Shown piece after piece: positions 1 through 64,000 of a stretch of DNA of 64,000 nucleotides. The notes under the pieces are model-generated. The model worked only from the letters and a program-made list of their open reading frames with translations. It had not been told where the DNA came from and did no database searches. How positions within the stretch are numbered: the first letter of the stretch is position 1; every line of letters begins with the position of its first letter. Made by a program: the position numbers and the translations under genes. Source of the stretch: Candidatus Iainarchaeum sp. GTDB taxonomy: Archaea > Iainarchaeota > Iainarchaeia > Iainarchaeales > JAGVWC01. The DNA lies in contig JAGVWC010000011.1 in assembly GCA_018304465.1 (NCBI GenBank), positions 1-64,000 of the forward strand. The letters are read 5' to 3'.

Positions 1-43
1 AACCCCTCGCGTGCGACAAGGCCGCGGAGATATTCGGCCGGAT

Positions 44-151
44 TCATGGGACCACCATGACCGATCCACACAGTCTGCAATACGGTCGCGCGGCGCACTC
101 TGAATAGGCACAAATCCGACATGGGCATCCGCGCTCGTGGTCATTGGTCAT
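44..151 (-). CDS. Small Cys-rich (zinc-finger-like) protein, 35 aa
   Basis: MTNDHERGCPCRICAYSECAARPYCRLCGSV has CxC/CxxC pairs and is preceded by GGAGG. Its stop overlaps the ATG (45-47) of another ORF that runs off the window. Confidence 0.45.
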   Translation of the reverse strand: MTNDHERGCPCRICAYSECAARPYCRLCGSVMVVP

Positions 152-407
152 GATCAACCCTCCGAATATACTCATCGATGCGGTCTGCCATTCGTAGTAA
201 AGCCAATCGCATGTCTTCGAGGTCGCTTTCAAGAGCCGTGACGTGGGACAGCTTAACATTGTCGAGTCGTTGAAGTTTTTTTTCGATTTTTTGGGTCCGG
301 CGCTCGAATTGTAGCAATCGAGATTCTGTAGTGTTAAGAGAAATTGCTTTAAGGTCACACGTGACATTATCGGTGTGCACGGTGGGGCCCTTCGGGGTTC
401 CTTCCAT
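141..407 (-). CDS. Hypothetical coiled-coil protein of the integrated element
   Basis: ORF track gives 141..473; the ATG at 407 (MEGTPKG) is more plausible. Heptad-like RLLQFERRTQKIEKKLQRLD. Confidence 0.5.
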   Translation of the reverse strand: MEGTPKGPTVHTDNVTCDLKAISLNTTESRLLQFERRTQKIEKKLQRLDNVKLSHVTALESDLEDMRLALLRMADRIDEYIRRVDHDQ

Positions 408-430
408 TTTAAACACCCTCAGCCCGAAGG

Positions 431-584
431 CGATCCCAAAAAACAGTGGGGTTGTCGCCTTTTTCTTCGGCAATTTTTTTTAAAAAATCTGTACACGACA
501 TAGACGTCGATCCCAAAAAACAGTGGGGTTGTCGCCTTTTTCTTCGGCAATTTTTTTTAAAAAATCTGTACACGACATAGACGT
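431..584. repeat. Perfect tandem duplication, 2 x 77 bp
   Basis: CGATCCCAAAAAACAGTGGGG...GTACACGACATAGACGT at 431-507 is repeated identically at 508-584. Confidence 0.95.
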
Positions 585-679
585 TCCTCCTTTCTTCGAG
601 GCGCGTCGGTGTCGTATCTTCTCAGTCGTCCATATCAGTTGTAGTCAGTCAGGTCTCAGCAAATCAGGACGACGCGCGT

Positions 680-2038
680 TCATTGGTTTTTTTTGTTGTT
701 TTCGATAATCCTCCATAAACACTGATCAATTGTTTCTCGAGGGTGGATTTTTGATTCCTCGATTTTCTGTTTTGTTTTGTACGAGATCCGTACAACGGTG
801 TCTTGTCTTCCTTTTTTCTGGGGGGTAGGCATGGGTATATTACAGCCTACCTCATATTTAAGCTTTGTTGTTTCGCCGATGGCTTTATGATCTTGCCCTG
901 TTGGTGCTTCGTAGATTTTGGATAGTTCCACAAAAACGGGCTTCATTTCATCATCCCCGCGTACAGTTCGGTGTTCTTTTTCGCCATCCGACCAAAACGG
1001 TTCGTCTTCGCGGAGCATTGGATTGTTTTCGCGTTTCAACGTGTCGAAATATTGTTCGGCGAATTCTGAAACGGGTATGTTGGAATAGGCCCCTTCTTCG
1101 TTCTTGAATGTCCATCCGAACCAAGTGTTTTTCAGTCCGTATGGCCAGCGAAAAAACCGCGATGCGCAAAGAGAACGGAAATAATGAACGCCTTTGTGTG
1201 GTTTCCATGGAATACCTGATTTTTTGATGGCTTGTTTGAATGTTTTGTTTACTGCCGCGTAGGTTGTCGCGTTCCCGTTTTTGTCACAAAAGAAATAAGC
1301 CTCCGGCCCCTTGTCGTTGTTGGGTGAAACCTTGGCCCATGCTTCCAAGTGTGGTTTGGCCAAAAAACTTATTACGGTTCTGGGTTTTGTTTTGGAAATG
1401 GGTAGCCGGACAACCAAATGGTTTTTTTCCTGTCGCACGTGTTTGTTTTGGATGCTTAAAGCCTCGGATATTCTCGCGCCTGTATCGTTTAACAGTGCAA
1501 GAATGGCGCGGTCTCGAATGGTGTAGCGTTTGCCTTCAACGTAAACCGTTTCCAACAGCTTTTTGATGTGTTGTTGTGTGGTTTGGTTGTCTTCGGGTTC
1601 TTTGTCCGGTTCTTTCGGAACTTCGATGGTTTTTAGCCGTTCGGGGGTTTCTTTTTCCTTCAAACCTTCAACCGATTGAAGTAAACAACGGGCCGCAAAC
1701 ACGTATTTTTCAAGACTGGCGAACTTGATTTCTTTTTTATTGTAGCGTTTTTCGTGAAAAGTAAACCAAGCCAAAAACTCTTGGTCCGTGGCTTTTGCCA
1801 AATCTGTTTTGATAAACAAAGTGATGTTTCGGGCTTCGGAAAGGTTTTTTTCCAAGCTACCGATTCGATACCGGCCTTTTTTCACTTTTTCAATCATGCG
1901 ATTGGCAAAGGCCAATAGGTGTTTTTTGTTTTCAGGACCTATTATTGGGTTTGTTTGAATGTCCTTGATGACGTTTAACACGCGGCGGTTTCGGTGGTGC
2001 GGATCAAAGCCGCTTTTGAATATATCCAGGTCTAGCAT
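680..2038 (-). CDS. Tyrosine recombinase/integrase with a C-terminal extension
   Basis: RDRAILALLNDTGARISEAL (catalytic R), SKTK (K), HYFR (HxxR), FGW and GAY motifs; adjacent to a tRNA. Confidence 0.9.
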   Translation of the reverse strand: MLDLDIFKSGFDPHHRNRRVLNVIKDIQTNPIIGPENKKHLLAFANRMIEKVKKGRYRIGSLEKNLSEARNITLFIKTDLAKATDQEFLAWFTFHEKRYNKKEIKFASLEKYVFAARCLLQSVEGLKEKETPERLKTIEVPKEPDKEPEDNQTTQQHIKKLLETVYVEGKRYTIRDRAILALLNDTGARISEALSIQNKHVRQEKNHLVVRLPISKTKPRTVISFLAKPHLEAWAKVSPNNDKGPEAYFFCDKNGNATTYAAVNKTFKQAIKKSGIPWKPHKGVHYFRSLCASRFFRWPYGLKNTWFGWTFKNEEGAYSNIPVSEFAEQYFDTLKRENNPMLREDEPFWSDGEKEHRTVRGDDEMKPVFVELSKIYEAPTGQDHKAIGETTKLKYEVGCNIPMPTPQKKGRQDTVVRISYKTKQKIEESKIHPRETIDQCLWRIIENNKKNQ

Positions 2039-2110
2039 GGTTTTCCTCCCTATTTACACACGCAGACGTGGGGAAATATTAACTTTACGGATTTGGATTG
2101 GTTGTAGTTG

Positions 2111-2239
2111 CGGACCTAGGCGGATTTGAACCGCCGACCTACTGCTCGCATCAACACGCTGAGTTTCCCCAGGCTTTTTTCAGCAGAAAAAAGGCTGCTG
2201 TAGAAGGCAGTTGCCCTATCCAGACTAGGCTATAGGTCC
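2111..2239 (-). tRNA. tRNA-Arg(TCT) with a 54-nt intron at position 37/38 (intron 2147-2200)
   Basis: Acceptor GGACCTA/TAGGTCC, D arm GCCTAGTCTGGATAGGGC, anticodon stem ACTGC/GCAGT with loop CT-TCT-A|intron|A, T arm GGCGG-TTCAAAT-CCGCC. Relaxed bulge-helix-bulge motif; CCA not encoded. Confidence 0.93.
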
Positions 2240-2297
2240 ATGCTACATTATCCTAGCAAGTACTTTTTTAAATGGTTAATTGTTTCATCCTAGTGTC

Positions 2298-2555
2298 ATG
2301 GCTGAGATCAAGAAAGGACTATACAAGCATTACAAAGGAAAACTATACGAAGTGTTGGGGGAGGCGCGTCACTCCGAGACCCTTGAAAAAATGGTGGTAT
2401 ACAAAGGGTTGTACGATCACCCCGAATACGGAAAAGACACCATGTGGGTTCGGCCCAAGTACGAATTCTTGGAAAAAATCCAGATCGGCGATCGCGTGTA
2501 TCCGAAATACGAGTATCTAAAAAAAAATCCGCGTGAAGACGAGCGATCAAAATGA
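2298..2555 (+). CDS. DUF1653 family protein
   Basis: GLYKHYKGKLYEV...ARHSETLEKMVVYKGLY...WVRP is the family signature. Confidence 0.85.
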   Translation: MAEIKKGLYKHYKGKLYEVLGEARHSETLEKMVVYKGLYDHPEYGKDTMWVRPKYEFLEKIQIGDRVYPKYEYLKKNPREDERSK

Positions 2556-2752
2556 AATGCGTGATTTGCGGATCGTTTGCCACCAATTACAACGAGGCGG
2601 AACAACCCACTTGCAGCCGTCACACCAAGGAAAAAGCCAAAGCCCCCAAATGCCCCGTCTGCAAACACGAAACCGTGCTTCGAACCGGAAAATGGGGTTC
2701 GTTTTGGGGTTGTCGCATGTACCCCAATTGCGTGGGCACCATTAAGATCTAA
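2552..2752 (+). CDS. Small zinc-ribbon protein (topoisomerase C4 zinc-finger-like)
   Basis: CPVC...LRTGKWGSFWGCRMYPNC, plus an N-terminal CxxC...CxxH. Confidence 0.8.
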   Translation: MKCVICGSFATNYNEAEQPTCSRHTKEKAKAPKCPVCKHETVLRTGKWGSFWGCRMYPNCVGTIKI

Positions 2753-3333
2753 TTTGTTGGGTCTTCCAGGGCTTTTTTTATTTTTTGTCGCAGACGCAGT
2801 AAACGAACGCGAATGGTTCCACTTCGCTGACCGGTTTTTTCCGCAAGAAACGTGTTCGGCTGCTCCGGTTCCACTTCGAGTGCCTCAAGATACAACTCGG
2901 CCAATTCCCGATCCGACGGTCGGAGTTTCGCCAATGCCGATCGAATCCGGTTAAAAGCAATGTTATTATCCGGACCGTTCTCCGGTCTTTTCGGAGCTTC
3001 CACGTTTTTCCAGGTATTTTTACCGTCATCGGTCAAATTTTTTTGTCGTCTACGATGGAACGATCGAATCTTATCCTTGCAAATATTTTCAGCCATGCGA
3101 CTCACAAGCCCGGCTACGTTTTTTGAAAAATCAATTCGGTCCATATTTTCCCATAATCGCGACGCGACCTCTTGCGAAATCTCGTCCCATTCCTCCGGGT
3201 TTTGGCGAAAATAGTGCGCTGCGATGCCGCGAACCTGAAATCGGGTTTTTTCCAACGTGGTTAAAAAAGCGGCTTTTGGCGTAGGGTAAACTGGGACGCG
3301 TTTTCTAGAACCCTTTGGCGGTTTACTCGGCAC
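2749..3333 (-). CDS. ECF sigma-70-like protein (regions 2 and 4)
   Basis: Region 2-like WDEISQEVASRLW...LVSRMAENICKDKIR. Region 4-like IRSALAKLRPSDREL...LAEKTGQRSGTIRVRLLRLRQKIK. Confidence 0.75.
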   Translation of the reverse strand: MPSKPPKGSRKRVPVYPTPKAAFLTTLEKTRFQVRGIAAHYFRQNPEEWDEISQEVASRLWENMDRIDFSKNVAGLVSRMAENICKDKIRSFHRRRQKNLTDDGKNTWKNVEAPKRPENGPDNNIAFNRIRSALAKLRPSDRELAELYLEALEVEPEQPNTFLAEKTGQRSGTIRVRLLRLRQKIKKALEDPTN

Positions 3334-3424
3334 GCATTAGTTTTCTTCCGTTTACTTTAAATTTTTGACGGGGACTCTAAAGATATCAACGAAAAACTTG
3401 TATTCAATAATTGCAGGCAATTCC

Positions 3425-3991
3425 ATGGAACTCGAATCCCTTTTTTCGCGCCGTCGAACCATTCGAAAATTCAAACAAAAACAGATTCCCAAAAAAATCC
3501 TTTTTTCGTGCATCGACGCCGGTCGACTCGCTCCTTCCGCGCGTAACCAGCAATCCCTTGAATACGTTCTGGTCACCCGAAACGTGATGAAAGTTTTTTC
3601 TTGCACTAGCTGGGCGACCTATGCTCCGGCCGCGGGCCCCAAACAAGGCGAAGAACCCGCCGCGTTCATCGTCGTTGTTTCAAAACGCAGCGAACAAAAC
3701 GAATATTCGTTGATCGACTGCGGCATTGCCGCGGGACACATTGTCTTGGCCGCGTATTCGCACGGAATCGCAAGCTGTATTCTCGGGTCGATCGATCGGG
3801 ATCAATTATCCGCCGAACTGAATCTGCCCACTGATTACGTTATTCATGTCGTGATCTGTCTTGGATTCGCCGCTCAAAAATCCGTTGTAGACGATTGGAA
3901 ACCCGGAGCGCGGTACTGGGTGGACGAAAAAAACACCGTCCATGTCCCCAAACGAAAATTATCCGAGATTTTGCACGAAGAAAAATTCTGA
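3425..3991 (+). CDS. Nitroreductase family protein
   Basis: RRTIRKF, APSARNQQ, DCGIAAGHIVLAAYSHGIASC. Confidence 0.9.
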   Translation: MELESLFSRRRTIRKFKQKQIPKKILFSCIDAGRLAPSARNQQSLEYVLVTRNVMKVFSCTSWATYAPAAGPKQGEEPAAFIVVVSKRSEQNEYSLIDCGIAAGHIVLAAYSHGIASCILGSIDRDQLSAELNLPTDYVIHVVICLGFAAQKSVVDDWKPGARYWVDEKNTVHVPKRKLSEILHEEKF

Positions 3992-4570
3992 TTACGCCAC
4001 AAAGCTTTTTTTCCGTTCTTTTTCCAATTCCGCCAAAAACAACTGTCGAACCCGGCGCATGCGGGTTTTTGCGGTATTGACGGGCACACTCATGGCGTCC
4101 GCCAGTTCTTTTACCGACGGCAGTTCCGAACCAATCGATCCCAGATACATGCGACCCAAGAATTGTAACCGCGGATCCCACTTTTCAATCGCGTGTTCCA
4201 TCCGGTTAAAAAAATCCCGCTCGAGCAACATGTGCACGGGCGATCGGAACGAAGGCTCCGTAACCGATTCGTTGGGCAATCCCGTGACCGGCCAACGATT
4301 ACGTTTTAACATCATGTTCAATGAAACCCGACGCGCCATCGCGCTCAGGTACTTTTCTTCGTTTTCGATTCCTTTGGACAAATGCGGCCGGCGGGCAAGC
4401 TGGAGAAAAACTTCTTGCACGGCGTCGCGCGCCCATTCGCGGTCATTCAACCGATTCAAGGCGATTTGAAAAATGCGCGGGCCGTATTCCCGATGAATCC
4501 GAAAAAGCCATTCCCCCTGCCGTTTTGCCGCTTTGGGCGGGGTTTTTTTTGAACGAATCGCTTTTGCCAT
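3992..4570 (-). CDS. ECF sigma-70-like protein (regions 2 and 4)
   Basis: YGPRIFQIALNRLNDREWARDAVQEVFLQL...YLSAMARR (region 2) and SVKELADAMSVPVNTAKTRMRRVR (region 4 HTH). Confidence 0.8.
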   Translation of the reverse strand: MAKAIRSKKTPPKAAKRQGEWLFRIHREYGPRIFQIALNRLNDREWARDAVQEVFLQLARRPHLSKGIENEEKYLSAMARRVSLNMMLKRNRWPVTGLPNESVTEPSFRSPVHMLLERDFFNRMEHAIEKWDPRLQFLGRMYLGSIGSELPSVKELADAMSVPVNTAKTRMRRVRQLFLAELEKERKKSFVA

Positions 4571-4636
4571 GGTATCTCCGTTTTGGAAAAAAAGGGCCTT
4601 TTAGTTTAAATATTCATTGATGCTTGGATAAAAATA

Positions 4637-5050
4637 ATGCTTCCACGCATGTTTGTCGCCATGAAGGCGTTTGTCGAATACAACGGAAAAATCCTGCTGT
4701 TACGGGAAGGGGCAAAAAGCCCAAGCGCCGGAAAATTCGGAGTTCCCGGCGGTCGCGTGGAACCCGGAGAACACTTTTTGGACTGCTTACACCGCGAACT
4801 AATCGAAGAAACCGGACTCAACATCGAAATCGAAAAACCGTTTTTTGTCGGAGAATGGCGGCCCGTGGTGCGCGGCGAACAATGGCATATCGTCGGAACT
4901 TTTTTTTCCTGCAAAGCGTCTTCGATGAACGTGACGCTTGATTCCGAACACGACCGGTTCGTCTGGATCAATCCGCTGGAATACAAAAAATTCGCGATCA
5001 TGCCGCCCGAAGACGAGGCATTCAAGGCCTACATCGCTCAAAAACGCTGA
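4637..5050 (+). CDS. NUDIX hydrolase
   Basis: Nudix box GGRVEPGEHFLDCLHRELIEETGL. Confidence 0.92.
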   Translation: MLPRMFVAMKAFVEYNGKILLLREGAKSPSAGKFGVPGGRVEPGEHFLDCLHRELIEETGLNIEIEKPFFVGEWRPVVRGEQWHIVGTFFSCKASSMNVTLDSEHDRFVWINPLEYKKFAIMPPEDEAFKAYIAQKR

Positions 5051-5109
5051 CCGATCCAATTCTTAGGCTTTTTAAACCTTTTTTGGTTTTATTCGTTGGT
5101 CGTTTAACC

Positions 5110-6828
5110 ATGGATTACAAAAAAAATATTGCATTGGCCTTGTCTAAACAATTATTGCCGCTTGGACTGACCCCGGACAAAATCACGGCTTTGCTTGAAA
5201 CTCCGCCCAAACCCGACATGGGCAACGTGTCTTTTCCGTGTTTTGTCATCGCGCGTGAACTCAAGCGCAGCCCGATGGAAATCGCCAAAGATCTTGAAGG
5301 AAAAATGGGGCCGATTAACGGGGTCCAAAAAGTAGCGGCCATCGGGGGTTACGTGAATTTTTTCGTTGACACCCAAAAACAAAGCACCGCGGTGTTATCC
5401 GCGATCCTAAAGGAAAAAAAATTCTTCGGACGCCAAAAACAACCCAAAAAAATCCGCGTCATGATCGAATATTCGGGTCCGAACACCAACAAACCCCTGC
5501 ACATCGGCCACTTGCGAAACAACACCCTCGGAATGGCGTTATCCAACCTGCATGAAAACCTCGGGTTTGACGTTATCAAAGCCAACATCGTCAATGACCG
5601 CGGCGTCCACATCTGCAAAAGCATGCTCGCATACCAGTTGTTTGGAACCGGAGTCACTCCGAAATCCGAAATGAAAAAATCCGATCACCTGGTCGGGGAT
5701 TTTTACGTGAAATTCGCCCAAGAATCCGAACAAAACCCCGCGCTCGCCCTGCAGGTGCAAACCATGCTGCAACAATGGGAAAACAACGATCCGAAAGTGC
5801 GAGCGCTTTGGAAAAAAATGAGCAAATGGGCCTTGGACGGATTCAAGGAAACCTACAAGCGATACGGAACCGAATTTGACGTGTGGTTTTTCGAATCCGA
5901 ATTCTACAACAAAGCGAAACCCATTCTTGACGCGGGTTTGAAAAAAGGCGTTTTTGAAAAACGCGAAGACGGCGCAATCGTTGCCAAACTGAATCAATTC
6001 GGTTTGCCCGAAAAAGTCGTGCTTCGAAGCGACGGCACTTCGATTTACATCACCCAGGATCTCGCCTTGACCGTGCACAAATTCGAGGAATACAAATTAA
6101 ACGAAGCGATCTGGGTTGTCGCCACCGAACAAAACCTTTACTTTGAACAATTATTCAAAATATTCGAACTGCTGGAATATCCCTGGGTTAAAAACTGTCA
6201 TCACGTCAGCTACGGGCTCGTGCATTTGCCCGAAGGCCGGATGAAAAGCCGCGAAGGAAAAGTCGTGGACGCCGACGATCTCTTAAACGATCTGGAAAAA
6301 CTATCCGAAGAAGAAATCCAAAAACGGTATCCCGACATTGCTTCGGTGGACAAGAAAAAACGCGCAAAAGCGATCGCGCTTGCGGCCATCAAATTTTTCA
6401 TGCTCAAGTTCGACGCCAAAAAAGATTTCGTTTTCAATCCCAAGGAAAGCCTTTCGTTTGAAGGCGAAACCGGTCCCTATCTGTTGTACTCGTACGCGCG
6501 CGCCAAAAGCATTCTTCGAAAAGCGCGGCCCAAGGAACAAGTGTATCAATTCGGACTGCTATTGCATCCCCTGGAACACGCCTTGATCCGCTTGCTGGAA
6601 GCCTATCCGAAAAAGCTGTCCGAAACCCACCGCCAATTGTCTTTGCACGTTTTGTGTCATTATCTGATCGGTCTTGCCGCGGCATTCAATTCGTTTTATC
6701 ACGAAGTCCCCGTGCTATCCGCCGATGAAGAAACCAAAAACGCGCGATTGGGACTTGTTTTGGCGACCGCAACGGTTTTATCCAACGGACTGGAATTGTT
6801 AGGCATCCACCCGCTTGAAAAAATGTAG
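5110..6828 (+). CDS. argS: Arginine--tRNA ligase
   Basis: EYSGPNTNKPLHIGHLRN (HIGH), GRMKSREG, and the DALR anticodon domain GETGPYLLYSYAR. Confidence 0.97.
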   Translation: MDYKKNIALALSKQLLPLGLTPDKITALLETPPKPDMGNVSFPCFVIARELKRSPMEIAKDLEGKMGPINGVQKVAAIGGYVNFFVDTQKQSTAVLSAILKEKKFFGRQKQPKKIRVMIEYSGPNTNKPLHIGHLRNNTLGMALSNLHENLGFDVIKANIVNDRGVHICKSMLAYQLFGTGVTPKSEMKKSDHLVGDFYVKFAQESEQNPALALQVQTMLQQWENNDPKVRALWKKMSKWALDGFKETYKRYGTEFDVWFFESEFYNKAKPILDAGLKKGVFEKREDGAIVAKLNQFGLPEKVVLRSDGTSIYITQDLALTVHKFEEYKLNEAIWVVATEQNLYFEQLFKIFELLEYPWVKNCHHVSYGLVHLPEGRMKSREGKVVDADDLLNDLEKLSEEEIQKRYPDIASVDKKKRAKAIALAAIKFFMLKFDAKKDFVFNPKESLSFEGETGPYLLYSYARAKSILRKARPKEQVYQFGLLLHPLEHALIRLLEAYPKKLSETHRQLSLHVLCHYLIGLAAAFNSFYHEVPVLSADEETKNARLGLVLATATVLSNGLELLGIHPLEKM

Positions 6829-6906
6829 AAACCAAAGCCAAACCCCCTTTTGGGTTCTTTTTCTATATAATATAACTATAAAAATGTAATAAAGTACAAT
6901 ATTCAA

Positions 6907-8598
6907 ATGGTCACTGGTCTTTCCAGTAACGCGATGATTCAATCGGTCTATTTGGCGATGGAAGCCGCCGGCACCAAATCCAACAAACCGCTTCTCAAAA
7001 AAGCCTTTGATTTCTCCATGTTTGCCCACGCCGGACAAAAACGTCTTTCCGGAGAACCCTACTGGATTCATCCCGCCAATGTAGCGTTGATTCTGGCCAA
7101 AATCGGAGCGGATTCCGACACCGTCGCGGCGTCGCTTTTGCACGATACGCTCGAAGACACCCGGGTCACCAAAAAACAAATCCGAAAAGAATTCGGAAAA
7201 ACCGTTCTACGCCTTGTCGACGGCGTCACCAAACTCGATCGCGTGGCCGAACTCGGAAAAAAACACAACACGGCCCTGAATGTACAGCGCGTCATGCTTG
7301 CGGGTTCCAAAGATTGGCGCGTGCTCATCATCAAACTCGCGGATCGATTGCATAACCTGGACACGCTGCAGTACCTGCCGGTTTCGGACCAGCGCAGAAT
7401 CGCGACCGAATCGCTTGCCGTGCACGCTCCGATCGCTCACAAACTCGGTTTGCAGGAACTGATGGACGAAATCGAAGAAAGCGCGTTCAAACGACTTCAA
7501 CCCGACGTGTACGAATCCACCCAAAAAAAAATCCTGCGCGAAGCAAAAACCCGCGAAAAAACGCTCCAAAAAATGACATCGGCCCTCAAAAAAACGCTTC
7601 CGAAAAAAACGCGTTTTTCCTTGTTTTCCAAAAGCACGTACAAAATGTACGTCAAACACGTGACCACGCGAAAAGATATCGGGTCTTTTTCGGATGTCGT
7701 GGTCTTATGCATCCAGCCGAATTCGATTGGAGAATGCTATGAAGTCCTCGGAAAAATCCATCAATTGTATCCGCCCGTGCCGAAAAAAATCAAGGATTTC
7801 ATCGCGATTCCGCAACCCAATCTGTATTCTGGAATTCACACGACCGTTATCGGCCCCGACGGCCGGCCCGTCAAGATTTACATCGGAACCCAAAAAATAT
7901 TCGACTTAAACAACCGCGGCGTGCTCGCATTGGACGACGAAGCCTACAAACTATTCCCACTGATCCGAAACCGCGTGGAACACCTGAACAAATTGTTCAC
8001 GTTGCCCAAGCATTTCTCCGAAGCCACGGAATTCATGAATGCCATGAGCCGTGATTTCGCGCCGAAAACCATTATCGTGTTCACGACCAAAGGCGAAACC
8101 GTGGAACTACCGCTCGGTTCGACTCCAATCGATTTCATTTTTTACCTGCGACCCGAAGACGGCCGCCGGTTATGGAAAGCCAAAGTCAACGGAAGCTTTG
8201 TTCCCCTCGATTATCCCCTCGAAGCCGGTGACATCATCGAAATATTGCTCTCCAAACACAAGCAATTCAGCAAAAAATGGCTTTCGATGGCCAACACTCA
8301 AATGGCCAAAACTCGGATCAATTCCATTTCCAAAAAACCCGGTGCGGACCGAAACATCGACATCACGGTGTGGGCCGACGACATGATCGGATTGCTATCG
8401 CTTTTAACCAACGCGTTTTCCAAAGCCGGAATCAACGTGCTTGCGACGACTTCGCTTACTACCAACAAAAAAAACGTCACGCATTTCAATTTGGGTGATG
8501 TTCCGGACAAAAAATTGTCCATTGCGCTTCAAGAACTCCAAAAAATCCCTTCCGTCAAAAAAATAAAAATAATAAACTTAAACGAGGTAACGGGTTAA
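6907..8598 (+). CDS. Long RelA/SpoT homologue (HD hydrolase, degenerate synthetase, TGS, ACT)
   Basis: HAGQKRLSGEPYWIHP, LLHDTLEDT, IKLADRLHN; TGS domain VFTTKGETVELPLGSTPIDF; C-terminal ACT domain DDMIGLLSLLTNAFS. Confidence 0.9.
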   Translation: MVTGLSSNAMIQSVYLAMEAAGTKSNKPLLKKAFDFSMFAHAGQKRLSGEPYWIHPANVALILAKIGADSDTVAASLLHDTLEDTRVTKKQIRKEFGKTVLRLVDGVTKLDRVAELGKKHNTALNVQRVMLAGSKDWRVLIIKLADRLHNLDTLQYLPVSDQRRIATESLAVHAPIAHKLGLQELMDEIEESAFKRLQPDVYESTQKKILREAKTREKTLQKMTSALKKTLPKKTRFSLFSKSTYKMYVKHVTTRKDIGSFSDVVVLCIQPNSIGECYEVLGKIHQLYPPVPKKIKDFIAIPQPNLYSGIHTTVIGPDGRPVKIYIGTQKIFDLNNRGVLALDDEAYKLFPLIRNRVEHLNKLFTLPKHFSEATEFMNAMSRDFAPKTIIVFTTKGETVELPLGSTPIDFIFYLRPEDGRRLWKAKVNGSFVPLDYPLEAGDIIEILLSKHKQFSKKWLSMANTQMAKTRINSISKKPGADRNIDITVWADDMIGLLSLLTNAFSKAGINVLATTSLTTNKKNVTHFNLGDVPDKKLSIALQELQKIPSVKKIKIINLNEVTG

Positions 8599-8694
8599 TG
8601 GAAAAACCCTTTTTCGACACGTTTAAGAAACTTTTCCCGCGCTTTATGTACACTTCGCATAATGCTCGATTTATCAAATACTCAGGGTTTACTC

Positions 8695-9075
8695 ATGAGA
8701 ATCGACTTTGAAAAACTGGATGGATTGGTTCCTGTCATTGCCCAGGATTACAAAACCGGAAAAGTCCTTCAATTGGCATTCATGAACCAGGAAGCCTGGG
8801 AAAAAACCCTTGCCGAAAAAAAAGCGTGTTATTTTAGCCGTAGCCGGAACAAACTCTGGACCAAAGGCGAATCCTCCGGTCACTTTCAGATCGTCAAAGA
8901 AATCCTGGTCGATTGCGACAATGACAGCATTTTACTTAAAGTCAAGCAAATCGGAAAAGCCGCGTGCCACGACGGTTACGCGAGTTGTTTTTACAAAAAA
9001 ATCGAAAAAGGAAAAGAAACCATCGTGGAAGAAAAAGTATTCGACCCGAACAAGGTTTACGGGGAAAAAAAATGA
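8695..9075 (+). CDS. hisI: Phosphoribosyl-AMP cyclohydrolase
   Basis: [38 protein letters not shown]. Confidence 0.95.
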
Positions 9076-9947
9076 ACAAAAAACTAAAAATCGCGATCCC
9101 CAAAGGAAGCCTGCAAGAACAAACCGCGCGGTTATTTCAAAAAGCCGGGTTTGACATCCGCATTTCCAGTTACAATTATTTTCCCGTCGTCGACGACCCG
9201 CAAATCGAAGCCATGCTGGTGCGTGCCCAGGAAATCCCGCGGTACGTCGAAAACGGGATCGTGGACATGGGCATAACGGGTCACGATTGGGTGATTGAAA
9301 CCAAAGCCAACGTCACCGAAGTCGACGAACTGATTTACGCCCGCGGCGGAATGAACAAAGTCCGCTGGGTGCTGGCCGTTCCGGAAAATTCGCCGATTCA
9401 AACCGTCAAAGACCTGGAAGGAAAAATCGTGGCGACCGAACTCGTGCAATTCTCCAAAAATTACCTCGAAAAAGAAGGCGTTCACGCCAAAGTCGAGTTT
9501 TCATGGGGCGCCACCGAAATCAAGCCGCCGTACCTCGCGGACGCGATCATCGAAATCACGGAAACAGGTTCCACATTGCGCGCCAACAAGCTTCGCATTA
9601 TTCAGGACATTTTGGAATCCACCACGCGCATCATCGCCAACCACGAGTCCTGGAAAGACGAGTGGAAACGCGAAAAAATCCAAAACATCGTCATGCTGCT
9701 CAAAGCCGCCTTGGCCGCCGAAGGAAAAGTCGGATTGCTCCTAAACGTTGAAGAAAAAAACCTGGAGCCCCTGATTAAAATTCTGCCCGCGCTCAAAAAA
9801 CCAACGATTTCGCGTCTCACCGAACCCGGATGGTACTCAATTTCAACCATTGCCGAAGAAAAAGTCGTTCGCGAACTGATTCCAAAACTCAAAAAAATGG
9901 GCGCCACTGGAATCGTGGAATTTCCGCTGAACAAAGTCCTGGATTAA
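9072..9947 (+). CDS. hisG: ATP phosphoribosyltransferase, long form
   Basis: [37 protein letters not shown] and a C-terminal regulatory domain; ATGA overlap with hisI. Confidence 0.96.
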
Positions 9948-10078
9948 AAAAACTCGAAACCCTTTTTTTGTTCGCTGAAACTCATTTTTCATTTTTACGA
10001 CCGTTTTTGTTCCAGCGTATGAAAACATCTTCCCAAAACAATTAATGCATCTGCAAAAATAATTTTTGTTTAGCCAAG

Positions 10079-10345
10079 TTATCGGTATATGTTGTCGTGG
10101 TGGTCATAGTCTTCGACAATAACTGTTTTGTTAGAATCATCAATAGAATACACCAAGACGAATGAACCAAAAACGTGAACCCGGCGTTTATTCTGTAGCG
10201 GTGCTTTAAGCGGCTTGAATCGATAAGGGTCTTCCAAAATTTGCGCCAGCTTGCTTTTGAGCGCTTTTTCCTGCGGAGGATCTTTTTTTGCGATTTTTTC
10301 GAAAATCTTGTCTACATGTTTTCGAAGAAAAAGCGAATAAGGCAT
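10079..10345 (-). CDS. RelE/StbE-family type II toxin
   Basis: 88-aa basic protein with PYRFKPLKAPLQNKRRVHVFGSFVLVYSID...YDHHDNIY. Confidence 0.85.
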   Translation of the reverse strand: MPYSLFLRKHVDKIFEKIAKKDPPQEKALKSKLAQILEDPYRFKPLKAPLQNKRRVHVFGSFVLVYSIDDSNKTVIVEDYDHHDNIYR

Positions 10346-10351
10346 TGAAAA

Positions 10352-10594
10352 TCATCTTTTACGCAAAGAATCAAAATACGCATCAATATTCTTGACCGAA
10401 ACGGTTTTTTCTTGGGCGATTTTTCGGTGCTTGTCGATGTACTCCGGACGAAGCTCCGGTTCCAGCAGTTCTTCCTCGTATTCAGCCGCCATCTTGTTAA
10501 TCGCCTCGCTTTTGTCCTTTAATCCGTACTTGGCTTTCACCATATTGATCACTTGGTTGGCTTTCTCGTCCAATTTTACAATCGCAGTGGGCAT
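10352..10594 (-). CDS. Antitoxin, DUF2683-like
   Basis: INMVKAKYGLKDKSEAIN...LLEPELRPEY; lies directly upstream of the toxin. Confidence 0.8.
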   Translation of the reverse strand: MPTAIVKLDEKANQVINMVKAKYGLKDKSEAINKMAAEYEEELLEPELRPEYIDKHRKIAQEKTVSVKNIDAYFDSLRKR

Positions 10595-10613
10595 ATTAAT
10601 ATCACATTAATAT
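10593..10613. promoter_or_regulatory. Candidate toxin-antitoxin autoregulatory operator
   Basis: Perfect inverted repeat ATATTAAT-N5-ATTAATAT overlapping the antitoxin start codon. Confidence 0.5.
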
Positions 10614-10810
10614 CCTGCTAATAAGACATTAAAAAGGTTTTGGAATTACGGCAGTTTTCCCTATCGGCATCCGCTGCACGACTTACACACGGATTTCGGA
10701 AGAATGCTTGCTGTCCCAGGGTATTTTTCAGTAGCAGTTATTGTAGAACTCAGTCCATTTATCGAAAAGTTTAATAAGTTCAAGGAACAGAATCCAGTCG
10801 GAAGTAACAA

Positions 10811-11262
10811 ATGAAATCGGAATTAATGCTGTTGGCTTTGATTCTTATTCTCTTTCTTTTCGGTTGCACGCAACCAATACAGACTTCTTCAAAGGTCATG
10901 TGCAGCACAGGTGGGGCGCTAAAAGCACACGGAATTGATTTTATTGGAGACAACATTGCATTAACCTGCGATTGCGACGGACAACAAGTGCTGAAAAGCG
11001 GAGAAAATTGTCTCGACTGTGATTATGTTGTTTGCGAGGGAACGATTTCATATCGATGTTTTTTGCTCGTTCCATCGATCGATTCGTTTACGAAAAGCGA
11101 ATTTCCAAATGGAGGAATCTTGACCAATGGCTTTACAGAACGTGTACAGGAAAAAGGAATGCCTATCCCATGTCCCCCCCAATAAGTACACCGAAGAAAA
11201 ATGCTCAACAGACTCGAACTGTGAATCGATTTCTTGTCCAGAAGAATCAAAACCGATCTGTG
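10811..11262 (+). pseudogene. Cys-rich lipoprotein-like gene, frameshifted at a C7 tract and truncated (intact ORF 10811..11185)
   Basis: Signal peptide with LFGC lipobox. Cys-rich sequence continues in another frame after CCCCCCC (11174-11180) as KCSTDSNCESISCPEESKPIC, until the hisG copy begins. Confidence 0.55.
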
Positions 11263-11373
11263 AAAGCCGCCTTGGCCGCCGAAAAAAAAGTCGTTCGCGA
11301 ACTGATTCCAAAACTCAAAAAAATGGGCGCCACTGGAATCGTGGAATTTCCGCTGAACAAAGTCCTGGACTAA
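11263..11373 (+). repeat. Duplicated, internally deleted 3' end of hisG
   Basis: 11278-11373 matches 9852-9947 at 94/96 bases; 11263-11283 is identical to 9702-9722. The two pieces are joined at the microhomology GCCGAA. Confidence 0.92.
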
Positions 11374-11385
11374 GCGCATCGGTTT

Positions 11386-12084
11386 TTAGCGGGGGCTTTT
11401 CAGGGATTTCGAAATCCGGGCCAACAAATCCGCCACGATTTTTTCGGATCGCCTTTTCGCTTTTTTCCATTTCAATTCCTGGTTTTTCCAATTGTTTTTT
11501 TCACCGATGCGATCCCACACTTCTTCCGCCGAAATGCCTTCTTGTTCAAACGCGCGCATCGTCGGATTCAACTGGGATCGGTCTACGGCGTTGACCATTG
11601 GTTCACGAAAATTCCTGGGATAAATCTCCACCACGGTACCGTATACCGTTGGAGAACCCGCTTGTTTTCGGGCAATAAATTCGGAAACCCGAAATTTTAT
11701 TTTTCCGGGTGTTTCATGATACGCGTCCGCAAGCCACCGGGGTGCTTCCAGAACTCCTACAGCCAGGACATTTTTGCGCACCACGAATCCGTACTTGCGA
11801 AACGTTTTTCCGATTAATCCCCCGGCTTTGATTTCTTGGTCCACCCGCCGGACTTGAGGATCTTTAATCGGATGCGTATAATAGGTCAGCGCAAACGTGC
11901 GTGAAATTCCGTATTGATCCACCAAATGGGCTCTGCGCATGCGGACCGAATGATGAATCACCCGCGCGCGGATTTTTCCATATGCTTGCTCCAGATTATC
12001 CGAATGAAGCCGGTCCGACAACGCAAAATGGGCTTTGGCGGTCACGGATTTTGAAGACAACCGGTTTGTTGGCTTGGAAGGCAT
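11386..12084 (-). CDS. Hypothetical protein, possible chorismate-lyase-like (UbiC/DUF98) fold, with basic leader
   Basis: Start moved to ATG 12084 (MPSKPTNR) because the upstream part of the ORF is rnpB. Motifs EIKAGGLIGKTF and C-terminal VVEIYP. Confidence 0.55.
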   Translation of the reverse strand: MPSKPTNRLSSKSVTAKAHFALSDRLHSDNLEQAYGKIRARVIHHSVRMRRAHLVDQYGISRTFALTYYTHPIKDPQVRRVDQEIKAGGLIGKTFRKYGFVVRKNVLAVGVLEAPRWLADAYHETPGKIKFRVSEFIARKQAGSPTVYGTVVEIYPRNFREPMVNAVDRSQLNPTMRAFEQEGISAEEVWDRIGEKNNWKNQELKWKKAKRRSEKIVADLLARISKSLKSPR

Positions 12085-12117
12085 CTGTTCCAATACAAAG
12101 AGAAACGAGAATAAAAA

Positions 12118-12433
12118 TGTGGCAGTGGAGAGTAAGCCGCCTTCTATTCGTCGCGGCAGCACCGCGGCCTTGTTGGATAAGCGAATGTACTTCGCTCCAA
12201 GACGCATTCTCGAAAGAATGCATTGTCTGCATCCATCTAAGCCACCGGCAAAGGGTGTTGCACTTCCCCCAAGCATGACCTGGGTTTTAACCGCAAGCCG
12301 TTTCATCCCCGAAGGGTGTCGTTTCTGTTCTCGCGGACTTCCTTTCAGAAGTGATTTTGGATACTGAAGTGGGCGGACTTTCTTCACTTGAAATTCTTGC
12401 GAACCAAGCGTTGGCAGACCTTCCACTACCACA
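12118..12433 (-). ncRNA. rnpB: RNase P RNA, archaeal type
   Basis: P1 helix TGTGGTAGTGGA/TCCACTGCCACA; conserved elements GAAGAAAGTCCG, ACAGAAAC, GATGAAACGGC, GTGCAA, GCTTAGATGGATG and ATAGAAGGCGGCTTA; followed by a T run. Confidence 0.92.
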
Positions 12434-12491
12434 CAATTAATTATGTAGTAAAAGGTTTTTTAAAGCAAGACGCCGTCATATATTCGAAACC

Positions 12492-13220
12492 ATGGCCGCT
12501 ACCTTTCATCCTGCCCTATTGCTCGTGATCGCGTTTATTGCGGTAATCGGAATCTATTTTCTGTGGTTCCAGCAACCTACGATTGTTCCCGCAACAGAAG
12601 CCGAAGAAGAAGTCATTGCCGATTCCAACCTCGTGGACGGAAACCCCATTGACCCTTTGCCCGAATACGCGTCGCTTTCCGACTGCGCCAACAAAACCTA
12701 TTCGGATGAACAAGACTGCCGCCGTCAAGTCGCGGTCAAAACCCAATCCGTTTCCGCCTGCGAAGGACTCTTGCCCGCGGACGTAGACTGGTGCAAAGCC
12801 CGCGTGATCGTTTCCAGCGGAAAAACCGATTCCTGCGCTTCTCTTGCTCCAAATCCCCAAAACCAGTGTTTTTTTGATTCCGCCAAACAAAAAGGGGACG
12901 CAAGCCTTTGCGCACAGGTGACATGGGATTCTTTTCGCTCCGAATGCTATCGGGACGTCGCAAGCATGCTTGCCAAGCCCGAACTATGCCAATCGATTCC
13001 GAATCCGGATGAAAAAGACGATTGCATAATCCGGGCCGTTATAAACCAGGAAAATCCTTCTTCCGCGGTCTGCGGAACCTTATCGAATTCCGAAGCCCAA
13101 GACGACTGTTTTTACGCGCTGGCACTGATTTTGGGACAAGAATCCTTGTGCAATCGGATCTCGGACCCGTATTGGGTGTCCAATTGTATCACTGATTTGA
13201 ATTCCGAAAACGATTTTTAG
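12492..13220 (+). CDS. Membrane-anchored Cys-repeat surface protein
   Basis: N-terminal transmembrane helix followed by about seven ~25-aa repeats of the form D.C...A......C..I. Confidence 0.75.
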   Translation: MAATFHPALLLVIAFIAVIGIYFLWFQQPTIVPATEAEEEVIADSNLVDGNPIDPLPEYASLSDCANKTYSDEQDCRRQVAVKTQSVSACEGLLPADVDWCKARVIVSSGKTDSCASLAPNPQNQCFFDSAKQKGDASLCAQVTWDSFRSECYRDVASMLAKPELCQSIPNPDEKDDCIIRAVINQENPSSAVCGTLSNSEAQDDCFYALALILGQESLCNRISDPYWVSNCITDLNSENDF

Positions 13221-13348
13221 CGACAAATTTTTAAACAAAAACGTGCATTATAATTATGTTATAAAAGCTTTTCACTCACATACTATACAAACCGTACAGT
13301 CACAGATTGTACCGGGGCTTTTTGGAATACAAATGAGGTGTGTTGACA

Positions 13349-13771
13349 ATGAATATTCCTTGCGAATCGTACATTAAAGAATACTTGCCAAAGATCCGAC
13401 AGCAAATCGTGATCGACTTGGTCAAGACCCACGGTTATACCCAAACCAAGGCGTCCAAAGCACTGGGAATCACCCAAGCTTCGGTCAGTAAATACCTGAG
13501 CAGCCCCGTGATCAAATTCAAAAACAAAGACTTAAACCAAAACATCGAAGAAATCGCTTCCGAACTCTCCCCAGCGATCCTCCGAAACGAACCCATGGAA
13601 TTCGATTACAACCGAGTATGTAACTATTGTACTCATCGCGATGAGTCCTCCCTCATCTGCTCGATCAACTCCCGGGCCAGCAAAAGCGCAACAACCCAAA
13701 TTGCGGCCATCAAAGAACAACACGCACGACACGTCGTCTCCACCCACAAAAAACACGGGGCAGAATATTAA
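13349..13771 (+). CDS. HTH transcriptional regulator with Cys motifs (COG2522-like)
   Basis: IPCE...LPKIR...YTQTKASKALGITQASVSKYL, then CNYC and a further C. Confidence 0.75.
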   Translation: MNIPCESYIKEYLPKIRQQIVIDLVKTHGYTQTKASKALGITQASVSKYLSSPVIKFKNKDLNQNIEEIASELSPAILRNEPMEFDYNRVCNYCTHRDESSLICSINSRASKSATTQIAAIKEQHARHVVSTHKKHGAEY

Positions 13772-14355
13772 TGGAAAAAACAAAATCCACGGCGGCTCGG
13801 GTTTCATCCCGAATGACGATCGGCGAAATCGTCACCCAATACCCGGAAGCCGTGGAACCTCTTTTTGAAGCCGGCGTTCCCTGCGCGGGATGCGGCGTTC
13901 GATTCGATGCATCGTTGTCCGAAAGCCTTTCAAACCAGGGAATCGAAGGCCCGAAAGCGGATGAATTCATTTCAAAACTCAACGAAACCATCGACAAAAT
14001 CCAATCCGATTACGGTATCGGACCCGATTCCCCCAAAACCATCGCGATTTCGTCACGCGCCGCCGAAAAAATAAAATCTCTGATGGAAAAACAAAACCAA
14101 AACGGCGGTCTTCGATTCGCCGCGATGCCCGGCGGATGCTCGGGGTTCTCTTACGCGCTTGGATTCGAAAACAAACCCGCGCCCAACGACGAAATCGTTC
14201 AGGAAAAAGGCGTATCGTTTTTCATTGACAAAAACATGCTGTCCATTCTCAACGGCTGCCGCATCGATTACGTCGATGCCCTTCAAGGCAGCGGATTCAA
14301 AATCAACAATCCCAACGCGAAAAACACGTGTAGTTGCGGACAAAGCTTTTCGTAA
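13771..14355 (+). CDS. DUF1858 domain fused to an A-type Fe-S carrier (IscA/HesB)
   Basis: MTIGEIVTQYPE...PCAGC, then GGCSGFSY and NPNAKNTCSCGQSF. Confidence 0.9.
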   Translation: MEKTKSTAARVSSRMTIGEIVTQYPEAVEPLFEAGVPCAGCGVRFDASLSESLSNQGIEGPKADEFISKLNETIDKIQSDYGIGPDSPKTIAISSRAAEKIKSLMEKQNQNGGLRFAAMPGGCSGFSYALGFENKPAPNDEIVQEKGVSFFIDKNMLSILNGCRIDYVDALQGSGFKINNPNAKNTCSCGQSFS

Positions 14356-14402
14356 TCCAACCGATAGTTTTTTTTAATTCACTCGACAATACTTCGTCTA
14401 CC

Positions 14403-15269
14403 ATGGGTTTAAAAAAATGGTTTAAGAAAAAGCCAGTTCACTATTTTCCGGATGTTCGAAAAATCGTTGCCTACGCCATCCCCTGGGATCCTCATGTATT
14501 GCGTACGGCAAATCAGGGGATTAATCCAAACGATTCACAGCTTGCGAACAAATTAGGGATCAAACCAAAAGAAAAAATCATTGTGGTTGCCGGCGGGGCA
14601 GGCGATTGGGCCCGGGGCTTGTCTAAAACAAACCCTGTTCGTTACACAGACCTCAGCAAGCCAATGACCAGATTTGCAGAGAAAGAAAAACGCGGACCGC
14701 TTTCTTTTCACGCGCGGCCGGCGGAAATCGTCGTAACGAAACCAAATCAGTTTGATTGGACTTTTTCTTTCGAACCCTATCCCTTGGGCGCAAATCTTAA
14801 ACTCGTATTGGTTCGCTCTTTACTCAATCGAAAAGGAGGAAAGATCGTCGAATCAAATTACAGCACGCTGAAAAAGTATCTCGCTCACATTGCAGAAATG
14901 TACGGTGCACACATGACGGTCGAGGCCGTGCATGTAAATAATCAGGTTTTTCATCCAAACAAAGTGGAAGTGGCCACGCTTCTTTCGAATCCACGCGCCC
15001 GTCAAAAAGCATGGGCGGATGTTCGGTTGCTAAAACAACTAACGCTTGCTTTGCGCCGAAAACGGATTCTTGTTCCGTCCGAGGTTTGTAAAAAACTCAA
15101 AATTTCGAAACAAGAACTCCGAGAAAGCAGTGCGCGTTTATCCGCGATTTCATTCTGGTTCCCCGTGGAACAATCAGAGGTTTTAACGGGGCCCGTCAGA
15201 AGGTACATGCGCCAATGGTTGAACCGGCAAAACCCAATTAAACGGTCTAAACGGGCAAAACCGCGATAA
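14403..15269 (+). CDS. Hypothetical basic protein, possible class I SAM-methyltransferase-like fold
   Basis: IIVVAGGAGDW...YTDLSKPM...FDWTFSFEP; Lys/Arg-rich termini. Confidence 0.5.
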   Translation: MGLKKWFKKKPVHYFPDVRKIVAYAIPWDPHVLRTANQGINPNDSQLANKLGIKPKEKIIVVAGGAGDWARGLSKTNPVRYTDLSKPMTRFAEKEKRGPLSFHARPAEIVVTKPNQFDWTFSFEPYPLGANLKLVLVRSLLNRKGGKIVESNYSTLKKYLAHIAEMYGAHMTVEAVHVNNQVFHPNKVEVATLLSNPRARQKAWADVRLLKQLTLALRRKRILVPSEVCKKLKISKQELRESSARLSAISFWFPVEQSEVLTGPVRRYMRQWLNRQNPIKRSKRAKPR

Positions 15270-15341
15270 AGCCTTTCCCAACCTTTTTTTTAACTATTCG
15301 GCCCAATTTTAATCAAAAAACGGCTTTTTTGGGTGAAATGA

Positions 15342-16757
15342 ATGGCTGAAGAAAAAAAAGAATCGCAATTATTGAAGGAAAAACTCGCAAGAACCAGCGA
15401 TAGCGCGTGGGAACGCCTGCCCGAAGGCGAACACAAACACGTTTTTTCGTTTGCCGAAGAATACAAACATTTTTTGCGCGAAGCCAAAACCGAACGCGAA
15501 ATCGTGAAATGGATCCAAACCAAGGCCGAAAAACAAGGATACCAGCCGTTTGAAAACGCCGCGGTCAAATCCGGCGCCAAATTATTCATCACCAACAAAG
15601 GCAAAAACATCGCCTTGCTTGTGATCGGAAAAAACGGCGTGGACAGCGGTCTACGCATCATCGCTTCGCACATTGACGCCTTGCGATTGGATCTGAAAAG
15701 CGCGCCGTTTTACGAAGACGGCGGACTCGTCATGATGAACACGCATTACTACGGCGGCATCAAAAAATACCACTGGGTCAATACGCCGCTGGCATTGCAC
15801 GGCGTGATTTTCACCAAAGACGGAAAACGACTCGATGTATCGATCGGCGAAAACGAAAACGAACCCGTATTCGTGATACCCGATCTTTTGCCCCACGTCG
15901 GCGGACGCGCGTTTGCCGAAAAAAAAATGAACGAAGTCATTACCGGCGAAAGCCTGGACGCGGTCGCGGCATCGCTTCCGTTGTTCGAAAAAGACGCGGT
16001 TGACAAAGTCAAACTACGCCTGTACAAATACCTAAACGAAAAATACGGCGTGATCGAAGAAGATTTTTTTTCCGCCGAACTTCAATTGGTGCCCGCCATC
16101 AAACCGCGGGACATCGGTTTTGACGGATCATTAATGGGCGCTTACGCGCACGACGACCGGTCTTGTTCGTACGCCAACATGGCGTCGATGCTGGACCTGG
16201 TGGGGCCCGCGGATCACACCTGCATGGCGATTTTTATGGACAAAGAAGAAATCGGAAGCACCGGCGCGACCGGCGCGGATTCCTTGTTCCTTGAAAACGT
16301 CGTGGAACAAATCTGCAGCAAAACCAACTCCCAAAAAACCACGCACCAAGTGCTTGCGGACGCCAAAATCATTTCCGCGGACGTTACCAGCGCGCTGGAT
16401 CCGAAGTACCGCGAATTCTTCGACTCCGCCAACGTCAACTACGTCGGATACGGGGTTTCCGTGGAACGCGGAACCGGTTACGGCGGAAAATACGAGGGAA
16501 GCGAAGCCACTGCGGAATTCATGTCGTTTATCCGCACGTTGTTCAACAAGGAAAAGATTCCCTGGCAAACCGGCGAAATCTCCAAAGTGGACGAAGGCGG
16601 CGGCGGAACCGTGGCAAAATACTTTGCCAAGTACGGCTGCGACATCATTGACATTGGTCCGCCGGTACTGGCCATGCATTCGCCCTGCGAAATCCTGTCC
16701 AAAGTCGACCTCTATTGCGCATTCAAGGGATACAAGGCCTTTTTTGAAACGAAATAA
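15342..16757 (+). CDS. M18 family aminopeptidase
   Basis: SHIDALRLDLK, THYYGGIKKYHW, DDRSC, DKEEIGS, AMHSP. Confidence 0.93.
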   Translation: MAEEKKESQLLKEKLARTSDSAWERLPEGEHKHVFSFAEEYKHFLREAKTEREIVKWIQTKAEKQGYQPFENAAVKSGAKLFITNKGKNIALLVIGKNGVDSGLRIIASHIDALRLDLKSAPFYEDGGLVMMNTHYYGGIKKYHWVNTPLALHGVIFTKDGKRLDVSIGENENEPVFVIPDLLPHVGGRAFAEKKMNEVITGESLDAVAASLPLFEKDAVDKVKLRLYKYLNEKYGVIEEDFFSAELQLVPAIKPRDIGFDGSLMGAYAHDDRSCSYANMASMLDLVGPADHTCMAIFMDKEEIGSTGATGADSLFLENVVEQICSKTNSQKTTHQVLADAKIISADVTSALDPKYREFFDSANVNYVGYGVSVERGTGYGGKYEGSEATAEFMSFIRTLFNKEKIPWQTGEISKVDEGGGGTVAKYFAKYGCDIIDIGPPVLAMHSPCEILSKVDLYCAFKGYKAFFETK

Positions 16758-16884
16758 GGTCTCTTTATCCTTTATTTTTTTGGACCCGCGTCTATTACGT
16801 CGATTCACGAATTTTACCTCGTTAATTGTCAAAACATTTTTAAACTCCTGCAATCGTCTATCTTAAGAACAACCCAAGGGACCT

Positions 16885-17424
16885 ATGATCGAAATTCGTT
16901 TTCATGGACGCGCCGGACAAGGAATCGTCACGGCCGCTGACTTATTGGCCCAAGCCGCGGCCATGGAAGGAAAATTCACGCAATCCATGCCGGTGTTTGG
17001 CTCGGAAAAACGAGGACCGCCGGTTGCCAGCTTTTGCCGCATTGACGACAAACCCATTCATTTGCGCGAAGAAATCCGGCACCCTGACATCGTCGTGGTC
17101 GCGGAACCCTCCGTCATGGAAGAAGTCAAAGTCGAAGGCGGACTCAAAAACAACGGATTGATCATCGTCAATTCGGTTCGAACCGCGAACCAACTCGGTT
17201 TACACGCCAAAAAAATCATTGTGTTTAACGGAACCTCGCTTGCCGTCAAGCACCTGGGAAAACCCATTACCAACACCGTCATGCTCGGGACGCTCATCAA
17301 AATCACCGGGCTGGTCAAACTCGCGTCCATTCACAAAGCCGTGCAACAAAAATTTCCCCCGGCCCTCGCCGAGCAAAACATCAAAATCATCGACGAAGCC
17401 TATAACGCCGTCGAGAGGAGCTGA
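16885..17424 (+). CDS. porC: Pyruvate/2-oxoacid:ferredoxin oxidoreductase, gamma subunit
   Basis: EIRFHGRAGQG, FGSEKRGPPV, NTVMLG. Confidence 0.92.
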   Translation: MIEIRFHGRAGQGIVTAADLLAQAAAMEGKFTQSMPVFGSEKRGPPVASFCRIDDKPIHLREEIRHPDIVVVAEPSVMEEVKVEGGLKNNGLIIVNSVRTANQLGLHAKKIIVFNGTSLAVKHLGKPITNTVMLGTLIKITGLVKLASIHKAVQQKFPPALAEQNIKIIDEAYNAVERS

Positions 17425-17429
17425 GATGC

Positions 17430-17684
17430 ATGTTGATTCCGCTGTCAAAACCCGGCACCACGACCGACATTAAAACCGGAAAATGGAAAACCCATCGACC
17501 CACCGTCGACCCCAAGCTCTGCACCAAATGCGCGATTTGCCAAAATTTTTGTCCCGAAGGAATTATGGGAACGCCCCGCGAAATCCCCGTGATTGATTAC
17601 GATTACTGCAAAGGCTGTTCCATGTGCATGGTCGAATGCCCTTTCAAAGCCATTACCATGGTCGCGGAAAAACAGGAGCTCTAA
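17430..17684 (+). CDS. porD: 2-oxoacid:ferredoxin oxidoreductase, delta subunit
   Basis: KTGKWK...P; two 4Fe-4S motifs, CTKCAICQNFCP and YCKGCSMCMVECP. Confidence 0.92.
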   Translation: MLIPLSKPGTTTDIKTGKWKTHRPTVDPKLCTKCAICQNFCPEGIMGTPREIPVIDYDYCKGCSMCMVECPFKAITMVAEKQEL

Positions 17685-17697
17685 AGGTGAAAACAGG

Positions 17698-18861
17698 ATG
17701 ATCAAAACCACAAACGGCGCCACCGCGCTTGCCGAAACCGCCAAAAACTGCGAACCCGAAGTCGTTGCCGGATATCCGATTACGCCCACGACCCACGTCG
17801 TCGAAGAAATGAACCGGTATTACGCCAACGGCGAAACCAAATCCTTTATCGCGGTCGAATCCGAATTCTCCGCGTTATCCGCGCTCATCGGAGGCGCCGC
17901 CGCAGGCGCCCGCACGTTCACCGCGACCGGATCGCAAGGACTCTTACTGATGCACGAAGTCTTGTTTTGTTCCAGCGGCATGCGCTTGCCCATCGTCATG
18001 GTCGTCGGAAACCGAAGCGTCTCCGCGCCATTATCCATCTGGAACGACGAACAAGACTCGGTTTCCCAGCGCGACACCGGTTGGATCCAATTATACGCCA
18101 AAAACAACCAGGAAGCCTCCGACGCCTTGATTCAAGCGTATTTTATCGCCGAAAAAACGTTCATTCCCGTCATGGTCTGCGTCGATGGACACTTTTTGAC
18201 ACACACCACGGAACAAGTCGACATTCCAAGCAAAGACGAAATCAAACGCTTTTTGCCTCCGTTTAAACCCATGGTCACCCTCGATCCGGACCAACCGCTC
18301 TCCATGGGCGTGTACGCGGCACCCGCTTACTATCAAGAATTCCGCATGGACCTGCATTCCGACCTCGAAAAAAGCGCCGCGGTCATTTCGGACGCGGGCA
18401 AACGCTTCGGACAAGTATTCGGACGCAGTTATGGTCTTGTGGAAGAATACCACGTAAAAGACGCCAAAGAAGTGTTGGTCGGACTTGGAAGCGCCATGGA
18501 AAACGTCAAAGCCGCCGTCGATGAAATGCGAAAACAAGGCAAAAAAGTCGGAGCCTTGCACGTACGCGTACTCCGGCCGTTTCCACGCGAAGAACTCCGA
18601 CGAATCCTAAGCGGAAAACACGTCGGCGTCATTGACCGCGCGCTTTCACCGGGCGCGCAACCCCCGTTGTTTACCGAAATCGTCGAAGCCCTGCAAGGAA
18701 CCTCGTCCACAGTATCCAGTTTTTTCGGCGCGCTGGGCGGACGCACCCTTAAAATCCAGGAATCCAAACAATTATTCGAAAAAATGTCGAAAGGCAAAGC
18801 CCTCAAAGAATGGATCACGGTTACCGTTGAAAAAAACGAAGCCGAAATCGAAACATGCTAA
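17698..18861 (+). CDS. porA: 2-oxoacid:ferredoxin oxidoreductase, alpha subunit
   Basis: GYPITPTT, VESEFSA, ATGSQGLLLMHE. Confidence 0.93.
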   Translation: MIKTTNGATALAETAKNCEPEVVAGYPITPTTHVVEEMNRYYANGETKSFIAVESEFSALSALIGGAAAGARTFTATGSQGLLLMHEVLFCSSGMRLPIVMVVGNRSVSAPLSIWNDEQDSVSQRDTGWIQLYAKNNQEASDALIQAYFIAEKTFIPVMVCVDGHFLTHTTEQVDIPSKDEIKRFLPPFKPMVTLDPDQPLSMGVYAAPAYYQEFRMDLHSDLEKSAAVISDAGKRFGQVFGRSYGLVEEYHVKDAKEVLVGLGSAMENVKAAVDEMRKQGKKVGALHVRVLRPFPREELRRILSGKHVGVIDRALSPGAQPPLFTEIVEALQGTSSTVSSFFGALGGRTLKIQESKQLFEKMSKGKALKEWITVTVEKNEAEIETC

Positions 18862-18914
18862 ACAGCCTTTTTGCTTCGCAAAAAGCCTGGGGAAAAAAAC
18901 AGGAGGAAACGAAA

Positions 18915-19886
18915 ATGAGCCAACAATCCGAAATGCATTTGTTCGCGCCAGGACACAGCGGTTGCCCCGGTTGCGCGCCAAGCACGGTCCTCATCCACGT
19001 CGTCGACACCCTGGGCAAAGACATCATTGTCGTCAACGCCACCGGCTGCATGGAAATCACGTCTTCCCAATACCCCCACTCGGCTTGGCGCGTCCCGTAT
19101 ATTCACTCTTTGTTTGAAAACGCGCCCGCGGTGGCCAGCGGAATTTCCGCAGCCCTCAAAGCCAAAGGCAACCACCACACCAAAGTCGTGGTCATCGCGG
19201 GAGACGGAAGCACCTATGACATCGCGTTCGGATCGCTATCCGGAATGCTCGAACGCGGCGACGACGTGATTTACTGCTGTTACGATAACGAACTCTATGC
19301 CAACACCGGTGTCCAAAAAAGCGGAGCGACTCCGATCGGCGCCGCAACCACGACATCGCAAGCCGGAAAAGTGCATCATGGAAAAGAAAAAGAACGAAAA
19401 CCCATCGTTGAAATCGCGGCCGCCCACAACATTCCGTACGCGGCGTCGGCAAGCATCGCGTTTGTCGCGGATTTTCAGGCGAAATTGAAAAAAGCCGCGC
19501 AGATATCCGGATCCAAATTCATTACGGTCAACGCGCCTTGCGCTTTAGGCGCGGGTTTTGACGGATCGATCTCGATGAAAGTGGCCCGGTTGGCGGTCCA
19601 GTCGCGTATGTGGTTTTTGTTTGAATACGAAAACGGTTTCTTTAAACTCAATTTCAATCCCAAAGTCGCCAAACCCGTGGCCGAATACATGCAGTTGCAA
19701 AAACGATTCCGCCATTTGACTCCCGAAGAAATCGAAAAAATCCAAAAACTCTGCGATCATCATTATATCGAAATGCTCGAACGGCAAAAAGCAAGCGACG
19801 CCAAAAAAATCGTGTTTGACGCGGTCACCCAACCGCCGTCAACTCCCCCTGCGTCGCCATCAGCGCCCGCCGCACCAAAAACATAA
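18915..19886 (+). CDS. porB: 2-oxoacid:ferredoxin oxidoreductase, beta subunit
   Basis: GHSGCPGC, ATGCME, TPP-binding GDGSTYDI...YDNELYANTG. Confidence 0.93.
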   Translation: MSQQSEMHLFAPGHSGCPGCAPSTVLIHVVDTLGKDIIVVNATGCMEITSSQYPHSAWRVPYIHSLFENAPAVASGISAALKAKGNHHTKVVVIAGDGSTYDIAFGSLSGMLERGDDVIYCCYDNELYANTGVQKSGATPIGAATTTSQAGKVHHGKEKERKPIVEIAAAHNIPYAASASIAFVADFQAKLKKAAQISGSKFITVNAPCALGAGFDGSISMKVARLAVQSRMWFLFEYENGFFKLNFNPKVAKPVAEYMQLQKRFRHLTPEEIEKIQKLCDHHYIEMLERQKASDAKKIVFDAVTQPPSTPPASPSAPAAPKT

Positions 19887-19925
19887 AAACACGAAAACAG
19901 CACTATATTTGTGGAGGAAAAAACT

Positions 19926-20177
19926 ATGCCTATCAAGATTGAACATGACAAACCCAATTGCATCGGTTGCGGCGCCTGCGCCGCTGTTTGCCCGGACTTT
20001 TGGGAAATGGAAGGCGACAAAAGCCATTTGAAAGGATCCAAAGACGGCGGACCATTCGAAGGCGGCGAAGAACTCGAAATCAAGGATTCAGACGAAGAAA
20101 AAAACATGGAAGCCGCGCGCAGCTGTCCGGTTAACGTGATTCACTTAAAAGCAAAAGACGGAAAACAGCTCATCTAG
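19926..20177 (+). CDS. Ferredoxin, single cluster
   Basis: CIGCGACAAVCP...AARSCPVNVI. Confidence 0.9.
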   Translation: MPIKIEHDKPNCIGCGACAAVCPDFWEMEGDKSHLKGSKDGGPFEGGEELEIKDSDEEKNMEAARSCPVNVIHLKAKDGKQLI

Positions 20178-21420
20178 AACGCGACTGTTTTTCCAACCCG
20201 CGTTTTTCCAATTTTTCAGAAAGTATTTCTTTTAACAAATCGATTCGGCGCGGTAACTTCCGATACGGCGTGGCGGCGACAAGTCCCGCGACTACAAACC
20301 CCCAGAATAACCAACTCGGCTTGTTTTTGGGAAGTTGATTCGAATCCAGGGACGACGCGGTTTCATGGTTTTCGACTTGATAACACAAATCCGTCAGTTC
20401 ATACGCCTTCTGCAACACTTCTTTGGCTTGCGATTCGATTTCCGATACTGCCTTGTACTCCGGATGATCATGGTAACGCGCTTTCGCATTGCTTTGTTGC
20501 ATTTTGGGAAGAAGAACCGGGCCGCGCGTTTCGGTTAATCGCATGCGGGCGTCTTTAAAATAATTCACAAGTCGTTTTTCAAACCTTTTTCGGTTAAGTC
20601 CTTCCGCCAAAGACGCGGCTAATTCTACTTGAACCCAATTGCGAATCCATGTGTGGGTTTCAGTTGCGGAAGCGAATCGAATCTCCCGGTCCGGAACATT
20701 GCTTAGGGTCGCTTTGTTTCGGCCCGCGTAATAATCAAAACTATGCCATTTTTCATGACGCTTAAACTGCCGGTCCGACGCGGGGTCGGACGAATTCTGA
20801 ATCACCAAAGTGACGGGGATATTGCGGTAACCGCGGACAGGCCAGTCCAAGAGTGTCCTGACTCCTGCCCATCGCTCAAGCAACGGCAGTTTCGCGTTCA
20901 ACAAGTCACCCAAATAGGTCGGCGCAATGAAATGAAGACTAAGCCAATCCGAAGAAACCTGAACTTCGCGCGAATGCGCAATCCGATTGTATTCTTCCGG
21001 CGAAAGCCGTGCCGCGCTCGTTACCATTCCCGCAAGTACCCGGCCAGGAGTGGTTGCTCCGTTGTTGGCTTGCGAACTGATGCGGTGCAGCAATAACGTA
21101 TTGCGCATGCTTTCATTCAATATTCTTTCAAGCACTTTTTTTGCTCGCGGATTAATGCGCGAGTCTTCAATATGCCGATAAACAGATTCGGCTTGTTCTT
21201 TGATTTCGACTTCGGAGGAAAAAACGGGTTTTTGAAGAAAATCAAACAAGTGGGATTGGCTACGCAAACCCTGGATCAATTGGAACCCCAGTTTTTTCTT
21301 GCGTTGTTCCTGAAACGACCGTCGTTCTTCTTTTGAAAGCGAAGCGTAATCTTTCGGCGTTCGCGGGACACGATACGTGGGAACCCCCATTCCGGTGGGT
21401 TTACGATAAAAACGGGGCAT
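20170..21420 (-). CDS. Hypothetical protein with an HExxH motif and basic leader
   Basis: 416-aa ORF with RHEKWH and a downstream VELAA; no family recognised. Confidence 0.6.
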   Translation of the reverse strand: MPRFYRKPTGMGVPTYRVPRTPKDYASLSKEERRSFQEQRKKKLGFQLIQGLRSQSHLFDFLQKPVFSSEVEIKEQAESVYRHIEDSRINPRAKKVLERILNESMRNTLLLHRISSQANNGATTPGRVLAGMVTSAARLSPEEYNRIAHSREVQVSSDWLSLHFIAPTYLGDLLNAKLPLLERWAGVRTLLDWPVRGYRNIPVTLVIQNSSDPASDRQFKRHEKWHSFDYYAGRNKATLSNVPDREIRFASATETHTWIRNWVQVELAASLAEGLNRKRFEKRLVNYFKDARMRLTETRGPVLLPKMQQSNAKARYHDHPEYKAVSEIESQAKEVLQKAYELTDLCYQVENHETASSLDSNQLPKNKPSWLFWGFVVAGLVAATPYRKLPRRIDLLKEILSEKLEKRGLEKQSRSR

Positions 21421-21500
21421 ACGCTAAAAAATCGAAAAATACCTTCAAAAAGGGATTGGTCCGGTGATTCTTTAAAACGTTTTCTTTGTATGGTCTTAGT

Positions 21501-21944
21501 ATGGTCAATAATTCCGTTTATTTGATGCATTCCTCCACCCCGCAAAACATCGGGACGTTAAAGGAACCCACGAATATCGCCGAAATCAAGTTTGAAGAAA
21601 ACGGAAAAGACGCGAATATTTCGGTGTTCGTGTTAAACGACGGCGGAAAAATCAAGGAAATCAAATACCTGGCCAAAGCCTCCATTCCCGTCGTCGCCTC
21701 GCTATCCTACTTGTCCGTGATCCTCAAAGGCAAAAAAGTCGGCGACGCCCTGGCATTGCAAACCGACGAAATCGTTTCGGCGTTGAGTTTGCCTGAACAT
21801 TATCAGTACTGTGCCAAACGCGCGTTGGAAGCGATCCAAAAAGCCTTTCATGAAAGCGAAGACCCCTTTGACCGGGCCTTCAAATCCATCTCCGAATACA
21901 ACGGTCCCTATGAAGGAAACCAACCGTACGGGTTTGAAGATTAA
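21501..21944 (+). CDS. Degenerate IscU/NifU-N-like scaffold protein
   Basis: H...PQNIG.L, KIKEIKY, ASLS...KGKKVGDA and LPEHYQYCA align with IscU; only the last Cys is kept. Confidence 0.75.
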   Translation: MVNNSVYLMHSSTPQNIGTLKEPTNIAEIKFEENGKDANISVFVLNDGGKIKEIKYLAKASIPVVASLSYLSVILKGKKVGDALALQTDEIVSALSLPEHYQYCAKRALEAIQKAFHESEDPFDRAFKSISEYNGPYEGNQPYGFED

Positions 21945-21974
21945 AAACGGTTTCAAAAAAAGTTTTTTCTTGTT

Positions 21975-24170
21975 TTAAAACAACGCCACGCGACCCAATG
22001 CCTGGCGCGCCATCAAATATTCCAGCGTGCTTTCCGCGCCTTGGTTGACGTTGACTTCGGTCGGGGACAAACCGTCATAGCAACCATTGCTTTTCTTGTC
22101 CACCATCACGCAATTCAGGGAATTGCGTCCGAAAAACCATTCGAACGAAATCTTGGCGTTCTTTTTATAATCCTCTTTTTTCGCAACTTCAAGTCCTTTC
22201 AAATACGCGGTCGTCATGGTTCCGGCTTCGATCGGTTGCTGGTTGAAAAACGAGCGTTCCTCGCCTTTCTTGTACCATCCGTAATGGCCCACCGGCATCA
22301 ACGTGTTTTGCAAAATCAATTCTTTGGACAGCATATCCAGGGACTTCGTGGCGACTTTCAGATACTCCTGGTTTTCCAACACTTGCGCTGAATTGAAAAT
22401 CGCTTCGCAGATCGACGCGTTGGCGTACGTTAAGGATTCTTCGAACCAATGCCAGTTGTCGTCGGCCACTTCGTGGAACTGGTGCACCAAACTATCCGAA
22501 AGCTTGCTCATGGTTTTAAGGGTGCGCTCGTCTTTTTCCGGGTACGCCGCCAATCCAAGCAACGCGAACGCTTTGGCGCGCGGAGAACCGAGGCTTGAAA
22601 TCTGCGGGAACGCGCGATCGAAAATCGTCAAGGCTTTGTTATGTAGTAGAACGGGCAGGTTGGCGCGCGACGCGACACCTAAACTCCACATGGTTCGACC
22701 AAACGAATCCTCGCTTCCCATGCGATCCAAAAAATTATGGTTCGAATCCACGATATTGTGGAACCAACCGTCTTGCATCTGGCAATACTCGACGAAATTC
22801 AAATACTTCTTGGTCTGGCGCTCCATTTTGATCGACGGCGTGGTTTCCATCGCCTGGGTCGCAACGATCAACGCCCGCGCGTTGTCATCGGTCGTATAAC
22901 CGCTGTCGGGATTGGGTTCGAAAAAATTCGCAAACTGAATGATTCCGAATTCGTCCGTCAACCGGTGCATGTGCGTATACGACAATTTGGGCAGCTTGTT
23001 GAGAAAATCGAAATTAAAATCGTGAATATCCGTGTAAATCGACGCATACTGGTTCGCGACATTAGGCCACACCATTTTTCGCGAATACGCAAACGCGTTG
23101 TTTTCCAGTTTCTGAATCAAATCCGGATCGCGCAATAATTTCAACAACGCGTTTTCAAACACCTGGTGATTTTCCACTGCCACCAATATTCCGCGTTCGC
23201 CGCCATACACTTCCTCGTTGTATTTCGAGCGCGTCACGATCGCGGCTTTTCCCGCGGCCATGGCGTACGACGTGGTTCCGCTGCACGACTGGTTCTTGTC
23301 AATGGACGGTGACAAATAGACGTCCGCCATCTGCAACAATTCAATCAATTCGTTCAAGGACAAATACTTGTTGAAAAACTTGACGTGTTCTTCGACTCCG
23401 AGTTCCTTGGCCAACAATTCCAATTCGTTTCGATACGACTCGCCTTCATGCGCCCGAACTTTCGGATGGGTTTCTCCCGCGCACACATACACGACTTCCG
23501 GATGCTGGGAAACCACTTTGGGCAATGCCTTGATCACGTACTCGATGCCTTTTCCGCGCGAAAGCAATCCAAACGTCAACAAAACGGTTTTTCCAGCCAA
23601 ACGGTATTTTTGCTTGAAGAATTCTTTTTTTCCCGGAACGATTTCGGGGACGCCGTGCGGGACCACGCAGACTTTTTCGGGCGGAATCATGTACTCTTTT
23701 ACCAGAATTTCTTTGGCAGCTTCCGTCATTACGACCACCGCTTTGCAGTTGCCGCAAATATTCTGGACCACTTCCAAACGCTTCGGATCCGGCTCCGGCA
23801 AAACCGTGTGAAACGTGGTTACCGCGTCTTTTTTGAGTTTTCCCAAAAACGCGAGCAAATACTCCCCGTATTCGCCGCCAAAAAGACCGAATTCGTGCTG
23901 AACATTGACCACGCTGATCCGGTGTTTGCGGTTGAGCCGGTCGGCAAGCTTCTCGTAATCCGCGATTTCGGAAGCGTTGATCTGGTCAATGACCTTGTGA
24001 TTATAATTGTAAATGCTCGAGCCGCTTTCGTTTAACGCGACGATCCGGGGCTTCATCAAATGCCCGAATTTCTTGTAAATCGATTCTGAAAGATCCTTCG
24101 AAAAAGTCGCAATCCCGCATTCACGCGGAGGAAAACTGGATACAAAAACAACGGACGATTTTTGTGACAT
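21975..24170 (-). CDS. GT4 glycosyltransferase fused to a C-terminal alpha/alpha-barrel-like domain
   Basis: SSFPPRECGIATF, QHEFGLFGG, FGLLSRGKGIE; C-terminal GYTTDDNARAL, QQPIEA, NQGAEST. Confidence 0.88.
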   Translation of the reverse strand: MSQKSSVVFVSSFPPRECGIATFSKDLSESIYKKFGHLMKPRIVALNESGSSIYNYNHKVIDQINASEIADYEKLADRLNRKHRISVVNVQHEFGLFGGEYGEYLLAFLGKLKKDAVTTFHTVLPEPDPKRLEVVQNICGNCKAVVVMTEAAKEILVKEYMIPPEKVCVVPHGVPEIVPGKKEFFKQKYRLAGKTVLLTFGLLSRGKGIEYVIKALPKVVSQHPEVVYVCAGETHPKVRAHEGESYRNELELLAKELGVEEHVKFFNKYLSLNELIELLQMADVYLSPSIDKNQSCSGTTSYAMAAGKAAIVTRSKYNEEVYGGERGILVAVENHQVFENALLKLLRDPDLIQKLENNAFAYSRKMVWPNVANQYASIYTDIHDFNFDFLNKLPKLSYTHMHRLTDEFGIIQFANFFEPNPDSGYTTDDNARALIVATQAMETTPSIKMERQTKKYLNFVEYCQMQDGWFHNIVDSNHNFLDRMGSEDSFGRTMWSLGVASRANLPVLLHNKALTIFDRAFPQISSLGSPRAKAFALLGLAAYPEKDERTLKTMSKLSDSLVHQFHEVADDNWHWFEESLTYANASICEAIFNSAQVLENQEYLKVATKSLDMLSKELILQNTLMPVGHYGWYKKGEERSFFNQQPIEAGTMTTAYLKGLEVAKKEDYKKNAKISFEWFFGRNSLNCVMVDKKSNGCYDGLSPTEVNVNQGAESTLEYLMARQALGRVALF

Positions 24171-24358
24171 CAACTTGGCCCCAAAATAAAAATCGAATCA
24201 GATTTTTCTTAACCCCACTCGATATATTAGCGAACAGGTTATATTTAAGCGTAGCGCCGTTTCGCGACCGACGACCGATCGCCGCGGATCCGATCGAAAT
24301 CCGGACGAATCCGTCGAGGAAAAAGATTAAATTCTCAAACAGCCTAAACCCATATACC

Positions 24359-25489
24359 ATGGCCGCGAACCTTTCGGTACCCGAACTCATCGCATTAGAC
24401 GTGATCGCCAGCTGCGCGACTTCGAACGGATTGTTCGCGAGCGCTCCGCCCGACGGATACACCATGGTGTTTTCACGAGACGCCATGATCACTTTGCTTG
24501 GCGCCTTTTCGTACCGTCACCCGCTTGTGGACCAGCAATTTGAAAAAAGCCTCGTTACCTTGGGTTTGCACCAGGCTCCCAGCGGCCAAATTCCGAACGC
24601 GGTCGACTTATTCGACCCCAAACGCAAAAAAGAAGTGTCTTTTGCCACCATCGATTCGACGTTATGGTGGCTGATTGGACTCAAAACCTATTGCCACGCC
24701 CGCAAAAAAACCGCTTTTTTCAAGCGTTTCTCCAAGCAAGTCGAAAACGCGTTTCATTGGCTTTTATGCCAAGACACCGGCGAAGACGGCATGCCCGAAC
24801 AGCATCCGACTTCGGACTGGCAAGACGCGTTTCCCCACAAATACGGACATACCATTAACACCCAAGCCCTGTATTTTCACGCGTTGAACCTTTATGGGCG
24901 GAAAAAACAGGCCCAACAAGTGTCCGACGCCGTGAACGGAAAACTGCGGCCCGATTGGAGTCTTTGGGACGACGAACTCGGATATTACCGTCCGTGGCGC
25001 TGGAAAAGCCACGACCAATTTCACGAAACCGAAAACTGGTTCGACACCACGGGTAACCTGCTTGCGATTCTGTTTGATCTGGCCAGTCCCCGGCAAGCCG
25101 AACTCATCTTGTCCTATATCGAACAACATCACATCAATGCTCCGTTTCCCATCCGCGTGATTTTTCCCGCGATTACGCCGCGCACCCATGCCTGGCAAGA
25201 CTACTACAAATCTTCCGCCGCCGGAAAACCGTTTCATTATCTAAACGGCGGAATCTGGCCTTTTGTCGGCGGACTCTATGTGACCGCGTTGGTAAAACTG
25301 CGTCGCTTTGCCGAAGCCGAGCGCGAACTGCACTTGCTTGAAAAAAGCAATTTGTTAAATCCCAACCAACCGTTTCCCGAATGGATTCACCCGTACACCC
25401 AGGAAACATTCGGAGTCCAGCAAGCCTGGAGCGCGGGCACGTATTTGCTGGCCAAAAAATCAGTTGAAACAAAAAAACCCTTGTTTTGA
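24359..25489 (+). CDS. GH100-like (neutral invertase)/amylo-alpha-1,6-glucosidase family glycoside hydrolase
   Basis: VFSRDAMI, GQIPN, IDSTLWW, YLNGGIWPFVGG, QAWSAG. Confidence 0.8.
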   Translation: MAANLSVPELIALDVIASCATSNGLFASAPPDGYTMVFSRDAMITLLGAFSYRHPLVDQQFEKSLVTLGLHQAPSGQIPNAVDLFDPKRKKEVSFATIDSTLWWLIGLKTYCHARKKTAFFKRFSKQVENAFHWLLCQDTGEDGMPEQHPTSDWQDAFPHKYGHTINTQALYFHALNLYGRKKQAQQVSDAVNGKLRPDWSLWDDELGYYRPWRWKSHDQFHETENWFDTTGNLLAILFDLASPRQAELILSYIEQHHINAPFPIRVIFPAITPRTHAWQDYYKSSAAGKPFHYLNGGIWPFVGGLYVTALVKLRRFAEAERELHLLEKSNLLNPNQPFPEWIHPYTQETFGVQQAWSAGTYLLAKKSVETKKPLF

Positions 25490-25490
25490 A

Positions 25491-25841
25491 TCACGGTTTG
25501 GCTAACCGCTTAAAAATCTTTTTTAAAATCTCTTGTCGGCTTATGGCCAAGTCCATTATTTCTTGGGCTTCCCGCTGCCTTGACACATTCTTTTTGGATT
25601 GCGCGAGGCGTTTTCGTTGAACCGCGAACCGATACAATGCGTCCAATTCAATCAAAGCGTCCACAATCCGGGCCGAAGAAGGAAACTGCCGAACCCGCGC
25701 CAAACTTTGTTCGGATCTTTTCAACTGCCGTTCCATTTCATCGGACTGCTTTTTCCGGTTCGACAACACGCGTTCCCGGGCCGAAGCACGACGAACGACT
25801 CCAACCAGCCTTTTGATTCGGTTAACGGTTTTTCGAATCAT
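25491..25841 (-). CDS. Hypothetical very basic helical protein
   Basis: 116-aa Arg/Lys-rich ORF that fills the gap exactly and has an ATGA overlap with the upstream GT4 gene. Confidence 0.6.
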   Translation of the reverse strand: MIRKTVNRIKRLVGVVRRASARERVLSNRKKQSDEMERQLKRSEQSLARVRQFPSSARIVDALIELDALYRFAVQRKRLAQSKKNVSRQREAQEIMDLAISRQEILKKIFKRLAKP

Positions 25842-26980
25842 AATCCTAATTTGTCATGAATCACTTTTTGCATTTTTTTGGCGACAACACGGTAATCGAA
25901 CTCTTTTTCAGCCCGTTTCCGAGCCGCTTTGCCCATTTTAGCCGCTTGCTTGTCGTCGGTCAGCAATTTCAACAAATACTCCGCAAGATCGTTGACATCC
26001 GCGCGATACGCAAAAGTTTTGGGCTGATCAAACCTGATGATTTGTTTTTCGGCAAAACCCATGTGCGGATACACCCATTCTTCATCCAGTTTGATCTCTT
26101 CGGATACCTTGCACAAATACCCTGTTTCATTGTGCACCACGGTGTCACGGCAACCGCCGGCGTCAATCGCAATCACGGGCCGACCCGCGCACATGGCTTC
26201 CAACTGAATCATTCCGAATCCCTCGATCCGGCTGGGCGCCGCGTACACGTCGGTCGCGTTCAAAAAAACATTCATGAAATTTCGCGAAAGCGCTCCGCCA
26301 AAAAACCTGATTTTTTTGCGATCCAATCCCAGTTCTCGGATGATTTCGTTTTCGGCTTGGCGATGATAATACGGTTTTCCGTCCACCCAGCTTTTGCCCA
26401 AATACACCCAGTCCTTGAATTCCTTGTCCACAATCGCCAGGGCTTTAAGCACTTCCTGAGCGCCTTTACTCGTAATGTCGCCGCCAACCGTCGAAATCAT
26501 CTTGATATTATCGGGAACATCCAACAGTTTTCGCATTTCAACGACCCGTTCGTCTTCGCGGTCAATCGGATACATTTCATTGGTATCGATTCCGATCGGC
26601 ATCGGAAAAATATTCGGGTTCGAAACGCCGTCGCGGTTGTAAATCTCTTTGACCCACCGGCTCGTGGTAAACATCAACGGCAATTCGTTTAATTTGTCGT
26701 GATAATTACTGACCCATCCGTCCGCGTTAAGCCACGGCACCGGCTGGATTCCATTTTCCTGGGGTTCGAAAATCAGGTCCGGTGCGTTTCCCCAATAACC
26801 GATTCCGATCGCGCAATCGGGCTTGAAACTCTTGTACAACCATTCTTTTTCCATGACCGAATCGTAATTGCAGTGTTGCGCGGACAAACCGTTCTCGACA
26901 AACCCGCGATACAAAAAATTTCCTTGCAGACTCACGCCGTCCAGCTGAACGGGGGATGGATACAACACGATCGGTCTCAT
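25838..26980 (-). CDS. GT4 glycosyltransferase
   Basis: KGAQE, DVYAAPSRIEGFGMIQLEAMCAGRPVI. Confidence 0.92.
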   Translation of the reverse strand: MRPIVLYPSPVQLDGVSLQGNFLYRGFVENGLSAQHCNYDSVMEKEWLYKSFKPDCAIGIGYWGNAPDLIFEPQENGIQPVPWLNADGWVSNYHDKLNELPLMFTTSRWVKEIYNRDGVSNPNIFPMPIGIDTNEMYPIDREDERVVEMRKLLDVPDNIKMISTVGGDITSKGAQEVLKALAIVDKEFKDWVYLGKSWVDGKPYYHRQAENEIIRELGLDRKKIRFFGGALSRNFMNVFLNATDVYAAPSRIEGFGMIQLEAMCAGRPVIAIDAGGCRDTVVHNETGYLCKVSEEIKLDEEWVYPHMGFAEKQIIRFDQPKTFAYRADVNDLAEYLLKLLTDDKQAAKMGKAARKRAEKEFDYRVVAKKMQKVIHDKLGL

Positions 26981-27558
26981 TTGATTCGCCTAAAGCGTTC
27001 AATTTTGTTTGCGCTTCGAACTTCGAAGCCGTCTTCACTAAAACCATAGACCTGATGGATTAAAAACTTCTTCTTTTCGTGCAACGCGCGCGAAAGACGC
27101 ACTTCGAGCGATCCGTGCGTCATCGGGACCGCGATTTTGTCACGATTTTTCTTGACCGCAAAGCAATACGCGCGATTTGTTTTCAATCGATTGCTTACAA
27201 TCAGTTTTTTCACGGCGTGATGACACTCGCGATGCCGAATATGCCCGTATTCCCCGTTAAACCCGTGAAAAAAGACGTAATCGAATGAATCGTTTCCGAC
27301 GAATTTTTCGATGTGATCCGCAAGTTCGCCGATATTTTGCCGCGTTTTTAGCGATGGTTCATCGTCGATCAAGCCGTGAATCATGCCGCTTGCTCCCAAC
27401 TGTTTCACGACGCGAAAAAACTTCGGTGCGCGATCCGTGTCCCAATCGCGCGAAAGACACTCGATCCGCCAATCCCACTCCGGATGCGACAAAATCAATC
27501 CGCCTGCCCAGAGGGTTTCGTCATCCGGATGCGCGACAATCACAAGCGCTTTGGTCAT
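26977..27558 (-). CDS. PIG-L/LmbE family deacetylase
   Basis: IVAHPDDETL, GEYGHIRH. Confidence 0.88.
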   Translation of the reverse strand: MTKALVIVAHPDDETLWAGGLILSHPEWDWRIECLSRDWDTDRAPKFFRVVKQLGASGMIHGLIDDEPSLKTRQNIGELADHIEKFVGNDSFDYVFFHGFNGEYGHIRHRECHHAVKKLIVSNRLKTNRAYCFAVKKNRDKIAVPMTHGSLEVRLSRALHEKKKFLIHQVYGFSEDGFEVRSANKIERFRRIK

Positions 27559-27621
27559 GGTAATCTATTTCCTTTTTTTTGGGTCACTCAATACACCCGC
27601 TTTCAATTTGCAAAGCGACCA

Positions 27622-28722
27622 TCACTTGAACCAAGTCAACGAGTTCAAAACCGCTTTTAAGCGAACGGACCGAACCGAAATCGCCGAGTCGCCGGCCCCT
27701 GCGAAAACGAATAATTCTTTTTTGGTCTTATCTTTCCACACTGTGTCCGTTGGAAACACCACGTTATCCACAAACCCGACTTTTTCTTCCGGCAACTCCG
27801 GTGCAAACAATGGTTCCGTTTTCGGAGTGCGCGCAAGAATGACTTCCGGGTTTTCCTTGTCGAACACCACGGCTCCGGCGCAATACCTTTTTCCTTTGCT
27901 GTCATCATTCGGATCCATGTACGAAACCCCGTGATACAAATCCAGAAAACCATCCTCGATTTCCACGGGCGGGGTTCCGGCTCCGATCCGAAGCGAATCC
28001 CATGCTTCAAACCGGGGCTGCATCAACGGCTTGTCGAACCCCCAATACTGAAGATCCTTCGAATACGAAATCCAAATCGACGGGCGATTAAAATTCATGG
28101 TTCCTTCGGGCCGGTGCAACGCGACGAAACGACCGTTGACTTTTCGCGGAAACAACACGACGTCTTTATTCTGCTGGGAAAACGTGATTCCAAAGCGCGT
28201 CCAGCGCTTCAAGTCTTTTGACGTGGCCATGCTGGTCGAAACACCGGCGTGATCCGAAACACTCACGTACGTCATGGCATGAAGATTCAGCTCCTCAAAA
28301 AAAGTGGTGCGCGGATCTTCGACTCCAAAATCGCATTCGCCTTTGATTCCGAAAAAATCCGGTTTTTGGTTCAAATGAATGACTTTTTCCGCGTTTTCAT
28401 CGAGATAAATGCGTCTAAAATGCGAAATGGTCGGCAGGCGAATCAATCCTTCCTTGGTGACAAACGCTTCGCTTGACACCTGGCCTTTGGTTCGCGGAAT
28501 TTTTTCCATTCGAAAACTATACGACTTGCTGCCCATCATGCGCGGAGAAAGAAAATATCGTTCTCCGTGATACGGCGTTTCCGCAACGCGCGCGTACAGC
28601 AAAATATGCCCGTCTTTTAGGCGATCCGCGGACGGATTGAGCACGCCGCGAATACGAAGCTTCGGCGAACTCGAAATCAAACTCGTCGGCCGAACAATGA
28701 TGCGCGGATCGGTCTTTAACAC
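27622..28722 (-). CDS. GH130 family glycoside phosphorylase/hydrolase
   Basis: GVLNP, GVEDPR, NKDVVLFP, LHRP, IGAGTPP, YHGV, NVVFP. Confidence 0.9.
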   Translation of the reverse strand: MLKTDPRIIVRPTSLISSSPKLRIRGVLNPSADRLKDGHILLYARVAETPYHGERYFLSPRMMGSKSYSFRMEKIPRTKGQVSSEAFVTKEGLIRLPTISHFRRIYLDENAEKVIHLNQKPDFFGIKGECDFGVEDPRTTFFEELNLHAMTYVSVSDHAGVSTSMATSKDLKRWTRFGITFSQQNKDVVLFPRKVNGRFVALHRPEGTMNFNRPSIWISYSKDLQYWGFDKPLMQPRFEAWDSLRIGAGTPPVEIEDGFLDLYHGVSYMDPNDDSKGKRYCAGAVVFDKENPEVILARTPKTEPLFAPELPEEKVGFVDNVVFPTDTVWKDKTKKELFVFAGAGDSAISVRSVRLKAVLNSLTWFK

Positions 28723-28830
28723 GGTTAAACCACCTAAGAATAATATTTGGAGGCTATTTATTCGTTTCGTTTCGGTTTTTGGACGATCATAACTGCTTTA
28801 AAAAAATTTTCAATCCCAATTCGTGTAATC

Positions 28831-29487
28831 ATGAAAAAAGTCGACTTTGATTCCGTTCATCGGATTTTGGAAAACGAAGTAAAACATTACGACGTGCCGA
28901 TTGTGGATCTGATCAAAATCCAGACGCAAGACCCGTTCAAAGTCCTCGTTACCACGATTCTTTCCGCGCGCACCAATGACCGCACCACGGCCGCGGCTTC
29001 CAAACGCCTTTTTGAAAAAGCATTTGACCTCCAAAGTCTTGAAAAATTAACCGTGCGCGAAATCGAACGACTCATTTTTCCCGTCGGGTTCTACAAAAAC
29101 AAAGCGCGATACCTTACGCAGCTTCCGTTGGTTTTGCGCGAAAAATTCGGGGGAAAAATCCCGCAAACCATCGAAGAACTGGTGCAATTGCCCGGCGTCG
29201 GACGCAAAACCGCGAATCTCGTAGTCGTAATCGCGTTCGAAAAACCCGGCGTATGCGTTGACATTCACGTGCACCGCATCATGAACCGGCTCGGGTACGT
29301 GAAAACAAAAACCCCGTTTAAAACCGAAATGGCGTTGCGCAAAAAACTACCTGAAAAATATTGGATTTCGTTCAATTCGATTCTTGTGGCCTTCGGACAA
29401 AATCTGTGCCGCCCCCAATCCCCTTTTTGCAGCAAATGCCCTGTTTTTCACTATTGCAATCGGGTGGGGGTGGTGCAATCCCGATGA
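28831..29487 (+). CDS. nth: Endonuclease III
   Basis: HhH motif LPGVGRKTANLV, VDIHVHRI, and 4Fe-4S motif CRPQSPFCSKCPVFHYC. Confidence 0.95.
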   Translation: MKKVDFDSVHRILENEVKHYDVPIVDLIKIQTQDPFKVLVTTILSARTNDRTTAAASKRLFEKAFDLQSLEKLTVREIERLIFPVGFYKNKARYLTQLPLVLREKFGGKIPQTIEELVQLPGVGRKTANLVVVIAFEKPGVCVDIHVHRIMNRLGYVKTKTPFKTEMALRKKLPEKYWISFNSILVAFGQNLCRPQSPFCSKCPVFHYCNRVGVVQSR

Positions 29488-30128
29488 ACGCCTTCGATCT
29501 TGCGTCCAAAGTCGCGGATCTACGAAATTCTCCCGTTCACGACCGGCTTCAAAAACGACTCGCGTCTTTTCGGGGGTTTTCGAAAAAAAAAGATTCCGAA
29601 TGGTTTTCCGAATTGTGTTTTTGCATTCTTGCGGCCAACGCCAAGGGAAAAATCGCGTTTGACATCCAGCAAGAACTGGGCTGCGCGGGTCTCCTTGAAA
29701 AAAAACAAAGCGAAATCCGGCGCTGCATCCAGCGGCATCGCCACCGGTTTCACAACAACAAAAGCCGGTTCATTGTGGAAGCCCGCGAATATGCAAAAAT
29801 CAAGCAACAGGTGGTTCCAATCATTGAATCCAACGGAACAATGGTTGCGCGAAAATGGCTCGTGGATCACATTCCGGGTTTCGGATACAAGGAAGCGTCG
29901 CATTTTTTACGAAACGTCGGTTTTTTCGATCTTGCGATTTTGGACCGGCACATTTTGAACCTGATGCACGAACACGGATTGCTATTCGAGCGCCCCGCTT
30001 CTTTAACGCCGAAAAAATACCTCAAAATCGAAGCAAAATTTTTCGAACTGGCCAAAAAAACGAACCTGGCTCCCGGCGAACTCGACATGTACTTGTGGCA
30101 CATGAAAACCGGGCAAGTTCTCAAGTAA
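29484..30128 (+). CDS. ogg: 8-oxoguanine DNA glycosylase/AP lyase, archaeal Ogg2 type
   Basis: FSELCFCIL, HRFHNNK, GFGYKEASHFLRNVG, AILDRH, C-terminal W.MKTG.VLK. Confidence 0.92.
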   Translation: MNAFDLASKVADLRNSPVHDRLQKRLASFRGFSKKKDSEWFSELCFCILAANAKGKIAFDIQQELGCAGLLEKKQSEIRRCIQRHRHRFHNNKSRFIVEAREYAKIKQQVVPIIESNGTMVARKWLVDHIPGFGYKEASHFLRNVGFFDLAILDRHILNLMHEHGLLFERPASLTPKKYLKIEAKFFELAKKTNLAPGELDMYLWHMKTGQVLK

Positions 30129-30167
30129 TTCTCTTCGGTTTAAAACCTCTTCGAGACTATTTTTTTC

Positions 30168-30713
30168 ATGGCAGCGAAAAAAAATTCCGAAACCGAATTA
30201 ACCGTTGGACAAAAAGCCCCCGTTTTTTCTCTTCCCGACCAAAACGGAAAAAAAATGCGTTTAAGCGAATACAACGGAAAATGGCTCGTGATTTATTTTT
30301 ATCCCAAAGACAACACGCCGGGCTGTACACTTGAAGCCATTGATTTTACCAAAGAAGCCCCAAAATTCAAAAAAGCCGGAATCGAAATCGTTGGAATCAG
30401 TCCGGATTCCGGCGAGAGCCATTGCCGGTTCATCGAAAAACAACGCCTGGATTTGACCCTGTTAACGGACGCCGATCATGCAGTGGCCCAAAAATTCGGG
30501 GTTTGGCGATTGAAAAAATTATACGGGCGCGCATACGAAGGAATTTATCGCAGCACGTTTTTGGTCGATCCCAAAGGAAAAATTGCGTTTGTCTGGTACG
30601 GCGTACAAGTCATCGGACATGCGAACCAAGTCCTTGAAAAAGCCAAAGAAACCCAAAAAAAAACCCTAAAAAACGTTTTTTTGGCCAAAAACGATTTCGT
30701 CGAACCAAAATGA
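30168..30713 (+). CDS. bcp: Peroxiredoxin, BCP/PrxQ
   Basis: YFYPKDNTPGCTLEA, RSTFLVD. Confidence 0.93.
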   Translation: MAAKKNSETELTVGQKAPVFSLPDQNGKKMRLSEYNGKWLVIYFYPKDNTPGCTLEAIDFTKEAPKFKKAGIEIVGISPDSGESHCRFIEKQRLDLTLLTDADHAVAQKFGVWRLKKLYGRAYEGIYRSTFLVDPKGKIAFVWYGVQVIGHANQVLEKAKETQKKTLKNVFLAKNDFVEPK

Positions 30714-30773
30714 ATAAAAACAATTCAAACCAAATGTTATACTATAAGCAGTTTATAAGAGGTAATTGCGTTC

Positions 30774-32303
30774 ATGAAAATTTTGATGTTAAATCCGCCG
30801 TTTTTCACGAAATTCAGCCGATCCTCGCGATCACCCGCGATTTCCAAAGGCGGATGCGTCTATTATCCGTTATGGCTCGGAGCCGCGACCGGTTGGCTTG
30901 AAAAAAAAGGCCACGAAGTCAAATTATTGGATTGCCCGGCCCGCGGAACCACGCTGGATGAAGTCTTGGCGTCGGTCAACGACTGGAAACCAGACTTGAT
31001 TGCAGTGGACACGGTAACCGCGTCGTATACGCGCGACCAAGACACCTTAAAAGCACTAAAACAAGCCTTGCCGAACAGTTTTTTGGTCATGGTGGGAACG
31101 CATTGCTCCGCATTGCCCGAAGAAACCCTTCTGGAAAACAAAGGGCATCTGGACGCGATTTGCCGCGGCGAATACGATTTTATTTTGGAAGAACTCGCGG
31201 CCGCGCTGGAAAAAACCCATCAACCAGACCTCGAATCGATTAAAGGATTATCGTTTCTCAAAGGCGACGAAGTCGTGCACGCGCCCAGCCGCGATCTTAT
31301 CACCGGCGCCGAACTCGACGAATTTCCGTTCATGGCCGAAGTATACAAAAAACACCTGCATATCCCGGATTACTTTTATCCCAGCGTCTTGTATCCCGAA
31401 GTCACGATCGTGACGGGACGCGGATGCCCGTTTTACTGCACGTTCTGTATCCTGCCGCAAGTCATGAACGGACACAAATACCGCGCGCGTTCACCCGAAC
31501 ACGTGGTCGCCGAAATGAAATGGATCAAAGAAAACATGCCGGACGTCAAAGACATCATGGTGGAAGACGACACGTTTACCGCGGACCGCGATCGCATCCG
31601 AAAAGTCTGCCAGACGATCATCGAACAAAAACTTGATATTACCTGGACCTGCAACGCGCGCGCCGATGTCGACTACGAAACCCTAAAACTCATGAAAGAC
31701 GCGGGTTGCCGCCTCATGTGCGTCGGATTCGAATCCGCGGACCAAGGCGTGTTGAACAACATCAAAAAAGGAACCGTCGTTCCAAAAATCCGGCAATTCA
31801 TGAAAGACGCGAAAAAAGCCGATATCCAGGTACACGGTTGTTTCATGATGGGTAACCGCGGCGAAACCAAGGAAACCATTCAAAAAACCGTGAACATGGC
31901 GATCGAACTAGATCCCGACACCGTGCAGTTTTTTCCGATCATGGTGTACCCGGGTACCGAAGCGTTCCGATACGCCGAAGAACAAGGGCACTTGACCACC
32001 AAAGACTGGAACCACTGGTTATTGGGAGACGGAACCCACAACTCCGTGATTTCGACTCCTGCATTGTCTTCCGATGAACTCGTGCGCGAATGCGACAAAG
32101 CCCGCATCCGTTTTTACTCGCGACCCAAATTCATTTTTTCAAAATTCGTCCAGATGTTCACGAGTCCCCGCGATATTCCGCGTTTGATCAAAAGCGGATG
32201 GATTTTTTCCAAATATTACGTGCAAGAACTGCGTGCGACTTGGAAAGACCTCGTCACGAAAAAAGACGCGTCCACCGGGCAAAAACAGCCTGTTAGCGGG
32301 TAA
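30774..32303 (+). CDS. B12-binding radical SAM protein (HpnJ-like)
   Basis: N-terminal cobalamin-binding domain (YYPLWL), GRGCPFYCTFC, EDDTFT, VGFESA. Confidence 0.88.
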   Translation: MKILMLNPPFFTKFSRSSRSPAISKGGCVYYPLWLGAATGWLEKKGHEVKLLDCPARGTTLDEVLASVNDWKPDLIAVDTVTASYTRDQDTLKALKQALPNSFLVMVGTHCSALPEETLLENKGHLDAICRGEYDFILEELAAALEKTHQPDLESIKGLSFLKGDEVVHAPSRDLITGAELDEFPFMAEVYKKHLHIPDYFYPSVLYPEVTIVTGRGCPFYCTFCILPQVMNGHKYRARSPEHVVAEMKWIKENMPDVKDIMVEDDTFTADRDRIRKVCQTIIEQKLDITWTCNARADVDYETLKLMKDAGCRLMCVGFESADQGVLNNIKKGTVVPKIRQFMKDAKKADIQVHGCFMMGNRGETKETIQKTVNMAIELDPDTVQFFPIMVYPGTEAFRYAEEQGHLTTKDWNHWLLGDGTHNSVISTPALSSDELVRECDKARIRFYSRPKFIFSKFVQMFTSPRDIPRLIKSGWIFSKYYVQELRATWKDLVTKKDASTGQKQPVSG

Positions 32304-32307
32304 TGAT

Positions 32308-33012
32308 TTATCGTCCGCCAAAATAAATGCTTTTAATCCGCGGATCCGACAAAATTTCTTTTCCCGCTTTTAAAGCGATTTTTCCGTCTTCCAAAACATA
32401 CGTTGAACTAGCAATTGAAACCGCTTGCTTGGCATTCTGCTCCACAATCATGACGCCGATGCCTTCCTGATTGATTTCAACGATTTTCTGAAAAATTTCT
32501 TTCATGGTTTTAGGAGCCAATCCAAGCGACGGCTCGTCCAACAACAACAACTGCGGGTTTTGCATCAAGGCGCGGCCAATGGCCAGCATCTGCTGTTGTC
32601 CCCCGCTTAAAGCAAACGCATACTCGTTTTGTTTTTGCTTTAACATCGGAAATTTACCGAATACCTCCGACAAATTCCGCTCCGCCACGTCCCGATCGGC
32701 CAATACGAACGCGCCCATTTCCAGGTTTTCACGAACAGACAAATCCGAAAACAGGATCCGACCCTGCGGAACAAAACAAATTCCTTCTTCGATTAATTCA
32801 TGCGTGGCCAGATGCGTGATGTCCCGGTCCTTCCAAAAGATTTTTCCCTCCGTGACATCGCACTGTGAAAACACCGCTTTTAGCACCGTGGATTTACCCG
32901 CGCCATTCGGACCGATCAACGCGACGATTTCGTCCGGCGCAACCGAAATATCCACGCCATGCAAGACCTCCTGGTCCCCATACCCCGCACACAAATTCGA
33001 AATCGAAAGCAT
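32308..33012 (-). CDS. livF: Liv-type ABC transporter ATPase, LivF-like
   Basis: GPNGAGKST, LSGGQQQMLAIGRAL, LDEPSLGLAP. Confidence 0.92.
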   Translation of the reverse strand: MLSISNLCAGYGDQEVLHGVDISVAPDEIVALIGPNGAGKSTVLKAVFSQCDVTEGKIFWKDRDITHLATHELIEEGICFVPQGRILFSDLSVRENLEMGAFVLADRDVAERNLSEVFGKFPMLKQKQNEYAFALSGGQQQMLAIGRALMQNPQLLLLDEPSLGLAPKTMKEIFQKIVEINQEGIGVMIVEQNAKQAVSIASSTYVLEDGKIALKAGKEILSDPRIKSIYFGGR

Positions 33013-33018
33013 CGTTTT

Positions 33019-34158
33019 TCATTGCTCCGAGTACAGTATAAATTCTCCGTTTTTAACGGTTTTGAGTGCCAAATCCACCTGTCGGTCGCCGAATTCATCA
33101 AACGAAATCGTTCCTGTTAGGCCCGGGTAATCCGCCGTTTGGAATAATTCGTTTTTCACACAGTTTGTGTCAATGGGATTTTCGCATTCAGACAATGCAA
33201 CGCTCAGCACGTTCAAGGCATCAAACGCAAACGTTCCGAAATACTCCGCATCAACGCCAAAGCGGTTTTGATACGATTCATTATACGCAACCGCCGCGCT
33301 GTTTTTTCTTGGATCAAACACGGGGGCCAGATAAACGATCGTGTTTTGAAACGCTCTCGCGGACTCCAAAAAATCGCTTCCTTCCACCGAGTACACATGT
33401 GAAAAAATCGGGTTAAAATAACCCATTTCGTTCATCTGTCGCACCACCAATCCCGATTCTTTGAGATGGCCGATAAGAAAAACGTAATGATCCTTGTCCC
33501 GCACTGCTTTTTGAATTACGGTTCGAAAATCAAAACCGTCTTGTTCGAACGATTCCATGCCCGCGATCGTTCCGCCGGCGGATTCATAGGCGTCCTTGAA
33601 TGCGTTAAAAATAGAAATTCCTTGATCATTATTAATATACAACACGTTTACTTCGTTTTGTTCATGATTCACAAACCAATTCGCGGTATCGACCCCAAAT
33701 TGTTCCGCTTTGGGAGCCGTGCGAAACGTGAAATCGTTTTTCGACCGATACGCACTCGTGGTCGCTGAAAAATCCATCTGAATCACGCCGTCCCAATTGG
33801 CGAGCGGCGATATCGCCACGGCCGGAGAACTTCCCATTGTTATGACATACGAAACGTTGTCTAACCTTCGAAGTTTGTTGTAGGCGTTCACGCTTTCTTG
33901 AGCATTGAATTTTCCGTCCTCAAAGATCAGTTTGATCGGACGTCCATTGATGCCACCTTTGCCGTTGATTTCGTCTTTTGCGATTTCAAGCGCGTTTTTA
34001 CCCCATTCTCCGTACACCGCGCCGTTTCCAGACAACGGAAGGATCACTCCAACCTTGATCGGTCCTTTCGAAACTGTTTCCGATTCGAATTGAAGACAAC
34101 CAAACAGCAGGAAAACCAGGAGTACCAGACCTAGTCCGACGGGGTTCCTCAAAAGCAC
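33019..34158 (-). CDS. Leu/Ile/Val-type ABC substrate-binding protein 1 (lipoprotein)
   Basis: LFGC lipobox; IKVGVILPLSG, EINGKGGING, GLTGTISFDEFGD. Confidence 0.9.
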   Translation of the reverse strand: MLLRNPVGLGLVLLVFLLFGCLQFESETVSKGPIKVGVILPLSGNGAVYGEWGKNALEIAKDEINGKGGINGRPIKLIFEDGKFNAQESVNAYNKLRRLDNVSYVITMGSSPAVAISPLANWDGVIQMDFSATTSAYRSKNDFTFRTAPKAEQFGVDTANWFVNHEQNEVNVLYINNDQGISIFNAFKDAYESAGGTIAGMESFEQDGFDFRTVIQKAVRDKDHYVFLIGHLKESGLVVRQMNEMGYFNPIFSHVYSVEGSDFLESARAFQNTIVYLAPVFDPRKNSAAVAYNESYQNRFGVDAEYFGTFAFDALNVLSVALSECENPIDTNCVKNELFQTADYPGLTGTISFDEFGDRQVDLALKTVKNGEFILYSEQ

Positions 34159-34161
34159 CGT

Positions 34162-34899
34162 TTATTCCCCCAAGTACGCTTCCAACACCATTGGATTTTT
34201 CCGGATTTCCTTAGGCGAGCCCTCCGCGATCACGCGGCCGTCATCCATTACAATCACTCGATCCGAAACCGACAAGGTGAAATTCATGTCATGCTCGATC
34301 AACAACACGGTTTCGCCTTTTTTCCGCAGTTCCACCAGCAACTCCGCGATTTCACTTCGGATCTTCGGATTCACTCCCGCCACGGGCTCGTCTAACATCA
34401 GCAACTTGTGCGGCGAAAGCATCGTGCGGCTTAATTCCACCAAGCGTTTTTGCCCAAAACTCAATTCGCCCGCGGATTTGTTTTCAATTCCTTTCAACCC
34501 AACCAACGCCAGCGAATCAGAAACCGGTTTCTCCAACGCCAACAAAGCGCTGCCGCGCCCGACCATGTTCGAAACGAACCCAGTGTCATTTGAGTCCAGA
34601 CCCAGCAACAAGTTTTCCCGAACAGACAAGTTCTTGAATAAAGACGATTTCTGGAACAACCGCGCGATTCCTTTTTTCGAAACGGCTTCCGGCAAAAACC
34701 CGGTGATATCCGCTCCGTCAAAAACGATTTTGCCGGCGTCGGGTGAAAGCACGCCGGACACCAGGTTAAAAACCGTGGACTTTCCAGCGCCATTGGGGCC
34801 GATCAACGCGGTGATCTTGTTCGGTTCCACCGAAAAACTGCACTCGGAAACGGCTTTCACACCGCCGAAACGCTTGGATAATCCTTGCACTGAAAGCAT
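34162..34899 (-). CDS. livG: Liv-type ABC transporter ATPase, LivG-like
   Basis: KRFGGVKAV, GPNGAGKST, LSFGQKR, LDEPVAG, IEHDM, EAYLG. Confidence 0.92.
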   Translation of the reverse strand: MLSVQGLSKRFGGVKAVSECSFSVEPNKITALIGPNGAGKSTVFNLVSGVLSPDAGKIVFDGADITGFLPEAVSKKGIARLFQKSSLFKNLSVRENLLLGLDSNDTGFVSNMVGRGSALLALEKPVSDSLALVGLKGIENKSAGELSFGQKRLVELSRTMLSPHKLLMLDEPVAGVNPKIRSEIAELLVELRKKGETVLLIEHDMNFTLSVSDRVIVMDDGRVIAEGSPKEIRKNPMVLEAYLGE

Positions 34900-34945
34900 G
34901 AAAAATATACATCAAAAACAGAATAAAAGGGTTTTGCGGACGGAC

Positions 34946-36106
34946 CTATTCGTCGAATCGGACGAATTTCCCGTTTTTAACGGTTTTCATTACGATTGGA
35001 ACATCCGGATCCCCATTCGCGTCAAAAGTGATCGGTCCAACGACTCCTTCTCCCTTCGTATTATAGATTTCTTTTTTGATGCAATCCGAATTCGAATCAC
35101 ATTTCTTGAGCGCATTTGCAATAATATGGGTCGCATCATACGCCAGCGGAGCAAACCCACCCGTTGGAACTCCGTATGTTTCCCAGTAGTTTTGTTCATA
35201 GGTTTGCGCTTTTGAATTTTGGTTTCCTGAAATGAAATGATAGGCATACAAAACGCCTTCCGCCTCGTTTCCAAGTGCCGAAATCGTTGACTGGCTTTCA
35301 AACGGCGGCCCCGCGAGAATGGTCGCGTTCAAATCCAGTTCGCGCATCTGCTTGATCACAGCAATGGTTTCTTGATACCCTGCGATAAATACGACTTCGG
35401 GCTTGACCGCCTTTATTTTCGACAATTGCGTTTTGAAATCCGAGTCCCCTTGAGCAAAGGATTCTATTGCGATCACCGATGCCCCTGAGCCAGCCCAATC
35501 GGCAACAAAAGCGTCACTTAACGATTTTCCGAATTCGTTGTTGACGAAGATCACTGCTGCGGAGGAAAAGTTCCGGTCCCGAAGAAACGAAACGGATTTT
35601 TGGGTGTAAAAAACCGCGGAGGGCTGGATGCGAAAAATATAATCGCCTGCGTTTGAGATCGACGGAGCGATCGCGATCGCCATCACAACCGTTTTGTTTT
35701 TCTCCGCAATTGGTGCGGTCGCGACTACAACACCGGAGGCCCACGAGCCAATCACAACCGGAACACGATCCACTTGCGTCAATTTTTGCATGGCACTCGT
35801 TCCGATCGCCGCATCCGCCTGGTCATCCTCGAAAATAACCGTTAACCGTTTACCATTGATCCCGCCATCGGAGTTGATTTCACTCTTGGCCAATTCAATC
35901 GCGTTCTTGATTTCGATCCCATAAACCGCATTTTTGCCGGACAGAGGCAACAACGCTCCGATTTGGATTGTGTCACCACCCGGCGAAAAGGTCAAAAAAC
36001 CCGTTAGGTCAGGCCATAGGCCCAAAACGACTAACGCTACCGCCAGTAACACCAATGTCGCCACGAGCGAACGAGAAACCAAAAAAATCCCCCTTGAGCG
36101 AATCAA
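34946..36106 (-). CDS. Liv-type ABC substrate-binding protein 2
   Basis: N-terminal transmembrane anchor; IGALLPLSG, FEDDQAD, AYDA, FDANGD. Start codon uncertain. Confidence 0.88.
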   Translation of the reverse strand: MIRSRGIFLVSRSLVATLVLLAVALVVLGLWPDLTGFLTFSPGGDTIQIGALLPLSGKNAVYGIEIKNAIELAKSEINSDGGINGKRLTVIFEDDQADAAIGTSAMQKLTQVDRVPVVIGSWASGVVVATAPIAEKNKTVVMAIAIAPSISNAGDYIFRIQPSAVFYTQKSVSFLRDRNFSSAAVIFVNNEFGKSLSDAFVADWAGSGASVIAIESFAQGDSDFKTQLSKIKAVKPEVVFIAGYQETIAVIKQMRELDLNATILAGPPFESQSTISALGNEAEGVLYAYHFISGNQNSKAQTYEQNYWETYGVPTGGFAPLAYDATHIIANALKKCDSNSDCIKKEIYNTKGEGVVGPITFDANGDPDVPIVMKTVKNGKFVRFDE

Positions 36107-36147
36107 AATCGCCTATACATACCGGTGATAGTCTTATATTTATCAAA

Positions 36148-36171
36148 TTGTAGTCTTATTTAAGATGACAA
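36148..36171. promoter_or_regulatory. Candidate TrmB operator, TTGT-N16-ACAA
   Basis: TTGTAGTCTTATTTAAGATGACAA in the divergent binding-protein/TrmB promoter. Confidence 0.45.
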
Positions 36172-36911
36172 AAATGAACGAATTAGAAGTGCTGATCGAA
36201 CTCGGGTTGTCTCCCGTTGAAGCGCGGGTATATTTGACGCTCTTACAGACCGGCTCGACGCGGGTGGGCGCCGTGATCCGAAAAACGGGCTTTCACCGTG
36301 GCACCACTTACCAAGTACTGCACCGATTGGCCGAAAAAGGCCTAGTGTCCTCGGTAGTGAAAGGAAAAAAACAGTTCTTTGAAGCCGCAAATCCGGATCG
36401 ATTAGGCGATATGCTCAAGGAAAAAGAAGCCCAACTGGACGAAATCTTACCGGGACTCAAAGCAAAAGCGGGAGTCGCCGGCGAAAAACAAGAAGTCGCC
36501 GTCTATTACGGAACCGCGGGCATCAAAAGCGTCTTGGACAAAATGCTTTTTGAACTTGGACAAGGCGGAAAATACTGCGACTTTGGGGTGTCAGGGCTGT
36601 TTAAAAAAATGCTTCCCGCGTACTGGTCGCTTTGGCAAAAGCGTAAAAAACGCTTGCATATCTCATCAAACGTGATTTTTAACGAAGACGTCCGGTTTGA
36701 ACATCCCGGACTACTGGCAGAATATGTCGGGAAGCGGCGGTTTCACCCCAAGGAGTTCGCAAGCCTCACCGATACCATGATTTACCGCGACACAGTGATC
36801 CTGTTCATCTGGACCGCATTACCCCCAATTGCGATCATCATCAAGAACAAGGAAAACGCCAAAAGCTACCAAAACCAATTCGAACTTATGTGGAAAAACG
36901 CAAAGCGCTAA
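36165..36911 (+). CDS. TrmB-family transcriptional regulator 1
   Basis: LGLSPVEARVYLTLL...HRGTTYQVLHRLAEKGLV; C-terminal sensor domain ending FELMW. Confidence 0.9.
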   Translation: MTKMNELEVLIELGLSPVEARVYLTLLQTGSTRVGAVIRKTGFHRGTTYQVLHRLAEKGLVSSVVKGKKQFFEAANPDRLGDMLKEKEAQLDEILPGLKAKAGVAGEKQEVAVYYGTAGIKSVLDKMLFELGQGGKYCDFGVSGLFKKMLPAYWSLWQKRKKRLHISSNVIFNEDVRFEHPGLLAEYVGKRRFHPKEFASLTDTMIYRDTVILFIWTALPPIAIIIKNKENAKSYQNQFELMWKNAKR

Positions 36912-36917
36912 ACCGCT

Positions 36918-38069
36918 TTAGTTTCCTTCATACAAAACGAATTTCCCGTTTCGCACGGTTTTCAGCACATACGGGATATGAACATCCCCGTTGTCGTCGA
37001 AATCGACTGCCCCCAAAACGCCTTCGAACCCGCTCAACCGATCCAGTTTCCCCTTAACGCAAGCACCGGAATCCGATTCGTTCGCATCGCATTTTCGAAG
37101 AACGGTGGCGGCCACCCACAACGCGTCATAGGCCCGGGCGATGTTGGTTTCGGGTTCTTTTCCAAGCAATCGCTTCACTTTTTCAACGAAATCCAATCCT
37201 TTCGGAGTCGATAAACCTGCCTTGAAAAAACGGATTCCTTCCGCGTCTCTTCCCGCATTTTTAAGGAACTCTGCGTTTTCAATTGGTTCGGCGGCAAAAA
37301 CCGGAAGAAGAATCCCAAACTCCGTCCGCTGCTTGAGAATCAATTCGGCGTCCGGTGCATAAGAAATCAAAAGCAACGCTTCTGAATCCGCCTGAACTAC
37401 TTTGCTTAATTCTGACCGAAAATCCCGCTGTTCGGGGGCATAGGTTTCTTGGATCAAAATAATTCCACCCCGTTCCAAAAACCGTTTTCGAAAGGCTGGA
37501 AAATAACCCAAACCATAATCATTGTTAATTTGTAACACTGCGACGGAATCCACTCCGATGGAAACCAAATAATCCGCCATTTCGGCGCCTTCGAACGCAT
37601 TCGAGGAAACGATCCGATACGAATAATCATCGGGACTCGAATATGATGCCGTCGAACAATCAGTCGCCAACAAGACGGTTTGATCCGCATCGGCAGAAGC
37701 GGACAATGCCATGCAAATGTTGCTTAACCCCGAGATCACCAATGGAGCGTTCGATTCAAGCCGGATTTTTTGCCACGCGCTTAACGCCTGTTTGGGATCC
37801 GCGGCGCTGTCTTCAAAATCTACGCCCAACGGTTTTCCATTGATACCGCCGCCGGCGTTGATCTCAGACAACGCCAGTTCCAATCCCTGACGCTCCAGTT
37901 CCCCGTACCGGGCGTTTTTCCCCGACAACGGCAAGATCGCTCCGACGTGAACTGAGGCATCGGCGTCCGAATCAAGCCCCCAAAAACCGGCCAATCCCGG
38001 ACCCACGGCCGCCGCCAGCACAATCACAACCGCGATGAGAATTCCTAACAGAACCCATTTAGCATCCAA
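36918..38069 (-). CDS. Liv-type ABC substrate-binding protein 3
   Basis: Transmembrane anchor; VGAILPLSG, EINAGGGING, AYDA, FDDNGD. Confidence 0.9.
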   Translation of the reverse strand: MDAKWVLLGILIAVVIVLAAAVGPGLAGFWGLDSDADASVHVGAILPLSGKNARYGELERQGLELALSEINAGGGINGKPLGVDFEDSAADPKQALSAWQKIRLESNAPLVISGLSNICMALSASADADQTVLLATDCSTASYSSPDDYSYRIVSSNAFEGAEMADYLVSIGVDSVAVLQINNDYGLGYFPAFRKRFLERGGIILIQETYAPEQRDFRSELSKVVQADSEALLLISYAPDAELILKQRTEFGILLPVFAAEPIENAEFLKNAGRDAEGIRFFKAGLSTPKGLDFVEKVKRLLGKEPETNIARAYDALWVAATVLRKCDANESDSGACVKGKLDRLSGFEGVLGAVDFDDNGDVHIPYVLKTVRNGKFVLYEGN

Positions 38070-38125
38070 CCAAAGCCCCCGAGCAGGTGTTCATAAACAT
38101 TGGGCCAAGGGACCTACAAATAATT

Positions 38126-38149
38126 TTGTTGCGTGAAAGCTCACAACAA
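38126..38149. promoter_or_regulatory. Candidate TrmB operator, TTGTTG-N12-CAACAA
   Basis: TTGTTGCGTGAAAGCTCACAACAA immediately upstream of TATA-like TTTAAAT. Confidence 0.55.
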
Positions 38150-38184
38150 TAAATTTAAATGCTTGTCGTTCGATTTTCGGTGCA

Positions 38185-38901
38185 ATGAACGCAAGTACGC
38201 TGATGCAGCTTGGATTAAGCGAAACCGAAGCGCGGATCTATTTATCGCTTTTGCGCCGCGGAGCCATGCAGGCAGGAGCCATCAGCAAGGAAGCCCAGGT
38301 AAACCGCACCACGACGTATGATTGCCTCGAACGATTGATCGCGGACGGAATCGTCACGTACTCCATCGAAGCCAACCGCAAGGTGTTTCACCCCGCACCA
38401 CCAAATCGTTTTCTGGATCTGATCAAGGAACAGGAAAAAACGGCCGTGGAACTCCTGCCGGAACTCGAGCGCCAATACAAGGCCCGCAAGGAAACCGAAG
38501 AAACCAACATTTACAAGGGAAAAAAAGGCATCCGTTCTATCCTCCAAGAAATCCTGAAATATCCCAACTACGAGGCATTCGGCTCGGGCGGACGCTTTTT
38601 GGAAATCATGGAACACGATTTTTTGGCGTTCCAAAAACGAAAAGAAGCGAAAAAAATAAAATCCCGCATTGTGGTCAATCAGTCCGCTCGAAAAACACAG
38701 GGAATCCGCGAAGCGTTCGGATCGTTTCGATTCGTTTCGGACGAATTCACGGGCGGACCCGTCACCACATTCATTTTCGGAAACAACGTGGCGATCGTAG
38801 TATGGGCCGAAACCCCGTTTGCCACCGTGATCTCAAGCCCCGAAGCCGCCAAGAGCTTCAAAAACCACTTCGAACTGCTCTGGAAAACCGCGCGGCCCTG
38901 A
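38185..38901 (+). CDS. TrmB-family transcriptional regulator 2
   Basis: LGLSETEARIYLSLL...NRTTTYDCLERL; ends FELLW. Confidence 0.9.
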   Translation: MNASTLMQLGLSETEARIYLSLLRRGAMQAGAISKEAQVNRTTTYDCLERLIADGIVTYSIEANRKVFHPAPPNRFLDLIKEQEKTAVELLPELERQYKARKETEETNIYKGKKGIRSILQEILKYPNYEAFGSGGRFLEIMEHDFLAFQKRKEAKKIKSRIVVNQSARKTQGIREAFGSFRFVSDEFTGGPVTTFIFGNNVAIVVWAETPFATVISSPEAAKSFKNHFELLWKTARP

Positions 38902-40065
38902 TTAGTTTTCCAAATAGGAAACGAATTTTCCATTCTTGACTTGTTTTATGAACACGGGTTTTTGGGCATTTCCGTTTTCGTCAAAAGAAAAACACCCGGA
39001 TTCGCCGCAATACGACCTGGTTTCGTTTAAGCTTTTCTGAAGTCCAACCGGAGTAACCGGGTTTTCGTTTGAATTCATCACGGCGTTTGCGATAATGAAC
39101 AATCCGTCATAGGCTTCCGGCGACCAGCGTTTCGGGTTTTCATTAAACTTCGCTTTTATCTTGTAACCATAGGAATCCTTGGGAAACCCGGAAAACGTCA
39201 CGAATACCACGCCCTCCGCGGTGTCCTTTGCGCCATCCAGCACTTCCTGCGTTTCAATCGAGCCGTTTACGAGTAAAAACGAAGATACTCCCAGCTCCCG
39301 GACTTGCTGTAACGTCGGAATATTTTCATTGGTGAGCTGGGCGACAAAGAGAACGTCGGGATTCGTTGATTTGATTTTGGACAATTGGGTCCGAAAATCC
39401 GTTTCCCCTTTTCCCGTGCTTTCCACCGCCGTTGTTTCTCCGTCTAATTCACCAAACCTAGACACAAACGCGTCTTTTTGGTTCACGGTGGTCTCGTTGT
39501 AATTCGCATAAAGCACCGCCGCCGTTTTTGCGCCGCGGTCTTTGGCCAACTCAGCGGCTTTTTGTCCAAGCAAAGAAGACTCGCCTTCGTTTCGAAAAAC
39601 AAATTCACCCGCGCTTTCAAGGTCTTTCGTCTGAGACGCCATGGCATACAACACGATTTGGTTCGTTTGCGCGAGCGGCGAGACCGCCACGGCGTGCTGG
39701 GAAGGACCCGTGATCAGGGCAATCGGTTTTTCCGTGGAAATGAGCCGTTGAACAGCCGAAACCGTTTCTTTGACCTCCCCGTGATTGTCTTCAAACACCA
39801 ATTGAATCGAAAACGGATACGAGGCATTGATTTCCGACGCCGCCAATTCAAGGCCTTGACGGATGCCTTCTCCGTAGGGAGCTTGGCTTCCGGAAAGCGG
39901 AATCACCACACCAATCGAATACGTGGGTTTGGAGACGGGTGGGGTGGAAAGTCCGAAAAAACCGCTTGCGACAAACGGGCCGATGAACACGACGGCTCCC
40001 ACCAACACCAGAATAAACAGACCGATCAGCGCCTTATTATCCGGTTGAAATGCACCCAAATTCAT
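38902..40065 (-). CDS. Liv-type ABC substrate-binding protein 4
   Basis: Transmembrane anchor; IGVVIPLSG, DFRTQLSKIK, AYDG, FDENG. Confidence 0.9.
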   Translation of the reverse strand: MNLGAFQPDNKALIGLFILVLVGAVVFIGPFVASGFFGLSTPPVSKPTYSIGVVIPLSGSQAPYGEGIRQGLELAASEINASYPFSIQLVFEDNHGEVKETVSAVQRLISTEKPIALITGPSQHAVAVSPLAQTNQIVLYAMASQTKDLESAGEFVFRNEGESSLLGQKAAELAKDRGAKTAAVLYANYNETTVNQKDAFVSRFGELDGETTAVESTGKGETDFRTQLSKIKSTNPDVLFVAQLTNENIPTLQQVRELGVSSFLLVNGSIETQEVLDGAKDTAEGVVFVTFSGFPKDSYGYKIKAKFNENPKRWSPEAYDGLFIIANAVMNSNENPVTPVGLQKSLNETRSYCGESGCFSFDENGNAQKPVFIKQVKNGKFVSYLEN

Positions 40066-40104
40066 ATTCTCTATATAACTGCTGTAAGTGAACTTAATAT
40101 TTTT

Positions 40105-40128
40105 TTGTTGTTTTTTTTAAAACAACAA
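40105..40128. promoter_or_regulatory. Candidate TrmB operator, TTGTTG-N12-CAACAA
   Basis: TTGTTGTTTTTTTTAAAACAACAA, with 10-bp perfect inverted arms. Confidence 0.55.
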
Positions 40129-40166
40129 TACATATTTTTTTATTGGAATAGTCCCCTGTTTTCTTC

Positions 40167-40907
40167 ATGAACACCGAGATATTGCGCAACATTGGACTAA
40201 GCGACAATGAAATTCGCGTGTATCTGGACCTGCTCAAACACTCTGATTCCTTGGCCAGTGACATTGGAAAACGAACCAGCATCAATCGAACCGTGGTGTA
40301 CCAAAGTCTGGCCGAACTCATTTCCAAAGGCCTGATCGCCTATGTCATCAAGAATAATACTAAATATTTCAAAGCGGCGCCCCCCGCCAAACTCGTGGAT
40401 TACTTAAAAGAAAAAGAAACCAACCTGCAATCACTCCTGCCGGAATTGATATCGATCAAAAAAACCAATTCAAAACCCTATTCGGTGGAACTATACGAGG
40501 GAAAAGAAGGACTCAAAACAATCCTGAATGACATCTTAAAGGACAGTGACCGAAAAATATGGGACTGGACTAGCGGATATGCCAATATCATTCTTCCGAA
40601 ATTATACATTGAAAAATGGCATCAAAAACGCATTCAAAAAAAAATCTTTGCGCATTTTCTCGTTAACAACACGCCGCTTGGCCGAATCCGCGGAGAAGAA
40701 CTCGCCAAAAAAGGGCTTTCCGACGTCCGATACACCCCTGCGGGATTAACCTCGCCCGCCCACATATTCATTTACGCCCAAAAAGTCGCCATCCTCTTGT
40801 ACGTGGAAGAATATCCCTTCGGAATCCTCATCGAAAACAACGACATATGTGACAAGTTTCGCGAATTCTTCGAATGGATCTGGAAACTCTCCAGCGAAAA
40901 ACCGTGA
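40167..40907 (+). CDS. TrmB-family transcriptional regulator 3
   Basis: IGLSDNEIRVYLDLL...NRTVVYQSLAELISKGL; YEGKEG; ends FEWIW. Confidence 0.9.
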   Translation: MNTEILRNIGLSDNEIRVYLDLLKHSDSLASDIGKRTSINRTVVYQSLAELISKGLIAYVIKNNTKYFKAAPPAKLVDYLKEKETNLQSLLPELISIKKTNSKPYSVELYEGKEGLKTILNDILKDSDRKIWDWTSGYANIILPKLYIEKWHQKRIQKKIFAHFLVNNTPLGRIRGEELAKKGLSDVRYTPAGLTSPAHIFIYAQKVAILLYVEEYPFGILIENNDICDKFREFFEWIWKLSSEKP

Positions 40908-40911
40908 GGGG

Positions 40912-42015
40912 TCATTTCACCCAGCGATTGCCGTCAAAATGCAATACGTACGATGGACGCTGGATCACGCCGTTGGCATCGAACCGGATTTTTCCATCCA
41001 ATCCCTCGAATTCCTGCGAAAGCAACGCGTTTTGCACGCATACGGAAAACGGTTCCTTGTCCTTGCAAGAAGAAGCCGCCTGATGCAAAATGAACACATC
41101 TTCGTAACCGTACACTGCATCCGCGATCGCCGTGGCGCCAAACCGCGAACGATACCGCTCCAGAAACGCTTTTACCTTCGGATTTTCTTCCCCGAGATAA
41201 AAATCGGTTCCGATCGCGTTCTGCAACACGTCCGAAAACTCCGACACTCCTTCAAAATCGCACGCGACCGCTCCGACCGTGGGACACACGATTTGCACCG
41301 GACCGAAATCGATCTCGCGCAGCTGGCGAAGAATGTTTTCGGTCTCGATCGTGTTGGTTCGGATCAACAGGAACTCCGGGTGAATCGCTTTGAGTTTCGA
41401 AAGCGAAGTGCGGTAATCAGTCTCGCCTTTCTGAAAAAACTCAACCGGGAACGAAAAACCCGTCGCTTTGAATTCCGCCAAGCACAGATGCGTCGAATCA
41501 TGATTGGCCATGAACCCCGCGCCTTTTTTCCCCTGCAGGAGATGCGCGAGGATTTTGCAATCGGCTGCCACGCTCGTGTGATTCTTGAATACAAAGGAAT
41601 ATTTTTCGGCCGGTGGGTCCACGGCGGAGCCATACAGCAGAACCGATTTTTCCGATTCCACGACAGGAGAAAGGGCGTTGCTGGAAGCCGAAAGCCAGGT
41701 CACGAAAAGCTGGACGCGATTCACGGACCGAAGCTTTTGCATTGCGCTCAAGGCCGTCTTGGCGTCGTTTTGCGAATCATCGAACAAGAGTTCGACTTCC
41801 GAATGGAGGTCTTCCAATGCCAGGAGCATTCCGTTCCGGGCGGCTTCACCGGTACGCGAGCCACTGCCCGAAAGCGGAAGAATCGCTCCGATACGGGTTC
41901 CGTTTGATTCTTCAATGGCCGAAAACTCTGAAAATCCGGTGATTTGGGGCCAAAAAGCCAACATTCCGAGGGTAATGGCTCCAATGACGATGCAAAGAAC
42001 AAAAAAGAGGCGCAT
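40912..42015 (-). CDS. Liv-type ABC substrate-binding protein 5
   Basis: Transmembrane anchor; IGAILPLSG, DYRTSLSKLK, FDANG. Confidence 0.88.
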   Translation of the reverse strand: MRLFFVLCIVIGAITLGMLAFWPQITGFSEFSAIEESNGTRIGAILPLSGSGSRTGEAARNGMLLALEDLHSEVELLFDDSQNDAKTALSAMQKLRSVNRVQLFVTWLSASSNALSPVVESEKSVLLYGSAVDPPAEKYSFVFKNHTSVAADCKILAHLLQGKKGAGFMANHDSTHLCLAEFKATGFSFPVEFFQKGETDYRTSLSKLKAIHPEFLLIRTNTIETENILRQLREIDFGPVQIVCPTVGAVACDFEGVSEFSDVLQNAIGTDFYLGEENPKVKAFLERYRSRFGATAIADAVYGYEDVFILHQAASSCKDKEPFSVCVQNALLSQEFEGLDGKIRFDANGVIQRPSYVLHFDGNRWVK

Positions 42016-42092
42016 ATGTAACTTAGCACAGTTAAAAAATATATTGGATGTTAGTAATATTAACTACTACAATAATCTTTGAATGGGATGAC

Positions 42093-42836
42093 ATGACGAC
42101 ACAGGCATTAGAAAAACTGGGATTGTCGCGAAACGAATCCTTGATCTACCGGACCTTGCTTCGCAACGGAAACCAAAACAGCGCGGAACTCGCCCGTGAA
42201 AGCGGCGTGCATCGCATCAATGTCTACGACGTCTTAAACAGCCTCATCGCCAAAGGATTGGTCTCGTATGTGGTCGAAGAAGGAAAACGCGTGTTCAAAG
42301 CCGAAGACCCTCACAAACTTGAAGAACTCTTATCCCAAAAAAGCGCGATCCTATCCGGAATCCTGCCGGAACTATTTTCCCAATTCAACGCCAAAAAAGA
42401 AGCGCTTGACATCTCGATCCTGCGCGGGGTCGAAGGCAAACGATCCCAATTCGAAGAAGAACTTCGAAACGCCAAAGACTCGTTTCACTATACATTCATT
42501 CCGCATGGTCTGATGACGATGGATCAGCCGCCCTACAACACGATGATCGTCAAGTTTTTCATCCGGCTCGCCAAGCAAGGAAACCAATCCCGATTACTCG
42601 TACTGGATTCCCCCGAAGCCCACGAACGCGCACGGCGCTTTGACAACGTCCCCAAGCTAGAGATCCGATTCTCCAAAGAAATCACGTTCACCACGGTTTC
42701 GTGGACCGTTTGCGGCGACGTACTTTTCCTCACGTTTTTCATCGAACCCTACCTTGTGATTCGAATTCGATCCAAAGAAATCGCCGCCGCTTTCAAGAAC
42801 AACTTTGACCTCATGTGGAAAAACGCGAAAAAATAA
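42093..42836 (+). CDS. TrmB-family transcriptional regulator 4
   Basis: LGLSRNESLIYRTLL...HRINVYDVLNSLIAKGLV; ends FDLMW. Confidence 0.9.
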   Translation: MTTQALEKLGLSRNESLIYRTLLRNGNQNSAELARESGVHRINVYDVLNSLIAKGLVSYVVEEGKRVFKAEDPHKLEELLSQKSAILSGILPELFSQFNAKKEALDISILRGVEGKRSQFEEELRNAKDSFHYTFIPHGLMTMDQPPYNTMIVKFFIRLAKQGNQSRLLVLDSPEAHERARRFDNVPKLEIRFSKEITFTTVSWTVCGDVLFLTFFIEPYLVIRIRSKEIAAAFKNNFDLMWKNAKK

Positions 42837-42866
42837 CACTAAAAAACGAACATTTCTAACATTTGA

Positions 42867-43565
42867 ATGCGCGTATTCATTCTCTTCGACCTCGAAGGCG
42901 TTACCGGCTACGGTTGCACTAATATTTCGGGAAGCACCAAAGAATTCGCGTACTCCGACGTGAACGCGGCGATTCGCGGCGCCAAAAAAGGCGGTGCAAC
43001 GGACATTATCGTCGGCGACTGGCACGCCTACGGGGGCAATTTGAACCCGAAAAAACTAGTTCAGCCGGTTCGATTGGAACAATATGCCGATCGGTTCGAA
43101 ATCCAAAACCAGCAAATCGACCGGTGTTTTTTCCTCGGATGCCACGCCATGGCGGGAACTCCCAACACGGTGGATCCCCATACTGAAGAATATTACATTC
43201 AAAACGCTTTTGTGGATAATCAAAAAATCGGTGAAGTAGGCTTGATCGCATATTACTTTTCGGCAATGAAGATACCCGTGGTTTTGTTCGAAGGATCCGC
43301 CGAAGCAATGATGGAAGTTCGGGAAATCATGCCGGACGCGGTTTGCGTCGCGGTCAAAAGGGGATTTGAAAGTCTGTCGCCCGAAGAAAGCGCCAAACAA
43401 ATCGAGGACAGCGCCATGCTGGCGATACAAACAAAACCAAAACTCGTTTACCCGAAAAAACAAGAATTACGAGTCGAATTTACGGATGGAACGCAAAAAA
43501 CATATCGTGAAAAAAACTTCCAGCGGATTTATGATCAATTCACCATCGATCTGACCGAGACGTAA
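42867..43565 (+). CDS. M55 family D-aminopeptidase (DppA-like)
   Basis: DLEGVTG, DVNAAIRGA, GDWH, GCHAMAGT, HT, IGE. Confidence 0.88.
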   Translation: MRVFILFDLEGVTGYGCTNISGSTKEFAYSDVNAAIRGAKKGGATDIIVGDWHAYGGNLNPKKLVQPVRLEQYADRFEIQNQQIDRCFFLGCHAMAGTPNTVDPHTEEYYIQNAFVDNQKIGEVGLIAYYFSAMKIPVVLFEGSAEAMMEVREIMPDAVCVAVKRGFESLSPEESAKQIEDSAMLAIQTKPKLVYPKKQELRVEFTDGTQKTYREKNFQRIYDQFTIDLTET

Positions 43566-43577
43566 AAACCAAAAAAC

Positions 43578-44450
43578 TTATTCCAATTTGACTTTCCCCA
43601 AAAAACCCTTCGGCTTGTACAAGAGAATCAACAGCAAAATCAGCGCGTACAAAATCTGGCGCATCGGACCCACCACGGAGGATTCGAAACCGATGAATCG
43701 CAAGGGTTCCGGCAACAACACCAATACCACTGCGGCGGCGATCGTTCCCGGAATCGACGCCAACCCTCCGATGATCACGATCGCGATAATCGGAATCACA
43801 GCCAAAAGCGTAAACGACGACGGATCGATAAACGTAATGTAATGCGCGTACAAACTTCCAGCGATGCCCGCAAAAAACGCGCTCACGCCAAGCGACACCG
43901 ATTTCATTTTGAACGCGTTTTTTCCCAGCACCCGCGCCGCCAATTCGTTGTCGCGGATCGCACCCAAAACGCGTCCAAACGGCGAAGATGCCAACCGCCA
44001 GATAACAGCAACCGAAACAGCCGTGACGATCAGCGAAAAAACCAGAAACGAAAAATTATCCGACAACACGAACCCGAAGAACTCGGGGCGTGGAATCCCC
44101 GGAATCCCCAGCGGTCCCCTTGTAACATCGGTCCAATTCAAGGCCACGGCATACACGACAAACGAAAAACCCATGGTGGCCAAGGCCAAGTAATCGCCGG
44201 ACAACTTGTTCGTCGGAATCGACAAGACCAAGCCGAACAAACAACCGACCAGCCCCGCGGCCACAAGGCAGACCCAGTACGGAAAACCGGCCATTGCAAG
44301 CAACGCAGAAGTATACGCGCCCACCGCAAAAAACGCCACGTGACCCAGGTTAAGCAAGCCTGTAAAACCCATGGCCAACTGCAGGGAAACCGCCAAAATC
44401 ACGTAAATACAAATCAAAATCAACAGGTGAATCAGATATGCTTCGATCAT
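43578..44450 (-). CDS. livM: Liv-type ABC permease, LivM-like
   Basis: GLLNLGHVAFFAVGAY, LSGDYLALAT, GRVLGAIRDNE. Confidence 0.92.
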   Translation of the reverse strand: MIEAYLIHLLILICIYVILAVSLQLAMGFTGLLNLGHVAFFAVGAYTSALLAMAGFPYWVCLVAAGLVGCLFGLVLSIPTNKLSGDYLALATMGFSFVVYAVALNWTDVTRGPLGIPGIPRPEFFGFVLSDNFSFLVFSLIVTAVSVAVIWRLASSPFGRVLGAIRDNELAARVLGKNAFKMKSVSLGVSAFFAGIAGSLYAHYITFIDPSSFTLLAVIPIIAIVIIGGLASIPGTIAAAVVLVLLPEPLRFIGFESSVVGPMRQILYALILLLILLYKPKGFLGKVKLE

Positions 44451-45325
44451 TTCTGCAACTCCTTGTTGACGCCGAGGATTCCCTGCGGTCGAAACAATAA
44501 AAACGCGAACAGAATGACGAACGCGATCGCGTCTTTGTAACCCGACGGCAAATACCAGATTCCGAAATTCTCCGCGAATCCCAGCAAAAACGAACCCAGT
44601 ACCGATCCCGGAACCGAATTCACGCCGCCGATAATCGCACCCGTAAACCCCTTGATGATCAGGTTTGTTCCCATGGTTGGCTCGAGGTTTTGCTCAAGCC
44701 CCACCAGGATTCCGGCAACTCCCGCGATGGCGGACCCGATGGCAAAACTATAATCGAACATTTTTTGCGACGAAATCCCGACGACTTCCGCCATCTCGCG
44801 GTTATCCGACACCGCGCGCAACGCCTTGCCGGTTTTGGTGAATTTCATAAACCAAAACAGGCCCCCCAACAATACAAGCGATGTTACCACGATGACAATT
44901 TGAAGCGGCGTGATAATCGCTCCGGCAATTTCAAGGCCTTTTGAAACCGGAATAAAATCAATGGTCTTGACTTCCGCGCCGAATACCAACAAGAGAACGG
45001 ATTCAAATAGAATCAACAATGCAAAACTTCCCAACAGCAGGATTACCGAACTGGCTTTGCGATGGCGAAGCGGCGCATACACGAACCGGTTCAGCAAAAT
45101 GCCGAGCAACGCCGAAAAAGCCACCGTCAACAAGACGGAAAGAAAAAAATCAAGATGAAACGTTGAAAACAAAACGAATAAAAAATACGCCGACACCGCG
45201 ACGGTTCCGCCATGCGCAAAATGCACGAAGCGATTGGTGGAATAAATCAGCGAAAAACCGCTGGCGACCAAGGCGTAAATCGCGCCCGCGATCAAACCAT
45301 TCACCAGCAGTTGCGTGAAAACCAT
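44447..45325 (-). CDS. livH: Liv-type ABC permease, LivH-like
   Basis: QLLVNGLIAGAIYAL, HFAHG, GKALRAVSDN. Confidence 0.92.
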   Translation of the reverse strand: MVFTQLLVNGLIAGAIYALVASGFSLIYSTNRFVHFAHGGTVAVSAYFLFVLFSTFHLDFFLSVLLTVAFSALLGILLNRFVYAPLRHRKASSVILLLGSFALLILFESVLLLVFGAEVKTIDFIPVSKGLEIAGAIITPLQIVIVVTSLVLLGGLFWFMKFTKTGKALRAVSDNREMAEVVGISSQKMFDYSFAIGSAIAGVAGILVGLEQNLEPTMGTNLIIKGFTGAIIGGVNSVPGSVLGSFLLGFAENFGIWYLPSGYKDAIAFVILFAFLLFRPQGILGVNKELQK

Positions 45326-45678
45326 TTTTATCTGAAAATATCTGGAAAAAGGGCTTTATAATCATTTTCACACGGTTTCGGGTTTTGATCAGCGGAATTC
45401 GAACGGACCCACGTCGAATCGAGCGGATCCGTCTTTGTCCCCGTCCAATGGTCGCGCGACACCCGTGAAATCATTTGTGATCGATAACCCGCGCCTTGGT
45501 CGACCGCCGGACTTTGGGCTTGGATGAAATCGCATTCGAAATATTTCAGGAAAAAAACCGAAGAAACCTTTTTTTGTGAAAAAACAACAGCGGCTTCGGG
45601 CGAAAAAGATTCCATTAAAGGAATACAAAAAGGCCCAATATACACGTATGTCATTTAGCGAATTTTACCTTTGTTTCT

Positions 45679-47148
45679 TCACTTTTGGATCCGCGCCAAA
45701 CCATGATGCGCCCGCAAGTCGATTTTGTCGCCGTTTTGAATGATCTTGGTTCCCACTTTGGTGCCGACAATACACGGAATTCCAAGTTCCCGCGAAATAA
45801 TCGCGGCGTGACACGTGATCCCCCCGTCATCCGTAATGATTCCCACGGTTTTTTTTAGCATGGGAACGAATTCGGGAGACGTCATTCCCGTGACCAGAAT
45901 CTCGCCTGGTTGCAATTGTCCCAAATCCCGCGCGGATCGAATCACCCGTGCGATTCCGGAAACGGTTCCCGGTGATGCGCATAACCCCGCGACTTCGTTT
46001 TGCGTTACCACGCTTTTTTGCCACAATTTTTCCTCGGCCAAAACCGCTTCTTTTCCCGTCAGCACTTGAAACGGATAAACATTGTAATTTACAAAACAAT
46101 GTTCTCGACGCGCTTCTAATGTTTGTCGGGAAATTTTTCCTTGTGCAAAATCGGTCAATTCGAAAGAAAAAAGATATTTGGCCACATCCGAATCGATTCC
46201 GCGTCTACGCGCGAGTTCTTTAAGCAATCGTCCCACTGAAAAAAATCCTTTCATCTGGGTTTTTTTTCGATCGTCGTACAGGATCGAAACTTTTTTTGCC
46301 AACTCGAAAAAAAACAGGGCTTTGGAGGAAAAAAGGTATTTTGAAATCAACCGATTTTGTTCGGCTTGCGATTCTTTTTTTTGTTTTTCAATCGCACGAA
46401 GTCTTTCGGTCGGATTTTCTTTTGCATTCAAAGCGGATTCGATCAGTGATTCCAGATTATTCCAACCCAATCCCGAAAAAGAAAAGTAATTACAAGGCGT
46501 CCAATAAAATTTTTCGAGATGCGCTTCCATCAACGGTCTGATTTGCGCGTCTTTTCGCCAATTCTTATTTGGGGTTTGTCGATTCGCGATGACCGCGCTG
46601 ATTTGAAGAACGCTTTTTTCCGCCGCGCGGGAAAAAGAATCGTCTGTGGGCATGGAAAGCGCGGAAATAATCGTCGAAATTTCTTTCGATGGGATTTTTT
46701 GCGCGGAAAGATCCTCGGAGAGAAGTCCCGGAAGCGAAAAATCAATCAACTCGCCAAACGGTCCGAGATCCCACAACGGCTGGTAAACATTGAAAAATTT
46801 TCGGATTGATTCGATAATTTCTTGCGTTGAAAGAAGACCCACACGTTTTGGCAGCAGGGAATCGCAATAATCCTCGTTCAATTTGCAAATATATCGGAAT
46901 AATTCGAAAAGCGAATTCGCGTATTGCGGGTTTTTTTCCAGTCGATCCGCCAACATCCGTCCCGCCGCAATCAATTCATCCTCGTCAAACAGCCAACGGA
47001 TCTCGTCGTGACTGCACGCGAGTTTGTTCAAGCCATAGCCTTTCGGAACAAACCGCCTAAGTCCGTGATCCAGGTCGTCTCCGATGTTAAGGGTGGAATG
47101 AAACGCGAAAAACAAAGCGCCTTGGCGGCGCTGCTCGATCAAACGCAT
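45679..47148 (-). CDS. Helical N-domain plus C-terminal PEP-utilising phospho-His swivel domain, paralogue 1
   Basis: GLCASPG...ILVTGMTSPEFVP...[21 protein letters not shown]. Confidence 0.88.
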   Translation of the reverse strand: MRLIEQRRQGALFFAFHSTLNIGDDLDHGLRRFVPKGYGLNKLACSHDEIRWLFDEDELIAAGRMLADRLEKNPQYANSLFELFRYICKLNEDYCDSLLPKRVGLLSTQEIIESIRKFFNVYQPLWDLGPFGELIDFSLPGLLSEDLSAQKIPSKEISTIISALSMPTDDSFSRAAEKSVLQISAVIANRQTPNKNWRKDAQIRPLMEAHLEKFYWTPCNYFSFSGLGWNNLESLIESALNAKENPTERLRAIEKQKKESQAEQNRLISKYLFSSKALFFFELAKKVSILYDDRKKTQMKGFFSVGRLLKELARRRGIDSDVAKYLFSFELTDFAQGKISRQTLEARREHCFVNYNVYPFQVLTGKEAVLAEEKLWQKSVVTQNEVAGLCASPGTVSGIARVIRSARDLGQLQPGEILVTGMTSPEFVPMLKKTVGIITDDGGITCHAAIISRELGIPCIVGTKVGTKIIQNGDKIDLRAHHGLARIQK

Positions 47149-47350
47149 AGGTAGTTATGTCGCATTAGTATTAAAATATTTTGCATTTACTGCAAAATTT
47201 ATATTTGTTGATTGTGGGACTTTAAACGGCGAACAACGCCTTTTCGAGCATGGGAAGCGAATAGTCCCTCGAAAACGCCGGTTCCAGTCGAGGCATCAGT
47301 TTTCCCTTTTCTATTATAAGAAGAATCAGTATTAAAGCATTGGGAGCACG

Positions 47351-48391
47351 ATGCGATCCGAACAATGGATAAAATACTTGGCGGGAAACCAAAGCATGTT
47401 CCTTTGCACGTTACTTGGAAAAGTGTTCACGCAAACGCTCAAAACCGAATTCGGAGCCGGACCCAAACGAATCCGTTTTTTCTTTCACACAGGATTGACC
47501 ACGGGCTTTGTGGTCCAAAAAGAAATGATTTCATTCGGAAAACTCTTGTCCCGAAAAATCGAAAAAAATCCGCGCCAAATAACCCGATGGACGCGGCAAT
47601 TATCCCGACAAATCGATTTCTTGCGAAAACAACTGCTGTCATTCCACGGGAAAAGAATGACTAAGGCGGAATTTGAAAAAATTTGCCTTGAAACCGAACA
47701 ATTCTACGCGCATCTCGTGCCCGTGATGCAAGTCGCGGATTACTTGCCGTCATCCACCCTGAAAAAAATGCTTCCAAAACTCGAAAAAGCCCGAAAATAT
47801 TCGGAATCGGTTCAAAGCGAAATCGAAGGGTTTTTCGAGCACTGGGCTGAAAAAGAAAACAAATACAGTCACTTTCCCACGGCTTTTTTTTTGAGTCAAA
47901 CCGAAAAAGAACTCTTACAATATTTCAAAACTCATCGGTTTTTGTCCCGCTTGAAACTCGAACACCGGTGTTCTTGCAGCGCGCTGGATTTTTCCAACGG
48001 AAAATACGTATTGTTTCCCAAAACCTACGCCGAAAAACTCGAAGAAAAAACACGTTTATCTCGATCCGACTCGTTTGTCATCGGACAAACCGCTTACCCG
48101 GGAAAAGTCATCGGAACCTGCCGACGCGTACTCCATCCCGCGGACTCCACCCGCTTTGACGAAGGGGATATTTTGGTCACGCAAATGACCAAACCCGAAT
48201 ACTTGCCGATGATTCGAAAAGCAGGCGCGATCGTGACCGACGCCGGCGGATTATTGTCGCACGCCGGAATCATTTGCCGAGAACTCAAAAAACCATCCGT
48301 CATCGGAACCGACAAAGCCACCTTGGTGTTTAAAACCGGCGAAAAACTGCACGTGGACGCGACCAAAGGAATCGTTCGAAAAATTTTATGA
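47351..48391 (+). CDS. Phospho-His swivel domain protein, paralogue 2 (shorter N-domain)
   Basis: GQTAYPG...ILVTQMTKPEY...TDAGGLLSHAGIICRELKKP. Confidence 0.88.
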   Translation: MRSEQWIKYLAGNQSMFLCTLLGKVFTQTLKTEFGAGPKRIRFFFHTGLTTGFVVQKEMISFGKLLSRKIEKNPRQITRWTRQLSRQIDFLRKQLLSFHGKRMTKAEFEKICLETEQFYAHLVPVMQVADYLPSSTLKKMLPKLEKARKYSESVQSEIEGFFEHWAEKENKYSHFPTAFFLSQTEKELLQYFKTHRFLSRLKLEHRCSCSALDFSNGKYVLFPKTYAEKLEEKTRLSRSDSFVIGQTAYPGKVIGTCRRVLHPADSTRFDEGDILVTQMTKPEYLPMIRKAGAIVTDAGGLLSHAGIICRELKKPSVIGTDKATLVFKTGEKLHVDATKGIVRKIL

Positions 48392-49858
48392 AAAAATACG
48401 GACGATTCCGTGATTTGTACGAAGCTCGATGAGCGTACCGTCCTTAATCACTTGGGTTGCAATCCGAGTGCCGATAATGCACGGAATATTAAGCTCGCGG
48501 CTAATAATGGCCGCGTGACTCGTGATTCCTCCTTCGTTGGTCACTATTCCACGGGCTTTTTTCATTAATGGCACAAACTCTGGGCGCGTCATGCTTGTCA
48601 CTAATATTTCTCCTTCATTGAAAGGGTCCGATGGTTTTTTGACGACCCGGGCAATTCCTTTGGCTTCACCGGCGCAAGCAGTAATACCTTGCAGAGACTG
48701 AATGTTTTCCAAATTAGCTTTGGGCATTAGACGTTCCCGCAATTGCTCGTAGACGCTTCCGCTCAGGGTCCAGAATCGTTGGTCCTTATTGCCAATCTGA
48801 ACGCAACCTTTCATGCGCTGACGCCATTCTTCGATTGGAACACTTTTGCCGTCCAGCAGGTCTAATAGTTCGGAAGGAGTTGTGAATTGCAGGATCTCAA
48901 ATTTAATACCTGTTTTTTCACTCGTTTTATGCAAGAAGAGATTGAGATAATGGCACGCGATAAGTGTCGCACGTTTGCGTTGATCATGCCAATATCCGAT
49001 CAATGAAATCCAATGGAGAAGCTTTTGAGAATCTGGATCGAGTTTTAAATTCAGTTCCTCGCGTTTTTGCTTAAGCATTTTTTCCTGATGCAAAAGAGCA
49101 AAAATTTCTTTTTCTATTTCTTCGATTGTTCGTTTAGATTCGATTCGGGCATTTTCGAAAAAAACGGTTAATTGAATCGGTTCGGTATATTTGTAATTGT
49201 TTTGAATCCAAAAAAAATTCTTTTGATGCTCAACTACTAAACGGTAAATTGAGGGATTTTCTTTCTGCAGCTCTTGAAGCGTTTTGGGATTACTGCTCTT
49301 AAGCTGCCGAGCGATCAGTAACAGGCTCAATTTTTCTTCGCCCAAAAACGTCCCGTACATGGGTGCCATGGCTTCTCGAATTTGTGTCTGTAGTAAAGGG
49401 TATTTTTCGAGCAAAAGTGAAACCATATATTCTGTGCCGGTATAGAAATATTCGACCAATAATGAGGGGGTGAACAGCGACAGGTATACATCCGTGAATT
49501 CTTCATAGTCTTTTTTCAGGTCCGTTATTGCACGCGAAGAAAAACTGTTCACATACGCATAATATTCTTTTTGGCGTTTTTGCCACAAAGCATACATGCG
49601 CTCCAGAATTGAATAATCCGCCAAAATGCGCTTGTATTGCCTTTCGGCAAAATGCTCCGGCAGTATCCAGTCGCTCTCGTCCCCATTTTTCGAGTAAAAT
49701 GTTGTATATATTTCAAATCCAAATCCAGGACAAATCTTCTCGAGTTCGAAACTGGCTCCTGCAATCGAAAAATAGTTCAGATGTGGCACAATTGTGGCTG
49801 AATACACGCCCCACTTCTCTGAAGGTGAGATTAATTCCCAAAATGAATCATCAGTCAA
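48386..49858 (-). CDS. Phospho-His swivel domain protein, paralogue 3
   Basis: [13 protein letters not shown]...[21 protein letters not shown]. Confidence 0.88.
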   Translation of the reverse strand: MTDDSFWELISPSEKWGVYSATIVPHLNYFSIAGASFELEKICPGFGFEIYTTFYSKNGDESDWILPEHFAERQYKRILADYSILERMYALWQKRQKEYYAYVNSFSSRAITDLKKDYEEFTDVYLSLFTPSLLVEYFYTGTEYMVSLLLEKYPLLQTQIREAMAPMYGTFLGEEKLSLLLIARQLKSSNPKTLQELQKENPSIYRLVVEHQKNFFWIQNNYKYTEPIQLTVFFENARIESKRTIEEIEKEIFALLHQEKMLKQKREELNLKLDPDSQKLLHWISLIGYWHDQRKRATLIACHYLNLFLHKTSEKTGIKFEILQFTTPSELLDLLDGKSVPIEEWRQRMKGCVQIGNKDQRFWTLSGSVYEQLRERLMPKANLENIQSLQGITACAGEAKGIARVVKKPSDPFNEGEILVTSMTRPEFVPLMKKARGIVTNEGGITSHAAIISRELNIPCIIGTRIATQVIKDGTLIELRTNHGIVRIFS

Positions 49859-49868
49859 GGAATCCCCG

Positions 49869-50828
49869 TCATTTCAAAGTCGTAATCGGCCGCGCCTGCA
49901 AAATATACACTTTATCATCAATGGCCCATTCGATATCCATGGGCTGACCGTAATGCGATTCGATATTCAAGGCTTCCTTGGCCAGCGCTTTCCACTCCGA
50001 ATCCGACAACGCCGCGGAATTCGCTTCTTCTTCCCCGATCTCGATTTCCTTGTTTTGCCCGAATTCGTCCCGAATAATCGCGATTCGCTTTCCACCGATA
50101 GTATGCGATACCACGGACAAATCTTTTTTCTTTAGAATCAAGGTATCCGGGGTTACCATTCCGGAAACAACGCTTTCACCCAAACCAAACGCGGCTTCGA
50201 TAATCATTTCGTCGCGCGCGTTCGTCACCGGATTCGCAGTGAATAAGACGCCCGCTTTTTTGGAATTCACCATTTCCTGGATTACGACCGAAATCAACAC
50301 CATTTCGTGCTTGAAACCTTTGGATTCGCGGTAAAAAATCGCGCGCGGAGAATACAACGACGCCCAGCACTTCTTGACCGCTTCCAAAATGCCGTCATCG
50401 CCTTTCACGTTCAAAAAAGTGGCTTGCTGTCCGGCAAAACTCGCGTCCGGCAAGTCTTCCGCCGTCGCGCTGGATCGCACCGCAACGAATCCTTTTCCAA
50501 GTTTTTTGTAATCCGCCAAAATGTCATCGCAAATTGATTGGGGGATTTGCGCGTTTAGGATCAGCAATTCGATCTGGTTGGCGGTTTTTTCCAACTGCTC
50601 GGAATCATCCACGTTCGTCTTGTTCAGCAAATCATGAATTTTCTTATGAATCTTGTTTTCATCCACGAACTGCTTAAAGACGTGAATCGTAATGCAAAAA
50701 CCATTCGGAATCGGAAACTTCGAAAACATTTCCCCCAGGTTTGCGCCTTTTCCGCCAACCAACGGAATATCTTTTTTTTTGATTTCCGAAAACCACGCGA
50801 TGTTTTTTTCTAAAGGCATATGATTCAT
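49869..50828 (-). CDS. Standalone PEP synthase/PPDK N-terminal ATP-grasp domain protein
   Basis: VGGKGANLGE, VAVRSSATAEDLPDASFAGQQ, GLGESVVSG, DIEWA, LQARPIT, then stop. No His domain and no PEP/pyruvate barrel. Confidence 0.92.
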   Translation of the reverse strand: MNHMPLEKNIAWFSEIKKKDIPLVGGKGANLGEMFSKFPIPNGFCITIHVFKQFVDENKIHKKIHDLLNKTNVDDSEQLEKTANQIELLILNAQIPQSICDDILADYKKLGKGFVAVRSSATAEDLPDASFAGQQATFLNVKGDDGILEAVKKCWASLYSPRAIFYRESKGFKHEMVLISVVIQEMVNSKKAGVLFTANPVTNARDEMIIEAAFGLGESVVSGMVTPDTLILKKKDLSVVSHTIGGKRIAIIRDEFGQNKEIEIGEEEANSAALSDSEWKALAKEALNIESHYGQPMDIEWAIDDKVYILQARPITTLK

Positions 50829-50937
50829 ATCATCCTTTTCCCATTTAAATAGTAACGAAAAACGGTTTCGGCCGTTATGAAGCGGGATACCTTTAAATAT
50901 CAAAAAGTAAGTAGGTCTTCATTGGAGGCATTTTTTC

Positions 50938-51834
50938 ATGGCACCACGACCATTGCTTGGAAGATTCGGAAAAAAACCCGGGAAAACAGGTTCGCCGAAA
51001 ACACCTGAACAGTCCAGTCAATCCGGTGTTGCAGCAAAATATGTTGGAAAGATTCCTGTCGGAACCGTTCGAAGCTATTTGGGCCGGCATCAAATAAAAC
51101 AAAAAGGCACTCCAACAGGTTTATCTCCCGAAGGAGAAGGCCGTGCAAGTGAAGCGCTTTTGCCTGGATTAAAAAGCGGACGCCAATATCGGGTCACTAC
51201 TTCCACGAATGATCGCGCCTTCCATACCGGTCGATTGGGTGCGGAAGCGTACCGACGCCTCGGGGGACGCGCCAACACCGGGGCCGTGCTAAATGACCGT
51301 CGAGTGGCAAAACGCGTCGATCACATCGTCAAAGGCAAGCCAACGCGTGGACGCGTCCTTAAATCCATGAGCGCGGATCATGTTTTACCCGAACCTCAAC
51401 TCACGGAATACATGAACATCATCGAAGAACTGAAAGCTCAAGACAAACGACTAAATGACACCACTGCCGAGGAAAAACTCCTCGTAGATTGGGCTATGCA
51501 TGGAAAATACGCGCGTCGCATCGGAGATCCGATCAAAATCACTGATAATATCATCCTGGATACATTGCAGCTGGGAAAAGAAGTCAGCAAGCGCGGCGGG
51601 CAAAACATCGAACTGCGAAACGTGTCTCACAGCGGTTTCGTTGAAATGGTTTTCATGCGTTTAACCGGACGAGATTACCGTGAAACCGGAAAAGGCATGG
51701 TTGAACCCGGAGAAGGACTTCTCGTTCATTTTCTTCCCGAAGGAAAAGCCGTGCTTGAATATCGCGACAAACAATTCGACGTAACCAAAAAATTAAACCA
51801 GATCATTAAGAGCGCCCGCAGCAAGTATCGCTAA
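50938..51834 (+). CDS. Histidine-phosphatase-superfamily-like protein with basic leader
   Basis: YLGRHQ (RHG-like), LSPEG, TSTNDRAFHTG, NVSHSG. Confidence 0.6.
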   Translation: MAPRPLLGRFGKKPGKTGSPKTPEQSSQSGVAAKYVGKIPVGTVRSYLGRHQIKQKGTPTGLSPEGEGRASEALLPGLKSGRQYRVTTSTNDRAFHTGRLGAEAYRRLGGRANTGAVLNDRRVAKRVDHIVKGKPTRGRVLKSMSADHVLPEPQLTEYMNIIEELKAQDKRLNDTTAEEKLLVDWAMHGKYARRIGDPIKITDNIILDTLQLGKEVSKRGGQNIELRNVSHSGFVEMVFMRLTGRDYRETGKGMVEPGEGLLVHFLPEGKAVLEYRDKQFDVTKKLNQIIKSARSKYR

Positions 51835-51860
51835 CGGCACTCCTTTTTTTTTATTTTTTA

Positions 51861-52271
51861 TTAATTATTGTCCCTACTCCGTAACTCATATATTTTTTGG
51901 AGAATATTATCCAAATGCTCATGCACCAATGTCTGATCTCGCACAATCGCTTTTACACTTTCCGGAACTACAAATCCTTTTCGAACATCGCTTCGCAATG
52001 CCTTTTGGAACGCAAGGGTCATGTCTTCTATTCGACTACGGGCATTTTCTAGATATCGAATAGCAGGATCTTTTTTTTTCCACTCTGTCGGAATCGATGA
52101 AGAATGAAGACGCCGGAGAATCTCAGCCTCAATAACACGCATATTCCGTTGGATTTCTTGCATTGGATAATCTCGTTCGACCGCGCTATGAACCCGCGTC
52201 ATAATTTCTCTTCGCCTGTCAGCTACCTTTTCACGCAACTGAGGTCGACGCATCGGTTTTCTGGACTTCAT
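51861..52271 (-). CDS. Hypothetical basic helical protein
   Basis: 136-aa Arg-rich ORF starting MKSRKPMRRP; no family recognised. Confidence 0.55.
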   Translation of the reverse strand: MKSRKPMRRPQLREKVADRRREIMTRVHSAVERDYPMQEIQRNMRVIEAEILRRLHSSSIPTEWKKKDPAIRYLENARSRIEDMTLAFQKALRSDVRKGFVVPESVKAIVRDQTLVHEHLDNILQKIYELRSRDNN

Positions 52272-52324
52272 TTAACCACCGGTGTATTTTAGGTTTATAA
52301 TCTTACTTGTCTCCAACAACACCT

Positions 52325-53740
52325 TTATTTCTTTTCGATGACTGTTATAGAACCGTGATTCGCTTTTACTTGAACGATCCAACCATCTTTAAGCACCCGC
52401 GTCGCGTTTTTGGTGCCGATCACGCACGGAATTCCCAATTCGCGGGAAATGATTGCCGCGTGACTCGTAATTCCCCCTTCATCGGTTACAATCGCAATCG
52501 CTTTTTTCATCGCCGGAACAAATTCTGGTCTTGTCATGCTGGTCACCAAAACCTCGCCTTCTTTTAATTCCGCGATGGAATCCAGCGTCCGAAGAATCCG
52601 AACGGGCCCCGTGGCGATTCCCAAGGAAGCGCAGGTTCCGTTTAATACCTCCACTTCGTCCAAACGGGTTTTAAACCGTTGTTGATACTCCAAAAAATCC
52701 GAATGATCAAAAATCATTACGCCTTGGGAATGCTCGATTCCGATGAACCCTTTTTTTCGCCTTTGGCCCAAGGATTCGAGTTCACGGTTTTTCAATCCTT
52801 TTAGCGAAACTTCTTCGCCGGTCAGATACTGGATAGCCACCGGATCGACTCCAAACCGCCTCGCCAATTCGTTGACGATCAACTGGCAACCAAACACCCC
52901 GCGAAAAATGTTTTTCTTTCGCTCGTCCTGCCATTGCGTGACAAAATCCGTCCATTCCACCCATTGACGCTGCGCATCGGAAAAGCCGTACCGAGCCATT
53001 AACGCCTCTTTTTTGTGCCGAATCTCTGAAAGATCCGGTTTTGAAAACGATTCAAGCCCATCCGCCATTTTTTCCACATCGGACTCGGACAAAACCTCGC
53101 TTCCCGCATACGAGGTTTCCGACCAAAAAAAATCCTTCAAAAACCGCTGAATCAACGCTTTTTTTTCCTTGGCGCCTGCGTTTTTGATTTGCCAGAGCAA
53201 TTCTTCTTTTTGAGATACAAAGGAGTGCGACAAGGGTGTTGTGAGAGCGGAAAAATCCTCATTTGACTGTGTGCCGGTGACGCCCTTGAAGAGTTCGTGG
53301 CGCATTCGATGCTCTAACGCCAAGGCCAGACTTTCGATCACATGCGATGATCCGACGGTTACTCCGCGGCTAACCCAATGACGCTTGGAAAGATCTATCA
53401 ACGCGTCATCAGGTAATTTGGTCAAATCGCTTTCCGCCGCCGCAAAAACGGGTTCTTGATCCGCGACTTGCCGGTCGTAAACGCGCCGAAGCGCCTGCAA
53501 ATACGATGGGTCCTTTTTCAATTCGGAAAAAATCCGATTCGCAATCGCATCCAAATCTTTTTGCGGGTACTTCCATTCACAATAATCCTCTTCATACGTG
53601 GCCAAAATCGCATGGTAGGAATACCCCATGGTTTTTTGCATGACCGGCAATCCACCCACCCCAATCATGAAAATCGGGCGTCCCGGACAGCTTTGGGTAT
53701 ACCATTCTTGGGACAAATATTTTTTCAGTACCGGGTTCAT
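52325..53740 (-). CDS. Phospho-His swivel domain protein, paralogue 4
   Basis: GTCASLG...[10 protein letters not shown]...[21 protein letters not shown]. Confidence 0.88.
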   Translation of the reverse strand: MNPVLKKYLSQEWYTQSCPGRPIFMIGVGGLPVMQKTMGYSYHAILATYEEDYCEWKYPQKDLDAIANRIFSELKKDPSYLQALRRVYDRQVADQEPVFAAAESDLTKLPDDALIDLSKRHWVSRGVTVGSSHVIESLALALEHRMRHELFKGVTGTQSNEDFSALTTPLSHSFVSQKEELLWQIKNAGAKEKKALIQRFLKDFFWSETSYAGSEVLSESDVEKMADGLESFSKPDLSEIRHKKEALMARYGFSDAQRQWVEWTDFVTQWQDERKKNIFRGVFGCQLIVNELARRFGVDPVAIQYLTGEEVSLKGLKNRELESLGQRRKKGFIGIEHSQGVMIFDHSDFLEYQQRFKTRLDEVEVLNGTCASLGIATGPVRILRTLDSIAELKEGEVLVTSMTRPEFVPAMKKAIAIVTDEGGITSHAAIISRELGIPCVIGTKNATRVLKDGWIVQVKANHGSITVIEKK

Positions 53741-53928
53741 ACAAATTCCCTTTTCTCGATCACGTTGGAGTTATTTTCGTCGGCGATCATGGCTACGACT
53801 TTTCTCTGAATCCGATATTCTGCCATGAGAGATACCTGTCTTTCCCGCTGCATATAACGTCATACGAGTTACCCTTCGGTCTTTTCGGTTCTGATTCTGC
53901 CAAAGGTTGAACGAGGTCGTCTAGGCAT
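53737..53928 (-). pseudogene. Possible degraded small basic-leader gene
   Basis: The frame reads [61 protein letters not shown] and overlaps both neighbours. Confidence 0.3.
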
Positions 53929-55360
53929 TGAATTTACCCCTTTTCTCCAATACCACGATTTGTCCGTGATTCGCTTTTACTTGAACGATCCAACCATCTT
54001 TAAGAACTTTAGTAGCGCTCTTGGTCCCGATCACACAAGGTATTCCGAGTTCTCTTGAAACAATGGCCGCATGGCTTGTGATCCCGCCTTCGTCAGTGAC
54101 GATCGCAACGGCTTTTCGCATCGCAGGAACGAATTCCGGTCGCGTCATCGATGTAACCAATACTTCGCCGTCTTTCATCGAACCAATCGACGACACCGTG
54201 GTGAGTACCCGAACCGGTCCTGTCGCAGTTCCCAAAGACGCGCATTGCCCATAAAGCGTTTCCAGATCATCATGCTTGGAATGAAATTGCTGGTCAAAAA
54301 ACTCGGCATCGGCTTGGTCCAGGAACGTCGTTTGGTTGCCCAGTTTCACATAAAGACATTTTTTTTGGCGTTTTTTTGATTTTTTCTGAAGAGAACCGTT
54401 TCGAATCGATTGAAGAGAAATTTCCCAGGGCAACACGTAATCCAGATCTCTTTTCGGAATCGAATACCTGCGTGCCAACTCGTCTTGGAATTTGGCAAGC
54501 AAGCACACACCTCTTAAAATTTCCCGTTTTCGCTGATCCTGCCAATCCGTCAAAAAATCAATCCATTCGACGATATTTCGTTGCTTAACCGAAAAATCCA
54601 GTTTCGTCATGACCTTGGTTTTTTCGGTTTGAATTTTTTTCGCATCCGGTGTTTTTACTTCGGGAATTTTTTCGGCGGTGGACAAAATCTCTTCTTTGGT
54701 CCATTGTTTGGGACCCGCGTATCCTCCGTCCGCCCAGAAAAACGTCTTCAGAAACCGGTCTACCCGCTCCGAACGCTTTTTTCCCTTGGAGATCCGAATG
54801 TCAAACAACGCTTGGTCTCGCAGCAAGGCAAAAGAAGGTTTGGTGGGGGTTGTCAGATTCACAAAATAAAGATTCACGTTTTCCGGAACGGTTTTTTCTT
54901 TGATGCCGTGTCGCAAATCGCGCTCAAGACGGATTGAGATGCTCTCGATTAAATGCGCAATTCCGATCACGGCATTGATATGGCGGCCCACGAACTCCAA
55001 CCGATCGAATAATTCTTCTTCGGAAAATTTTGACAAGTCTTTTTCAAGCAGGCCATTCGAAAAAAACCATCTCACTTCGGCAGCCCATTTTTTTCTTTGT
55101 TTTTCCAGGTATTTCGGATCCTTTGTCAGTTCTTTTTCGATCCGATCGGAATTGCGCTCGAGGTCAGCTAATCCATAATTGGCTTCCACGTAATCAATTT
55201 TGAAAAAAAAGAAGAAATCGGTATAGGTGAACCCCAGACCGTTTTTCATGTGATCGAACGGCTCTTCAATGTATCCGAACGGAACGATGAAAAACGGTTT
55301 TCCTGGAGTGGCCCCGGTGTACCACTTACGTGCCAGCATGCGATTAATGATTGGATTCAA
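53921..55360 (-). CDS. Phospho-His swivel domain protein, paralogue 5
   Basis: TTG start overlaps the upstream TGA and gives MNPIIN, matching the MNP- starts of paralogues 4 and 7; [21 protein letters not shown]. Confidence 0.87.
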
Positions 55361-56832
55361 CGATCGTCCCCCACCTTGCGGATAATTCCGTGATTCGCGT
55401 TCACTTCGATCAAATCGCCCGTCTGAATCGCCTTGGTGGCGTTTCCCGTGCCGATAACACACGGTTTTCCGAGTTCTCGCGAAATAATCGCGGCGTGACA
55501 CGTGATCCCTCCCAGTTCGGTAACGATCGCGCCCGCTTTTTTCATCGCGGGAACAAATTCAACCGAAGTCATCGTCGTGATCAATACTTCGCCGGCTTTG
55601 AAAAGAGAAATTTCCCTCGAATTTAAGAGCACCCGCGCGCGACCAACAAAAATCCCCGGTGACGCCGCGGTTCCTTTCATCACCTGATGCTCAAAATCTG
55701 TTTTTTTCGATATTTTTTTTTCAAGATCCGCGATTTCGCTTTCCGAAAGAAAACGATACGCTCCGTTTTCCACAATAAACGCGCTTTTTTCGATTCGCTT
55801 GGACAACTCCGCGGCTTTCGGCCCGTCTCCGCGAATAATGTTTTGCAGTTCCGAAACCGTCGCGTAATGCAGTTCCCGTTCAGAAATGTTTCGCCGCTTT
55901 CCGATTTCTTCAAGCAAACGGCCAAATCCGACATTCGCGATCGAAATCCGCTCTTTTTTCAAGTCGCCATACAAAAAAGCGATTTGCCGGATATTTTCAA
56001 AAAGAATCTCCAATTCAAGCGGAAGATTCGTCCGATTTTGGATTTCGCGCAGCCGTTTCGACGCGTTTTCCTCCAGATGCTCAAAGTCAAAAATCCGTTT
56101 TTTTCGCTCCGAAACCGGAATCGCCTGCAAGCAGTCCAATTCTTCGTGCACCATTTTTTCGTCCAGAATGGGGCCGTAGTAATCATAGGTTAGAAAATAA
56201 AACCGTTTGGCGTGAAGCCGAATCGCTTCTTTTTTTCGATCCTCTTCTTTGATCAACGAAATCGCCAAAAGGCTTTCTTCGGCGCGCGCGACAAAACTTT
56301 TATGAACCGGGTTGGCCAAGACCGAAAAAATTTCCGCGATTTCCGATTTCTTGAAATTCTTGTTTTCTTTGGCCAAAAAAACGGCTAAACGGTCCTGTAC
56401 CAACTGGTGTCCGCGAATCTCCAGCGAAAAATTCGCGGGTTCCGTCCAATACTCGGACTCGATGTAAATCCGAACTGCTTCGTTGAAAAGCGTTTCCAAA
56501 TCCGCGTCCGAAAAATTTTCCAAGCGTTCATTCAATACCGCGGGATCGATCAGTTCCAGCAATTGTTTTGCGTTTCGTAAAAAGTTGTTGCGCAACGGCT
56601 CAATGATTCCTCTTTGATGGGACAATCGCTCGACAACTGCGTTGGCCACGGTTTCCATTTGGTCCGGCAGCCAATACCACGTGCTCTGCCCGTTTTCAAT
56701 CAAACAAAAAAAACCCGAAAACGCCATGGGGACGCCAAGCGAACGATCCATCGTCTGGTTGTAGGATGACGCCATGACTCCCGTTGGAAAAGGCGGCGCG
56801 GAACTCGAATACACTTTGACAAGATTCTCCAT
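55357..56832 (-). CDS. Phospho-His swivel domain protein, paralogue 6
   Basis: GTAASPG...[10 protein letters not shown]...[21 protein letters not shown]. Confidence 0.88.
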
Positions 56833-56834
56833 GA

Positions 56835-58292
56835 CTAGTTCGCCTTAACCTTGCGCACGTACCCGTGATTCGCGTTGACCTCAACCAAGTCCCCGTCTTG
56901 AAAAGTTTTGGTCGCGACTTGCGTTCCGATGATGCATGGAATTCCCAGTTCGCGGCTTACGATCGCGGCGTGGCTGGTGATGCCGCCTTCGTCGGTCACG
57001 ATTGCGGAGGCTTTTTTCATCAAGGGGACGAATTCGGGTCTTGTCATTCCCGTCATCAAAACGTCGCCTTCGCGAAACTTCGAAAACGCGTTGATGTTAA
57101 GAATAATCTTCGCGGGTCCCGTTGCTTTTCCAAGCGACGCCACGGCGCCATACACGGTTTCTTGCCCCGAAAACGACCGCTCGATCCGATCGAACAATTC
57201 GGCGGCTTGGTTGGTTTCCACCAAATAATCGCCGGGTTGATCGAGCTCGATCAGCCAAACGCCTTGTTTCACCCGCATTTTCAAGGTCTCCAAAAGGTTT
57301 GGATCGCCTTCGACAAAGGCTTTGTATTCCAAAAAAGGAATCACGAAATCGCTTTCAAACATCGGGATGCCTTTTTTTTCGGCAATGCCGTGAAAAAAAC
57401 CAATGACCCCCCAATTGGCGATGTTGGTGAATTTTTTGCGAACATCGCGAAAAAACGCCAGGTCCGCGAATTGCTGAATCCGCGCACGCGTTTGTTCGTC
57501 AAAACCGTATTTTTCAATAATCTTTTTTTTCTTGTCTTTCAATTCTTTCCAAAACGCGTTTTGGTGTTTTTCGGATAGCCGGGCAAAGAAAAAATCTTCT
57601 CCAAGCACCGTTGCGGTCTGGTAATTGTTTTCGATCCACCAGAAATTTTTCTGATGCGCCGAAAGCATTTCCGAAACTGCGTCCGAAAGTTGCTTTCCGT
57701 CTTTTTCAAATTGCTGCTGGATTTTTTCAAACGATTTTTGTTCTTCCCACAAAAAAGTCGTGTCCGGCAACAGCAAGGTCTGCAGATCCGCCGCGCTCAC
57801 TTCGGACAACCGATTTCCGAAGATGTACTTTAGAATTTCTTTTTCGAACGGATCGAACAAATCAATGAAAAGCGAACACGCCCAGCGTTTGAATTCCTGA
57901 TCGAGAAATTTTCCGAATTCGTCCACGCATTTTTGCTGGGTTTTTTCGGAAAAATTCTTTCCAAGTTCAGCGACTCCAAAAGACCGTTCTTCCAGTCCTT
58001 TCCCAAACCCGTTGTGACGCTTGAGTTGTTGTTTTACCCACGAAGGGTTTTTGGTCATTTTTTCCAGCAACTGCAGTACCAGTCGCTTGCCATGGTCAAT
58101 GGGCCAATACATGAACGCGGATTGGATCGGGCTTACGTATACCGCTGTGTTAAGCAGCCAGATTCCGTCCGAAAGATCCGAATACCTAGGCAAAGACAAG
58201 GTGGCTGCCGGCAGCATGATCGTAATGGTCAACGAAGGCGCGCTTTGCTTGTAGTAGGAACGGCGGGCGATTTTCTCCAATTCAGGATTCAT
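56835..58292 (-). CDS. Phospho-His swivel domain protein, paralogue 7
   Basis: GAVASLG...[10 protein letters not shown]...[21 protein letters not shown]. Confidence 0.88.
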   Translation of the reverse strand: MNPELEKIARRSYYKQSAPSLTITIMLPAATLSLPRYSDLSDGIWLLNTAVYVSPIQSAFMYWPIDHGKRLVLQLLEKMTKNPSWVKQQLKRHNGFGKGLEERSFGVAELGKNFSEKTQQKCVDEFGKFLDQEFKRWACSLFIDLFDPFEKEILKYIFGNRLSEVSAADLQTLLLPDTTFLWEEQKSFEKIQQQFEKDGKQLSDAVSEMLSAHQKNFWWIENNYQTATVLGEDFFFARLSEKHQNAFWKELKDKKKKIIEKYGFDEQTRARIQQFADLAFFRDVRKKFTNIANWGVIGFFHGIAEKKGIPMFESDFVIPFLEYKAFVEGDPNLLETLKMRVKQGVWLIELDQPGDYLVETNQAAELFDRIERSFSGQETVYGAVASLGKATGPAKIILNINAFSKFREGDVLMTGMTRPEFVPLMKKASAIVTDEGGITSHAAIVSRELGIPCIIGTQVATKTFQDGDLVEVNANHGYVRKVKAN

Positions 58293-58323
58293 TTGGTTCA
58301 CTATCAAGCAATCCGTTTTGAAT

Positions 58324-58983
58324 TTATATTTCTATTTCCTGCCCCGGTTTTAAGGGTTTGCATGCGATTCCCAATTTTTCAAGCCGGGATTTGAAATCGT
58401 TTTCGTCCGCATTAATCATCGGAAACGTATTGAAATGAATCGGAATCACGAGTTTTGGAGAAAGCGCTTGGGCCGCATGAACGGCTTCTTCGATTCCCAT
58501 GGTGAAACGATCGCCGATCGGCAAAAAAGCGACATCGATCGAAAAACGCTCGCCGAGATTTTTCATTCCGGAAAAAAACGAGGTGTCGCCGGCGTGATAC
58601 ACGGTTTTCCCGTTTTTTCGCAGGATGAAACCCGACGGATTGCTCGACGCCGAGTGAAAGGCCTTGGTCATGAAAATCGACCAGTCTTTGACCGAAATCT
58701 GGCCGCCCACGTTCATCATCTCGACTTTGGTTCCTTTGGCGGCGTATTGTACCGCCAGCTCAAAACCCGTAACAACCGTTGCGTCGTTTTCTTTCGCGAG
58801 CGCTTCCGCGCCCAAATGATGATCGAGGTGATCATGGCTGATGCAAATCAGGTTTGTTTTGCGGTCCGCAGCAGTGAAGACATGCGAATTCTTAAGTCCC
58901 ATTCCCGGCATTTCGTCGGTCCACGGATCCACGATCAAATCGTCTATTTTGACACTGGCGTGGCCCAGATATTTGAGTAACAC
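58324..58983 (-). CDS. Metallo-beta-lactamase-fold hydrolase (UPF0173-like)
   Basis: YLGHASV, VDPW, SHDHLDH, YHAGDT, LPIGDRFTMG, IPIHFNTF; GTG start. Confidence 0.9.
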   Translation of the reverse strand: MLLKYLGHASVKIDDLIVDPWTDEMPGMGLKNSHVFTAADRKTNLICISHDHLDHHLGAEALAKENDATVVTGFELAVQYAAKGTKVEMMNVGGQISVKDWSIFMTKAFHSASSNPSGFILRKNGKTVYHAGDTSFFSGMKNLGERFSIDVAFLPIGDRFTMGIEEAVHAAQALSPKLVIPIHFNTFPMINADENDFKSRLEKLGIACKPLKPGQEIEI

Positions 58984-59099
58984 TGAAATTCCCCCATTCA
59001 CCCGACTGCGGGCTATACAGATATCCGCGCCCAAGGAATAAAAGACTGGTCCGCTATATGACGGAATTGGATGCGGGTGACGCGTCCCTCTGAACCTCC

Positions 59100-61967
59100 T
59101 CACTTATTATGTATATAATCCATCGTCGCCCGATATTTTGGCGCGTCCGAAATCGGCTGATCCTGATATTCCAACAGGCCCCAAGAACCATATTTGGTTG
59201 GGAAATAAACGTTCTCAAACATCACCATCAAGCCACCGCCATTCGCAAACCACACACTAAAATATTCCTGGTATTGCGTATACATTCTCGCGTCCTCGTT
59301 GGCGGCAATCAGTTTGTCAGTCAGAGTCTGGTTGTTGAGGTAAGTAAAATTGGCCGGGACCAAACTCTGGCCGCCTTGATCAGCAATTAAAGCCAGATTA
59401 TATCTGTCAGCGACCTGCTTATTGGCGATGATCCACGACGTAACCTCCCCAGTAATTGAAGCTTCGGCGCGGTCTAATATTTCAGGGACCGTAATGGTCG
59501 AAATTTCGTTGTTTTTGCCAATTTGATCAGCCACGGCTGCGCCAAAATAAGGCGCGATCGATAAAGCGTCGGCCGAAATATTGTATGGATTAATCGTCGG
59601 ATTATAAAATGATTTAAGAATAAATGTGGCCACGTAACTATTTCCGGCTTGGCTCGCCAACACCTTGACGAGCCGAGAGTCACCGCCAAATTCGTCCTCG
59701 AATATTTTAAATATCTCGGCTGACCGCTTCGCTTGGTAAACCAGTCCCGACGCCCAGATATCGCCAGCATCACTAACACCGTCGGTGCAATTATTATCCA
59801 GATGTAAGGAACAGCCCATTCGATCAACGTAAGCAGTCTGGTAGAAAACCGTATTCCATAATTCCGTCGAATATTCGATGTATATTTTTCGATCGGGGTT
59901 TAGCTGTTCATGAATCATGTTGGCTAAATTTTTCACATAATTGTCATCGGCCATCGCGGGAATGTTTACCCACATGTCGGCATTAAGCAAGTTGGAAATA
60001 CTAATCAGGTCTTCCATCGCCGCTCCGGTCGACATTTTTATGGTAAAGTCTCCATTCGAGGCTTCGTTAAACGAAGTCTCACTATACAACGGAGGACGAA
60101 CCAAATTATTATAGTCAAAATTAAACGTATAATCGTCAATCACTTGAACCATCAGATTCGAAAGGTTAAAAGACTTAGCAATCGTCTCCCCCGAAGCGTC
60201 CTTCAAAGTCGTGGAAGCATCAGATCCAGAAATCGTAACGAGTTGTCCCGTAATCAGATGGTGCGGCGAAAGCGTTTTCACCTGCGCGGTATAATTCGAG
60301 GCAAAAAAAGATTTATCTAGAACCTTTTTTATCGAACTGATTGGACCGGTTCGAATAATCAGTTTATTTTGCGTATAATACCCTGGTTTTGTCCGGTCTT
60401 CCCAACGAGCCATGTTGGTATTAACGGTCAACATCGCGTCCACATATCGAATAACCGAAAATCCGTTCAATCGTTGCAAGAAAGTCGGATAGAACACATT
60501 TTGACTGTAATTATTTTCAAATCCTGGCAGAATCATCCGAATATTTCGCACATGATTTGCAGGATTTGACCGAGTAATCTGTAGGTGGATTCCTCCGTTC
60601 GTCGGAGTAACGTTGAGAAGAATTTTCCCCGGCGTTGATGAAATTACTTCGGTATCGCCAATAAACTTCAAGTCCCCGTCTCCATCATAAAAAACCGTAT
60701 AGGTGCCGGCAGGATATTTTCCTTTGATTGAATCAAAAAGCAAAGTCTCGACAACCGTCGGATACGCCTCACCTGGAACTTGATACGGCAGTTCCAAAGG
60801 ATACCCCGCCTCATCCGAAGGCAGTTCCGCTTCCAGACCGGTATCCCAAATGGTCCAATCGATCAGGCGGGTTTGGGTATTCCATTTTCGGGTAATCCAT
60901 GGTCTAGTCAACTTGAAAACGTTCGTATAGGGTATTTGTCCATCATAATCATTAAACCACGCCAGATTATTTCCGATTAATTTGTTGTTACCTATACAAC
61001 CTAAACTGTTCAAGTCTTGACAATTTGCTTGGCAGGTTAATGTTCCTCCTGTATACCCTTTGGTTTGGCAGGTTTGCCCGTTCAAATCGGTTTTGTCACA
61101 AACTTCGGACCCTTCGCGCAAACCATTCCCGCAAGTTTGAGTCAAAGTGGATCCACAAGCAGAAAAGTTGAAATCCGTACAATTAGAAAGGCAAAAAAGA
61201 ACTCCAGATGAAAACCCCTTGGAAATACACGTTTGATTATTCAAGTCCGATCCGTCGCAGGTTTCGGTTCCTTCTCGTAGATTGTTGCCGCAGGTTTGAA
61301 CCAAAGTTACTGGACAAACACCACAATCGGTTGGACAACTGGAACAAGTTTCGGTCGCGTTACAGGAACCGTCGCCGCAAACCTGAGTCGAAGAGTCGGG
61401 GGGTAATGGGTCTTGGCCGTCATCCGATCCATCGCCGCTTTCGAACGTACAATCGTTTGGGCAGTTAAACGGCGTTTCCCGCAAATCGCAATTTCCGTTG
61501 TTATTGCATACCCCCGCACAATCGCTTGGACACGATGAAACGGTTTCGCCGATGAGAACATTGCAAAAACCATCTGTCACACATCGGCCGGTTGAAGCCG
61601 GACAATCCTTTTTACACGAAACCGAATTCTCGCCGATGTCGGGTTCACAAGAACCGTTTTCATTGCACGCAAAACAATCCACCAAACACGTATTCGCGGA
61701 TTCGCCGGGTTCACACACTTTGTTTCCGCAACGCGGAATAGAAAAATTTGTTCCCGGATTCGACGTAACGACATTCGAAATTCGGTCCGCAATCTTATTG
61801 ATATCTCCCGCATTATCCATTGCCGACCCGACGCGATCCGGTCCGACCAACGGCGAAACAAAAACCAAGAAAAAAATACTCGAACCAAGCCCTACAAAAA
61901 CAATGAATGTAAGTATTTGGTTCAAAGACAATTTTGTAAGTGCCGGAAAAAGACTTCCAAACCCCAT
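59100..61967 (-). CDS. Large membrane-anchored surface protein with Cys-rich repeats and a putative glycan-binding/glycosidase-like domain
   Basis: N-terminal transmembrane helix; repeats CGN..CE.GE....C..DC and CGN.LREG.E.CD..DLN.QTC; C-terminal YDGDG, NHVRNIR, DMWVNIP, YIEYSTELWN, IAPYFG, GSWGLLEY. Confidence 0.8.
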   Translation of the reverse strand: MGFGSLFPALTKLSLNQILTFIVFVGLGSSIFFLVFVSPLVGPDRVGSAMDNAGDINKIADRISNVVTSNPGTNFSIPRCGNKVCEPGESANTCLVDCFACNENGSCEPDIGENSVSCKKDCPASTGRCVTDGFCNVLIGETVSSCPSDCAGVCNNNGNCDLRETPFNCPNDCTFESGDGSDDGQDPLPPDSSTQVCGDGSCNATETCSSCPTDCGVCPVTLVQTCGNNLREGTETCDGSDLNNQTCISKGFSSGVLFCLSNCTDFNFSACGSTLTQTCGNGLREGSEVCDKTDLNGQTCQTKGYTGGTLTCQANCQDLNSLGCIGNNKLIGNNLAWFNDYDGQIPYTNVFKLTRPWITRKWNTQTRLIDWTIWDTGLEAELPSDEAGYPLELPYQVPGEAYPTVVETLLFDSIKGKYPAGTYTVFYDGDGDLKFIGDTEVISSTPGKILLNVTPTNGGIHLQITRSNPANHVRNIRMILPGFENNYSQNVFYPTFLQRLNGFSVIRYVDAMLTVNTNMARWEDRTKPGYYTQNKLIIRTGPISSIKKVLDKSFFASNYTAQVKTLSPHHLITGQLVTISGSDASTTLKDASGETIAKSFNLSNLMVQVIDDYTFNFDYNNLVRPPLYSETSFNEASNGDFTIKMSTGAAMEDLISISNLLNADMWVNIPAMADDNYVKNLANMIHEQLNPDRKIYIEYSTELWNTVFYQTAYVDRMGCSLHLDNNCTDGVSDAGDIWASGLVYQAKRSAEIFKIFEDEFGGDSRLVKVLASQAGNSYVATFILKSFYNPTINPYNISADALSIAPYFGAAVADQIGKNNEISTITVPEILDRAEASITGEVTSWIIANKQVADRYNLALIADQGGQSLVPANFTYLNNQTLTDKLIAANEDARMYTQYQEYFSVWFANGGGLMVMFENVYFPTKYGSWGLLEYQDQPISDAPKYRATMDYIHNK

Positions 61968-62053
61968 GTAGTTAAAAAATAGTATCTGAGTATTTAAGTG
62001 TTTCTTAAAGATTTACACTTAAATCCAAAAAAAGAATGCTTCAAAAGAAACGG

Positions 62054-62701
62054 TCAGGTTTCTTGCGCGATTTGGTGCATCAGTTGGTTTTCGGTTCTGC
62101 GCAAATGGTCTTTCAAAGTCGTGTACGGAACCCCGATTTTTTTGGCCAAGGATTCAAGCGAAATTTTGCGCGGATACTCGTAATACCCTTCGTCAAGCGC
62201 CCGGTGCCACCAATCCAAATCCTGCGCGTCCACCTGTGGAACGCTTGAAAAAGAAACAAACCCCGTCTTGCGATTCTTGATCGAAACCAGTTCCGCGGTC
62301 GCGTAAATTTTTTGTTTCTGGATTTTTTCAAGCAATCGGGTTAAATTTTCTTTCTTGTTGCTTCCGACTTTCCACCACTGAAACCCTTTTTCCTCAAGCA
62401 CGGGGCCAAGAAAAAAAACCGTCTTGTCCGCCACCAGCGTGTGAAAACTCCGGATCGCTTTTTGCGCGAAAAAAACCACGTCTCCTTCCCGATGAATCAC
62501 GTCCGAATCGGGGTGATTCAGCAATTCCGAAATCGCTTTTTCCTTGTCCACGCCCCAAAACTTCGCCAACCGCATCAATTTGGGCTGGCCGTTTTCCTCA
62601 AACGTGTTTAAGTACTGCGAAAACATATGCACGTCATATTTTTCGGACAACGGCAGCAATGGAGAACCCTTGTGCCACACTTTAAACTCCGCGATCCACA
62701 C
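62054..62701 (-). CDS. HTH-10 (Bat-type) transcriptional regulator
   Basis: ALDEGYYEYPRKISLESLAKKIGVPYTTLKDHLRRTE; GTG start inferred. Confidence 0.85.
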   Translation of the reverse strand: MWIAEFKVWHKGSPLLPLSEKYDVHMFSQYLNTFEENGQPKLMRLAKFWGVDKEKAISELLNHPDSDVIHREGDVVFFAQKAIRSFHTLVADKTVFFLGPVLEEKGFQWWKVGSNKKENLTRLLEKIQKQKIYATAELVSIKNRKTGFVSFSSVPQVDAQDLDWWHRALDEGYYEYPRKISLESLAKKIGVPYTTLKDHLRRTENQLMHQIAQET

Positions 62702-62702
62702 T

Positions 62703-63311
62703 TCAAAACACCATCCTTGAAACGACGATTTCATTTATCCATTCCATCAACCCTCTTCGAGTCAAAAAAAATTCTTTTACAAACGCCCGTGTCCGGCGGC
62801 GACCAATTTTTTCAACCAGCCTGGTCGCTGCGTTCTCAAATGCATGCACTTTATTTTCCCACGCCAATGAACCTGACAAAATATATTCCATCCGATCAAA
62901 TGATTTTCTCGCCAGTTTTTTTTCCTCAAAAGAAAGCCCCGTTCGATCCGCGGAATACGAAAACGCCATGCGATCCGCCACGTTTTGCAGCCGGGAAATC
63001 ATTTTCGCCGAAGGCGGTAGCCTCCATCGCATCTGACCCGAACGAACCCCGTCAAGAAAAACCTCCAAACTCGCGCCCTTCAACCGAACTTTGGGATCCG
63101 GCGAACGTTTCAATGCCGCGATTTCTGCTTCGAATTCCCGCGCTTGTTCGGTTGTTTCATCGCGATAGAGCAATTCCCGAATACGTTCATTCAGACTTAT
63201 CATCGCTTTTTTGGAAGGGCCTTTCATTCCCCGCCATCTGCGTTTGACATTCGAACGCATCGTTCGAACCTTCGAACGCACCCGACCCGCCAACGGTTTC
63301 AACGGTTTCAT
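62703..63311 (-). CDS. Hypothetical Arg-rich protein with basic leader
   Basis: Start moved to MKPLKPLAGRVRSKVR because the longer ORF overlaps the divergent DUF255 gene. Confidence 0.55.
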   Translation of the reverse strand: MKPLKPLAGRVRSKVRTMRSNVKRRWRGMKGPSKKAMISLNERIRELLYRDETTEQAREFEAEIAALKRSPDPKVRLKGASLEVFLDGVRSGQMRWRLPPSAKMISRLQNVADRMAFSYSADRTGLSFEEKKLARKSFDRMEYILSGSLAWENKVHAFENAATRLVEKIGRRRTRAFVKEFFLTRRGLMEWINEIVVSRMVF

Positions 63312-63389
63312 CAATACGTCATCCGACAAAGATGCATTTATTTGTTTTGGGAACAAAACCCATTTATTACCGCTGTTCCAGGTTCCTAT

Positions 63390-64000
63390 ATGCAAACCAT
63401 TCAATGGCAACCGTTCTTTGAAGAAGCGTTTAAAAAAGCCAAAACCGAAAACAAACCGATTCTCTTGTCGATCAGCGCCAGCTGGTGTCATTGGTGCCAT
63501 CGCATGGACCACGATTCGTTCGAAAAAACCGCGGTGGTCGAACAAGTCAACCGCGATTTCATTCCGATCCGGGTTGACAGCAACGAGCGCCCGGACATCA
63601 ACGCGCGCTACAACGCCGGCGGATGGCCCACGGTCGTTATCATGGATCCAAACGGGATTCCGTTTCGCGAAACCCTGTACCTAAACGAATCCGATTTCAA
63701 AAAATTCTTATCCGACGGCCACGCGGATTATGCAAATCCTGATCCGAATTCTTCCGCGATTCCGATCGAAACAAAACAAGCACCTCCTTTTTCACAACTT
63801 GAATCAACACCCGACGAACACCGAACGGTTGAAATCGAAGTGATCCAAAAAATAAAATCCTTGTTCGATCCCCAATACGGCGGATTCGGAATCCAACCCA
63901 AATTCCCGCAACCGGAAATCCTGCGTTTTTTACTTTTTAAAACCGAAAAAAACAAGGATCCTGACCTGGAAAAAATATTGTTGACGACATTGGACGCGCT
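63390..64000 (+). CDS. Thioredoxin-like DUF255 (YyaL/SSP411) protein, 5' part, truncated by the window edge
   Basis: Absent from the ORF track because it has no stop. Translates MQTIQWQPFFEEAFKKAKTENKPILLSISASWCHWCHRM...ERPDINARY..GGWP, and later DPQYGGFG..PKFP. Confidence 0.88.
   Translation, partial: MQTIQWQPFFEEAFKKAKTENKPILLSISASWCHWCHRMDHDSFEKTAVVEQVNRDFIPIRVDSNERPDINARYNAGGWPTVVIMDPNGIPFRETLYLNESDFKKFLSDGHADYANPDPNSSAIPIETKQAPPFSQLESTPDEHRTVEIEVIQKIKSLFDPQYGGFGIQPKFPQPEILRFLLFKTEKNKDPDLEKILLTTLDA

Follow-up and report, generated by a model that had tools for sequence, protein, structure and literature searches.

A DPANN archaeon resembling Woesearchaeota carries in its chromosome two genuine genes of the sigma-70 family, sig1 and sig2, both intact and very strongly diverged within the ECF branch (group 4), and their products most likely serve as gene-specific transcription regulators inside the archaeon, a reading to which we assign a probability of about 55%. 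Initiation of transcription in archaea is regarded as the work of TBP, TFB and TFE alone, and complete sigma-type proteins have been known for over a decade in archaea without a bacterial polymerase. The genes lie near the start of the 64,000 nucleotides analysed here (the window), sig1 at positions 2749..3333 of the minus strand (194 aa, GTG start) and sig2 at positions 3992..4570 of the same strand (192 aa, ATG start). Neither open reading frame has an internal stop. The two divergent proteins of ~190 aa named in the original prediction were recovered, sharing 31% identity over 65 residues of region 4 only (BLASTP, E 0.001).

Sequence profiles placed both proteins in the sigma-70 family. Pfam Sigma70_r2 (PF04542) matched each of them above its cut-off of 24 bits, sig1 at 26.7 bits (E 4.8e-6, residues 33-91) and sig2 at 32.8 bits (E 6.2e-8, residues 27-92), and in a search of the genome's frames the scores were 28.7 and 35.6 bits, respectively. 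Together with the motif D-x-x-Q-E-x-F in sig2, these matches upheld the earlier assignment of region 2. The helix-turn-helix of region 4, likewise foreseen, is supported by the NCBIfam model TIGR02937 (sigma70-ECF) and by the structural models and fold searches described below; Pfam Sigma70_r4_2 did not match sig1 and scored 15.8 bits for sig2, below its cut-off of 25.7 (a weak match, with HTH_30, at residues 152-184). TIGR02937 gave 65.1 bits for sig1, above its cut-off of 42.9 (profile positions 7-165 of 165), and 37.4 bits for sig2, below it (profile positions 8-159), and both alignments extended through region 4, reaching residue 189 in sig1. A profile made from the 102 nearest relatives of sig2 retrieved sig1 at 62.3 bits over residues 20-191, and matched the solved ECF sigma factors AlgU, SigW and SigE at E about 1e-50. 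Searching PDB sequences with sig1 or sig2 alone gave no match at E <= 0.01; the solved ECF sigma factors were reached by the relatives' profile only. Regions 1.1 and 3 are absent from these proteins of 194 and 192 aa, which were modelled as two domains and a linker, and Sigma70_r3 had no match anywhere in the genome. Weak NCBIfam matches linked sig1 to CAS_III-E_sigma (E 3.4e-4) and a third sigma-like ORF of the genome, on another contig, to MzaA (E 1.3e-5), each far below the family cut-off. In the alignment of sig2 relatives the region 2 glutamine (Q52 of sig2) is nearly invariant. Most archaeal copies keep this glutamine along with a region 4 helix resembling P-x-G-T-V-K-x-R, which argues for selection on both domains.

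In each protein a flexible linker is predicted to connect a sigma2 domain with a sigma4 domain of the helix-turn-helix type. AlphaFold2 modelled both as a pair of helical domains with a disordered stretch between them, at a mean pLDDT of 89.8 for sig2 and 87.8 for sig1 and with a four-helix C-terminal domain above 90 in both. In sig1 the sigma2 domain (3028..3279, minus strand, residues 19-102) is modelled with three long helices (19-41, 46-62 and 73-102) and the sigma4 domain (2764..2973, minus strand, residues 121-190) with helices at 121-135, 139-154, 159-167 and 171-190. The corresponding domains of sig2, both on the minus strand, lie at 4295..4534 (sigma2, with the region 2 motif; residues 13-92; helices 13-41, 44-60, 62-66 and 71-92) and 3998..4240 (sigma4; residues 111-191; helices 111-129, 133-144, 153-160 and 164-191). 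At E <= 0.001, Foldseek comparison with the PDB returned nothing but ECF sigma factors (14 matches counted for sig2, 13 of them listed, and 13 for sig1), consistent with the sigma fold that had been proposed, although this fold is partly built into the models because the input alignments were made largely of ECF sigma factors. The modelled sigma2 domain of sig2 superimposed on the solved region 2 chains of sigma-E and SigC (2map, 4lup and 2o7g) with TM-scores of 0.67-0.73 by target and an rmsd of 2.7-3.7 A.

Both proteins begin with the Lys/Arg/Pro-rich extension noted at the outset, and it is real in both sequences. In sig1 it covers residues 1-18 (3280..3333, minus strand), is non-helical in the AlphaFold2 model with lower pLDDT in the first 10-residue block, and is part of the protein only when translation begins at the GTG; in sig2 it covers residues 1-12 (4535..4570, minus strand), with a pLDDT of 59 in the first block and the first helix starting at residue 13. 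Over residues 2-21, archaeal ECF-like ORFs average 6.3 Lys+Arg and 2.6 Pro and have at least six Lys+Arg in 17/25 cases, compared with 2.5, 0.96 and 8/135 for the nearest representatives of sig2 and 3.0, 0.97 and 76/682 for ORFs of at least 250 aa from the same genome; these figures use longest-ORF starts, the archaeal genomes are related and hence non-independent, and the comparison proteins are only presumed to be mostly bacterial. On these counts the basic tail is an extra feature common to the archaeal copies. The tail, together with the very fast sequence divergence of the genes, is what our analysis adds to the published record. The passages on archaeal sigma factors in Castelle et al. 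(2021) and in a 2018 review mention neither.

The regions upstream of both genes contain A/T-rich elements. The divergent intergenic region between sig1 and a nitroreductase gene (3334..3424, with the nitroreductase start set at the in-frame ATG at 3425 instead of the listed TTG at 3365) contains a TATA-like run made up of A and T only (3356-3366), 23-33 nt ahead of the sig1 start codon. In the one between sig2 and a NUDIX gene (4571..4636), a TATA-like run at 4605-4614, likewise A/T-only, precedes the sig2 ATG by 35-44 nt and the NUDIX ATG by 23-32 nt; a GGAG stands 6-9 nt ahead of the sig2 ATG. From their sequence and position we take these runs to be putative promoters. Downstream of sig1 and sig2 lie convergent genes on the plus strand, encoding a zinc-ribbon protein (Zn_ribbon_Top1) and the nitroreductase (Nitroreductase), and the anti-sigma family zf-HC2 had no match at E <= 0.1 across the genome, which is 91.9% complete. 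These results agree with the reported lack of a neighbouring anti-sigma gene; an adjacent cognate anti-sigma gene is common in ECF systems, though not obligatory.

The locus also holds other bacterial-looking genes, namely a long RelA/SpoT homologue and ArgRS. The nearest named relatives of the ArgRS are from Candidatus Woesearchaeota (45-47% identity), and the next named are from Bacteroidota (39%). No sigma-like ORF was found within 6 kb on each side of ArgRS, or as far as the contig reached, in five related archaeal loci, and among same-family loci carrying sigma-like genes none of the window's neighbours recurred except for a weak NUDIX match. A link between RelA/SpoT and the sigma genes was considered and dropped, there being no specific co-occurrence across the 215 genomes of the phylum (RelA_SpoT above cut-off in 161, Sigma70_r2 in 42).

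The sigma genes are native to the archaeal chromosome. TBP and TFB are both present in the genome (the family models matched only the 4 archaeal among 14 control genomes), the one locus that matches Rpb1_1 has an open frame of 893 codons that looks like archaeal Rpo1N, and no bacterial alpha-CTD was found above cut-off; the original view of the chromosome as archaeal was correct. The estimated contamination of the genome is 0.41%. We considered whether a bacterial contig or a chimeric join had been binned into an archaeal genome. The bacterial-looking genes of the locus (the sigma genes themselves, the RelA/SpoT homologue and ArgRS, for which Bacteroidota follow Woesearchaeota) would suit such an artefact, yet several results speak against it. 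A tRNA-Arg(UCU) gene (2110-2239, minus strand; Rfam tRNA, 55.3 bits with a 56-nt insert; aragorn -i) carries a 54-nt intron after the anticodon and lies 510 bp from sig1, in agreement with the archaeal intron-containing tRNA placed there from the start, and it is one of two intron-bearing tRNAs on the same 151,756-base contig. The tetranucleotide composition of that contig correlates with the rest of the genome at 0.996, and positions 2700-4600 do so at 0.929, where 300 random windows of 1900 bases have a median of 0.916. Logan metagenome contigs spanned the tRNA, both sigma genes and ArgRS without differences in three runs (2110-7301 in X1, 2110-9000 in X2 and X3), which may be the assembly's own source, and a single contig from a run of another study (X5) covered 2998-6885, from sig1 to ArgRS, again without differences. 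Sigma70_r2 also occurs in two genomes of the same order that consist of one contig each (G018 and G032), and Castelle et al. (PMC8204110) state that mis-binning was ruled out for their own set. The contig is neither chimeric nor bacterial, and an artefact, now largely refuted, is extremely improbable. On the technical side, default ARAGORN overlooked the intron-bearing tRNA.

Sigma-like genes form a fast-evolving, multi-copy set spread patchily through this archaeal order. Sigma70_r2 exceeded its cut-off in 42 of the 215 genomes of the phylum and in 24 of 79 genera (controls: 10/10 bacteria matched and 0/4 archaea), and TIGR02937 did so in 34 of the 151 genomes of the order. Since the remaining 173 genomes of the phylum have no Sigma70_r2 match, the genes are not essential to the lineage. 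Four sigma-like ORFs occur in the window's genome, and relatives carry up to seven matches. In one related genome, two adjacent sigma-like matches on a single contig (G002:C20) were found by TIGR02937 and missed by the ECF profile. Single-protein searches detected no orthologue of sig1 or sig2 in 40 relatives, whose Rpo1N proteins are 55-77% identical; the Rpo1N clamp coiled-coil is nearly invariant in the order. A word-index homologue search returned each protein's own cluster only, together with one 105-aa fragment 89% identical to sig2, and the identity of sig2 to any relative was at most 28-35%, save for one listed match of 43% over 68 residues. Such turnover is unusual for a core regulator and could mean an accessory, conflict-related or dispensable role. 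A quick tree had long branches, and 55 of its 76 inner branches were unsupported; in it a branch supported at 95% SH-aLRT set 15 of 17 archaeal rows, sig1 among them, apart together with two representatives, while sig2 paired with the representative P0006 (98%), apart from the sig1 group, a placement biased because the representatives were chosen for their likeness to sig2.

Only an archaeal RNA polymerase, with TBP and TFB, is present in the cell, which makes regulation inside the archaeon the most likely role; the first option of the original prediction, a repurposed DNA-binding regulator, would fit the evidence. We propose that a sigma-like lineage was acquired from Bacteria long ago. The helix-turn-helix of sigma4 would bind a DNA motif, sigma2 would either grip the Rpo1N clamp coiled-coil or contact DNA close to the promoter, and the basic tail would make additional, non-specific contacts with nucleic acid; sig1 and sig2 themselves would be transcribed from archaeal TATA-type promoters. 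We infer this mechanism from the predicted domain architecture. The Rpo1N clamp coiled-coil is the homologue of the bacterial beta-prime clamp helices and a site for TFE and Spt4/5. A bolder version, in which the proteins are sigma factors adapted to the archaeal enzyme, with sigma2 on the Rpo1N clamp and sigma4 and the tail on promoter DNA in a hybrid bacterial-archaeal initiation, is in our judgement improbable. A complex prediction combining residues 1-400 of Rpo1N (24-row alignment) with residues 1-105 of sig2 scored 0.00 against a mark of 0.32 and, with the controls not folded, carries no weight either way. If true, the bolder version would mean that a subset of Woesearchaeales genes is started or strongly modulated by a sigma-type factor, with TFB or replacing it. 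If contact with the archaeal enzyme occurs, the sigma2-to-clamp interface would be workable across domains of life, and a new layer of archaeal gene control would be added.

The sigma fold might instead work without contacting RNA polymerase, either in plain helix-turn-helix repressors or activators or in partner-switching or sequestration modules of the kind found in PhyR, a bacterial response regulator with a sigma-like domain, an explanation that we consider possible, albeit somewhat unlikely. Region 4 is the sole part that sig1 and sig2 share at the BLASTP level, a structure search of the Atlas listed a PhyR sigma-like/ECF cluster among the look-alikes, and with neither an anti-sigma (zf-HC2) nor a bacterial core enzyme in the genome a classical sigma circuit cannot exist. 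However, the core of region 2 has been retained in most archaeal copies, along with its nearly invariant glutamine, a residue of the surface that contacts the beta-prime coiled-coil in bacteria; keeping it would be unexpected if the helix-turn-helix alone mattered. Moreover, no receiver or signalling domain is fused to these proteins of about 190 aa. Phage-encoded and defence-associated sigma factors redirect or guard transcription in bacteria, and sig1 and sig2 could similarly be accessory cargo of viruses or mobile elements, or conflict genes acting during infection. Their very fast turnover, patchy multi-copy distribution and matches to PHROG 1740 'RNA polymerase sigma factor' (E 8.8e-13 and 1e-7) agree with this, as do an integrase and tRNA attachment site 0.5-2 kb away and the match of the adjacent NUDIX protein to the candidate defence family PDC-S07 (6e-17). 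We nonetheless think it unlikely: the integrase sits on the far side of the tRNA-Arg, at its 3' end, and in the metagenome contigs the depth drop and contig breaks lie left of 2110, with none around the sigma genes; the composition of the sigma region is native; a PHROG sigma match is expected of any sigma-70 family member; and the PADLOC defence models gave no sigma match except one marginal Cas3d (E 7e-4), their hits at the locus being marginal or unspecific.

Two further explanations carry still less weight with us. That the proteins are decaying remnants of an old transfer, now without function, is very doubtful; the lack of detectable orthologues in the 40 relatives and the low family scores fit decay, but both ORFs are intact, the predicted two-domain models are confident, most archaeal copies preserve the core motifs of the two domains, and dead genes would be expected to be lost from so small and densely packed a genome. 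The second option of the original prediction, that they enter a bacterial host or prey cell as effectors, bind its core RNA polymerase and reprogram it, is highly improbable. The predicted sigma2 plus sigma4 architecture is complete, as binding to a bacterial core enzyme would need, and the Arg/Lys-rich tail recalls cell-penetrating or targeting peptides; yet the neighbours are of housekeeping type, no result lends support, the genes have a native look and occur widely, in several copies, within the order, and four sigma-like genes here, with up to seven matches in relatives, suit internal regulation better. Known DPANN hosts are, besides, mostly archaea.

Because the phenomenon has already been published, the question is not opened by this locus, which instead provides two examples that are clean, intact and of native composition, on a contig with good support. 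Two testable features come with it, a basic tail specific to the archaeal copies and a very fast turnover beside a highly conserved polymerase clamp. In the literature searched we found no functional study of archaeal sigma-type proteins.

Among known systems, bacterial ECF sigma factors (AlgU of P. aeruginosa, SigW of B. subtilis, sigma-E of E. coli, and SigH, SigL and SigE of M. tuberculosis) are the best matches of sig1 and sig2 in both sequence profile and fold. They are alike in having sigma2 and sigma4 in about 190 aa, no regions 1.1 or 3, a D-x-x-Q-E motif in region 2 and, as predicted for sig1 and sig2, a helix-turn-helix in region 4. The setting differs, in that sig1 and sig2 belong to an archaeal genome without a bacterial core RNA polymerase or a zf-HC2 anti-sigma, stand behind A/T-rich upstream regions of archaeal type, and begin with a basic tail seen in few of the nearest representatives (8/135). 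The sigma-like domain of PhyR, the RpoE-like sigma associated with type III-E CRISPR and MzaA of the MZA defence system are cases in which the ECF fold serves purposes other than ordinary promoter selection; unlike PhyR, sig1 and sig2 have no receiver domain, and unlike the other two they have no CRISPR or MZA neighbours at the locus. The closest counterparts are the sigma-70 genes of DPANN archaea ('fam00359' of Castelle 2021; Rinke 2013), the same phenomenon in the same kind of organism, with sig1 and sig2 likened to fam00359 by its description rather than by its family table. Although the original prediction treated such genes as highly unusual, passages of Castelle et al. (2021, Front Microbiol, PMC8204110) describe them in DPANN genomes, chiefly those of Woesearchaeota, that also encode TBP, TFB and TFE; mis-binning was excluded there and no anti-sigma factors were found in the set, and a 2018 review credits the first description of archaeal sigma factors to Rinke et al. 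Sig1 and sig2 agree with that account in the presence of TBP and TFB, the exclusion of mis-binning and the absence of a zf-HC2 anti-sigma, and are thus further examples of a published phenomenon rather than the first archaeal sigma genes.

Both genes flagged in the original prediction, sig1 (2749-3333, 194 aa, GTG start) and sig2 (3992-4570, 192 aa, ATG start), are intact open reading frames on the minus strand. The proposed HMM check was borne out for region 2, with Pfam Sigma70_r2 above its 24-bit cut-off in both proteins (26.7 bits for sig1, 32.8 bits for sig2), but not for region 4, where the Pfam models fell below cut-off (Sigma70_r4_2 reached 15.8 bits on sig2 and did not match sig1). 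The NCBIfam sigma70-ECF model TIGR02937 aligned nearly end to end with each, scoring 65.1 bits on sig1 (above the 42.9 cut-off; residues 27-189 against profile positions 7-165 of 165) and 37.4 bits on sig2 (below it; residues 27-176 against positions 8-159); the remaining NCBIfam matches were ECF sigma subfamilies only, far under their own cut-offs. The two sequences are barely alike, sharing 31% identity across a 65-residue stretch in region 4 (E 0.001).

When 1.84 billion representatives were searched exhaustively with sig2 in HMMER, 427 proteins matched at E <= 0.001. Among the 150 matches listed, and setting aside a fragment of the same gene, full-length relatives shared 21-36% identity at E 9e-10 or weaker; most were 150-250 aa long and aligned across nearly the whole query. 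An alignment of sig2 with 102 of its relatives was turned into a profile, which matched the solved structures of AlgU, SigW, sigma-E, SigH, SigL, SigK and CnrH (E about 1e-50) and scored 62.3 bits on sig1 (residues 20-191). AlphaFold2 models of both proteins (mean pLDDT 89.8 for sig2, 87.8 for sig1) begin with an unstructured tail at the N-terminus, followed by a helical sigma2 domain; a linker of about 18 residues, modelled with low confidence, then leads into a sigma4 domain of four helices. Foldseek searches of the PDB with these models, into which the ECF fold is partly built because the input alignments were largely ECF sigmas, gave 14 matches at E <= 0.001 for sig2 (all ECF sigma factors among the 13 listed) and 13 for sig1 (all ECF sigma factors). 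Whole-chain TM-scores were low (0.3-0.45) because the sigma2 and sigma4 domains are differently oriented; against sigma2-only chains sig2 reached 0.67-0.73 by target, with an rmsd of 2.7-3.7 Å.

When 17 archaeal ECF-like proteins were aligned with 62 unnamed representatives, the glutamine of region 2 proved nearly invariant, and the archaeal rows retained both the acidic residue three positions ahead of it and the region 4 recognition-helix pattern. Both sig1 and sig2 have the ECF fold and core motifs, and the view of them as two intact, divergent sigma-like proteins is upheld by the reading frames together with the Sigma70_r2, TIGR02937 and fold matches.

The Lys/Arg/Pro-rich N-termini ascribed to these proteins are present in both; they are not peculiar to the locus, being common to the archaeal copies. 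Residues 2-21 of 25 archaeal ECF-like ORFs contain on average 6.3 K+R, 2.6 P and 1.0 D+E, with at least six K+R in 17, compared with 2.5, 0.96 and 3.4 in the nearest, taxonomically unassigned representatives of sig2 (at least six K+R in 8 of 135) and with 3.0 K+R and 0.97 P in ORFs of at least 250 aa from the same genome (76 of 682). The archaeal set, taken from related genomes with longest-ORF starts, consists of non-identical ORFs of up to 340 aa, leaving out duplicates, longer ORFs, those truncated at the end of a locus and hits that lack a sigma2 part. On these residue counts the basic tail is specific to the clade. The sole representative that pairs with sig2 in a quick tree (P0006) bears the same kind of tail.

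The genome (1,246,008 bases in 15 contigs; 91.9% complete, 0.41% contamination) encodes an archaeal transcription apparatus. Both TBP (repeats at 88.9 and 84.1 bits) and TFB (cyclin repeats at 89.9 and 62.7 bits) were found, families that among 14 control genomes gave matches in just the four archaea. Rpb1 domain 1 occurs at one locus, immediately after the Rpo2 gene, in an open frame of 893 codons that reads as Rpo1N; neither a bacterial alpha-CTD above cut-off nor Sigma70_r3 was found in the genome. The contig itself (151,756 bases, of which the window is the first 64,000) matches the remainder of the genome in tetranucleotide profile with a correlation of 0.996; for the 1.9 kb that contains sig1 and sig2 the value is 0.929, where 300 randomly drawn 1900-base stretches have a median of 0.916. 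A tRNA at 2110-2239 on the minus strand (Rfam 55.3 bits, 56-nt insertion in the anticodon arm) was read by aragorn in intron mode as tRNA-Arg(TCT) with a 54-nt intron; the program placed a second intron-bearing tRNA on this contig, with a further dozen in the remainder of the genome, a few of which are implausible. The genomic context of sig1 and sig2 is archaeal and native, and a bacterial core polymerase is absent.

At least part of the locus is present in 12 public metagenome runs, with runs X5-X9 containing 26-90% of its words; the organism reaches a depth of roughly 10x at groundwater or soil sites. Contigs of four runs were compared with the locus. A 5,192-base contig from run X1 spans 2110-7301 and a 7,779-base contig from X2 and X3 spans 2110-9000, each without differences; these runs may be the source of the assembly. 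Contigs from a separate study (X5) cover 2110-2393, 2490-3023 and 2998-6885, again without differences. The sequence is therefore continuous from the tRNA, across sig1 and sig2, as far as the arginyl-tRNA synthetase gene. The sole graph break in the locus lies at 2110-2139, within the 3' end of the tRNA, where the contigs of all four runs end, and word depth falls to its left (5.3 versus 9.9 in X1, 8.6 versus 11.2 in X2). A tyrosine-recombinase integrase (680-2038, minus strand) sits immediately 3' of this intron-bearing tRNA-Arg(UCU), near the contig start. The sequence left of the tRNA looks like an integrated element carried by part of the population.

Between the tRNA and sig1 lie genes for a DUF1653 protein (2280-2555, plus strand) and a small Top1-type zinc-ribbon protein (2552-2752, plus strand); the latter converges on sig1, with a 4-base overlap. 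A nitroreductase gene (3365-3991, plus strand) is convergent with and abuts sig2, and a NUDIX hydrolase gene (4637-5050, plus strand) diverges from it; in PADLOC the hydrolase hits PDC-S07, a candidate defence family (E 6.3e-17). As originally proposed, no anti-sigma gene was found beside either gene: the ORF map places nothing co-directional downstream of sig1 or sig2, and zf-HC2, the anti-sigma class searched, had no match across the 91.9% complete genome. Each gene is separated from its divergent upstream neighbour by a short intergenic region that holds a TATA-like run of A and T alone, at 3356-3366 (23-33 nt before the sig1 GTG) and 4605-4614 (35-44 nt before the sig2 ATG), and a GGAG stands 6-9 nt ahead of the sig2 ATG; as read from the sequence, these regions would fit archaeal promoters.

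Further along, the arginyl-tRNA synthetase (5083-6828, plus strand) has as its closest named relatives Candidatus Woesearchaeota MAGs (45-47%) and two Methanosarcinales-labelled MAGs (46-48%), indicating a Woesearchaeota-like DPANN archaeon. The next named relatives are Bacteroidota (35-39% identity), which hints that this gene, too, may be of bacterial origin. A long RelA/SpoT homologue with HD_4, RelA_SpoT, TGS and ACT domains (6907-8598, plus strand) lies 2.3 kb from sig2, and a second copy is at 145864-146193 on contig C6 of the same genome; of the phylum's 215 genomes, 161 have RelA_SpoT above cut-off, far more than have the sigma genes, so alarmone enzymes are near-standard there. Elsewhere in the window, five minus-strand paralogues of 489-526 aa (45679-47148, 48386-49858, 53921-55501, 55357-56832 and 56835-58307) have a C-terminal PEP-utilizers mobile domain as their sole Pfam match, the first ~400 residues matching no Pfam family, and a 955-aa ORF (59100-61967, minus strand) has none at E <= 1e-5.

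Sigma-like genes have a lineage-wide yet patchy, multi-copy and fast-evolving distribution. Within the phylum, 42 of 215 genomes, among them the one-contig genomes G018 and G032, and 24 of 79 genera have Sigma70_r2 above cut-off (controls: 10/10 bacteria, 0/4 archaea); in the order, TIGR02937 exceeds its cut-off in 34 genomes out of 151. With the threshold set at E <= 0.001, TIGR02937 matched 123 of the 151, but its weak region-4-type matches at that threshold are unspecific since all four archaeal controls respond as well. Searched singly, neither sig1 nor sig2 had a counterpart at E <= 0.001 among 40 relatives (3 from the same family and 37 from the same order), whereas across those genomes Rpo1N shows 55-77% identity over its first 400 residues; turnover of the sigma-like genes is therefore very fast. 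In the same-family relative G002, two same-strand TIGR02937 matches about 400 bases apart (contig C20, 4543-5985; 52.3 and 45.8 bits) were not re-detected with the ECF profile. Contig C6 carries two further sigma-like ORFs, one of 364 aa with a long basic N-terminal part and a FliA/WhiG-like region 2 (L001, 1237-2331; Sigma70_r2 52.8 bits), the other of 318 aa and matched weakly by TIGR02937 (L046, 2127-3083; 35.2 bits). They adjoin a replication factor C-like ORF (L001, 6-1280) and a 773-aa ATPase-like ORF (L046, 3085-5406), respectively, each of which, judging by its translation, appears to contain a putative intein-like insertion.

We favour, at roughly 55%, the reading that sig1 and sig2 would regulate the transcription of specific genes within the archaeon itself. 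Their sigma4 would read DNA, and sigma2 would contact the homologous, highly conserved Rpo1N clamp coiled-coil, almost invariant in 24 aligned sequences, or else bind promoter DNA. A sigma fold reused without any polymerase contact is possible, if unlikely; the lack of a bacterial core polymerase speaks for it, the retained region 2 glutamine against it. The original prediction had offered repurposed regulators or effectors acting on the polymerase of a bacterial host or prey cell. The former is plausible; a delivered effector is unsupported by any result and seems very improbable.

A part in conflict with mobile elements is a long shot: an integrase is close by, but the sigma genes are located outside the putative integrated element. 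Rapid turnover could point to functionless remnants, which intact frames and retained motifs make a distinctly improbable account, and an artefact is scarcely credible next to contigs without differences from four runs, one of them from a separate study.

The locus is not the first to raise the question of archaeal sigma factors. [quoted passage not shown] (2021; PMC8204110), who excluded mis-binning and noted TBP, TFB and TFE in the same genomes. Full-text searches found no functional studies of archaeal sigma-like proteins in the literature collection covered. Given these earlier reports, the locus is a further example of a published, unexplained phenomenon.

Follow-up and report, generated by a model that had tools for sequence, protein, structure and literature searches.

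Side-by-side multi-receptor importer and putative split-dikinase gene modules in a Candidatus Iainarchaeum genome

Gene content of the locus

Candidatus Iainarchaeum sp. is a small DPANN archaeon (genome 1.25 Mb, 91.9% complete), and we analyzed a 64,000-nucleotide stretch of its DNA, referred to here as the window (GCA_018304465.1, JAGVWC010000011.1:1-64000), by calling open reading frames (ORFs) and matching them to Pfam profiles. Positions 32308-58292 had been predicted to form a single import-and-phosphorylate locus, and every gene class named in that prediction is present: the ABC half holds one gene each for LivF, LivG, LivH and LivM, five Peripla_BP_6 binding proteins, four TrmB-family regulators and one M55 peptidase, and the kinase half holds seven phospho-His swivel proteins, one stand-alone PPDK_N (ATP-grasp) protein and one divergent, phosphatase-like His_Phos_1 relative. 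The span itself was drawn too short, however, as the conserved kinase module runs on to an HTH_10 gene at 62054-62734. The importer genes (32308-45325) are referred to below as module A, the kinase genes (45679-62734) as module B, and the swivel proteins as H subunits.

The importer module

Module A and its interleaved regulators comprise the following genes.

32308..33012, minus: LivF-type ABC ATPase (ABC_tran 8e-32)
33019..34158, minus: BP1, Peripla_BP_6 binding protein (1.9e-41), lipobox-like N-terminus
34162..34899, minus: LivG-type ABC ATPase (ABC_tran and BCA_ABC_TP_C)
34946..36106, minus: BP2, Peripla_BP_6 binding protein (Pfam 4.1e-51)
36165..36911, plus: TrmBL2-like regulator 1 (TrmB 7.2e-14), divergent from BP2 across a 58-bp spacer
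36918..38069, minus: BP3, Peripla_BP_6 binding protein (3.4e-41)
38185..38901, plus: TrmBL2-like regulator 2 (TrmB 6.9e-16), divergent from BP3
38902..40065, minus: BP4, Peripla_BP_6 binding protein (8.8e-43)
40167..40907, plus: TrmBL2-like regulator 3 (TrmB 8.2e-15), divergent from BP4
40912..42015, minus: BP5, Peripla_BP_6 binding protein (2.3e-30; PDB matches 8.7e-12)
42048..42836, plus: TrmBL2-like regulator 4 (TrmB 7.9e-16), divergent from BP5; start possibly 42093, where the alignment begins
42867..43565, plus: M55 D-aminopeptidase, DppA-like (Peptidase_M55 3.4e-36; NCBIfam DppA 1.7e-22, under cut-off)
43578..44450, minus: LivM-type permease (BPD_transp_2 3.8e-52)
44447..45325, minus: LivH-type permease (BPD_transp_2 4.8e-38)

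The five binding proteins share only 24-34% pairwise identity, BP5 being the most diverged, and all five carry an N-terminal hydrophobic anchor. The closest solved relatives of BP2 are HAAT amino-acid binding proteins (PDB 4gnr, 2.3e-32). A sixth binding protein is encoded elsewhere in the genome, on contig C15, and the only two BPD_transp_2 matches in the genome are LivH and LivM at the locus. The predicted design of one shared core serving many divergent specificity modules is thus borne out for this half. It resembles that of multi-receptor LIV-I/HAAT importers, in which one LivHM-LivFG translocator works with several Peripla_BP_6 proteins; in Escherichia coli, LivJ and LivK share LivHMGF. 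The system described here differs in having five to six receptors (candidates reach 17 per genome in relatives), which are membrane-anchored as in archaea, in pairing four of them with a private TrmBL2-like regulator, and in the insertion of the M55 peptidase, which was not found in the Liv arrays examined in relatives. Module A would accordingly belong to the HAAT/LIV type, with five diverged, membrane-anchored receptors feeding a single translocator, and its likeliest role may be the regulated scavenging of several amino-acid-like solutes.

The assignment of the regulators is supported by a model of regulator 1, for which TrmBL2 is the best fold match (Foldseek E 2e-13), and by a full-length TrmBL2 profile match (E 2.6e-9). 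Like TrmBL2, an archaeal TrmB-family chromatin protein or repressor, they combine a winged helix, a coiled coil and a PLD-like C-terminal domain. Unlike TrmBL2, they occur as nine paralogs in one genome, and each paralog adjoins one given binding-protein or H gene, a distribution suggestive of local, specific regulators. Four of the five binding-protein genes stand head-to-head with their own regulator gene, and related genes flank H genes on contig C6 of the same genome, in two other genomes (G011 and G034) and at loci L003, L057 and L075.

The predicted kinase module

Module B comprises the following genes.

45679..47148, minus: H1, RPH-like substrate domain plus phospho-His swivel (PEP-utilizers 7e-22; TDDGGITCH at residue 439)
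47351..48391, plus: H2s, 346-aa short form with swivel (PEP-utilizers match and catalytic motif)
48386..49858, minus: H3 (PEP-utilizers match and catalytic motif)
49869..50903, minus: ATP-grasp subunit, PPDK_N only (9.3e-111)
50938..51834, plus: divergent histidine-phosphatase-superfamily (His_Phos_1-like) protein, 298 aa (ortholog, His_Phos_1 24.3 bits)
51861..52271, minus: basic helical ORF, 136 aa, without family match
52325..53740, minus: H4 (modelled, pLDDT 92.5)
53921..55354, minus: H5 (PEP-utilizers match and catalytic motif); homology supports a start near 55354, not 55501
55357..56832, minus: H6 (PEP-utilizers match and catalytic motif)
56835..58307, minus: H7 (PEP-utilizers match and catalytic motif)
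58324..59103, minus: UPF0173 metallo-beta-lactamase-fold hydrolase (NCBIfam PRK00685, 208.7 bits, over cut-off)
59100..61967, minus: membrane-anchored, surface-protein-like ORF, 955 aa, multi-copy in the genome and not conserved with the module
62054..62734, minus: HTH_10 regulator (4.1e-14)

Apart from the short H2s, the H subunits have lengths of about 470-490 aa, and all seven retain the catalytic T-x-x-G-G-x-x-x-H sequence, a swivel-domain signature according to the accessible part of PMC12167813; none has a Pfam PEP-utilizers_C match. Their N-terminal domains have diverged to 13-38% identity. At least three more H subunits are encoded on contigs C6, C13 and C15 (at least ten genome-wide), H2s has paralogs on C13 and C15, and a lone 109-aa swivel domain is also encoded on C13. 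By comparison, the genome has a single stand-alone PPDK_N protein, the other two PPDK_N matches being a canonical 806-aa PEP synthase and an 883-aa PPDK, so the prediction of one shared core and many partners holds for this half as well. Several genes recur next to H genes in other genomes. The UPF0173 hydrolase is a conserved neighbor that adjoins H in four of them, the His_Phos_1-like protein recurs beside H in three, and among 46 loci holding a full H gene, HTH_10 homologs lie nearby in 10 and HAD genes in 8. The His_Phos_1-like protein, whose true start is probably about 35 codons downstream of 50938, belongs to a family in which the RH and R motifs are invariant and SH is near-invariant (Atlas 0.93, 173 shared features; TM 0.61-0.65).

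The split between an ATP-grasp protein and an RPH-like substrate/swivel protein bearing T/S-x-x-G-G-x-x-x-H, with no PEP-binding TIM barrel, is that of HpeHI, CreHI and PpsAB (phenylphosphate synthase), which the accessible text of PMC12167813 describes as two-component RPH homologues. The present system departs from these enzymes in several respects: one ATP-grasp gene accompanies seven local and at least ten genome-wide diverged partners instead of a 1:1 pairing, the swivel region alone matches NCBIfam PRK08296 models, and far under cut-off, it is found in DPANN archaea and CPR bacteria as opposed to aromatic-degrading bacteria, and the linked genes encode His_Phos_1 or HAD phosphatases, the UPF0173 hydrolase and the HTH_10 regulator. 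No carboxylase family was found among the recurrent H neighbors scanned.

The best fold match of the H4 model is rifampin phosphotransferase (RPH-Lm; VIA Z 19.3, rmsd 5.3, 417 residues), of which it covers residues 321-867, corresponding to the RIF-binding and swivel domains (Foldseek E 2.8e-14). RPH and the single-chain PRK06241-type 'PEP synthase-like' kinases PigC and RedH have the same three domains and, presumably, the same swivelling-His mechanism, and fused forms occur in relatives of our genome; here, in contrast, the enzyme is divided between two genes and multiplied, its identity to RPH is 14-18%, and scores against the RPH, PigC and RedH models are far under cut-off. That the top structural match is a resistance enzyme raises the idea that the array is a detoxification set, unlinked to nutrient import, whose RPH-like kinases inactivate antibiotics or xenobiotics met by an episymbiont. 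The divergence of the substrate domains would suit this role, and PMC8651080 gives counts of rph-like genes for CPR genomes. We nevertheless consider it unlikely: in addition to the low identity, the NCBIfam RPH models match far under cut-off (87 bits, where 999 are required), and the linked His_Phos_1-like and HAD phosphatases fit phosphorylation followed by further processing better than dead-end inactivation.

Distribution of the two modules in relatives

The original prediction joined the two halves into an analogue of the bacterial phosphotransferase system (PTS), in which ABC-imported solutes would be trapped or activated by a matching H subunit while the TrmB paralogs sense the same solutes. 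The adjacency on which this idea draws appears genuine. H1 and LivHM point the same way, with just 353 nt between them (45326..45678, minus), so that read-through is possible; some 30 nt upstream of the ATG of LivH, this spacer has a TATA-like ATTATAAAG that may be a promoter element, and a 108-aa ORF in the spacer (45328-45654), which has no family match, is probably spurious. The junction between LivH and H1 is spanned by contigs from two public runs, and the sole graph branch there is a 30-mer also present in H6 of the same array; an assembly chimera therefore seems unlikely, although this DNA may itself derive from the two runs, which are then not independent of the assembly. Two further points speak for a single system: one TrmBL2-like family borders both the binding-protein genes of this locus and H genes at other sites, and the numbers of binding proteins (5-6) and H subunits (7-10) are similar.

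A comparison of 215 genomes of the phylum gives a different picture. The kinase N-domain was found in 59 of them and the Liv permease in 32; the two co-occur in 13 genomes, against an expectation of 8.8. Co-presence is thus weakly enriched, with odds ratios, uncorrected for kinship, of 2.04 for H and permease (p 0.086) and 2.46 for H and binding protein (p 0.022, rho 0.15), but copy numbers in genomes with both show no positive correlation (rho -0.27, n=15). No Liv permease was found in 46 of the 59 H-bearing genomes, nor H in 19 of the 32 with a permease, and among the 11 genomes with at least five kinase-subunit matches only the present one has a permease. Four genomes encode full-length relatives of H1, H4 and H7 (42-50% identity), and neither a Liv permease nor a binding protein was found in them. 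The same two classes were absent within 10 kb of full-length H at all 21 loci broadly sampled from DPANN and CPR metagenome-assembled genomes.

Each module is instead conserved in its own right. H arrays occur in seven genomes of the phylum in which no Liv permease or binding protein was found; in four of these, 4-5 H genes and one 312-315-aa ATP-grasp gene form an operon, and the many-H/one-ATP-grasp arrangement recurs at 4 of the 21 broadly sampled loci. Other genomes carry ATP-grasp-H fusions as single open frames (G002, 1312 aa; G141, 1216 aa; G137, 1462 aa; G158, 1839 aa; G150, 1233 aa). A point against the split-kinase reading is G011 (83% complete), which has H genes but gave no PPDK_N-like match. 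Conversely, four genomes hold multi-receptor Liv arrays with interleaved TrmB genes and no H among them; in one of these (G150), 146 kb separate the array from the lone H match. In the closest relative, G003, three binding-protein genes lie upstream of LivH in place of H1.

One further genome, G141, from a different family, probably also has the modules adjacent: one contig ends with HTH_10, metallo-beta-lactamase, H, His_Phos, H and ATP-grasp-fusion genes divergent from an N-terminal piece of LivH, and the remainder of LivH, followed by LivM and LivF, lies at the end of another contig, with no true sequence overlap between the two ends. With our genome left out, this single case among 12 genomes holding both modules appears to exceed random expectation, which is a rough estimate (below 1% per genome, p about 0.09) and not a computed test; adjacency could be read in only about half of the both-module genomes because many assemblies are fragmented. 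The junctions in the two genomes differ. Furthermore, module B has its own HTH_10 regulator, ligand sensing by the TrmB paralogs is an assumption given their likeness to TrmBL2, and the binding proteins resemble amino-acid binders, whereas the characterized H relatives act on phenolic or antibiotic hydroxyls in the accessible part of PMC12167813.

The bacterial PTS, for its part, shares with this locus the use of general components with many specific ones, and homology to Enzyme I is limited to the swivel phospho-His domain. In contrast to the PTS, no HPr was found, PEP-utilizers_C occurs only in the canonical PpsA and PPDK, Pfam detected no EII domains in the window, the donor would be ATP, through the ATP-grasp domain, and not PEP, and transport is of the ABC type, probably uncoupled from phosphotransfer. 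The prediction named linkage in related genomes as a test of its own, and there the blocks mostly lie apart; the comparison thus lends no support to a PTS-like machine for import and phosphorylation, and we regard a single system as quite improbable.

The other predicted possibility is a multi-input phospho-signalling network, in which the swivel proteins would carry phospho-His or phosphorylate other proteins and the His_Phos_1-like protein would dephosphorylate phospho-His in the manner of SixA. This reading could draw on the conservation of the His_Phos_1-like protein beside H genes, the stand-alone swivel domain on C13 and the PPDK-derived regulatory kinase VadK (in the accessible part of PMC13400623), but is highly implausible, since every H has a large RPH-like substrate-binding domain like those of small-molecule kinases, the top PDB match of the His_Phos_1-like profile, a putative SixA, is not significant (E 0.4), no HPr was found, and no output domains or receiver-like partners were seen in the window (Pfam).

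Interpretation

Modules A and B are likely two separately inherited accessory modules that lie side by side within one variable region, and not parts of one machine. The kinase half would follow the design of the known two-component small-molecule dikinases (HpeHI/PpsAB/CreHI), themselves split RPH relatives, but with many partner subunits to one ATP-grasp protein. In the mechanism that we infer, the one ATP-grasp subunit would bind ATP and phosphorylate the catalytic swivel His of any H subunit, after which the phospho-swivel domain would swing back to its own RPH-like substrate domain and phosphorylate a small molecule; the net reaction would be ATP + X -> AMP + Pi + X-P. The His_Phos_1-like protein and the UPF0173 hydrolase might then process the phosphorylated products or reset phospho-His, a place that HAD phosphatases may fill in other genomes, and the HTH_10 protein would control the module. 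The diverged N-terminal domains would direct each H subunit to a different substrate.

Gene content of the locus

The gene classes that the original prediction listed for this locus were all recovered by an ORF listing and by Pfam and NCBIfam scans. The locus encodes LivF, LivG, LivM and LivH, five Peripla_BP_6 binding proteins (BP1-BP5), four TrmB-family regulators, one M55 peptidase, seven proteins with a swivel domain (H1-H7, the short form being H2s), one protein that contains only a PPDK_N (ATP-grasp) domain, and a 298-aa protein. The swivel (PEP-utilizers) domain is C-terminal in the H proteins, six of which have 471-491 aa and one 346 aa. The paralogs within each class are old. Identity is 24-34% among the binding proteins, 24-35% among the TrmB proteins and, over the aligned parts, 26-42% among the swivel proteins. 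Within the genome itself (G000; 1.25 Mb in 15 contigs, 91.9% complete), the claim that each half of the locus uses a single shared core also holds. Both BPD_transp_2 permease matches and five of the six Peripla_BP_6 genes fall in this locus, as does the only stand-alone PPDK_N copy, the other copies belonging to a canonical 806-aa PEP synthase and an 883-aa PPDK.

Named relatives of the window's proteins belong to DPANN archaea (Micrarchaeota, Diapherotrites, Woese- and Nanoarchaeota) and to CPR/Patescibacteria. A tRNA scan of the window returned no tRNA genes, and its direct repeats represent paralogous coding similarity only; these scans thus gave no indication of a mobile-element border. 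PADLOC analysis of nine locus proteins gave no defence-system match except generic HTH similarity of TrmB1. A cluster upstream of the locus (21975-28722) encodes two GT4 glycosyltransferases, a GH100/GDE-like hydrolase and a GH130 phosphorylase. Elsewhere in the window, positions 6907-8598 (plus strand) encode a 563-aa RelA/SpoT-type protein (HD_4, RelA_SpoT and TGS domains). (p)ppGpp enzymes are generally unusual in archaea, and this protein is encoded by a DPANN archaeon.

The predicted kinase module

The kinase module spans 45679-62734 and therefore extends past 58292, where the original prediction had placed its end. Apart from the H genes, it contains the following features.

Features of the kinase module other than the H genes (coordinates in the window)
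49869-50903, stand-alone ATP-grasp protein (PPDK_N as sole domain)
50938-51834, 298-aa protein, candidate His_Phos_1 relative
58324-59103, UPF0173 metallo-beta-lactamase-fold hydrolase (PRK00685, 208.7 bits, above cut-off)
59100-61967, minus strand, 955-aa ORF, surface-protein-like
62054-62734, regulator with an HTH_10 match

The ATP-grasp protein matches PPDK_N positions 2-312 of 328 (E 9.3e-111). Neither Pfam nor NCBIfam contains a family for the ~380-aa N-terminal part of H1 and H3-H7. A structure of H4 was modeled with AlphaFold2 from a 34-sequence alignment (pLDDT 92.5). The best PDB matches of this model are structures of rifampin phosphotransferase (RPH; Foldseek E 2.8e-14), and VIA-align superimposes its residues 4-469 on residues 321-867 of RPH-Lm with a Z score of 19.3 and an rmsd of 5.3 over 417 residues. 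The matched span comprises the rifampin-binding and swivel domains of RPH, without its ATP-grasp domain. The N-domain modeled in H4 is common to the other H proteins at 13-38% identity, and the sequence T-x-x-G-G-x-x-x-H is present in all seven. According to PMC12167813, T/S-x-x-G-G-x-x-x-H is the conserved swivel motif that carries the catalytic His, and HpeHI, CreHI and PpsAB are two-component homologues of RPH in which the ATP-grasp domain forms one protein and the substrate-binding and swivel domains form the other.

On the basis of the H4 fold match to RPH, the catalytic motif in seven of seven H proteins and the two-component layout of HpeHI, CreHI and PpsAB, the locus is predicted to encode a split RPH-type small-molecule dikinase in which one ATP-grasp gene would serve many partners. 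It shares with the three known systems a PPDK_N-only subunit and an RPH-like, swivel-containing partner, and it differs from them in combining one ATP-grasp gene with many partners. Matches to the PRK08296 and PRK06241 models are confined to the swivel region and score 63-101 bits, where the cut-offs lie at 578-999, so the H proteins are relatives by fold and architecture and not curated PpsA- or RPH-like members. The PEP/pyruvate-binding TIM barrel (PF02896) is absent from every H protein and from the ATP-grasp protein, the two copies in G000 being those of PpsA and PPDK. A predicted complex of the ATP-grasp protein with H4 scored 0.00 in a calculation without controls and weighs neither for nor against their pairing. 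Elsewhere in G000, C13:80318-80647 (minus strand) encodes a stand-alone 109-aa swivel protein without a substrate or ATP domain.

The 298-aa protein is a candidate for branch 1 of the histidine phosphatase superfamily, whose members have an RHG-type catalytic His, a second Arg and a distal His in a His_Phos_1 fold. It has no Pfam match of its own, and a homolog search with it returned only four proteins, the query among them. One ortholog matches His_Phos_1 at 24.3 bits (cut-off 21.7); all seven sequences compared keep R50 and H51 as an RH pair as well as R82, and six of the seven have the distal SH. Comparison with His_Phos_1 clusters in the Atlas gave a feature score of 0.93 and TM values of 0.61-0.65, and the profile of the protein against the PDB yielded no significant match (E 0.4-0.7). 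Its homologs adjoin H genes in three other genomes of the phylum (G001, G141 and G137), and the UPF0173 hydrolase does so in four (G001, G003, G141 and G097). Near full-length H genes, HTH_10 homologs occur in 10 of 46 loci and HAD phosphatases in 8 of 46. The 955-aa protein, which is membrane-anchored, lacks a family match, and its Atlas neighbours are only 'cellulose-binding' or surface-protein structures at a TM of about 0.5. With copies on contigs C1, C13, C15 and C7 (C7:90626-92917), it makes up a set of five or more large paralogs in G000 that are 36-49% identical over 190-330 residues; the ORF belongs to a multi-copy family, and its position in the kinase module is not conserved.

The importer module

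The importer (32308-45325) has the composition of a HAAT/LIV system, with two BPD_transp_2 permeases, two ABC ATPases, one of which carries a BCA_ABC_TP_C tail, and Peripla_BP_6 receptors. All NCBIfam equivalogs for LIV or urea transport score far below cut-off for the importer proteins, and the substrate class was left unassigned. The binding proteins carry an N-terminal hydrophobic anchor, and BP1 has a lipobox-like LFGC. Among solved structures they come closest to HAAT amino-acid binding proteins (PDB 4gnr for BP2 at 2.3e-32; BP5 matches only at 1e-11). Four binding-protein/TrmB pairs are arranged head-to-head across spacers of 32-115 bp, and BP2, LivG, BP1 and LivF follow one another in an operon-like order. 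Similarity of the TrmB paralogs to TrmBL2 extends over the full length (profile E 2.6e-9). In a model of one of them (pLDDT 89.3) the C-domain is PLD-like, and the closest structure is again TrmBL2 (E 2e-13). Since they are TrmBL2-like, their sensing of transported solutes is an assumption. About nine such 250-aa paralogs are encoded in G000.

Liv arrays with several receptors and interleaved TrmB genes also occur in G150, G151, G107 and G097, where no M55 gene was found in the array; the TrmB-interleaved multi-receptor LIV importer is thus a recurrent module of its own in this phylum. Thirteen of 215 genomes have at least nine Peripla_BP_6 matches, with up to 17 candidates in G151. For LivH and LivM, the identity of G000 to genomes from other families (G150, G107, G105 and G151) is 66-74%, but to G001, a member of the same family, it is only 47-55%; this pattern may reflect lateral transfer of the array. 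An 806-aa gene adjoins the Liv/TrmB array of G150 (genus g40, L101:16295-18715) and was considered as a link to the kinase, but its PPDK_N, swivel and PEP-utilizers_C domains identify it as a canonical PEP synthase. A similar 808-aa gene occupies the same place beside the array of G151, of the same genus (L120:13767-16193).

Relationship between the two modules

The original prediction proposed co-occurrence and copy-number correlation as a check on whether importer and kinase belong together; the outcome is a weak enrichment of co-presence and no positive copy-number relation. Among 215 genomes of the phylum, the H N-domain (profile built from 12 aligned sequences) matched in 59, BPD_transp_2 in 32 and Peripla_BP_6 in 34. 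H and the permease co-occur in 13 genomes (8.8 would be expected; odds ratio 2.04, Fisher p 0.086), and H and the binding proteins in 15 (odds ratio 2.46, p 0.022), kinship being ignored in these and the following tests. Counted on the best nine matches per genome, H and binding-protein copy numbers give a Spearman rho of 0.15 across all 215 genomes and of -0.27 (p 0.33) among the 15 that have both. The permease is present in one of the 11 genomes with at least five H matches, this one being G000. Neither the permease nor a binding protein was found in four genomes, 83-92% complete, that encode full-length relatives of H1 (G189, 49.7% identity), H4 (G011, 45.1%) and H7 (G002, 44.0%; G181, 42.1%). 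Likewise, about 10 kb around each of 21 broadly sampled H loci is free of Liv permease and binding-protein genes, the only H match of G150 lies 146 kb away from its Liv array, and the flanks of the Liv arrays in G107, G101 and G099 contain no H. In G003, which is the closest relative at 65-74% identity, the genes ahead of LivH are three binding-protein genes and not H1.

One genome counts against reading the locus as two modules. In G141, which belongs to another family, a contig carries an HTH_10 regulator, the hydrolase, H, the His_Phos-like protein and an H-ATP-grasp fusion, and ends in the divergent first ~120 codons of LivH; a second contig opens with the remainder of LivH, followed by LivM and LivF. 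The two contigs have no true overlap, so the join, and with it the adjacency of kinase and Liv genes, is probable. The junctions differ: LivH abuts the regulator end of the kinase module in G141 and the H1 end in G000. Moreover, the Liv genes of the two genomes are 65-75% identical and the kinase genes 42-50%, and because of this inequality the blocks do not look co-inherited. TrmBL2-like genes also flank H genes on contig C6 of G000 (73-bp divergent spacer), in G011 and G034, and at sampled loci L003, L057 and L075; this is a weak link, as they form the genome's largest regulator family.

In G000, H1 and LivH are co-directional and separated by a 353-nt spacer, with the TATA-like element ATTATAAAG ~30 nt before the LivH ATG. 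The sequence suggests a separate start for LivH from this element, and read-through from H1 may also occur. A 108-aa ORF in the spacer is probably spurious, given that it has no family match and lies in non-coding-like sequence with the TATA-like element. An assembly chimera at the junction was set aside, as contigs from two runs, both of which may be a source of this DNA, bridge it, and the junction graph branches only at a 30-mer common to H1 and H6 of the same array. The public runs containing this DNA are 12 DNA runs (groundwater and soil metagenomes), five of them possible sources, with no RNA run listed.

Distribution of the predicted dikinase arrays

Predicted dikinase arrays occur widely across DPANN and CPR, and some of these genomes carry 7 to about 20 copies of the kinase subunit. 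Full-length H proteins are encoded in 21 of 79 broadly sampled loci, in arrays of up to about 9-10 H genes, and four of the 21 contain a stand-alone ATP-grasp gene of 312-357 aa. Four genomes (G049, G054, G050 and G053) have tight operons of 4-5 H genes with one ATP-grasp gene of 312-315 aa. In others the ATP-grasp domain is fused to at least one H module in a single frame (G002, 1312 aa; G141, 1216 aa; G137, 1462 aa; G158, 1839 aa; G150, 1233 aa), and the longest library protein, of 2648 aa, has six matched stretches (H modules). The operons with one ATP-grasp gene, the sampled arrays and the fused frames support the proposal that H proteins share the ATP-grasp subunit. G034 has 21 whole-length H-profile matches in 1.3 Mb, a few of which are canonical PpsA or PPDK. 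Near the H arrays of several relatives lies a topoisomerase VI B gene with an intein (LAGLIDADG domain), as at L105:349-3702 (G049) and syntenic loci.

Discussion

The region 32308-58292 had been interpreted as one import-and-phosphorylate system analogous to the bacterial PTS. Of this interpretation the design principle stands, as each module has a shared core and many specific parts, but the coupling of the two halves does not. The likeness to the PTS is one of design, in which general components are shared and many are specific, and it is true of each module separately. A PTS is defined by an Enzyme I that has a PEP-binding domain, by HPr and by EIIA/B/C, with transport coupled to phosphotransfer, and the locus does not encode one: no PTS-HPr was found in the 91.9%-complete genome, PEP-utilizers_C occurs in G000 only in PpsA and PPDK, and no EII family is represented among the window's proteins. 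Resemblance to Enzyme I is confined to the swivel domain and, unlike in the PTS, ATP is the predicted phosphoryl donor and an ABC system carries out transport.

We consider it likely that two autonomous accessory modules stand side by side, one a regulated multi-receptor importer of the amino-acid type, the other a many-to-one array of split small-molecule dikinases that has a putative phosphatase, a hydrolase and a regulator of its own. A bolder and improbable proposal is that ultra-small archaea and bacteria use such arrays as a modular platform for phosphorylation, in which one ATP-grasp 'charger' would serve substrate/His subunits numbering up to about 10 in adjacent genes or more than 20 across a genome. 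Coupled in G000 and G141 to the multi-receptor ABC importer, this platform would phosphorylate imported host-derived solutes on arrival, making a functional PTS counterpart from ABC and RPH-like parts. Reading the locus as two autonomous modules replaces the appealing idea of an 'archaeal PTS analogue', which the data do not support.

Two-component dikinases are known, and papers on them were found; many-to-one arrays with a shared ATP-grasp subunit in DPANN and CPR appear to be new, as no description of such multi-copy arrays was found in the open-access papers searched. Hits to rph-like genes in CPR are tabulated in PMC8651080. That tiny DPANN and CPR genomes maintain many copies of the kinase subunit implies an important function, and these subunits may act in the salvage, activation or detoxification of several small molecules. 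Their predicted identity as split RPH/HpeHI-type enzymes with a shared ATP-grasp protein would offer a direct biochemical route to the substrates, with one charger and many acceptors.

Follow-up and report, generated by a model that had tools for sequence, protein, structure and literature searches.

Dikinases of the rifampin-phosphotransferase (RPH) kind, single-chain and split, are on our best reading the relatives of the system described here. RPH itself (RPH-Lm; PDB 5FBS, 5FBT, 5FBU and 5HV1) is one chain of ~865 aa, and its three-domain plan is common to the prodiginine ligases PigC, HapC and RedH, likewise single chains, which belong to pigment biosynthesis clusters and in which phosphorylation drives a condensation. 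In the two-component dikinases HpeHI (Rhodococcus), CreHI (Corynebacterium), PpsAB phenylphosphate synthase (Thauera) and AcvAB (Sphingobium), an ATP-grasp subunit of ~320-340 aa is accompanied by a second subunit that combines an RPH-like acceptor domain with a C-terminal swivel His domain, and the PEP/pyruvate barrel is absent; HpeHI, CreHI and PpsAB are described as split RPH homologues that act via a presumably transient complex (PMC12167813).

We analysed a 64,000-nucleotide stretch of DNA from Candidatus Iainarchaeum sp. (hereafter the window) with a gene cluster that resembles these two-component phenolic dikinases in the placing of grasp and acceptor/His subunit on separate genes, in the size of the grasp protein, in the absence of the barrel and in the transient contact that we propose. 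The known systems, however, are 1:1 pairs encoded in bacterial aromatic-catabolism operons, whereas in this archaeon, a very small one from groundwater, one grasp stands against seven modules in the cluster and ten in the genome. With a probability of roughly 0.65 we regard the cluster as a split, one-to-many ATP-dependent dikinase of the RPH kind. We found no published description of a one-grasp-to-many-modules layout in the literature.

Organization of the cluster

A profile search placed seven swivel-ending proteins and one stand-alone PPDK_N ATP-grasp gene at 45679-58307, all seven with a C-terminal PF00391 domain (E 2.8e-21 to 4.4e-25), an open frame and an intact catalytic His motif, GG[IL][TL][SC]HA, just as the original prediction had it. 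When all ORFs of the genome were scanned with a regular expression, the cluster motifs read GGITCHA twice, GGITSHA four times and GGLLSHA once, the last in a 346-aa protein. The prediction that the cluster lacks a PEP/pyruvate barrel was also borne out: PF02896 had no match in the window, and genome-wide it occurs solely in a full-length PPDK (contig C5) and a PpsA (contig C8).

Module 1 (489 aa; 45679..47148, minus strand) is composed of a predicted RPH-like acceptor domain and a swivel with GGITCHA (His447; PF00391 E 7e-22); its N-domain matches the family HMM at 6.7e-123, and it is paired in a starred clade with an orthologue from a genome of the same family (L009, G038). Module 2 (346 aa; 47351..48391, plus strand) is of a short type, with a reduced acceptor domain and a swivel with GGLLSHA (His304; PF00391 E 2.8e-21). 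Module 3 (490 aa; 48386..49858, minus strand; GGITSHA; PF00391 E 2.7e-24; N-domain HMM 5.2e-127) is on the strand of the grasp gene and follows it after 10 nt. The grasp gene, which contains PPDK_N only (PF01326 E 9.3e-111), occupies the ORF 49869..50903 on the minus strand; with the ATG at 50828 as its likely start, the protein has 319 aa. Module 4 (471 aa; 52325..53740, minus strand; GGITSHA, His427) was the long module chosen for an AlphaFold model. Module 5 (479 aa; minus strand; GGITSHA; PF00391 E 1.1e-24), 42% identical to module 4, spans 53921..55360 of an ORF that extends to 55501, its most likely start being a TTG at 55360 that overlaps the upstream stop as TTGA. Module 6 (491 aa; 55357..56832; GGITCHA; PF00391 E 3.2e-23) and module 7 (490 aa; 56835..58307; GGITSHA; PF00391 E 4.4e-25) follow on the minus strand; module 7 possibly starts at an alternative ATG at 58292, and an orthologue from a genome of the same family (L019, G008) shares a starred clade with it.

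Between the grasp gene and module 4 lies a candidate accessory gene (50938..51834, plus strand; true start probably later) whose product had no match in Pfam or NCBIfam, and which by feature, structure and alignment likeness resembles a divergent histidine-phosphatase-superfamily protein (RH ... SHSG). It has an Atlas feature score of 0.93 and a structural TM of 0.61-0.65 to His_Phos_1 clusters, and it aligns with array-embedded His_Phos_1 ORFs of two CPR loci (L037 and L077), R50, H51 and H231 being invariant; an HMM built from this phosphatase-like family also matches loci L034 and L009. The 136-aa ORF that follows it (51861..52271, minus strand) had no family match in Pfam or NCBIfam and may be no gene. 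A UPF0173-type metal-dependent hydrolase (58324..59103, minus strand; NF001911, 208.7 bits against a cut-off of 144) is a possible accessory gene; it shares the strand of module 7 and lies 17 nt upstream of it. A Lactamase_B_2 gene is embedded in the array of L064 as well, so that a link of such hydrolases to the arrays is weakly indicated, by two loci. The neighbours include an ABC importer, TrmB regulators and hydrolases, and no genes of an evident pathway that could point to a substrate were seen in the window. The adjoining phosphatase-type genes suggest that phosphorylated products are processed further.

Elsewhere in the genome (1.25 Mb, 92% complete) there are three intact modules (C6:150982-152550, C13:166434-167555 and a C15 frame at 221423-222916), a broken short-type module (C15:181588-182700) and a stand-alone 109-aa swivel (C13:80318-80647), together with PpsA (805 aa) and PPDK (881 aa), both intact and on other contigs. 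The original prediction had spoken of a single ATP-binding domain gene, which is right for stand-alone grasp genes; PpsA and PPDK carry grasp domains of their own.

The acceptor domains

No Pfam model describes the N-domain, which matches 3,931 cluster representatives. Four of its positions (F204, Y211, D272 and K275) are invariant in our alignment, and the predicted motifs F[FYW][WF]....Y and D.[RK]K were indeed found in the six long proteins, module 6 having the variants FYF....Y and DLKK, and are missing from the 346-aa one. The N-domains are mutually 18-31% identical and several have orthologues in other genomes (the starred clades); judged from their sequences, the module paralogues are old and retained.

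The fold evidence consists of predicted models of two of the seven modules, the other five being homologous to the long one. For module 4 (AF2 pLDDT 95.3, pTM 0.92) the top Foldseek matches were RPH-Lm structures (5fbu, 5fbt and 5hv1; E 1e-14 to 2.5e-13), and in a structural alignment (VIA) with 5fbt the model gave Z 19.7 with 404 residues aligned (model 4-469, chain 321-867). For module 2 (pLDDT 89.8) the comparison with RPH 5fbu gave Z 19.2 and an rmsd of 5.5 over 299 residues (model 1-346, chain 326-867). No solved structure but RPH aligned with the modules along their full length, which in RPH runs from the rifampin-binding domain to the swivel; this was so for the long and the short model alike, and the identity to the modules is 16-18%. 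As modelled, then, the N-domain is an acceptor domain with the fold of the rifampin-binding domain of RPH, which agrees with the likeness to the RPH substrate domain that had been proposed. In RPH the phosphate-handling residues Arg666, Glu667 and Lys670 are found ~159 residues before His825 (PMC4844700); the modules have a conserved D-x-R-K ~153 residues before the swivel His, a correspondence by position only.

NCBIfam models NF006149-NF006153 (PRK08296), which we take to stand for the PpsA/HpeH-type subunit, match only the swivel part of the modules (the last ~100-130 residues; 42-101 bits against cut-offs of 578-730), the acceptor domain here being shorter (about 240-390 aa) and without a sequence match to these models. 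Two residues before the swivel His (His-2) our modules have Thr or Leu and PEP synthase has Thr, but for HpeH and its homologues Met is reported (PMC12167813). The rifamycin-inactivating phosphotransferase models (NF041857 / NF000283, cut-off 999) gave 301 bits for the grasp, on NF041857, and 58-87 bits for the modules, and nothing at this cluster suggests an antibiotic as substrate. The models of the prodiginine ligases match both grasp (272 bits) and swivels, but there is no pigment cluster here. Features of the RPH-type superfamily that were found are a PPDK_N with nucleotide-binding motifs and a C-terminal swivel with its His in GGxxxH.

The ATP-grasp protein

PEP synthase and PPDK are the closest in sequence for both grasp and swivels, but have the PEP/pyruvate TIM barrel (PF02896) where the cluster modules have an RPH-like acceptor domain. 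The best NCBIfam match of the grasp is the PpsA model NF005057 (398 bits; swivels 100-138 bits), and all scores in the window remained below its cut-off of 598, the full chain of grasp, swivel and PEP-utilizers_C described by TIGR01418 / NF005057 being absent from the window. Its motifs GGK and VAVRSSATAED, which presumably correspond to Lys22 and Arg117 of RPH, are invariant across 50 homologues (alignment A4). The protein is not a broken ppsA, as could have been feared: it is 41% identical to the N-domain of the genome's own intact PpsA, and stand-alone relatives of ~311-316 aa with 50-85% identity are listed in DPANN archaea. It groups with PpsA-length proteins (the starred set, 6 rows) and not with 18 other array-linked grasps, which makes a dedication to the modules less certain for it than for them.

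Arrays and fusions in other genomes

In a comparison sample of 75 loci from DPANN archaea and CPR/Patescibacteria, as many as 8 long modules stand in tandem, accompanied by no more than one or two ATP-grasp genes. We counted 238 long modules in these loci and, beyond them, 37 ORFs that are swivel-only. Grasp domains number 25: 51 loci have none, 23 have one and one has two. Grasp and modules are moreover joined in uninterrupted frames of 2396 aa (L012, four swivels), 1363 aa (L019, two), 1806 aa (L028, three) and 1681 aa (L079, several modules), and in 6 of the 41 database relatives scanned PPDK_N occurs in one protein with 2-6 swivel domains. In each of five whole genomes with arrays the N-domain has 6-11 matches, and besides a PpsA-length frame these genomes contain one short grasp frame (324-334 aa in G061, G063 and G065), a 320-aa frame plus a 204-aa partial one (G062) or two contig-end partial frames only, of 260 and 266 aa (G064). 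The natural fusions of one grasp with 2-4 modules and these five further genomes lend weight to the idea, already put forward in the original prediction, that one grasp serves many modules, and as far as gene content tells, this layout is common in ultra-small microbes (DPANN, CPR). Each part of that prediction which sequences and models could probe was borne out.

Alternative explanations

Our reading has its observed basis in the domains present, the predicted folds, the catalytic motifs, which are intact, a gene order that is conserved, and the grasp-module fusions; other readings of these have to be weighed. For instance, the modules might be regulatory or signalling phospho-His proteins whose N-domain senses a ligand and whose phospho-His is passed to, or controls, other proteins, as in PTS enzyme I or VadK. 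Mycobacterial VadK, an autophosphorylating kinase derived from PPDK, interacts with enzymes (PMC13400623). Among the 41 relatives, fusions to an XRE-type HTH (HTH_3; P0028 and P0042) and to a receiver domain (P0016) hint at regulatory roles; TrmB genes occur beside or inside archaeal arrays (5 of 148 embedded ORFs, plus L001, L015 and L017), and a histidine-phosphatase-superfamily gene sits within the cluster itself. We nevertheless consider this unlikely, for the N-domain is predicted to have the fold of a small-molecule-binding domain, DNA-binding or receiver domains are present in just three of those 41 relatives, and ten deeply diverged paralogues are many for regulators in a genome of this size.

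Alternatively, the modules might work independently of the stand-alone grasp, with PpsA or PPDK supplying the grasp domain that charges them, or with no role but that of shuttling phosphate between metabolites. HpeH alone is able to move phosphate, from 4-phosphoacetophenone to acetovanillone (PMC12167813). That the swivels score best on PEP-synthase models and that the window's grasp is of a PpsA-like type would fit, as would a genome (G026, 91% complete) in which the N-domain has one match and PPDK_N is matched once, in an 829-aa frame, and three that resemble it (G004, G036 and G053) in having a module and no detected extra grasp; in such module-only genomes charging may take another route, or the grasp gene may be unassembled. 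Against this, the ATP-binding motifs of the grasp are conserved, four uninterrupted frames each encode one grasp along with several modules, and a grasp is found inside or beside the arrays, within 8 kb, in 24 of the 75 loci; the presumed contig match suggests that the grasp of G061, on its contig C6, is just beyond the fetched range of L086. Independence of the grasp thus appears to us quite improbable.

The system might also run mainly in reverse and, like PPDK in some anaerobes, regenerate ATP from AMP, the phosphate being drawn from phospho-metabolites rich in energy, acyl phosphates for example. The cluster-bearing organisms are presumably energy-poor fermenters, PTA_PTB genes, makers of acyl phosphates, are embedded in 9 of the 75 arrays, and P0011, one of the relatives, carries a PTA_PTB fusion. 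We hold this to be very improbable: the present genome, at its 92% completeness, has no PTA_PTB, PEP-synthase (water dikinase) models outscore PPDK models on the grasp, and a rough thermodynamic estimate permits reversal for very energy-rich donors only.

That the cluster genes are fragments or pseudogenes of PEP synthase has a negligible chance of being correct, although their best HMM matches are PpsA models and database relatives are, as had been foreseen, named 'pyruvate, water dikinase' (or 'PEP/pyruvate-binding domain-containing protein' or 'hypothetical protein'), and we reject it, since PpsA and PPDK are intact elsewhere in the genome, the seven frames are open with their motifs in place, the N-domains are unrelated to any part of PpsA and RPH-like in predicted fold, and the family is as large as noted above.

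Proposed mechanism and significance

As a split dikinase of the RPH kind, the system would work as follows, by analogy with the biochemistry of RPH, HpeHI and PpsAB, from which the phosphotransfer steps, the transient subunit contact and the small-molecule acceptors are taken. The single ATP-grasp protein would bind ATP, and the swivel His of any module would dock on it and take the beta-phosphate, ATP being converted to AMP and Pi. The swivel would then return to its own N-terminal acceptor-binding domain and phosphorylate the molecule held there. Because each module's acceptor domain is different and anciently diverged, one charger would serve seven specificities in the cluster and ten in the genome. 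This is reminiscent of the bacterial PTS, in which enzyme I, a single general donor of phosphoryl groups equipped with a swivel His domain, supplies many sugar-specific enzymes II, but the likeness is one of logic alone: the PTS uses PEP, HPr and membrane permeases, none of which is part of the cluster system.

More tentatively, and with the odds rather against it, we speculate that CPR bacteria and DPANN archaea share a hub-and-spoke mode of phosphorylation, in which one ATP-grasp "charger" with a changeable set of plug-in modules forms a main part of the kinase repertoire for the capture and activation of scavenged metabolites. If so, a charger would command up to about ten plug-in modules, and more in other genomes, and the processing of the phosphorylated products would fall to the linked phosphatase-type, transferase (hexapeptide-repeat and PTA_PTB) and regulator genes. 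Such a system would be a counterpart to the PTS in its logic, driven by ATP and located in the cytoplasm.

The cluster and its genome

We note that seven ORFs in the window, between 45679 and 58307, carry a PF00391 PEP-utilizers swivel domain in their last ~100 residues (Pfam, E 7e-22 to 4.4e-25). These are modules 1 to 7 (45679-47148(-), 47351-48391(+), 48386-49858(-), 52325-53740(-), 53921-55360(-), 55357-56832(-) and 56835-58307(-)), and with them lies an ORF (49869-50903, -) that consists of a PPDK_N ATP-grasp domain alone (E 9.3e-111), the grasp. When every ORF of the genome was searched for the motif, the catalytic loop of the seven read GGITSHA (n = 4), GGITCHA (n = 2) and GGLLSHA (n = 1); the seven swivel proteins with an intact catalytic His that had been read from the sequence are thus confirmed by both PF00391 (7/7) and a loop of the GG[IL][TL][SC]HA type (7/7). 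Likewise, alignment upheld the claim that six N-domains keep both F[FYW][WF]....Y and D.[RK]K, these being the six long proteins (471-491 aa), with neither motif present in the 346-aa module 2. The three upstream modules (58307 to 53921) are tightly packed, with 2-nt gaps or overlap. One of them, given as 53921-55501, most probably begins with the TTG at 55360, overlapping the upstream stop as TTGA. The grasp gene is separated by 10 nt from module 3 downstream. The stretch is contained in 11 DNA sequencing runs from groundwater or soil metagenomes; no RNA run was among the runs listed, the 11 all being DNA. A single complex prediction for the grasp with module 4, made without control pairs, scored 0.01, which counts neither for nor against binding.

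In the assembly (1.25 Mb, 92% complete) the window corresponds to contig C7, and other contigs encode PpsA (805 aa, with all three domains) and PPDK (881 aa), both intact. In a genome scan the PEP/pyruvate barrel PF02896 was absent from the window and occurred only in these two proteins, and therefore the window genes are not pieces of ppsA. The grasp might have been a broken ppsA with its remainder elsewhere, an outcome named in advance as fatal to the original prediction; this is ruled out by the intact PpsA and PPDK, and by an identity of just 41% between the grasp and the N-domain of the genome's own PpsA. The grasp is the only stand-alone gene of its kind in the genome. The arrangement read from the sequence, one ATP-binding gene and no barrel, holds for the cluster.

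Outside the window the genome has three intact modules, one broken short-type module and one stand-alone 109-aa swivel. The broken copy, interrupted inside the swivel (contig C15, 181588-182700; L004:5589-6701, +), is probably a pseudogene. One of the three intact modules, with a different N-domain and the loop GGNLSHA, occupies the C15 frame 221423-222916. The stand-alone swivel, with the loop GAMMSHP (G000:C13:80318-80647 of the source genome; L005:5822-6181, -), is flanked on the same strand by 249-aa and 394-aa ORFs without a known family, of which the 394-aa ORF was considered as an N-domain relative and proved unrelated by profile comparison. Altogether, by arithmetic from the coordinates, the module family occupies ~15 kb (~1.2%) of the genome, and relatives devote as much or more of theirs to it.

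Predicted fold of the N-domains

Neither Pfam nor NCBIfam returned anything on the N-domains, and their profile gave a single chance-level match to PDB sequences (E 0.1). The structural models are more informative. For module 4, modelled from 112 aligned relatives (pLDDT 95.3, pTM 0.92), Foldseek ranked the Listeria rifampin phosphotransferase (RPH) first (5fbu, 5fbt and 5hv1, E 1e-14 to 2.5e-13). A fold search of the N-domains against the RPH substrate domain had been proposed as a check, and it yielded alignments along the full length of the module: VIA-align superposed residues 4-469 of the module 4 model on 321-867 of the 5fbt chain (Z 19.7, rmsd 4.8, 404 residues, 16% identity), all other matches covering only the ~105-residue swivel. 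The short module, modelled from 13 sequences (pLDDT 89.8), aligned end to end with 5fbu (Z 19.2, 299 residues, chain 326-867). Although hhalign related the short to the long N-domain only marginally (probability 51%, E 1.6e-4, 71 columns), the predicted structures settle the short module as a trimmed version of the long plan. From the alignment of both models with RPH we infer that all seven modules, two of them modelled, correspond to RPH minus its ATP-grasp, the missing part of which the separate grasp would supply. In RPH, according to PMC4844700, the phosphate-handling residues Arg666, Glu667 and Lys670 lie ~159 residues ahead of His825; the invariant D-x-R-K of the present family lies ~153 residues ahead of its His, a suggestive match by distance to the His alone.

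Family size and distribution

A word-indexed search with the module 4 N-domain found only 4 proteins, and an exhaustive profile search was needed. Run against 1.84 billion cluster representatives, it returned 3,931 proteins at E <= 0.001 and 465 at E <= 1e-30, mostly of 470-520 aa. Pfam scanning of 41 of the best 150 matches identified PF00391 in 37, and in six a single PPDK_N joined to 2-6 swivel domains, the chains being 1297-2648 aa long. An N-terminal XRE-type HTH domain was present in two of the 41, and one each had a receiver domain, a C-terminal HAD hydrolase, and a PTA_PTB domain (the relative P0011, where it is fused to modules). Within a same-order sample, 21 of 61 genomes had N-domain matches (7/29 of the best-quality ones), with 13 in one genome.

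Scanning one genome per species across 185,579 species, with a motif from five N-domains, we found 75 loci. Going by their record titles, named DPANN phyla contribute 22 (Woesearchaeota 12, Nanobdellota 5, Micrarchaeota 4, Iainarchaeota 1) and named CPR phyla another 22, while nine carry a "Patescibacteria group" or "Parcubacteria group" label and nine are archaea or bacteria without a phylum name. The last 13 come from automated binning and bear the label "uncultured Methanosarcinales" (8) or "uncultured Gammaproteobacteria" (5), namely loci L045, L050-L053, L057, L058, L061, L076, L081, L088, L091 and L093. These labels look wrong: G064, the one bin whose genome was examined, has only 0.8 Mb, and the grasps of the bins cluster with those of CPR or DPANN organisms.

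One grasp, many modules

Each of the 75 loci (at most 17 kb) was scanned with HMMs, giving 238 long modules, 37 further swivel-only ORFs and 25 grasp domains. At least two long modules were present in 54 loci and at least four in 30, and the number of grasp domains was zero in 51, one in 23 and two in one. All family ORFs share a single strand in 57 of the 60 loci that have at least two of them. Two of the 25 grasps lie in PpsA-length frames that group with PpsA. For five arrays without a grasp within 8 kb (genomes G061-G065) the whole genome was searched, and each held one PpsA-length frame and 6-11 N-domain matches. In addition, a single short grasp frame (324-334 aa) occurs in each of G061, G063 and G065, G062 combines a 320-aa frame of this kind with a 204-aa partial frame, and G064 has just two partial grasp frames at contig ends.

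Several loci join the two components in one uninterrupted frame. For instance, in L012 a 2396-aa frame comprises a grasp and four swivels, with four further modules, spread over three genes, behind it, and frames of 1806 aa (L028) and 1681 aa (L079) each combine one grasp with several modules, as does a 1363-aa frame in L019, a locus whose genome shares its taxonomic family with the source genome. At the level of sequence, these multi-module fusions are the strongest argument that a single ATP site may work with several modules. In the one-contig, same-order genome G030 (C1:226744-229221), a 678-aa grasp-holding frame adjoins a single module in a 613-aa frame, and this pair may be an intermediate architecture.

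The N-domains within the source genome share 18-31% mutual identity. In a 56-row tree (quick method, no bootstrap), module 1 joins a protein of locus L009 in a starred clade, modules 4 and 5 fall in such clades with proteins of L017 and L007, and module 7 does so with one of L019. Several of the window's modules thus have partners in other genomes, and the paralogue set is therefore old and maintained. Such a set would fit distinct specificities better than recent drift. The nearest listed relatives of the grasp are stand-alone proteins of ~311-316 aa (50-85% identity), those with a named source coming from Woesearchaeota, Micrarchaeota and Nanoarchaeia. As anticipated, automated annotation mislabels them, calling them "hypothetical", "PEP/pyruvate-binding domain-containing protein" or "pyruvate, water dikinase". 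A 24-row tree places the window grasp, together with two others linked to arrays, among PpsA-length proteins. A starred clade of its own holds the 18 remaining array-linked grasps, the fused one from the same family among them; recruitment of chargers may have happened more than once.

Neighbouring genes

A 298-aa ORF without a family match (50938-51834, +) is encoded on the opposite strand in the interval from the grasp to module 4. The ESM Atlas groups it with clusters of the histidine-phosphatase family His_Phos_1 (feature score 0.93, TM of the structure match 0.61-0.65), and it can be aligned with His_Phos_1 ORFs embedded in two CPR arrays, with which it shares the RH and second-His positions. 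Among 148 ORFs embedded in the 75 arrays, raw Pfam counts, without a background rate, were PTA_PTB 9, HAD 7, hexapeptide transferase 7, TrmB 5, HD 3, NUDIX 3 and His_Phos_1 2. PTA_PTB is embedded in nine of the 75 arrays. Two archaeal loci (L033:3786-8315 and L059:4555-9036) have in common a cassette of a HAD hydrolase, a hexapeptide-repeat transferase, two unknown genes and a PTA_PTB, part of which also occurs in L024:11750-14936. We regard the links of HAD, PTA_PTB and hexapeptide genes to the arrays as leads; the 92%-complete source genome contains neither PTA_PTB (PF01515) nor the PSRP regulator (PF03618). The occurrence of phosphatase-type genes next to the putative kinase modules points to the phosphorylated products being intermediates.

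A Liv-type ABC importer (32308-45325, on the - strand, its regulators on the + strand) immediately follows module 1 on the downstream side. Five Peripla_BP_6 binding proteins (33019-34158, 34946-36106, 36918-38069, 38902-40065 and 40912-42015) are interleaved with four TrmB regulators and accompany one LivH/LivM permease pair, two ATPases and an M55 peptidase, a layout that is likewise one-to-many. The importer link was not seen in the other array loci. Elsewhere the window encodes a 955-aa protein (59100-61967, -) with an N-terminal membrane or signal segment, long cysteine-rich repeats and no Pfam family; a RelA/SpoT-type protein (6907-8598; HD_4, RelA_SpoT and TGS); two ORFs (2749-3333 and 3992-4570) with weak Sigma70_r2 matches (E 5e-6 and 6e-8); and, near its start, a phage-type integrase (680-2038).

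Comparison with known systems and significance

The closest described systems are split RPH homologues, HpeHI, CreHI, PpsAB and AcvAB (PMC12167813, PMC12624787). They serve bacterial catabolism as 1:1 pairs, phosphorylate phenolics and act through a complex presumed to be transient. The window system resembles them in its division into subunits and in its RPH fold, here predicted. It differs in being one-to-many instead of 1:1, in an acceptor domain without a sequence match to their models, in its CPR and DPANN hosts and multi-module fusions as compared to bacterial catabolism, and in having Thr or Leu two residues before the His where PMC12167813 reports Met. Membership tests placed it outside PpsA, RPH proper and the PRK08296 group, and it fits within the wider RPH-type superfamily. 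Openly accessible article texts yielded papers on two-component dikinases and no description of multi-module or one-to-many arrays in CPR or DPANN organisms.

The giant fused forms raise the structural question of how a single ATP site serves at least four swivel domains in one chain. If one charger does act on many modules, the arrays would represent a natural modular toolkit for selective enzymatic phosphorylation, with one ATP module and exchangeable acceptor modules, and would explain thousands of genes labelled "hypothetical" or "PEP synthase". A large part of microbial diversity belongs to the ultra-small CPR bacteria and DPANN archaea, whose means of acquiring metabolites are poorly known; the family would then be a pointer to the molecules that these organisms capture.
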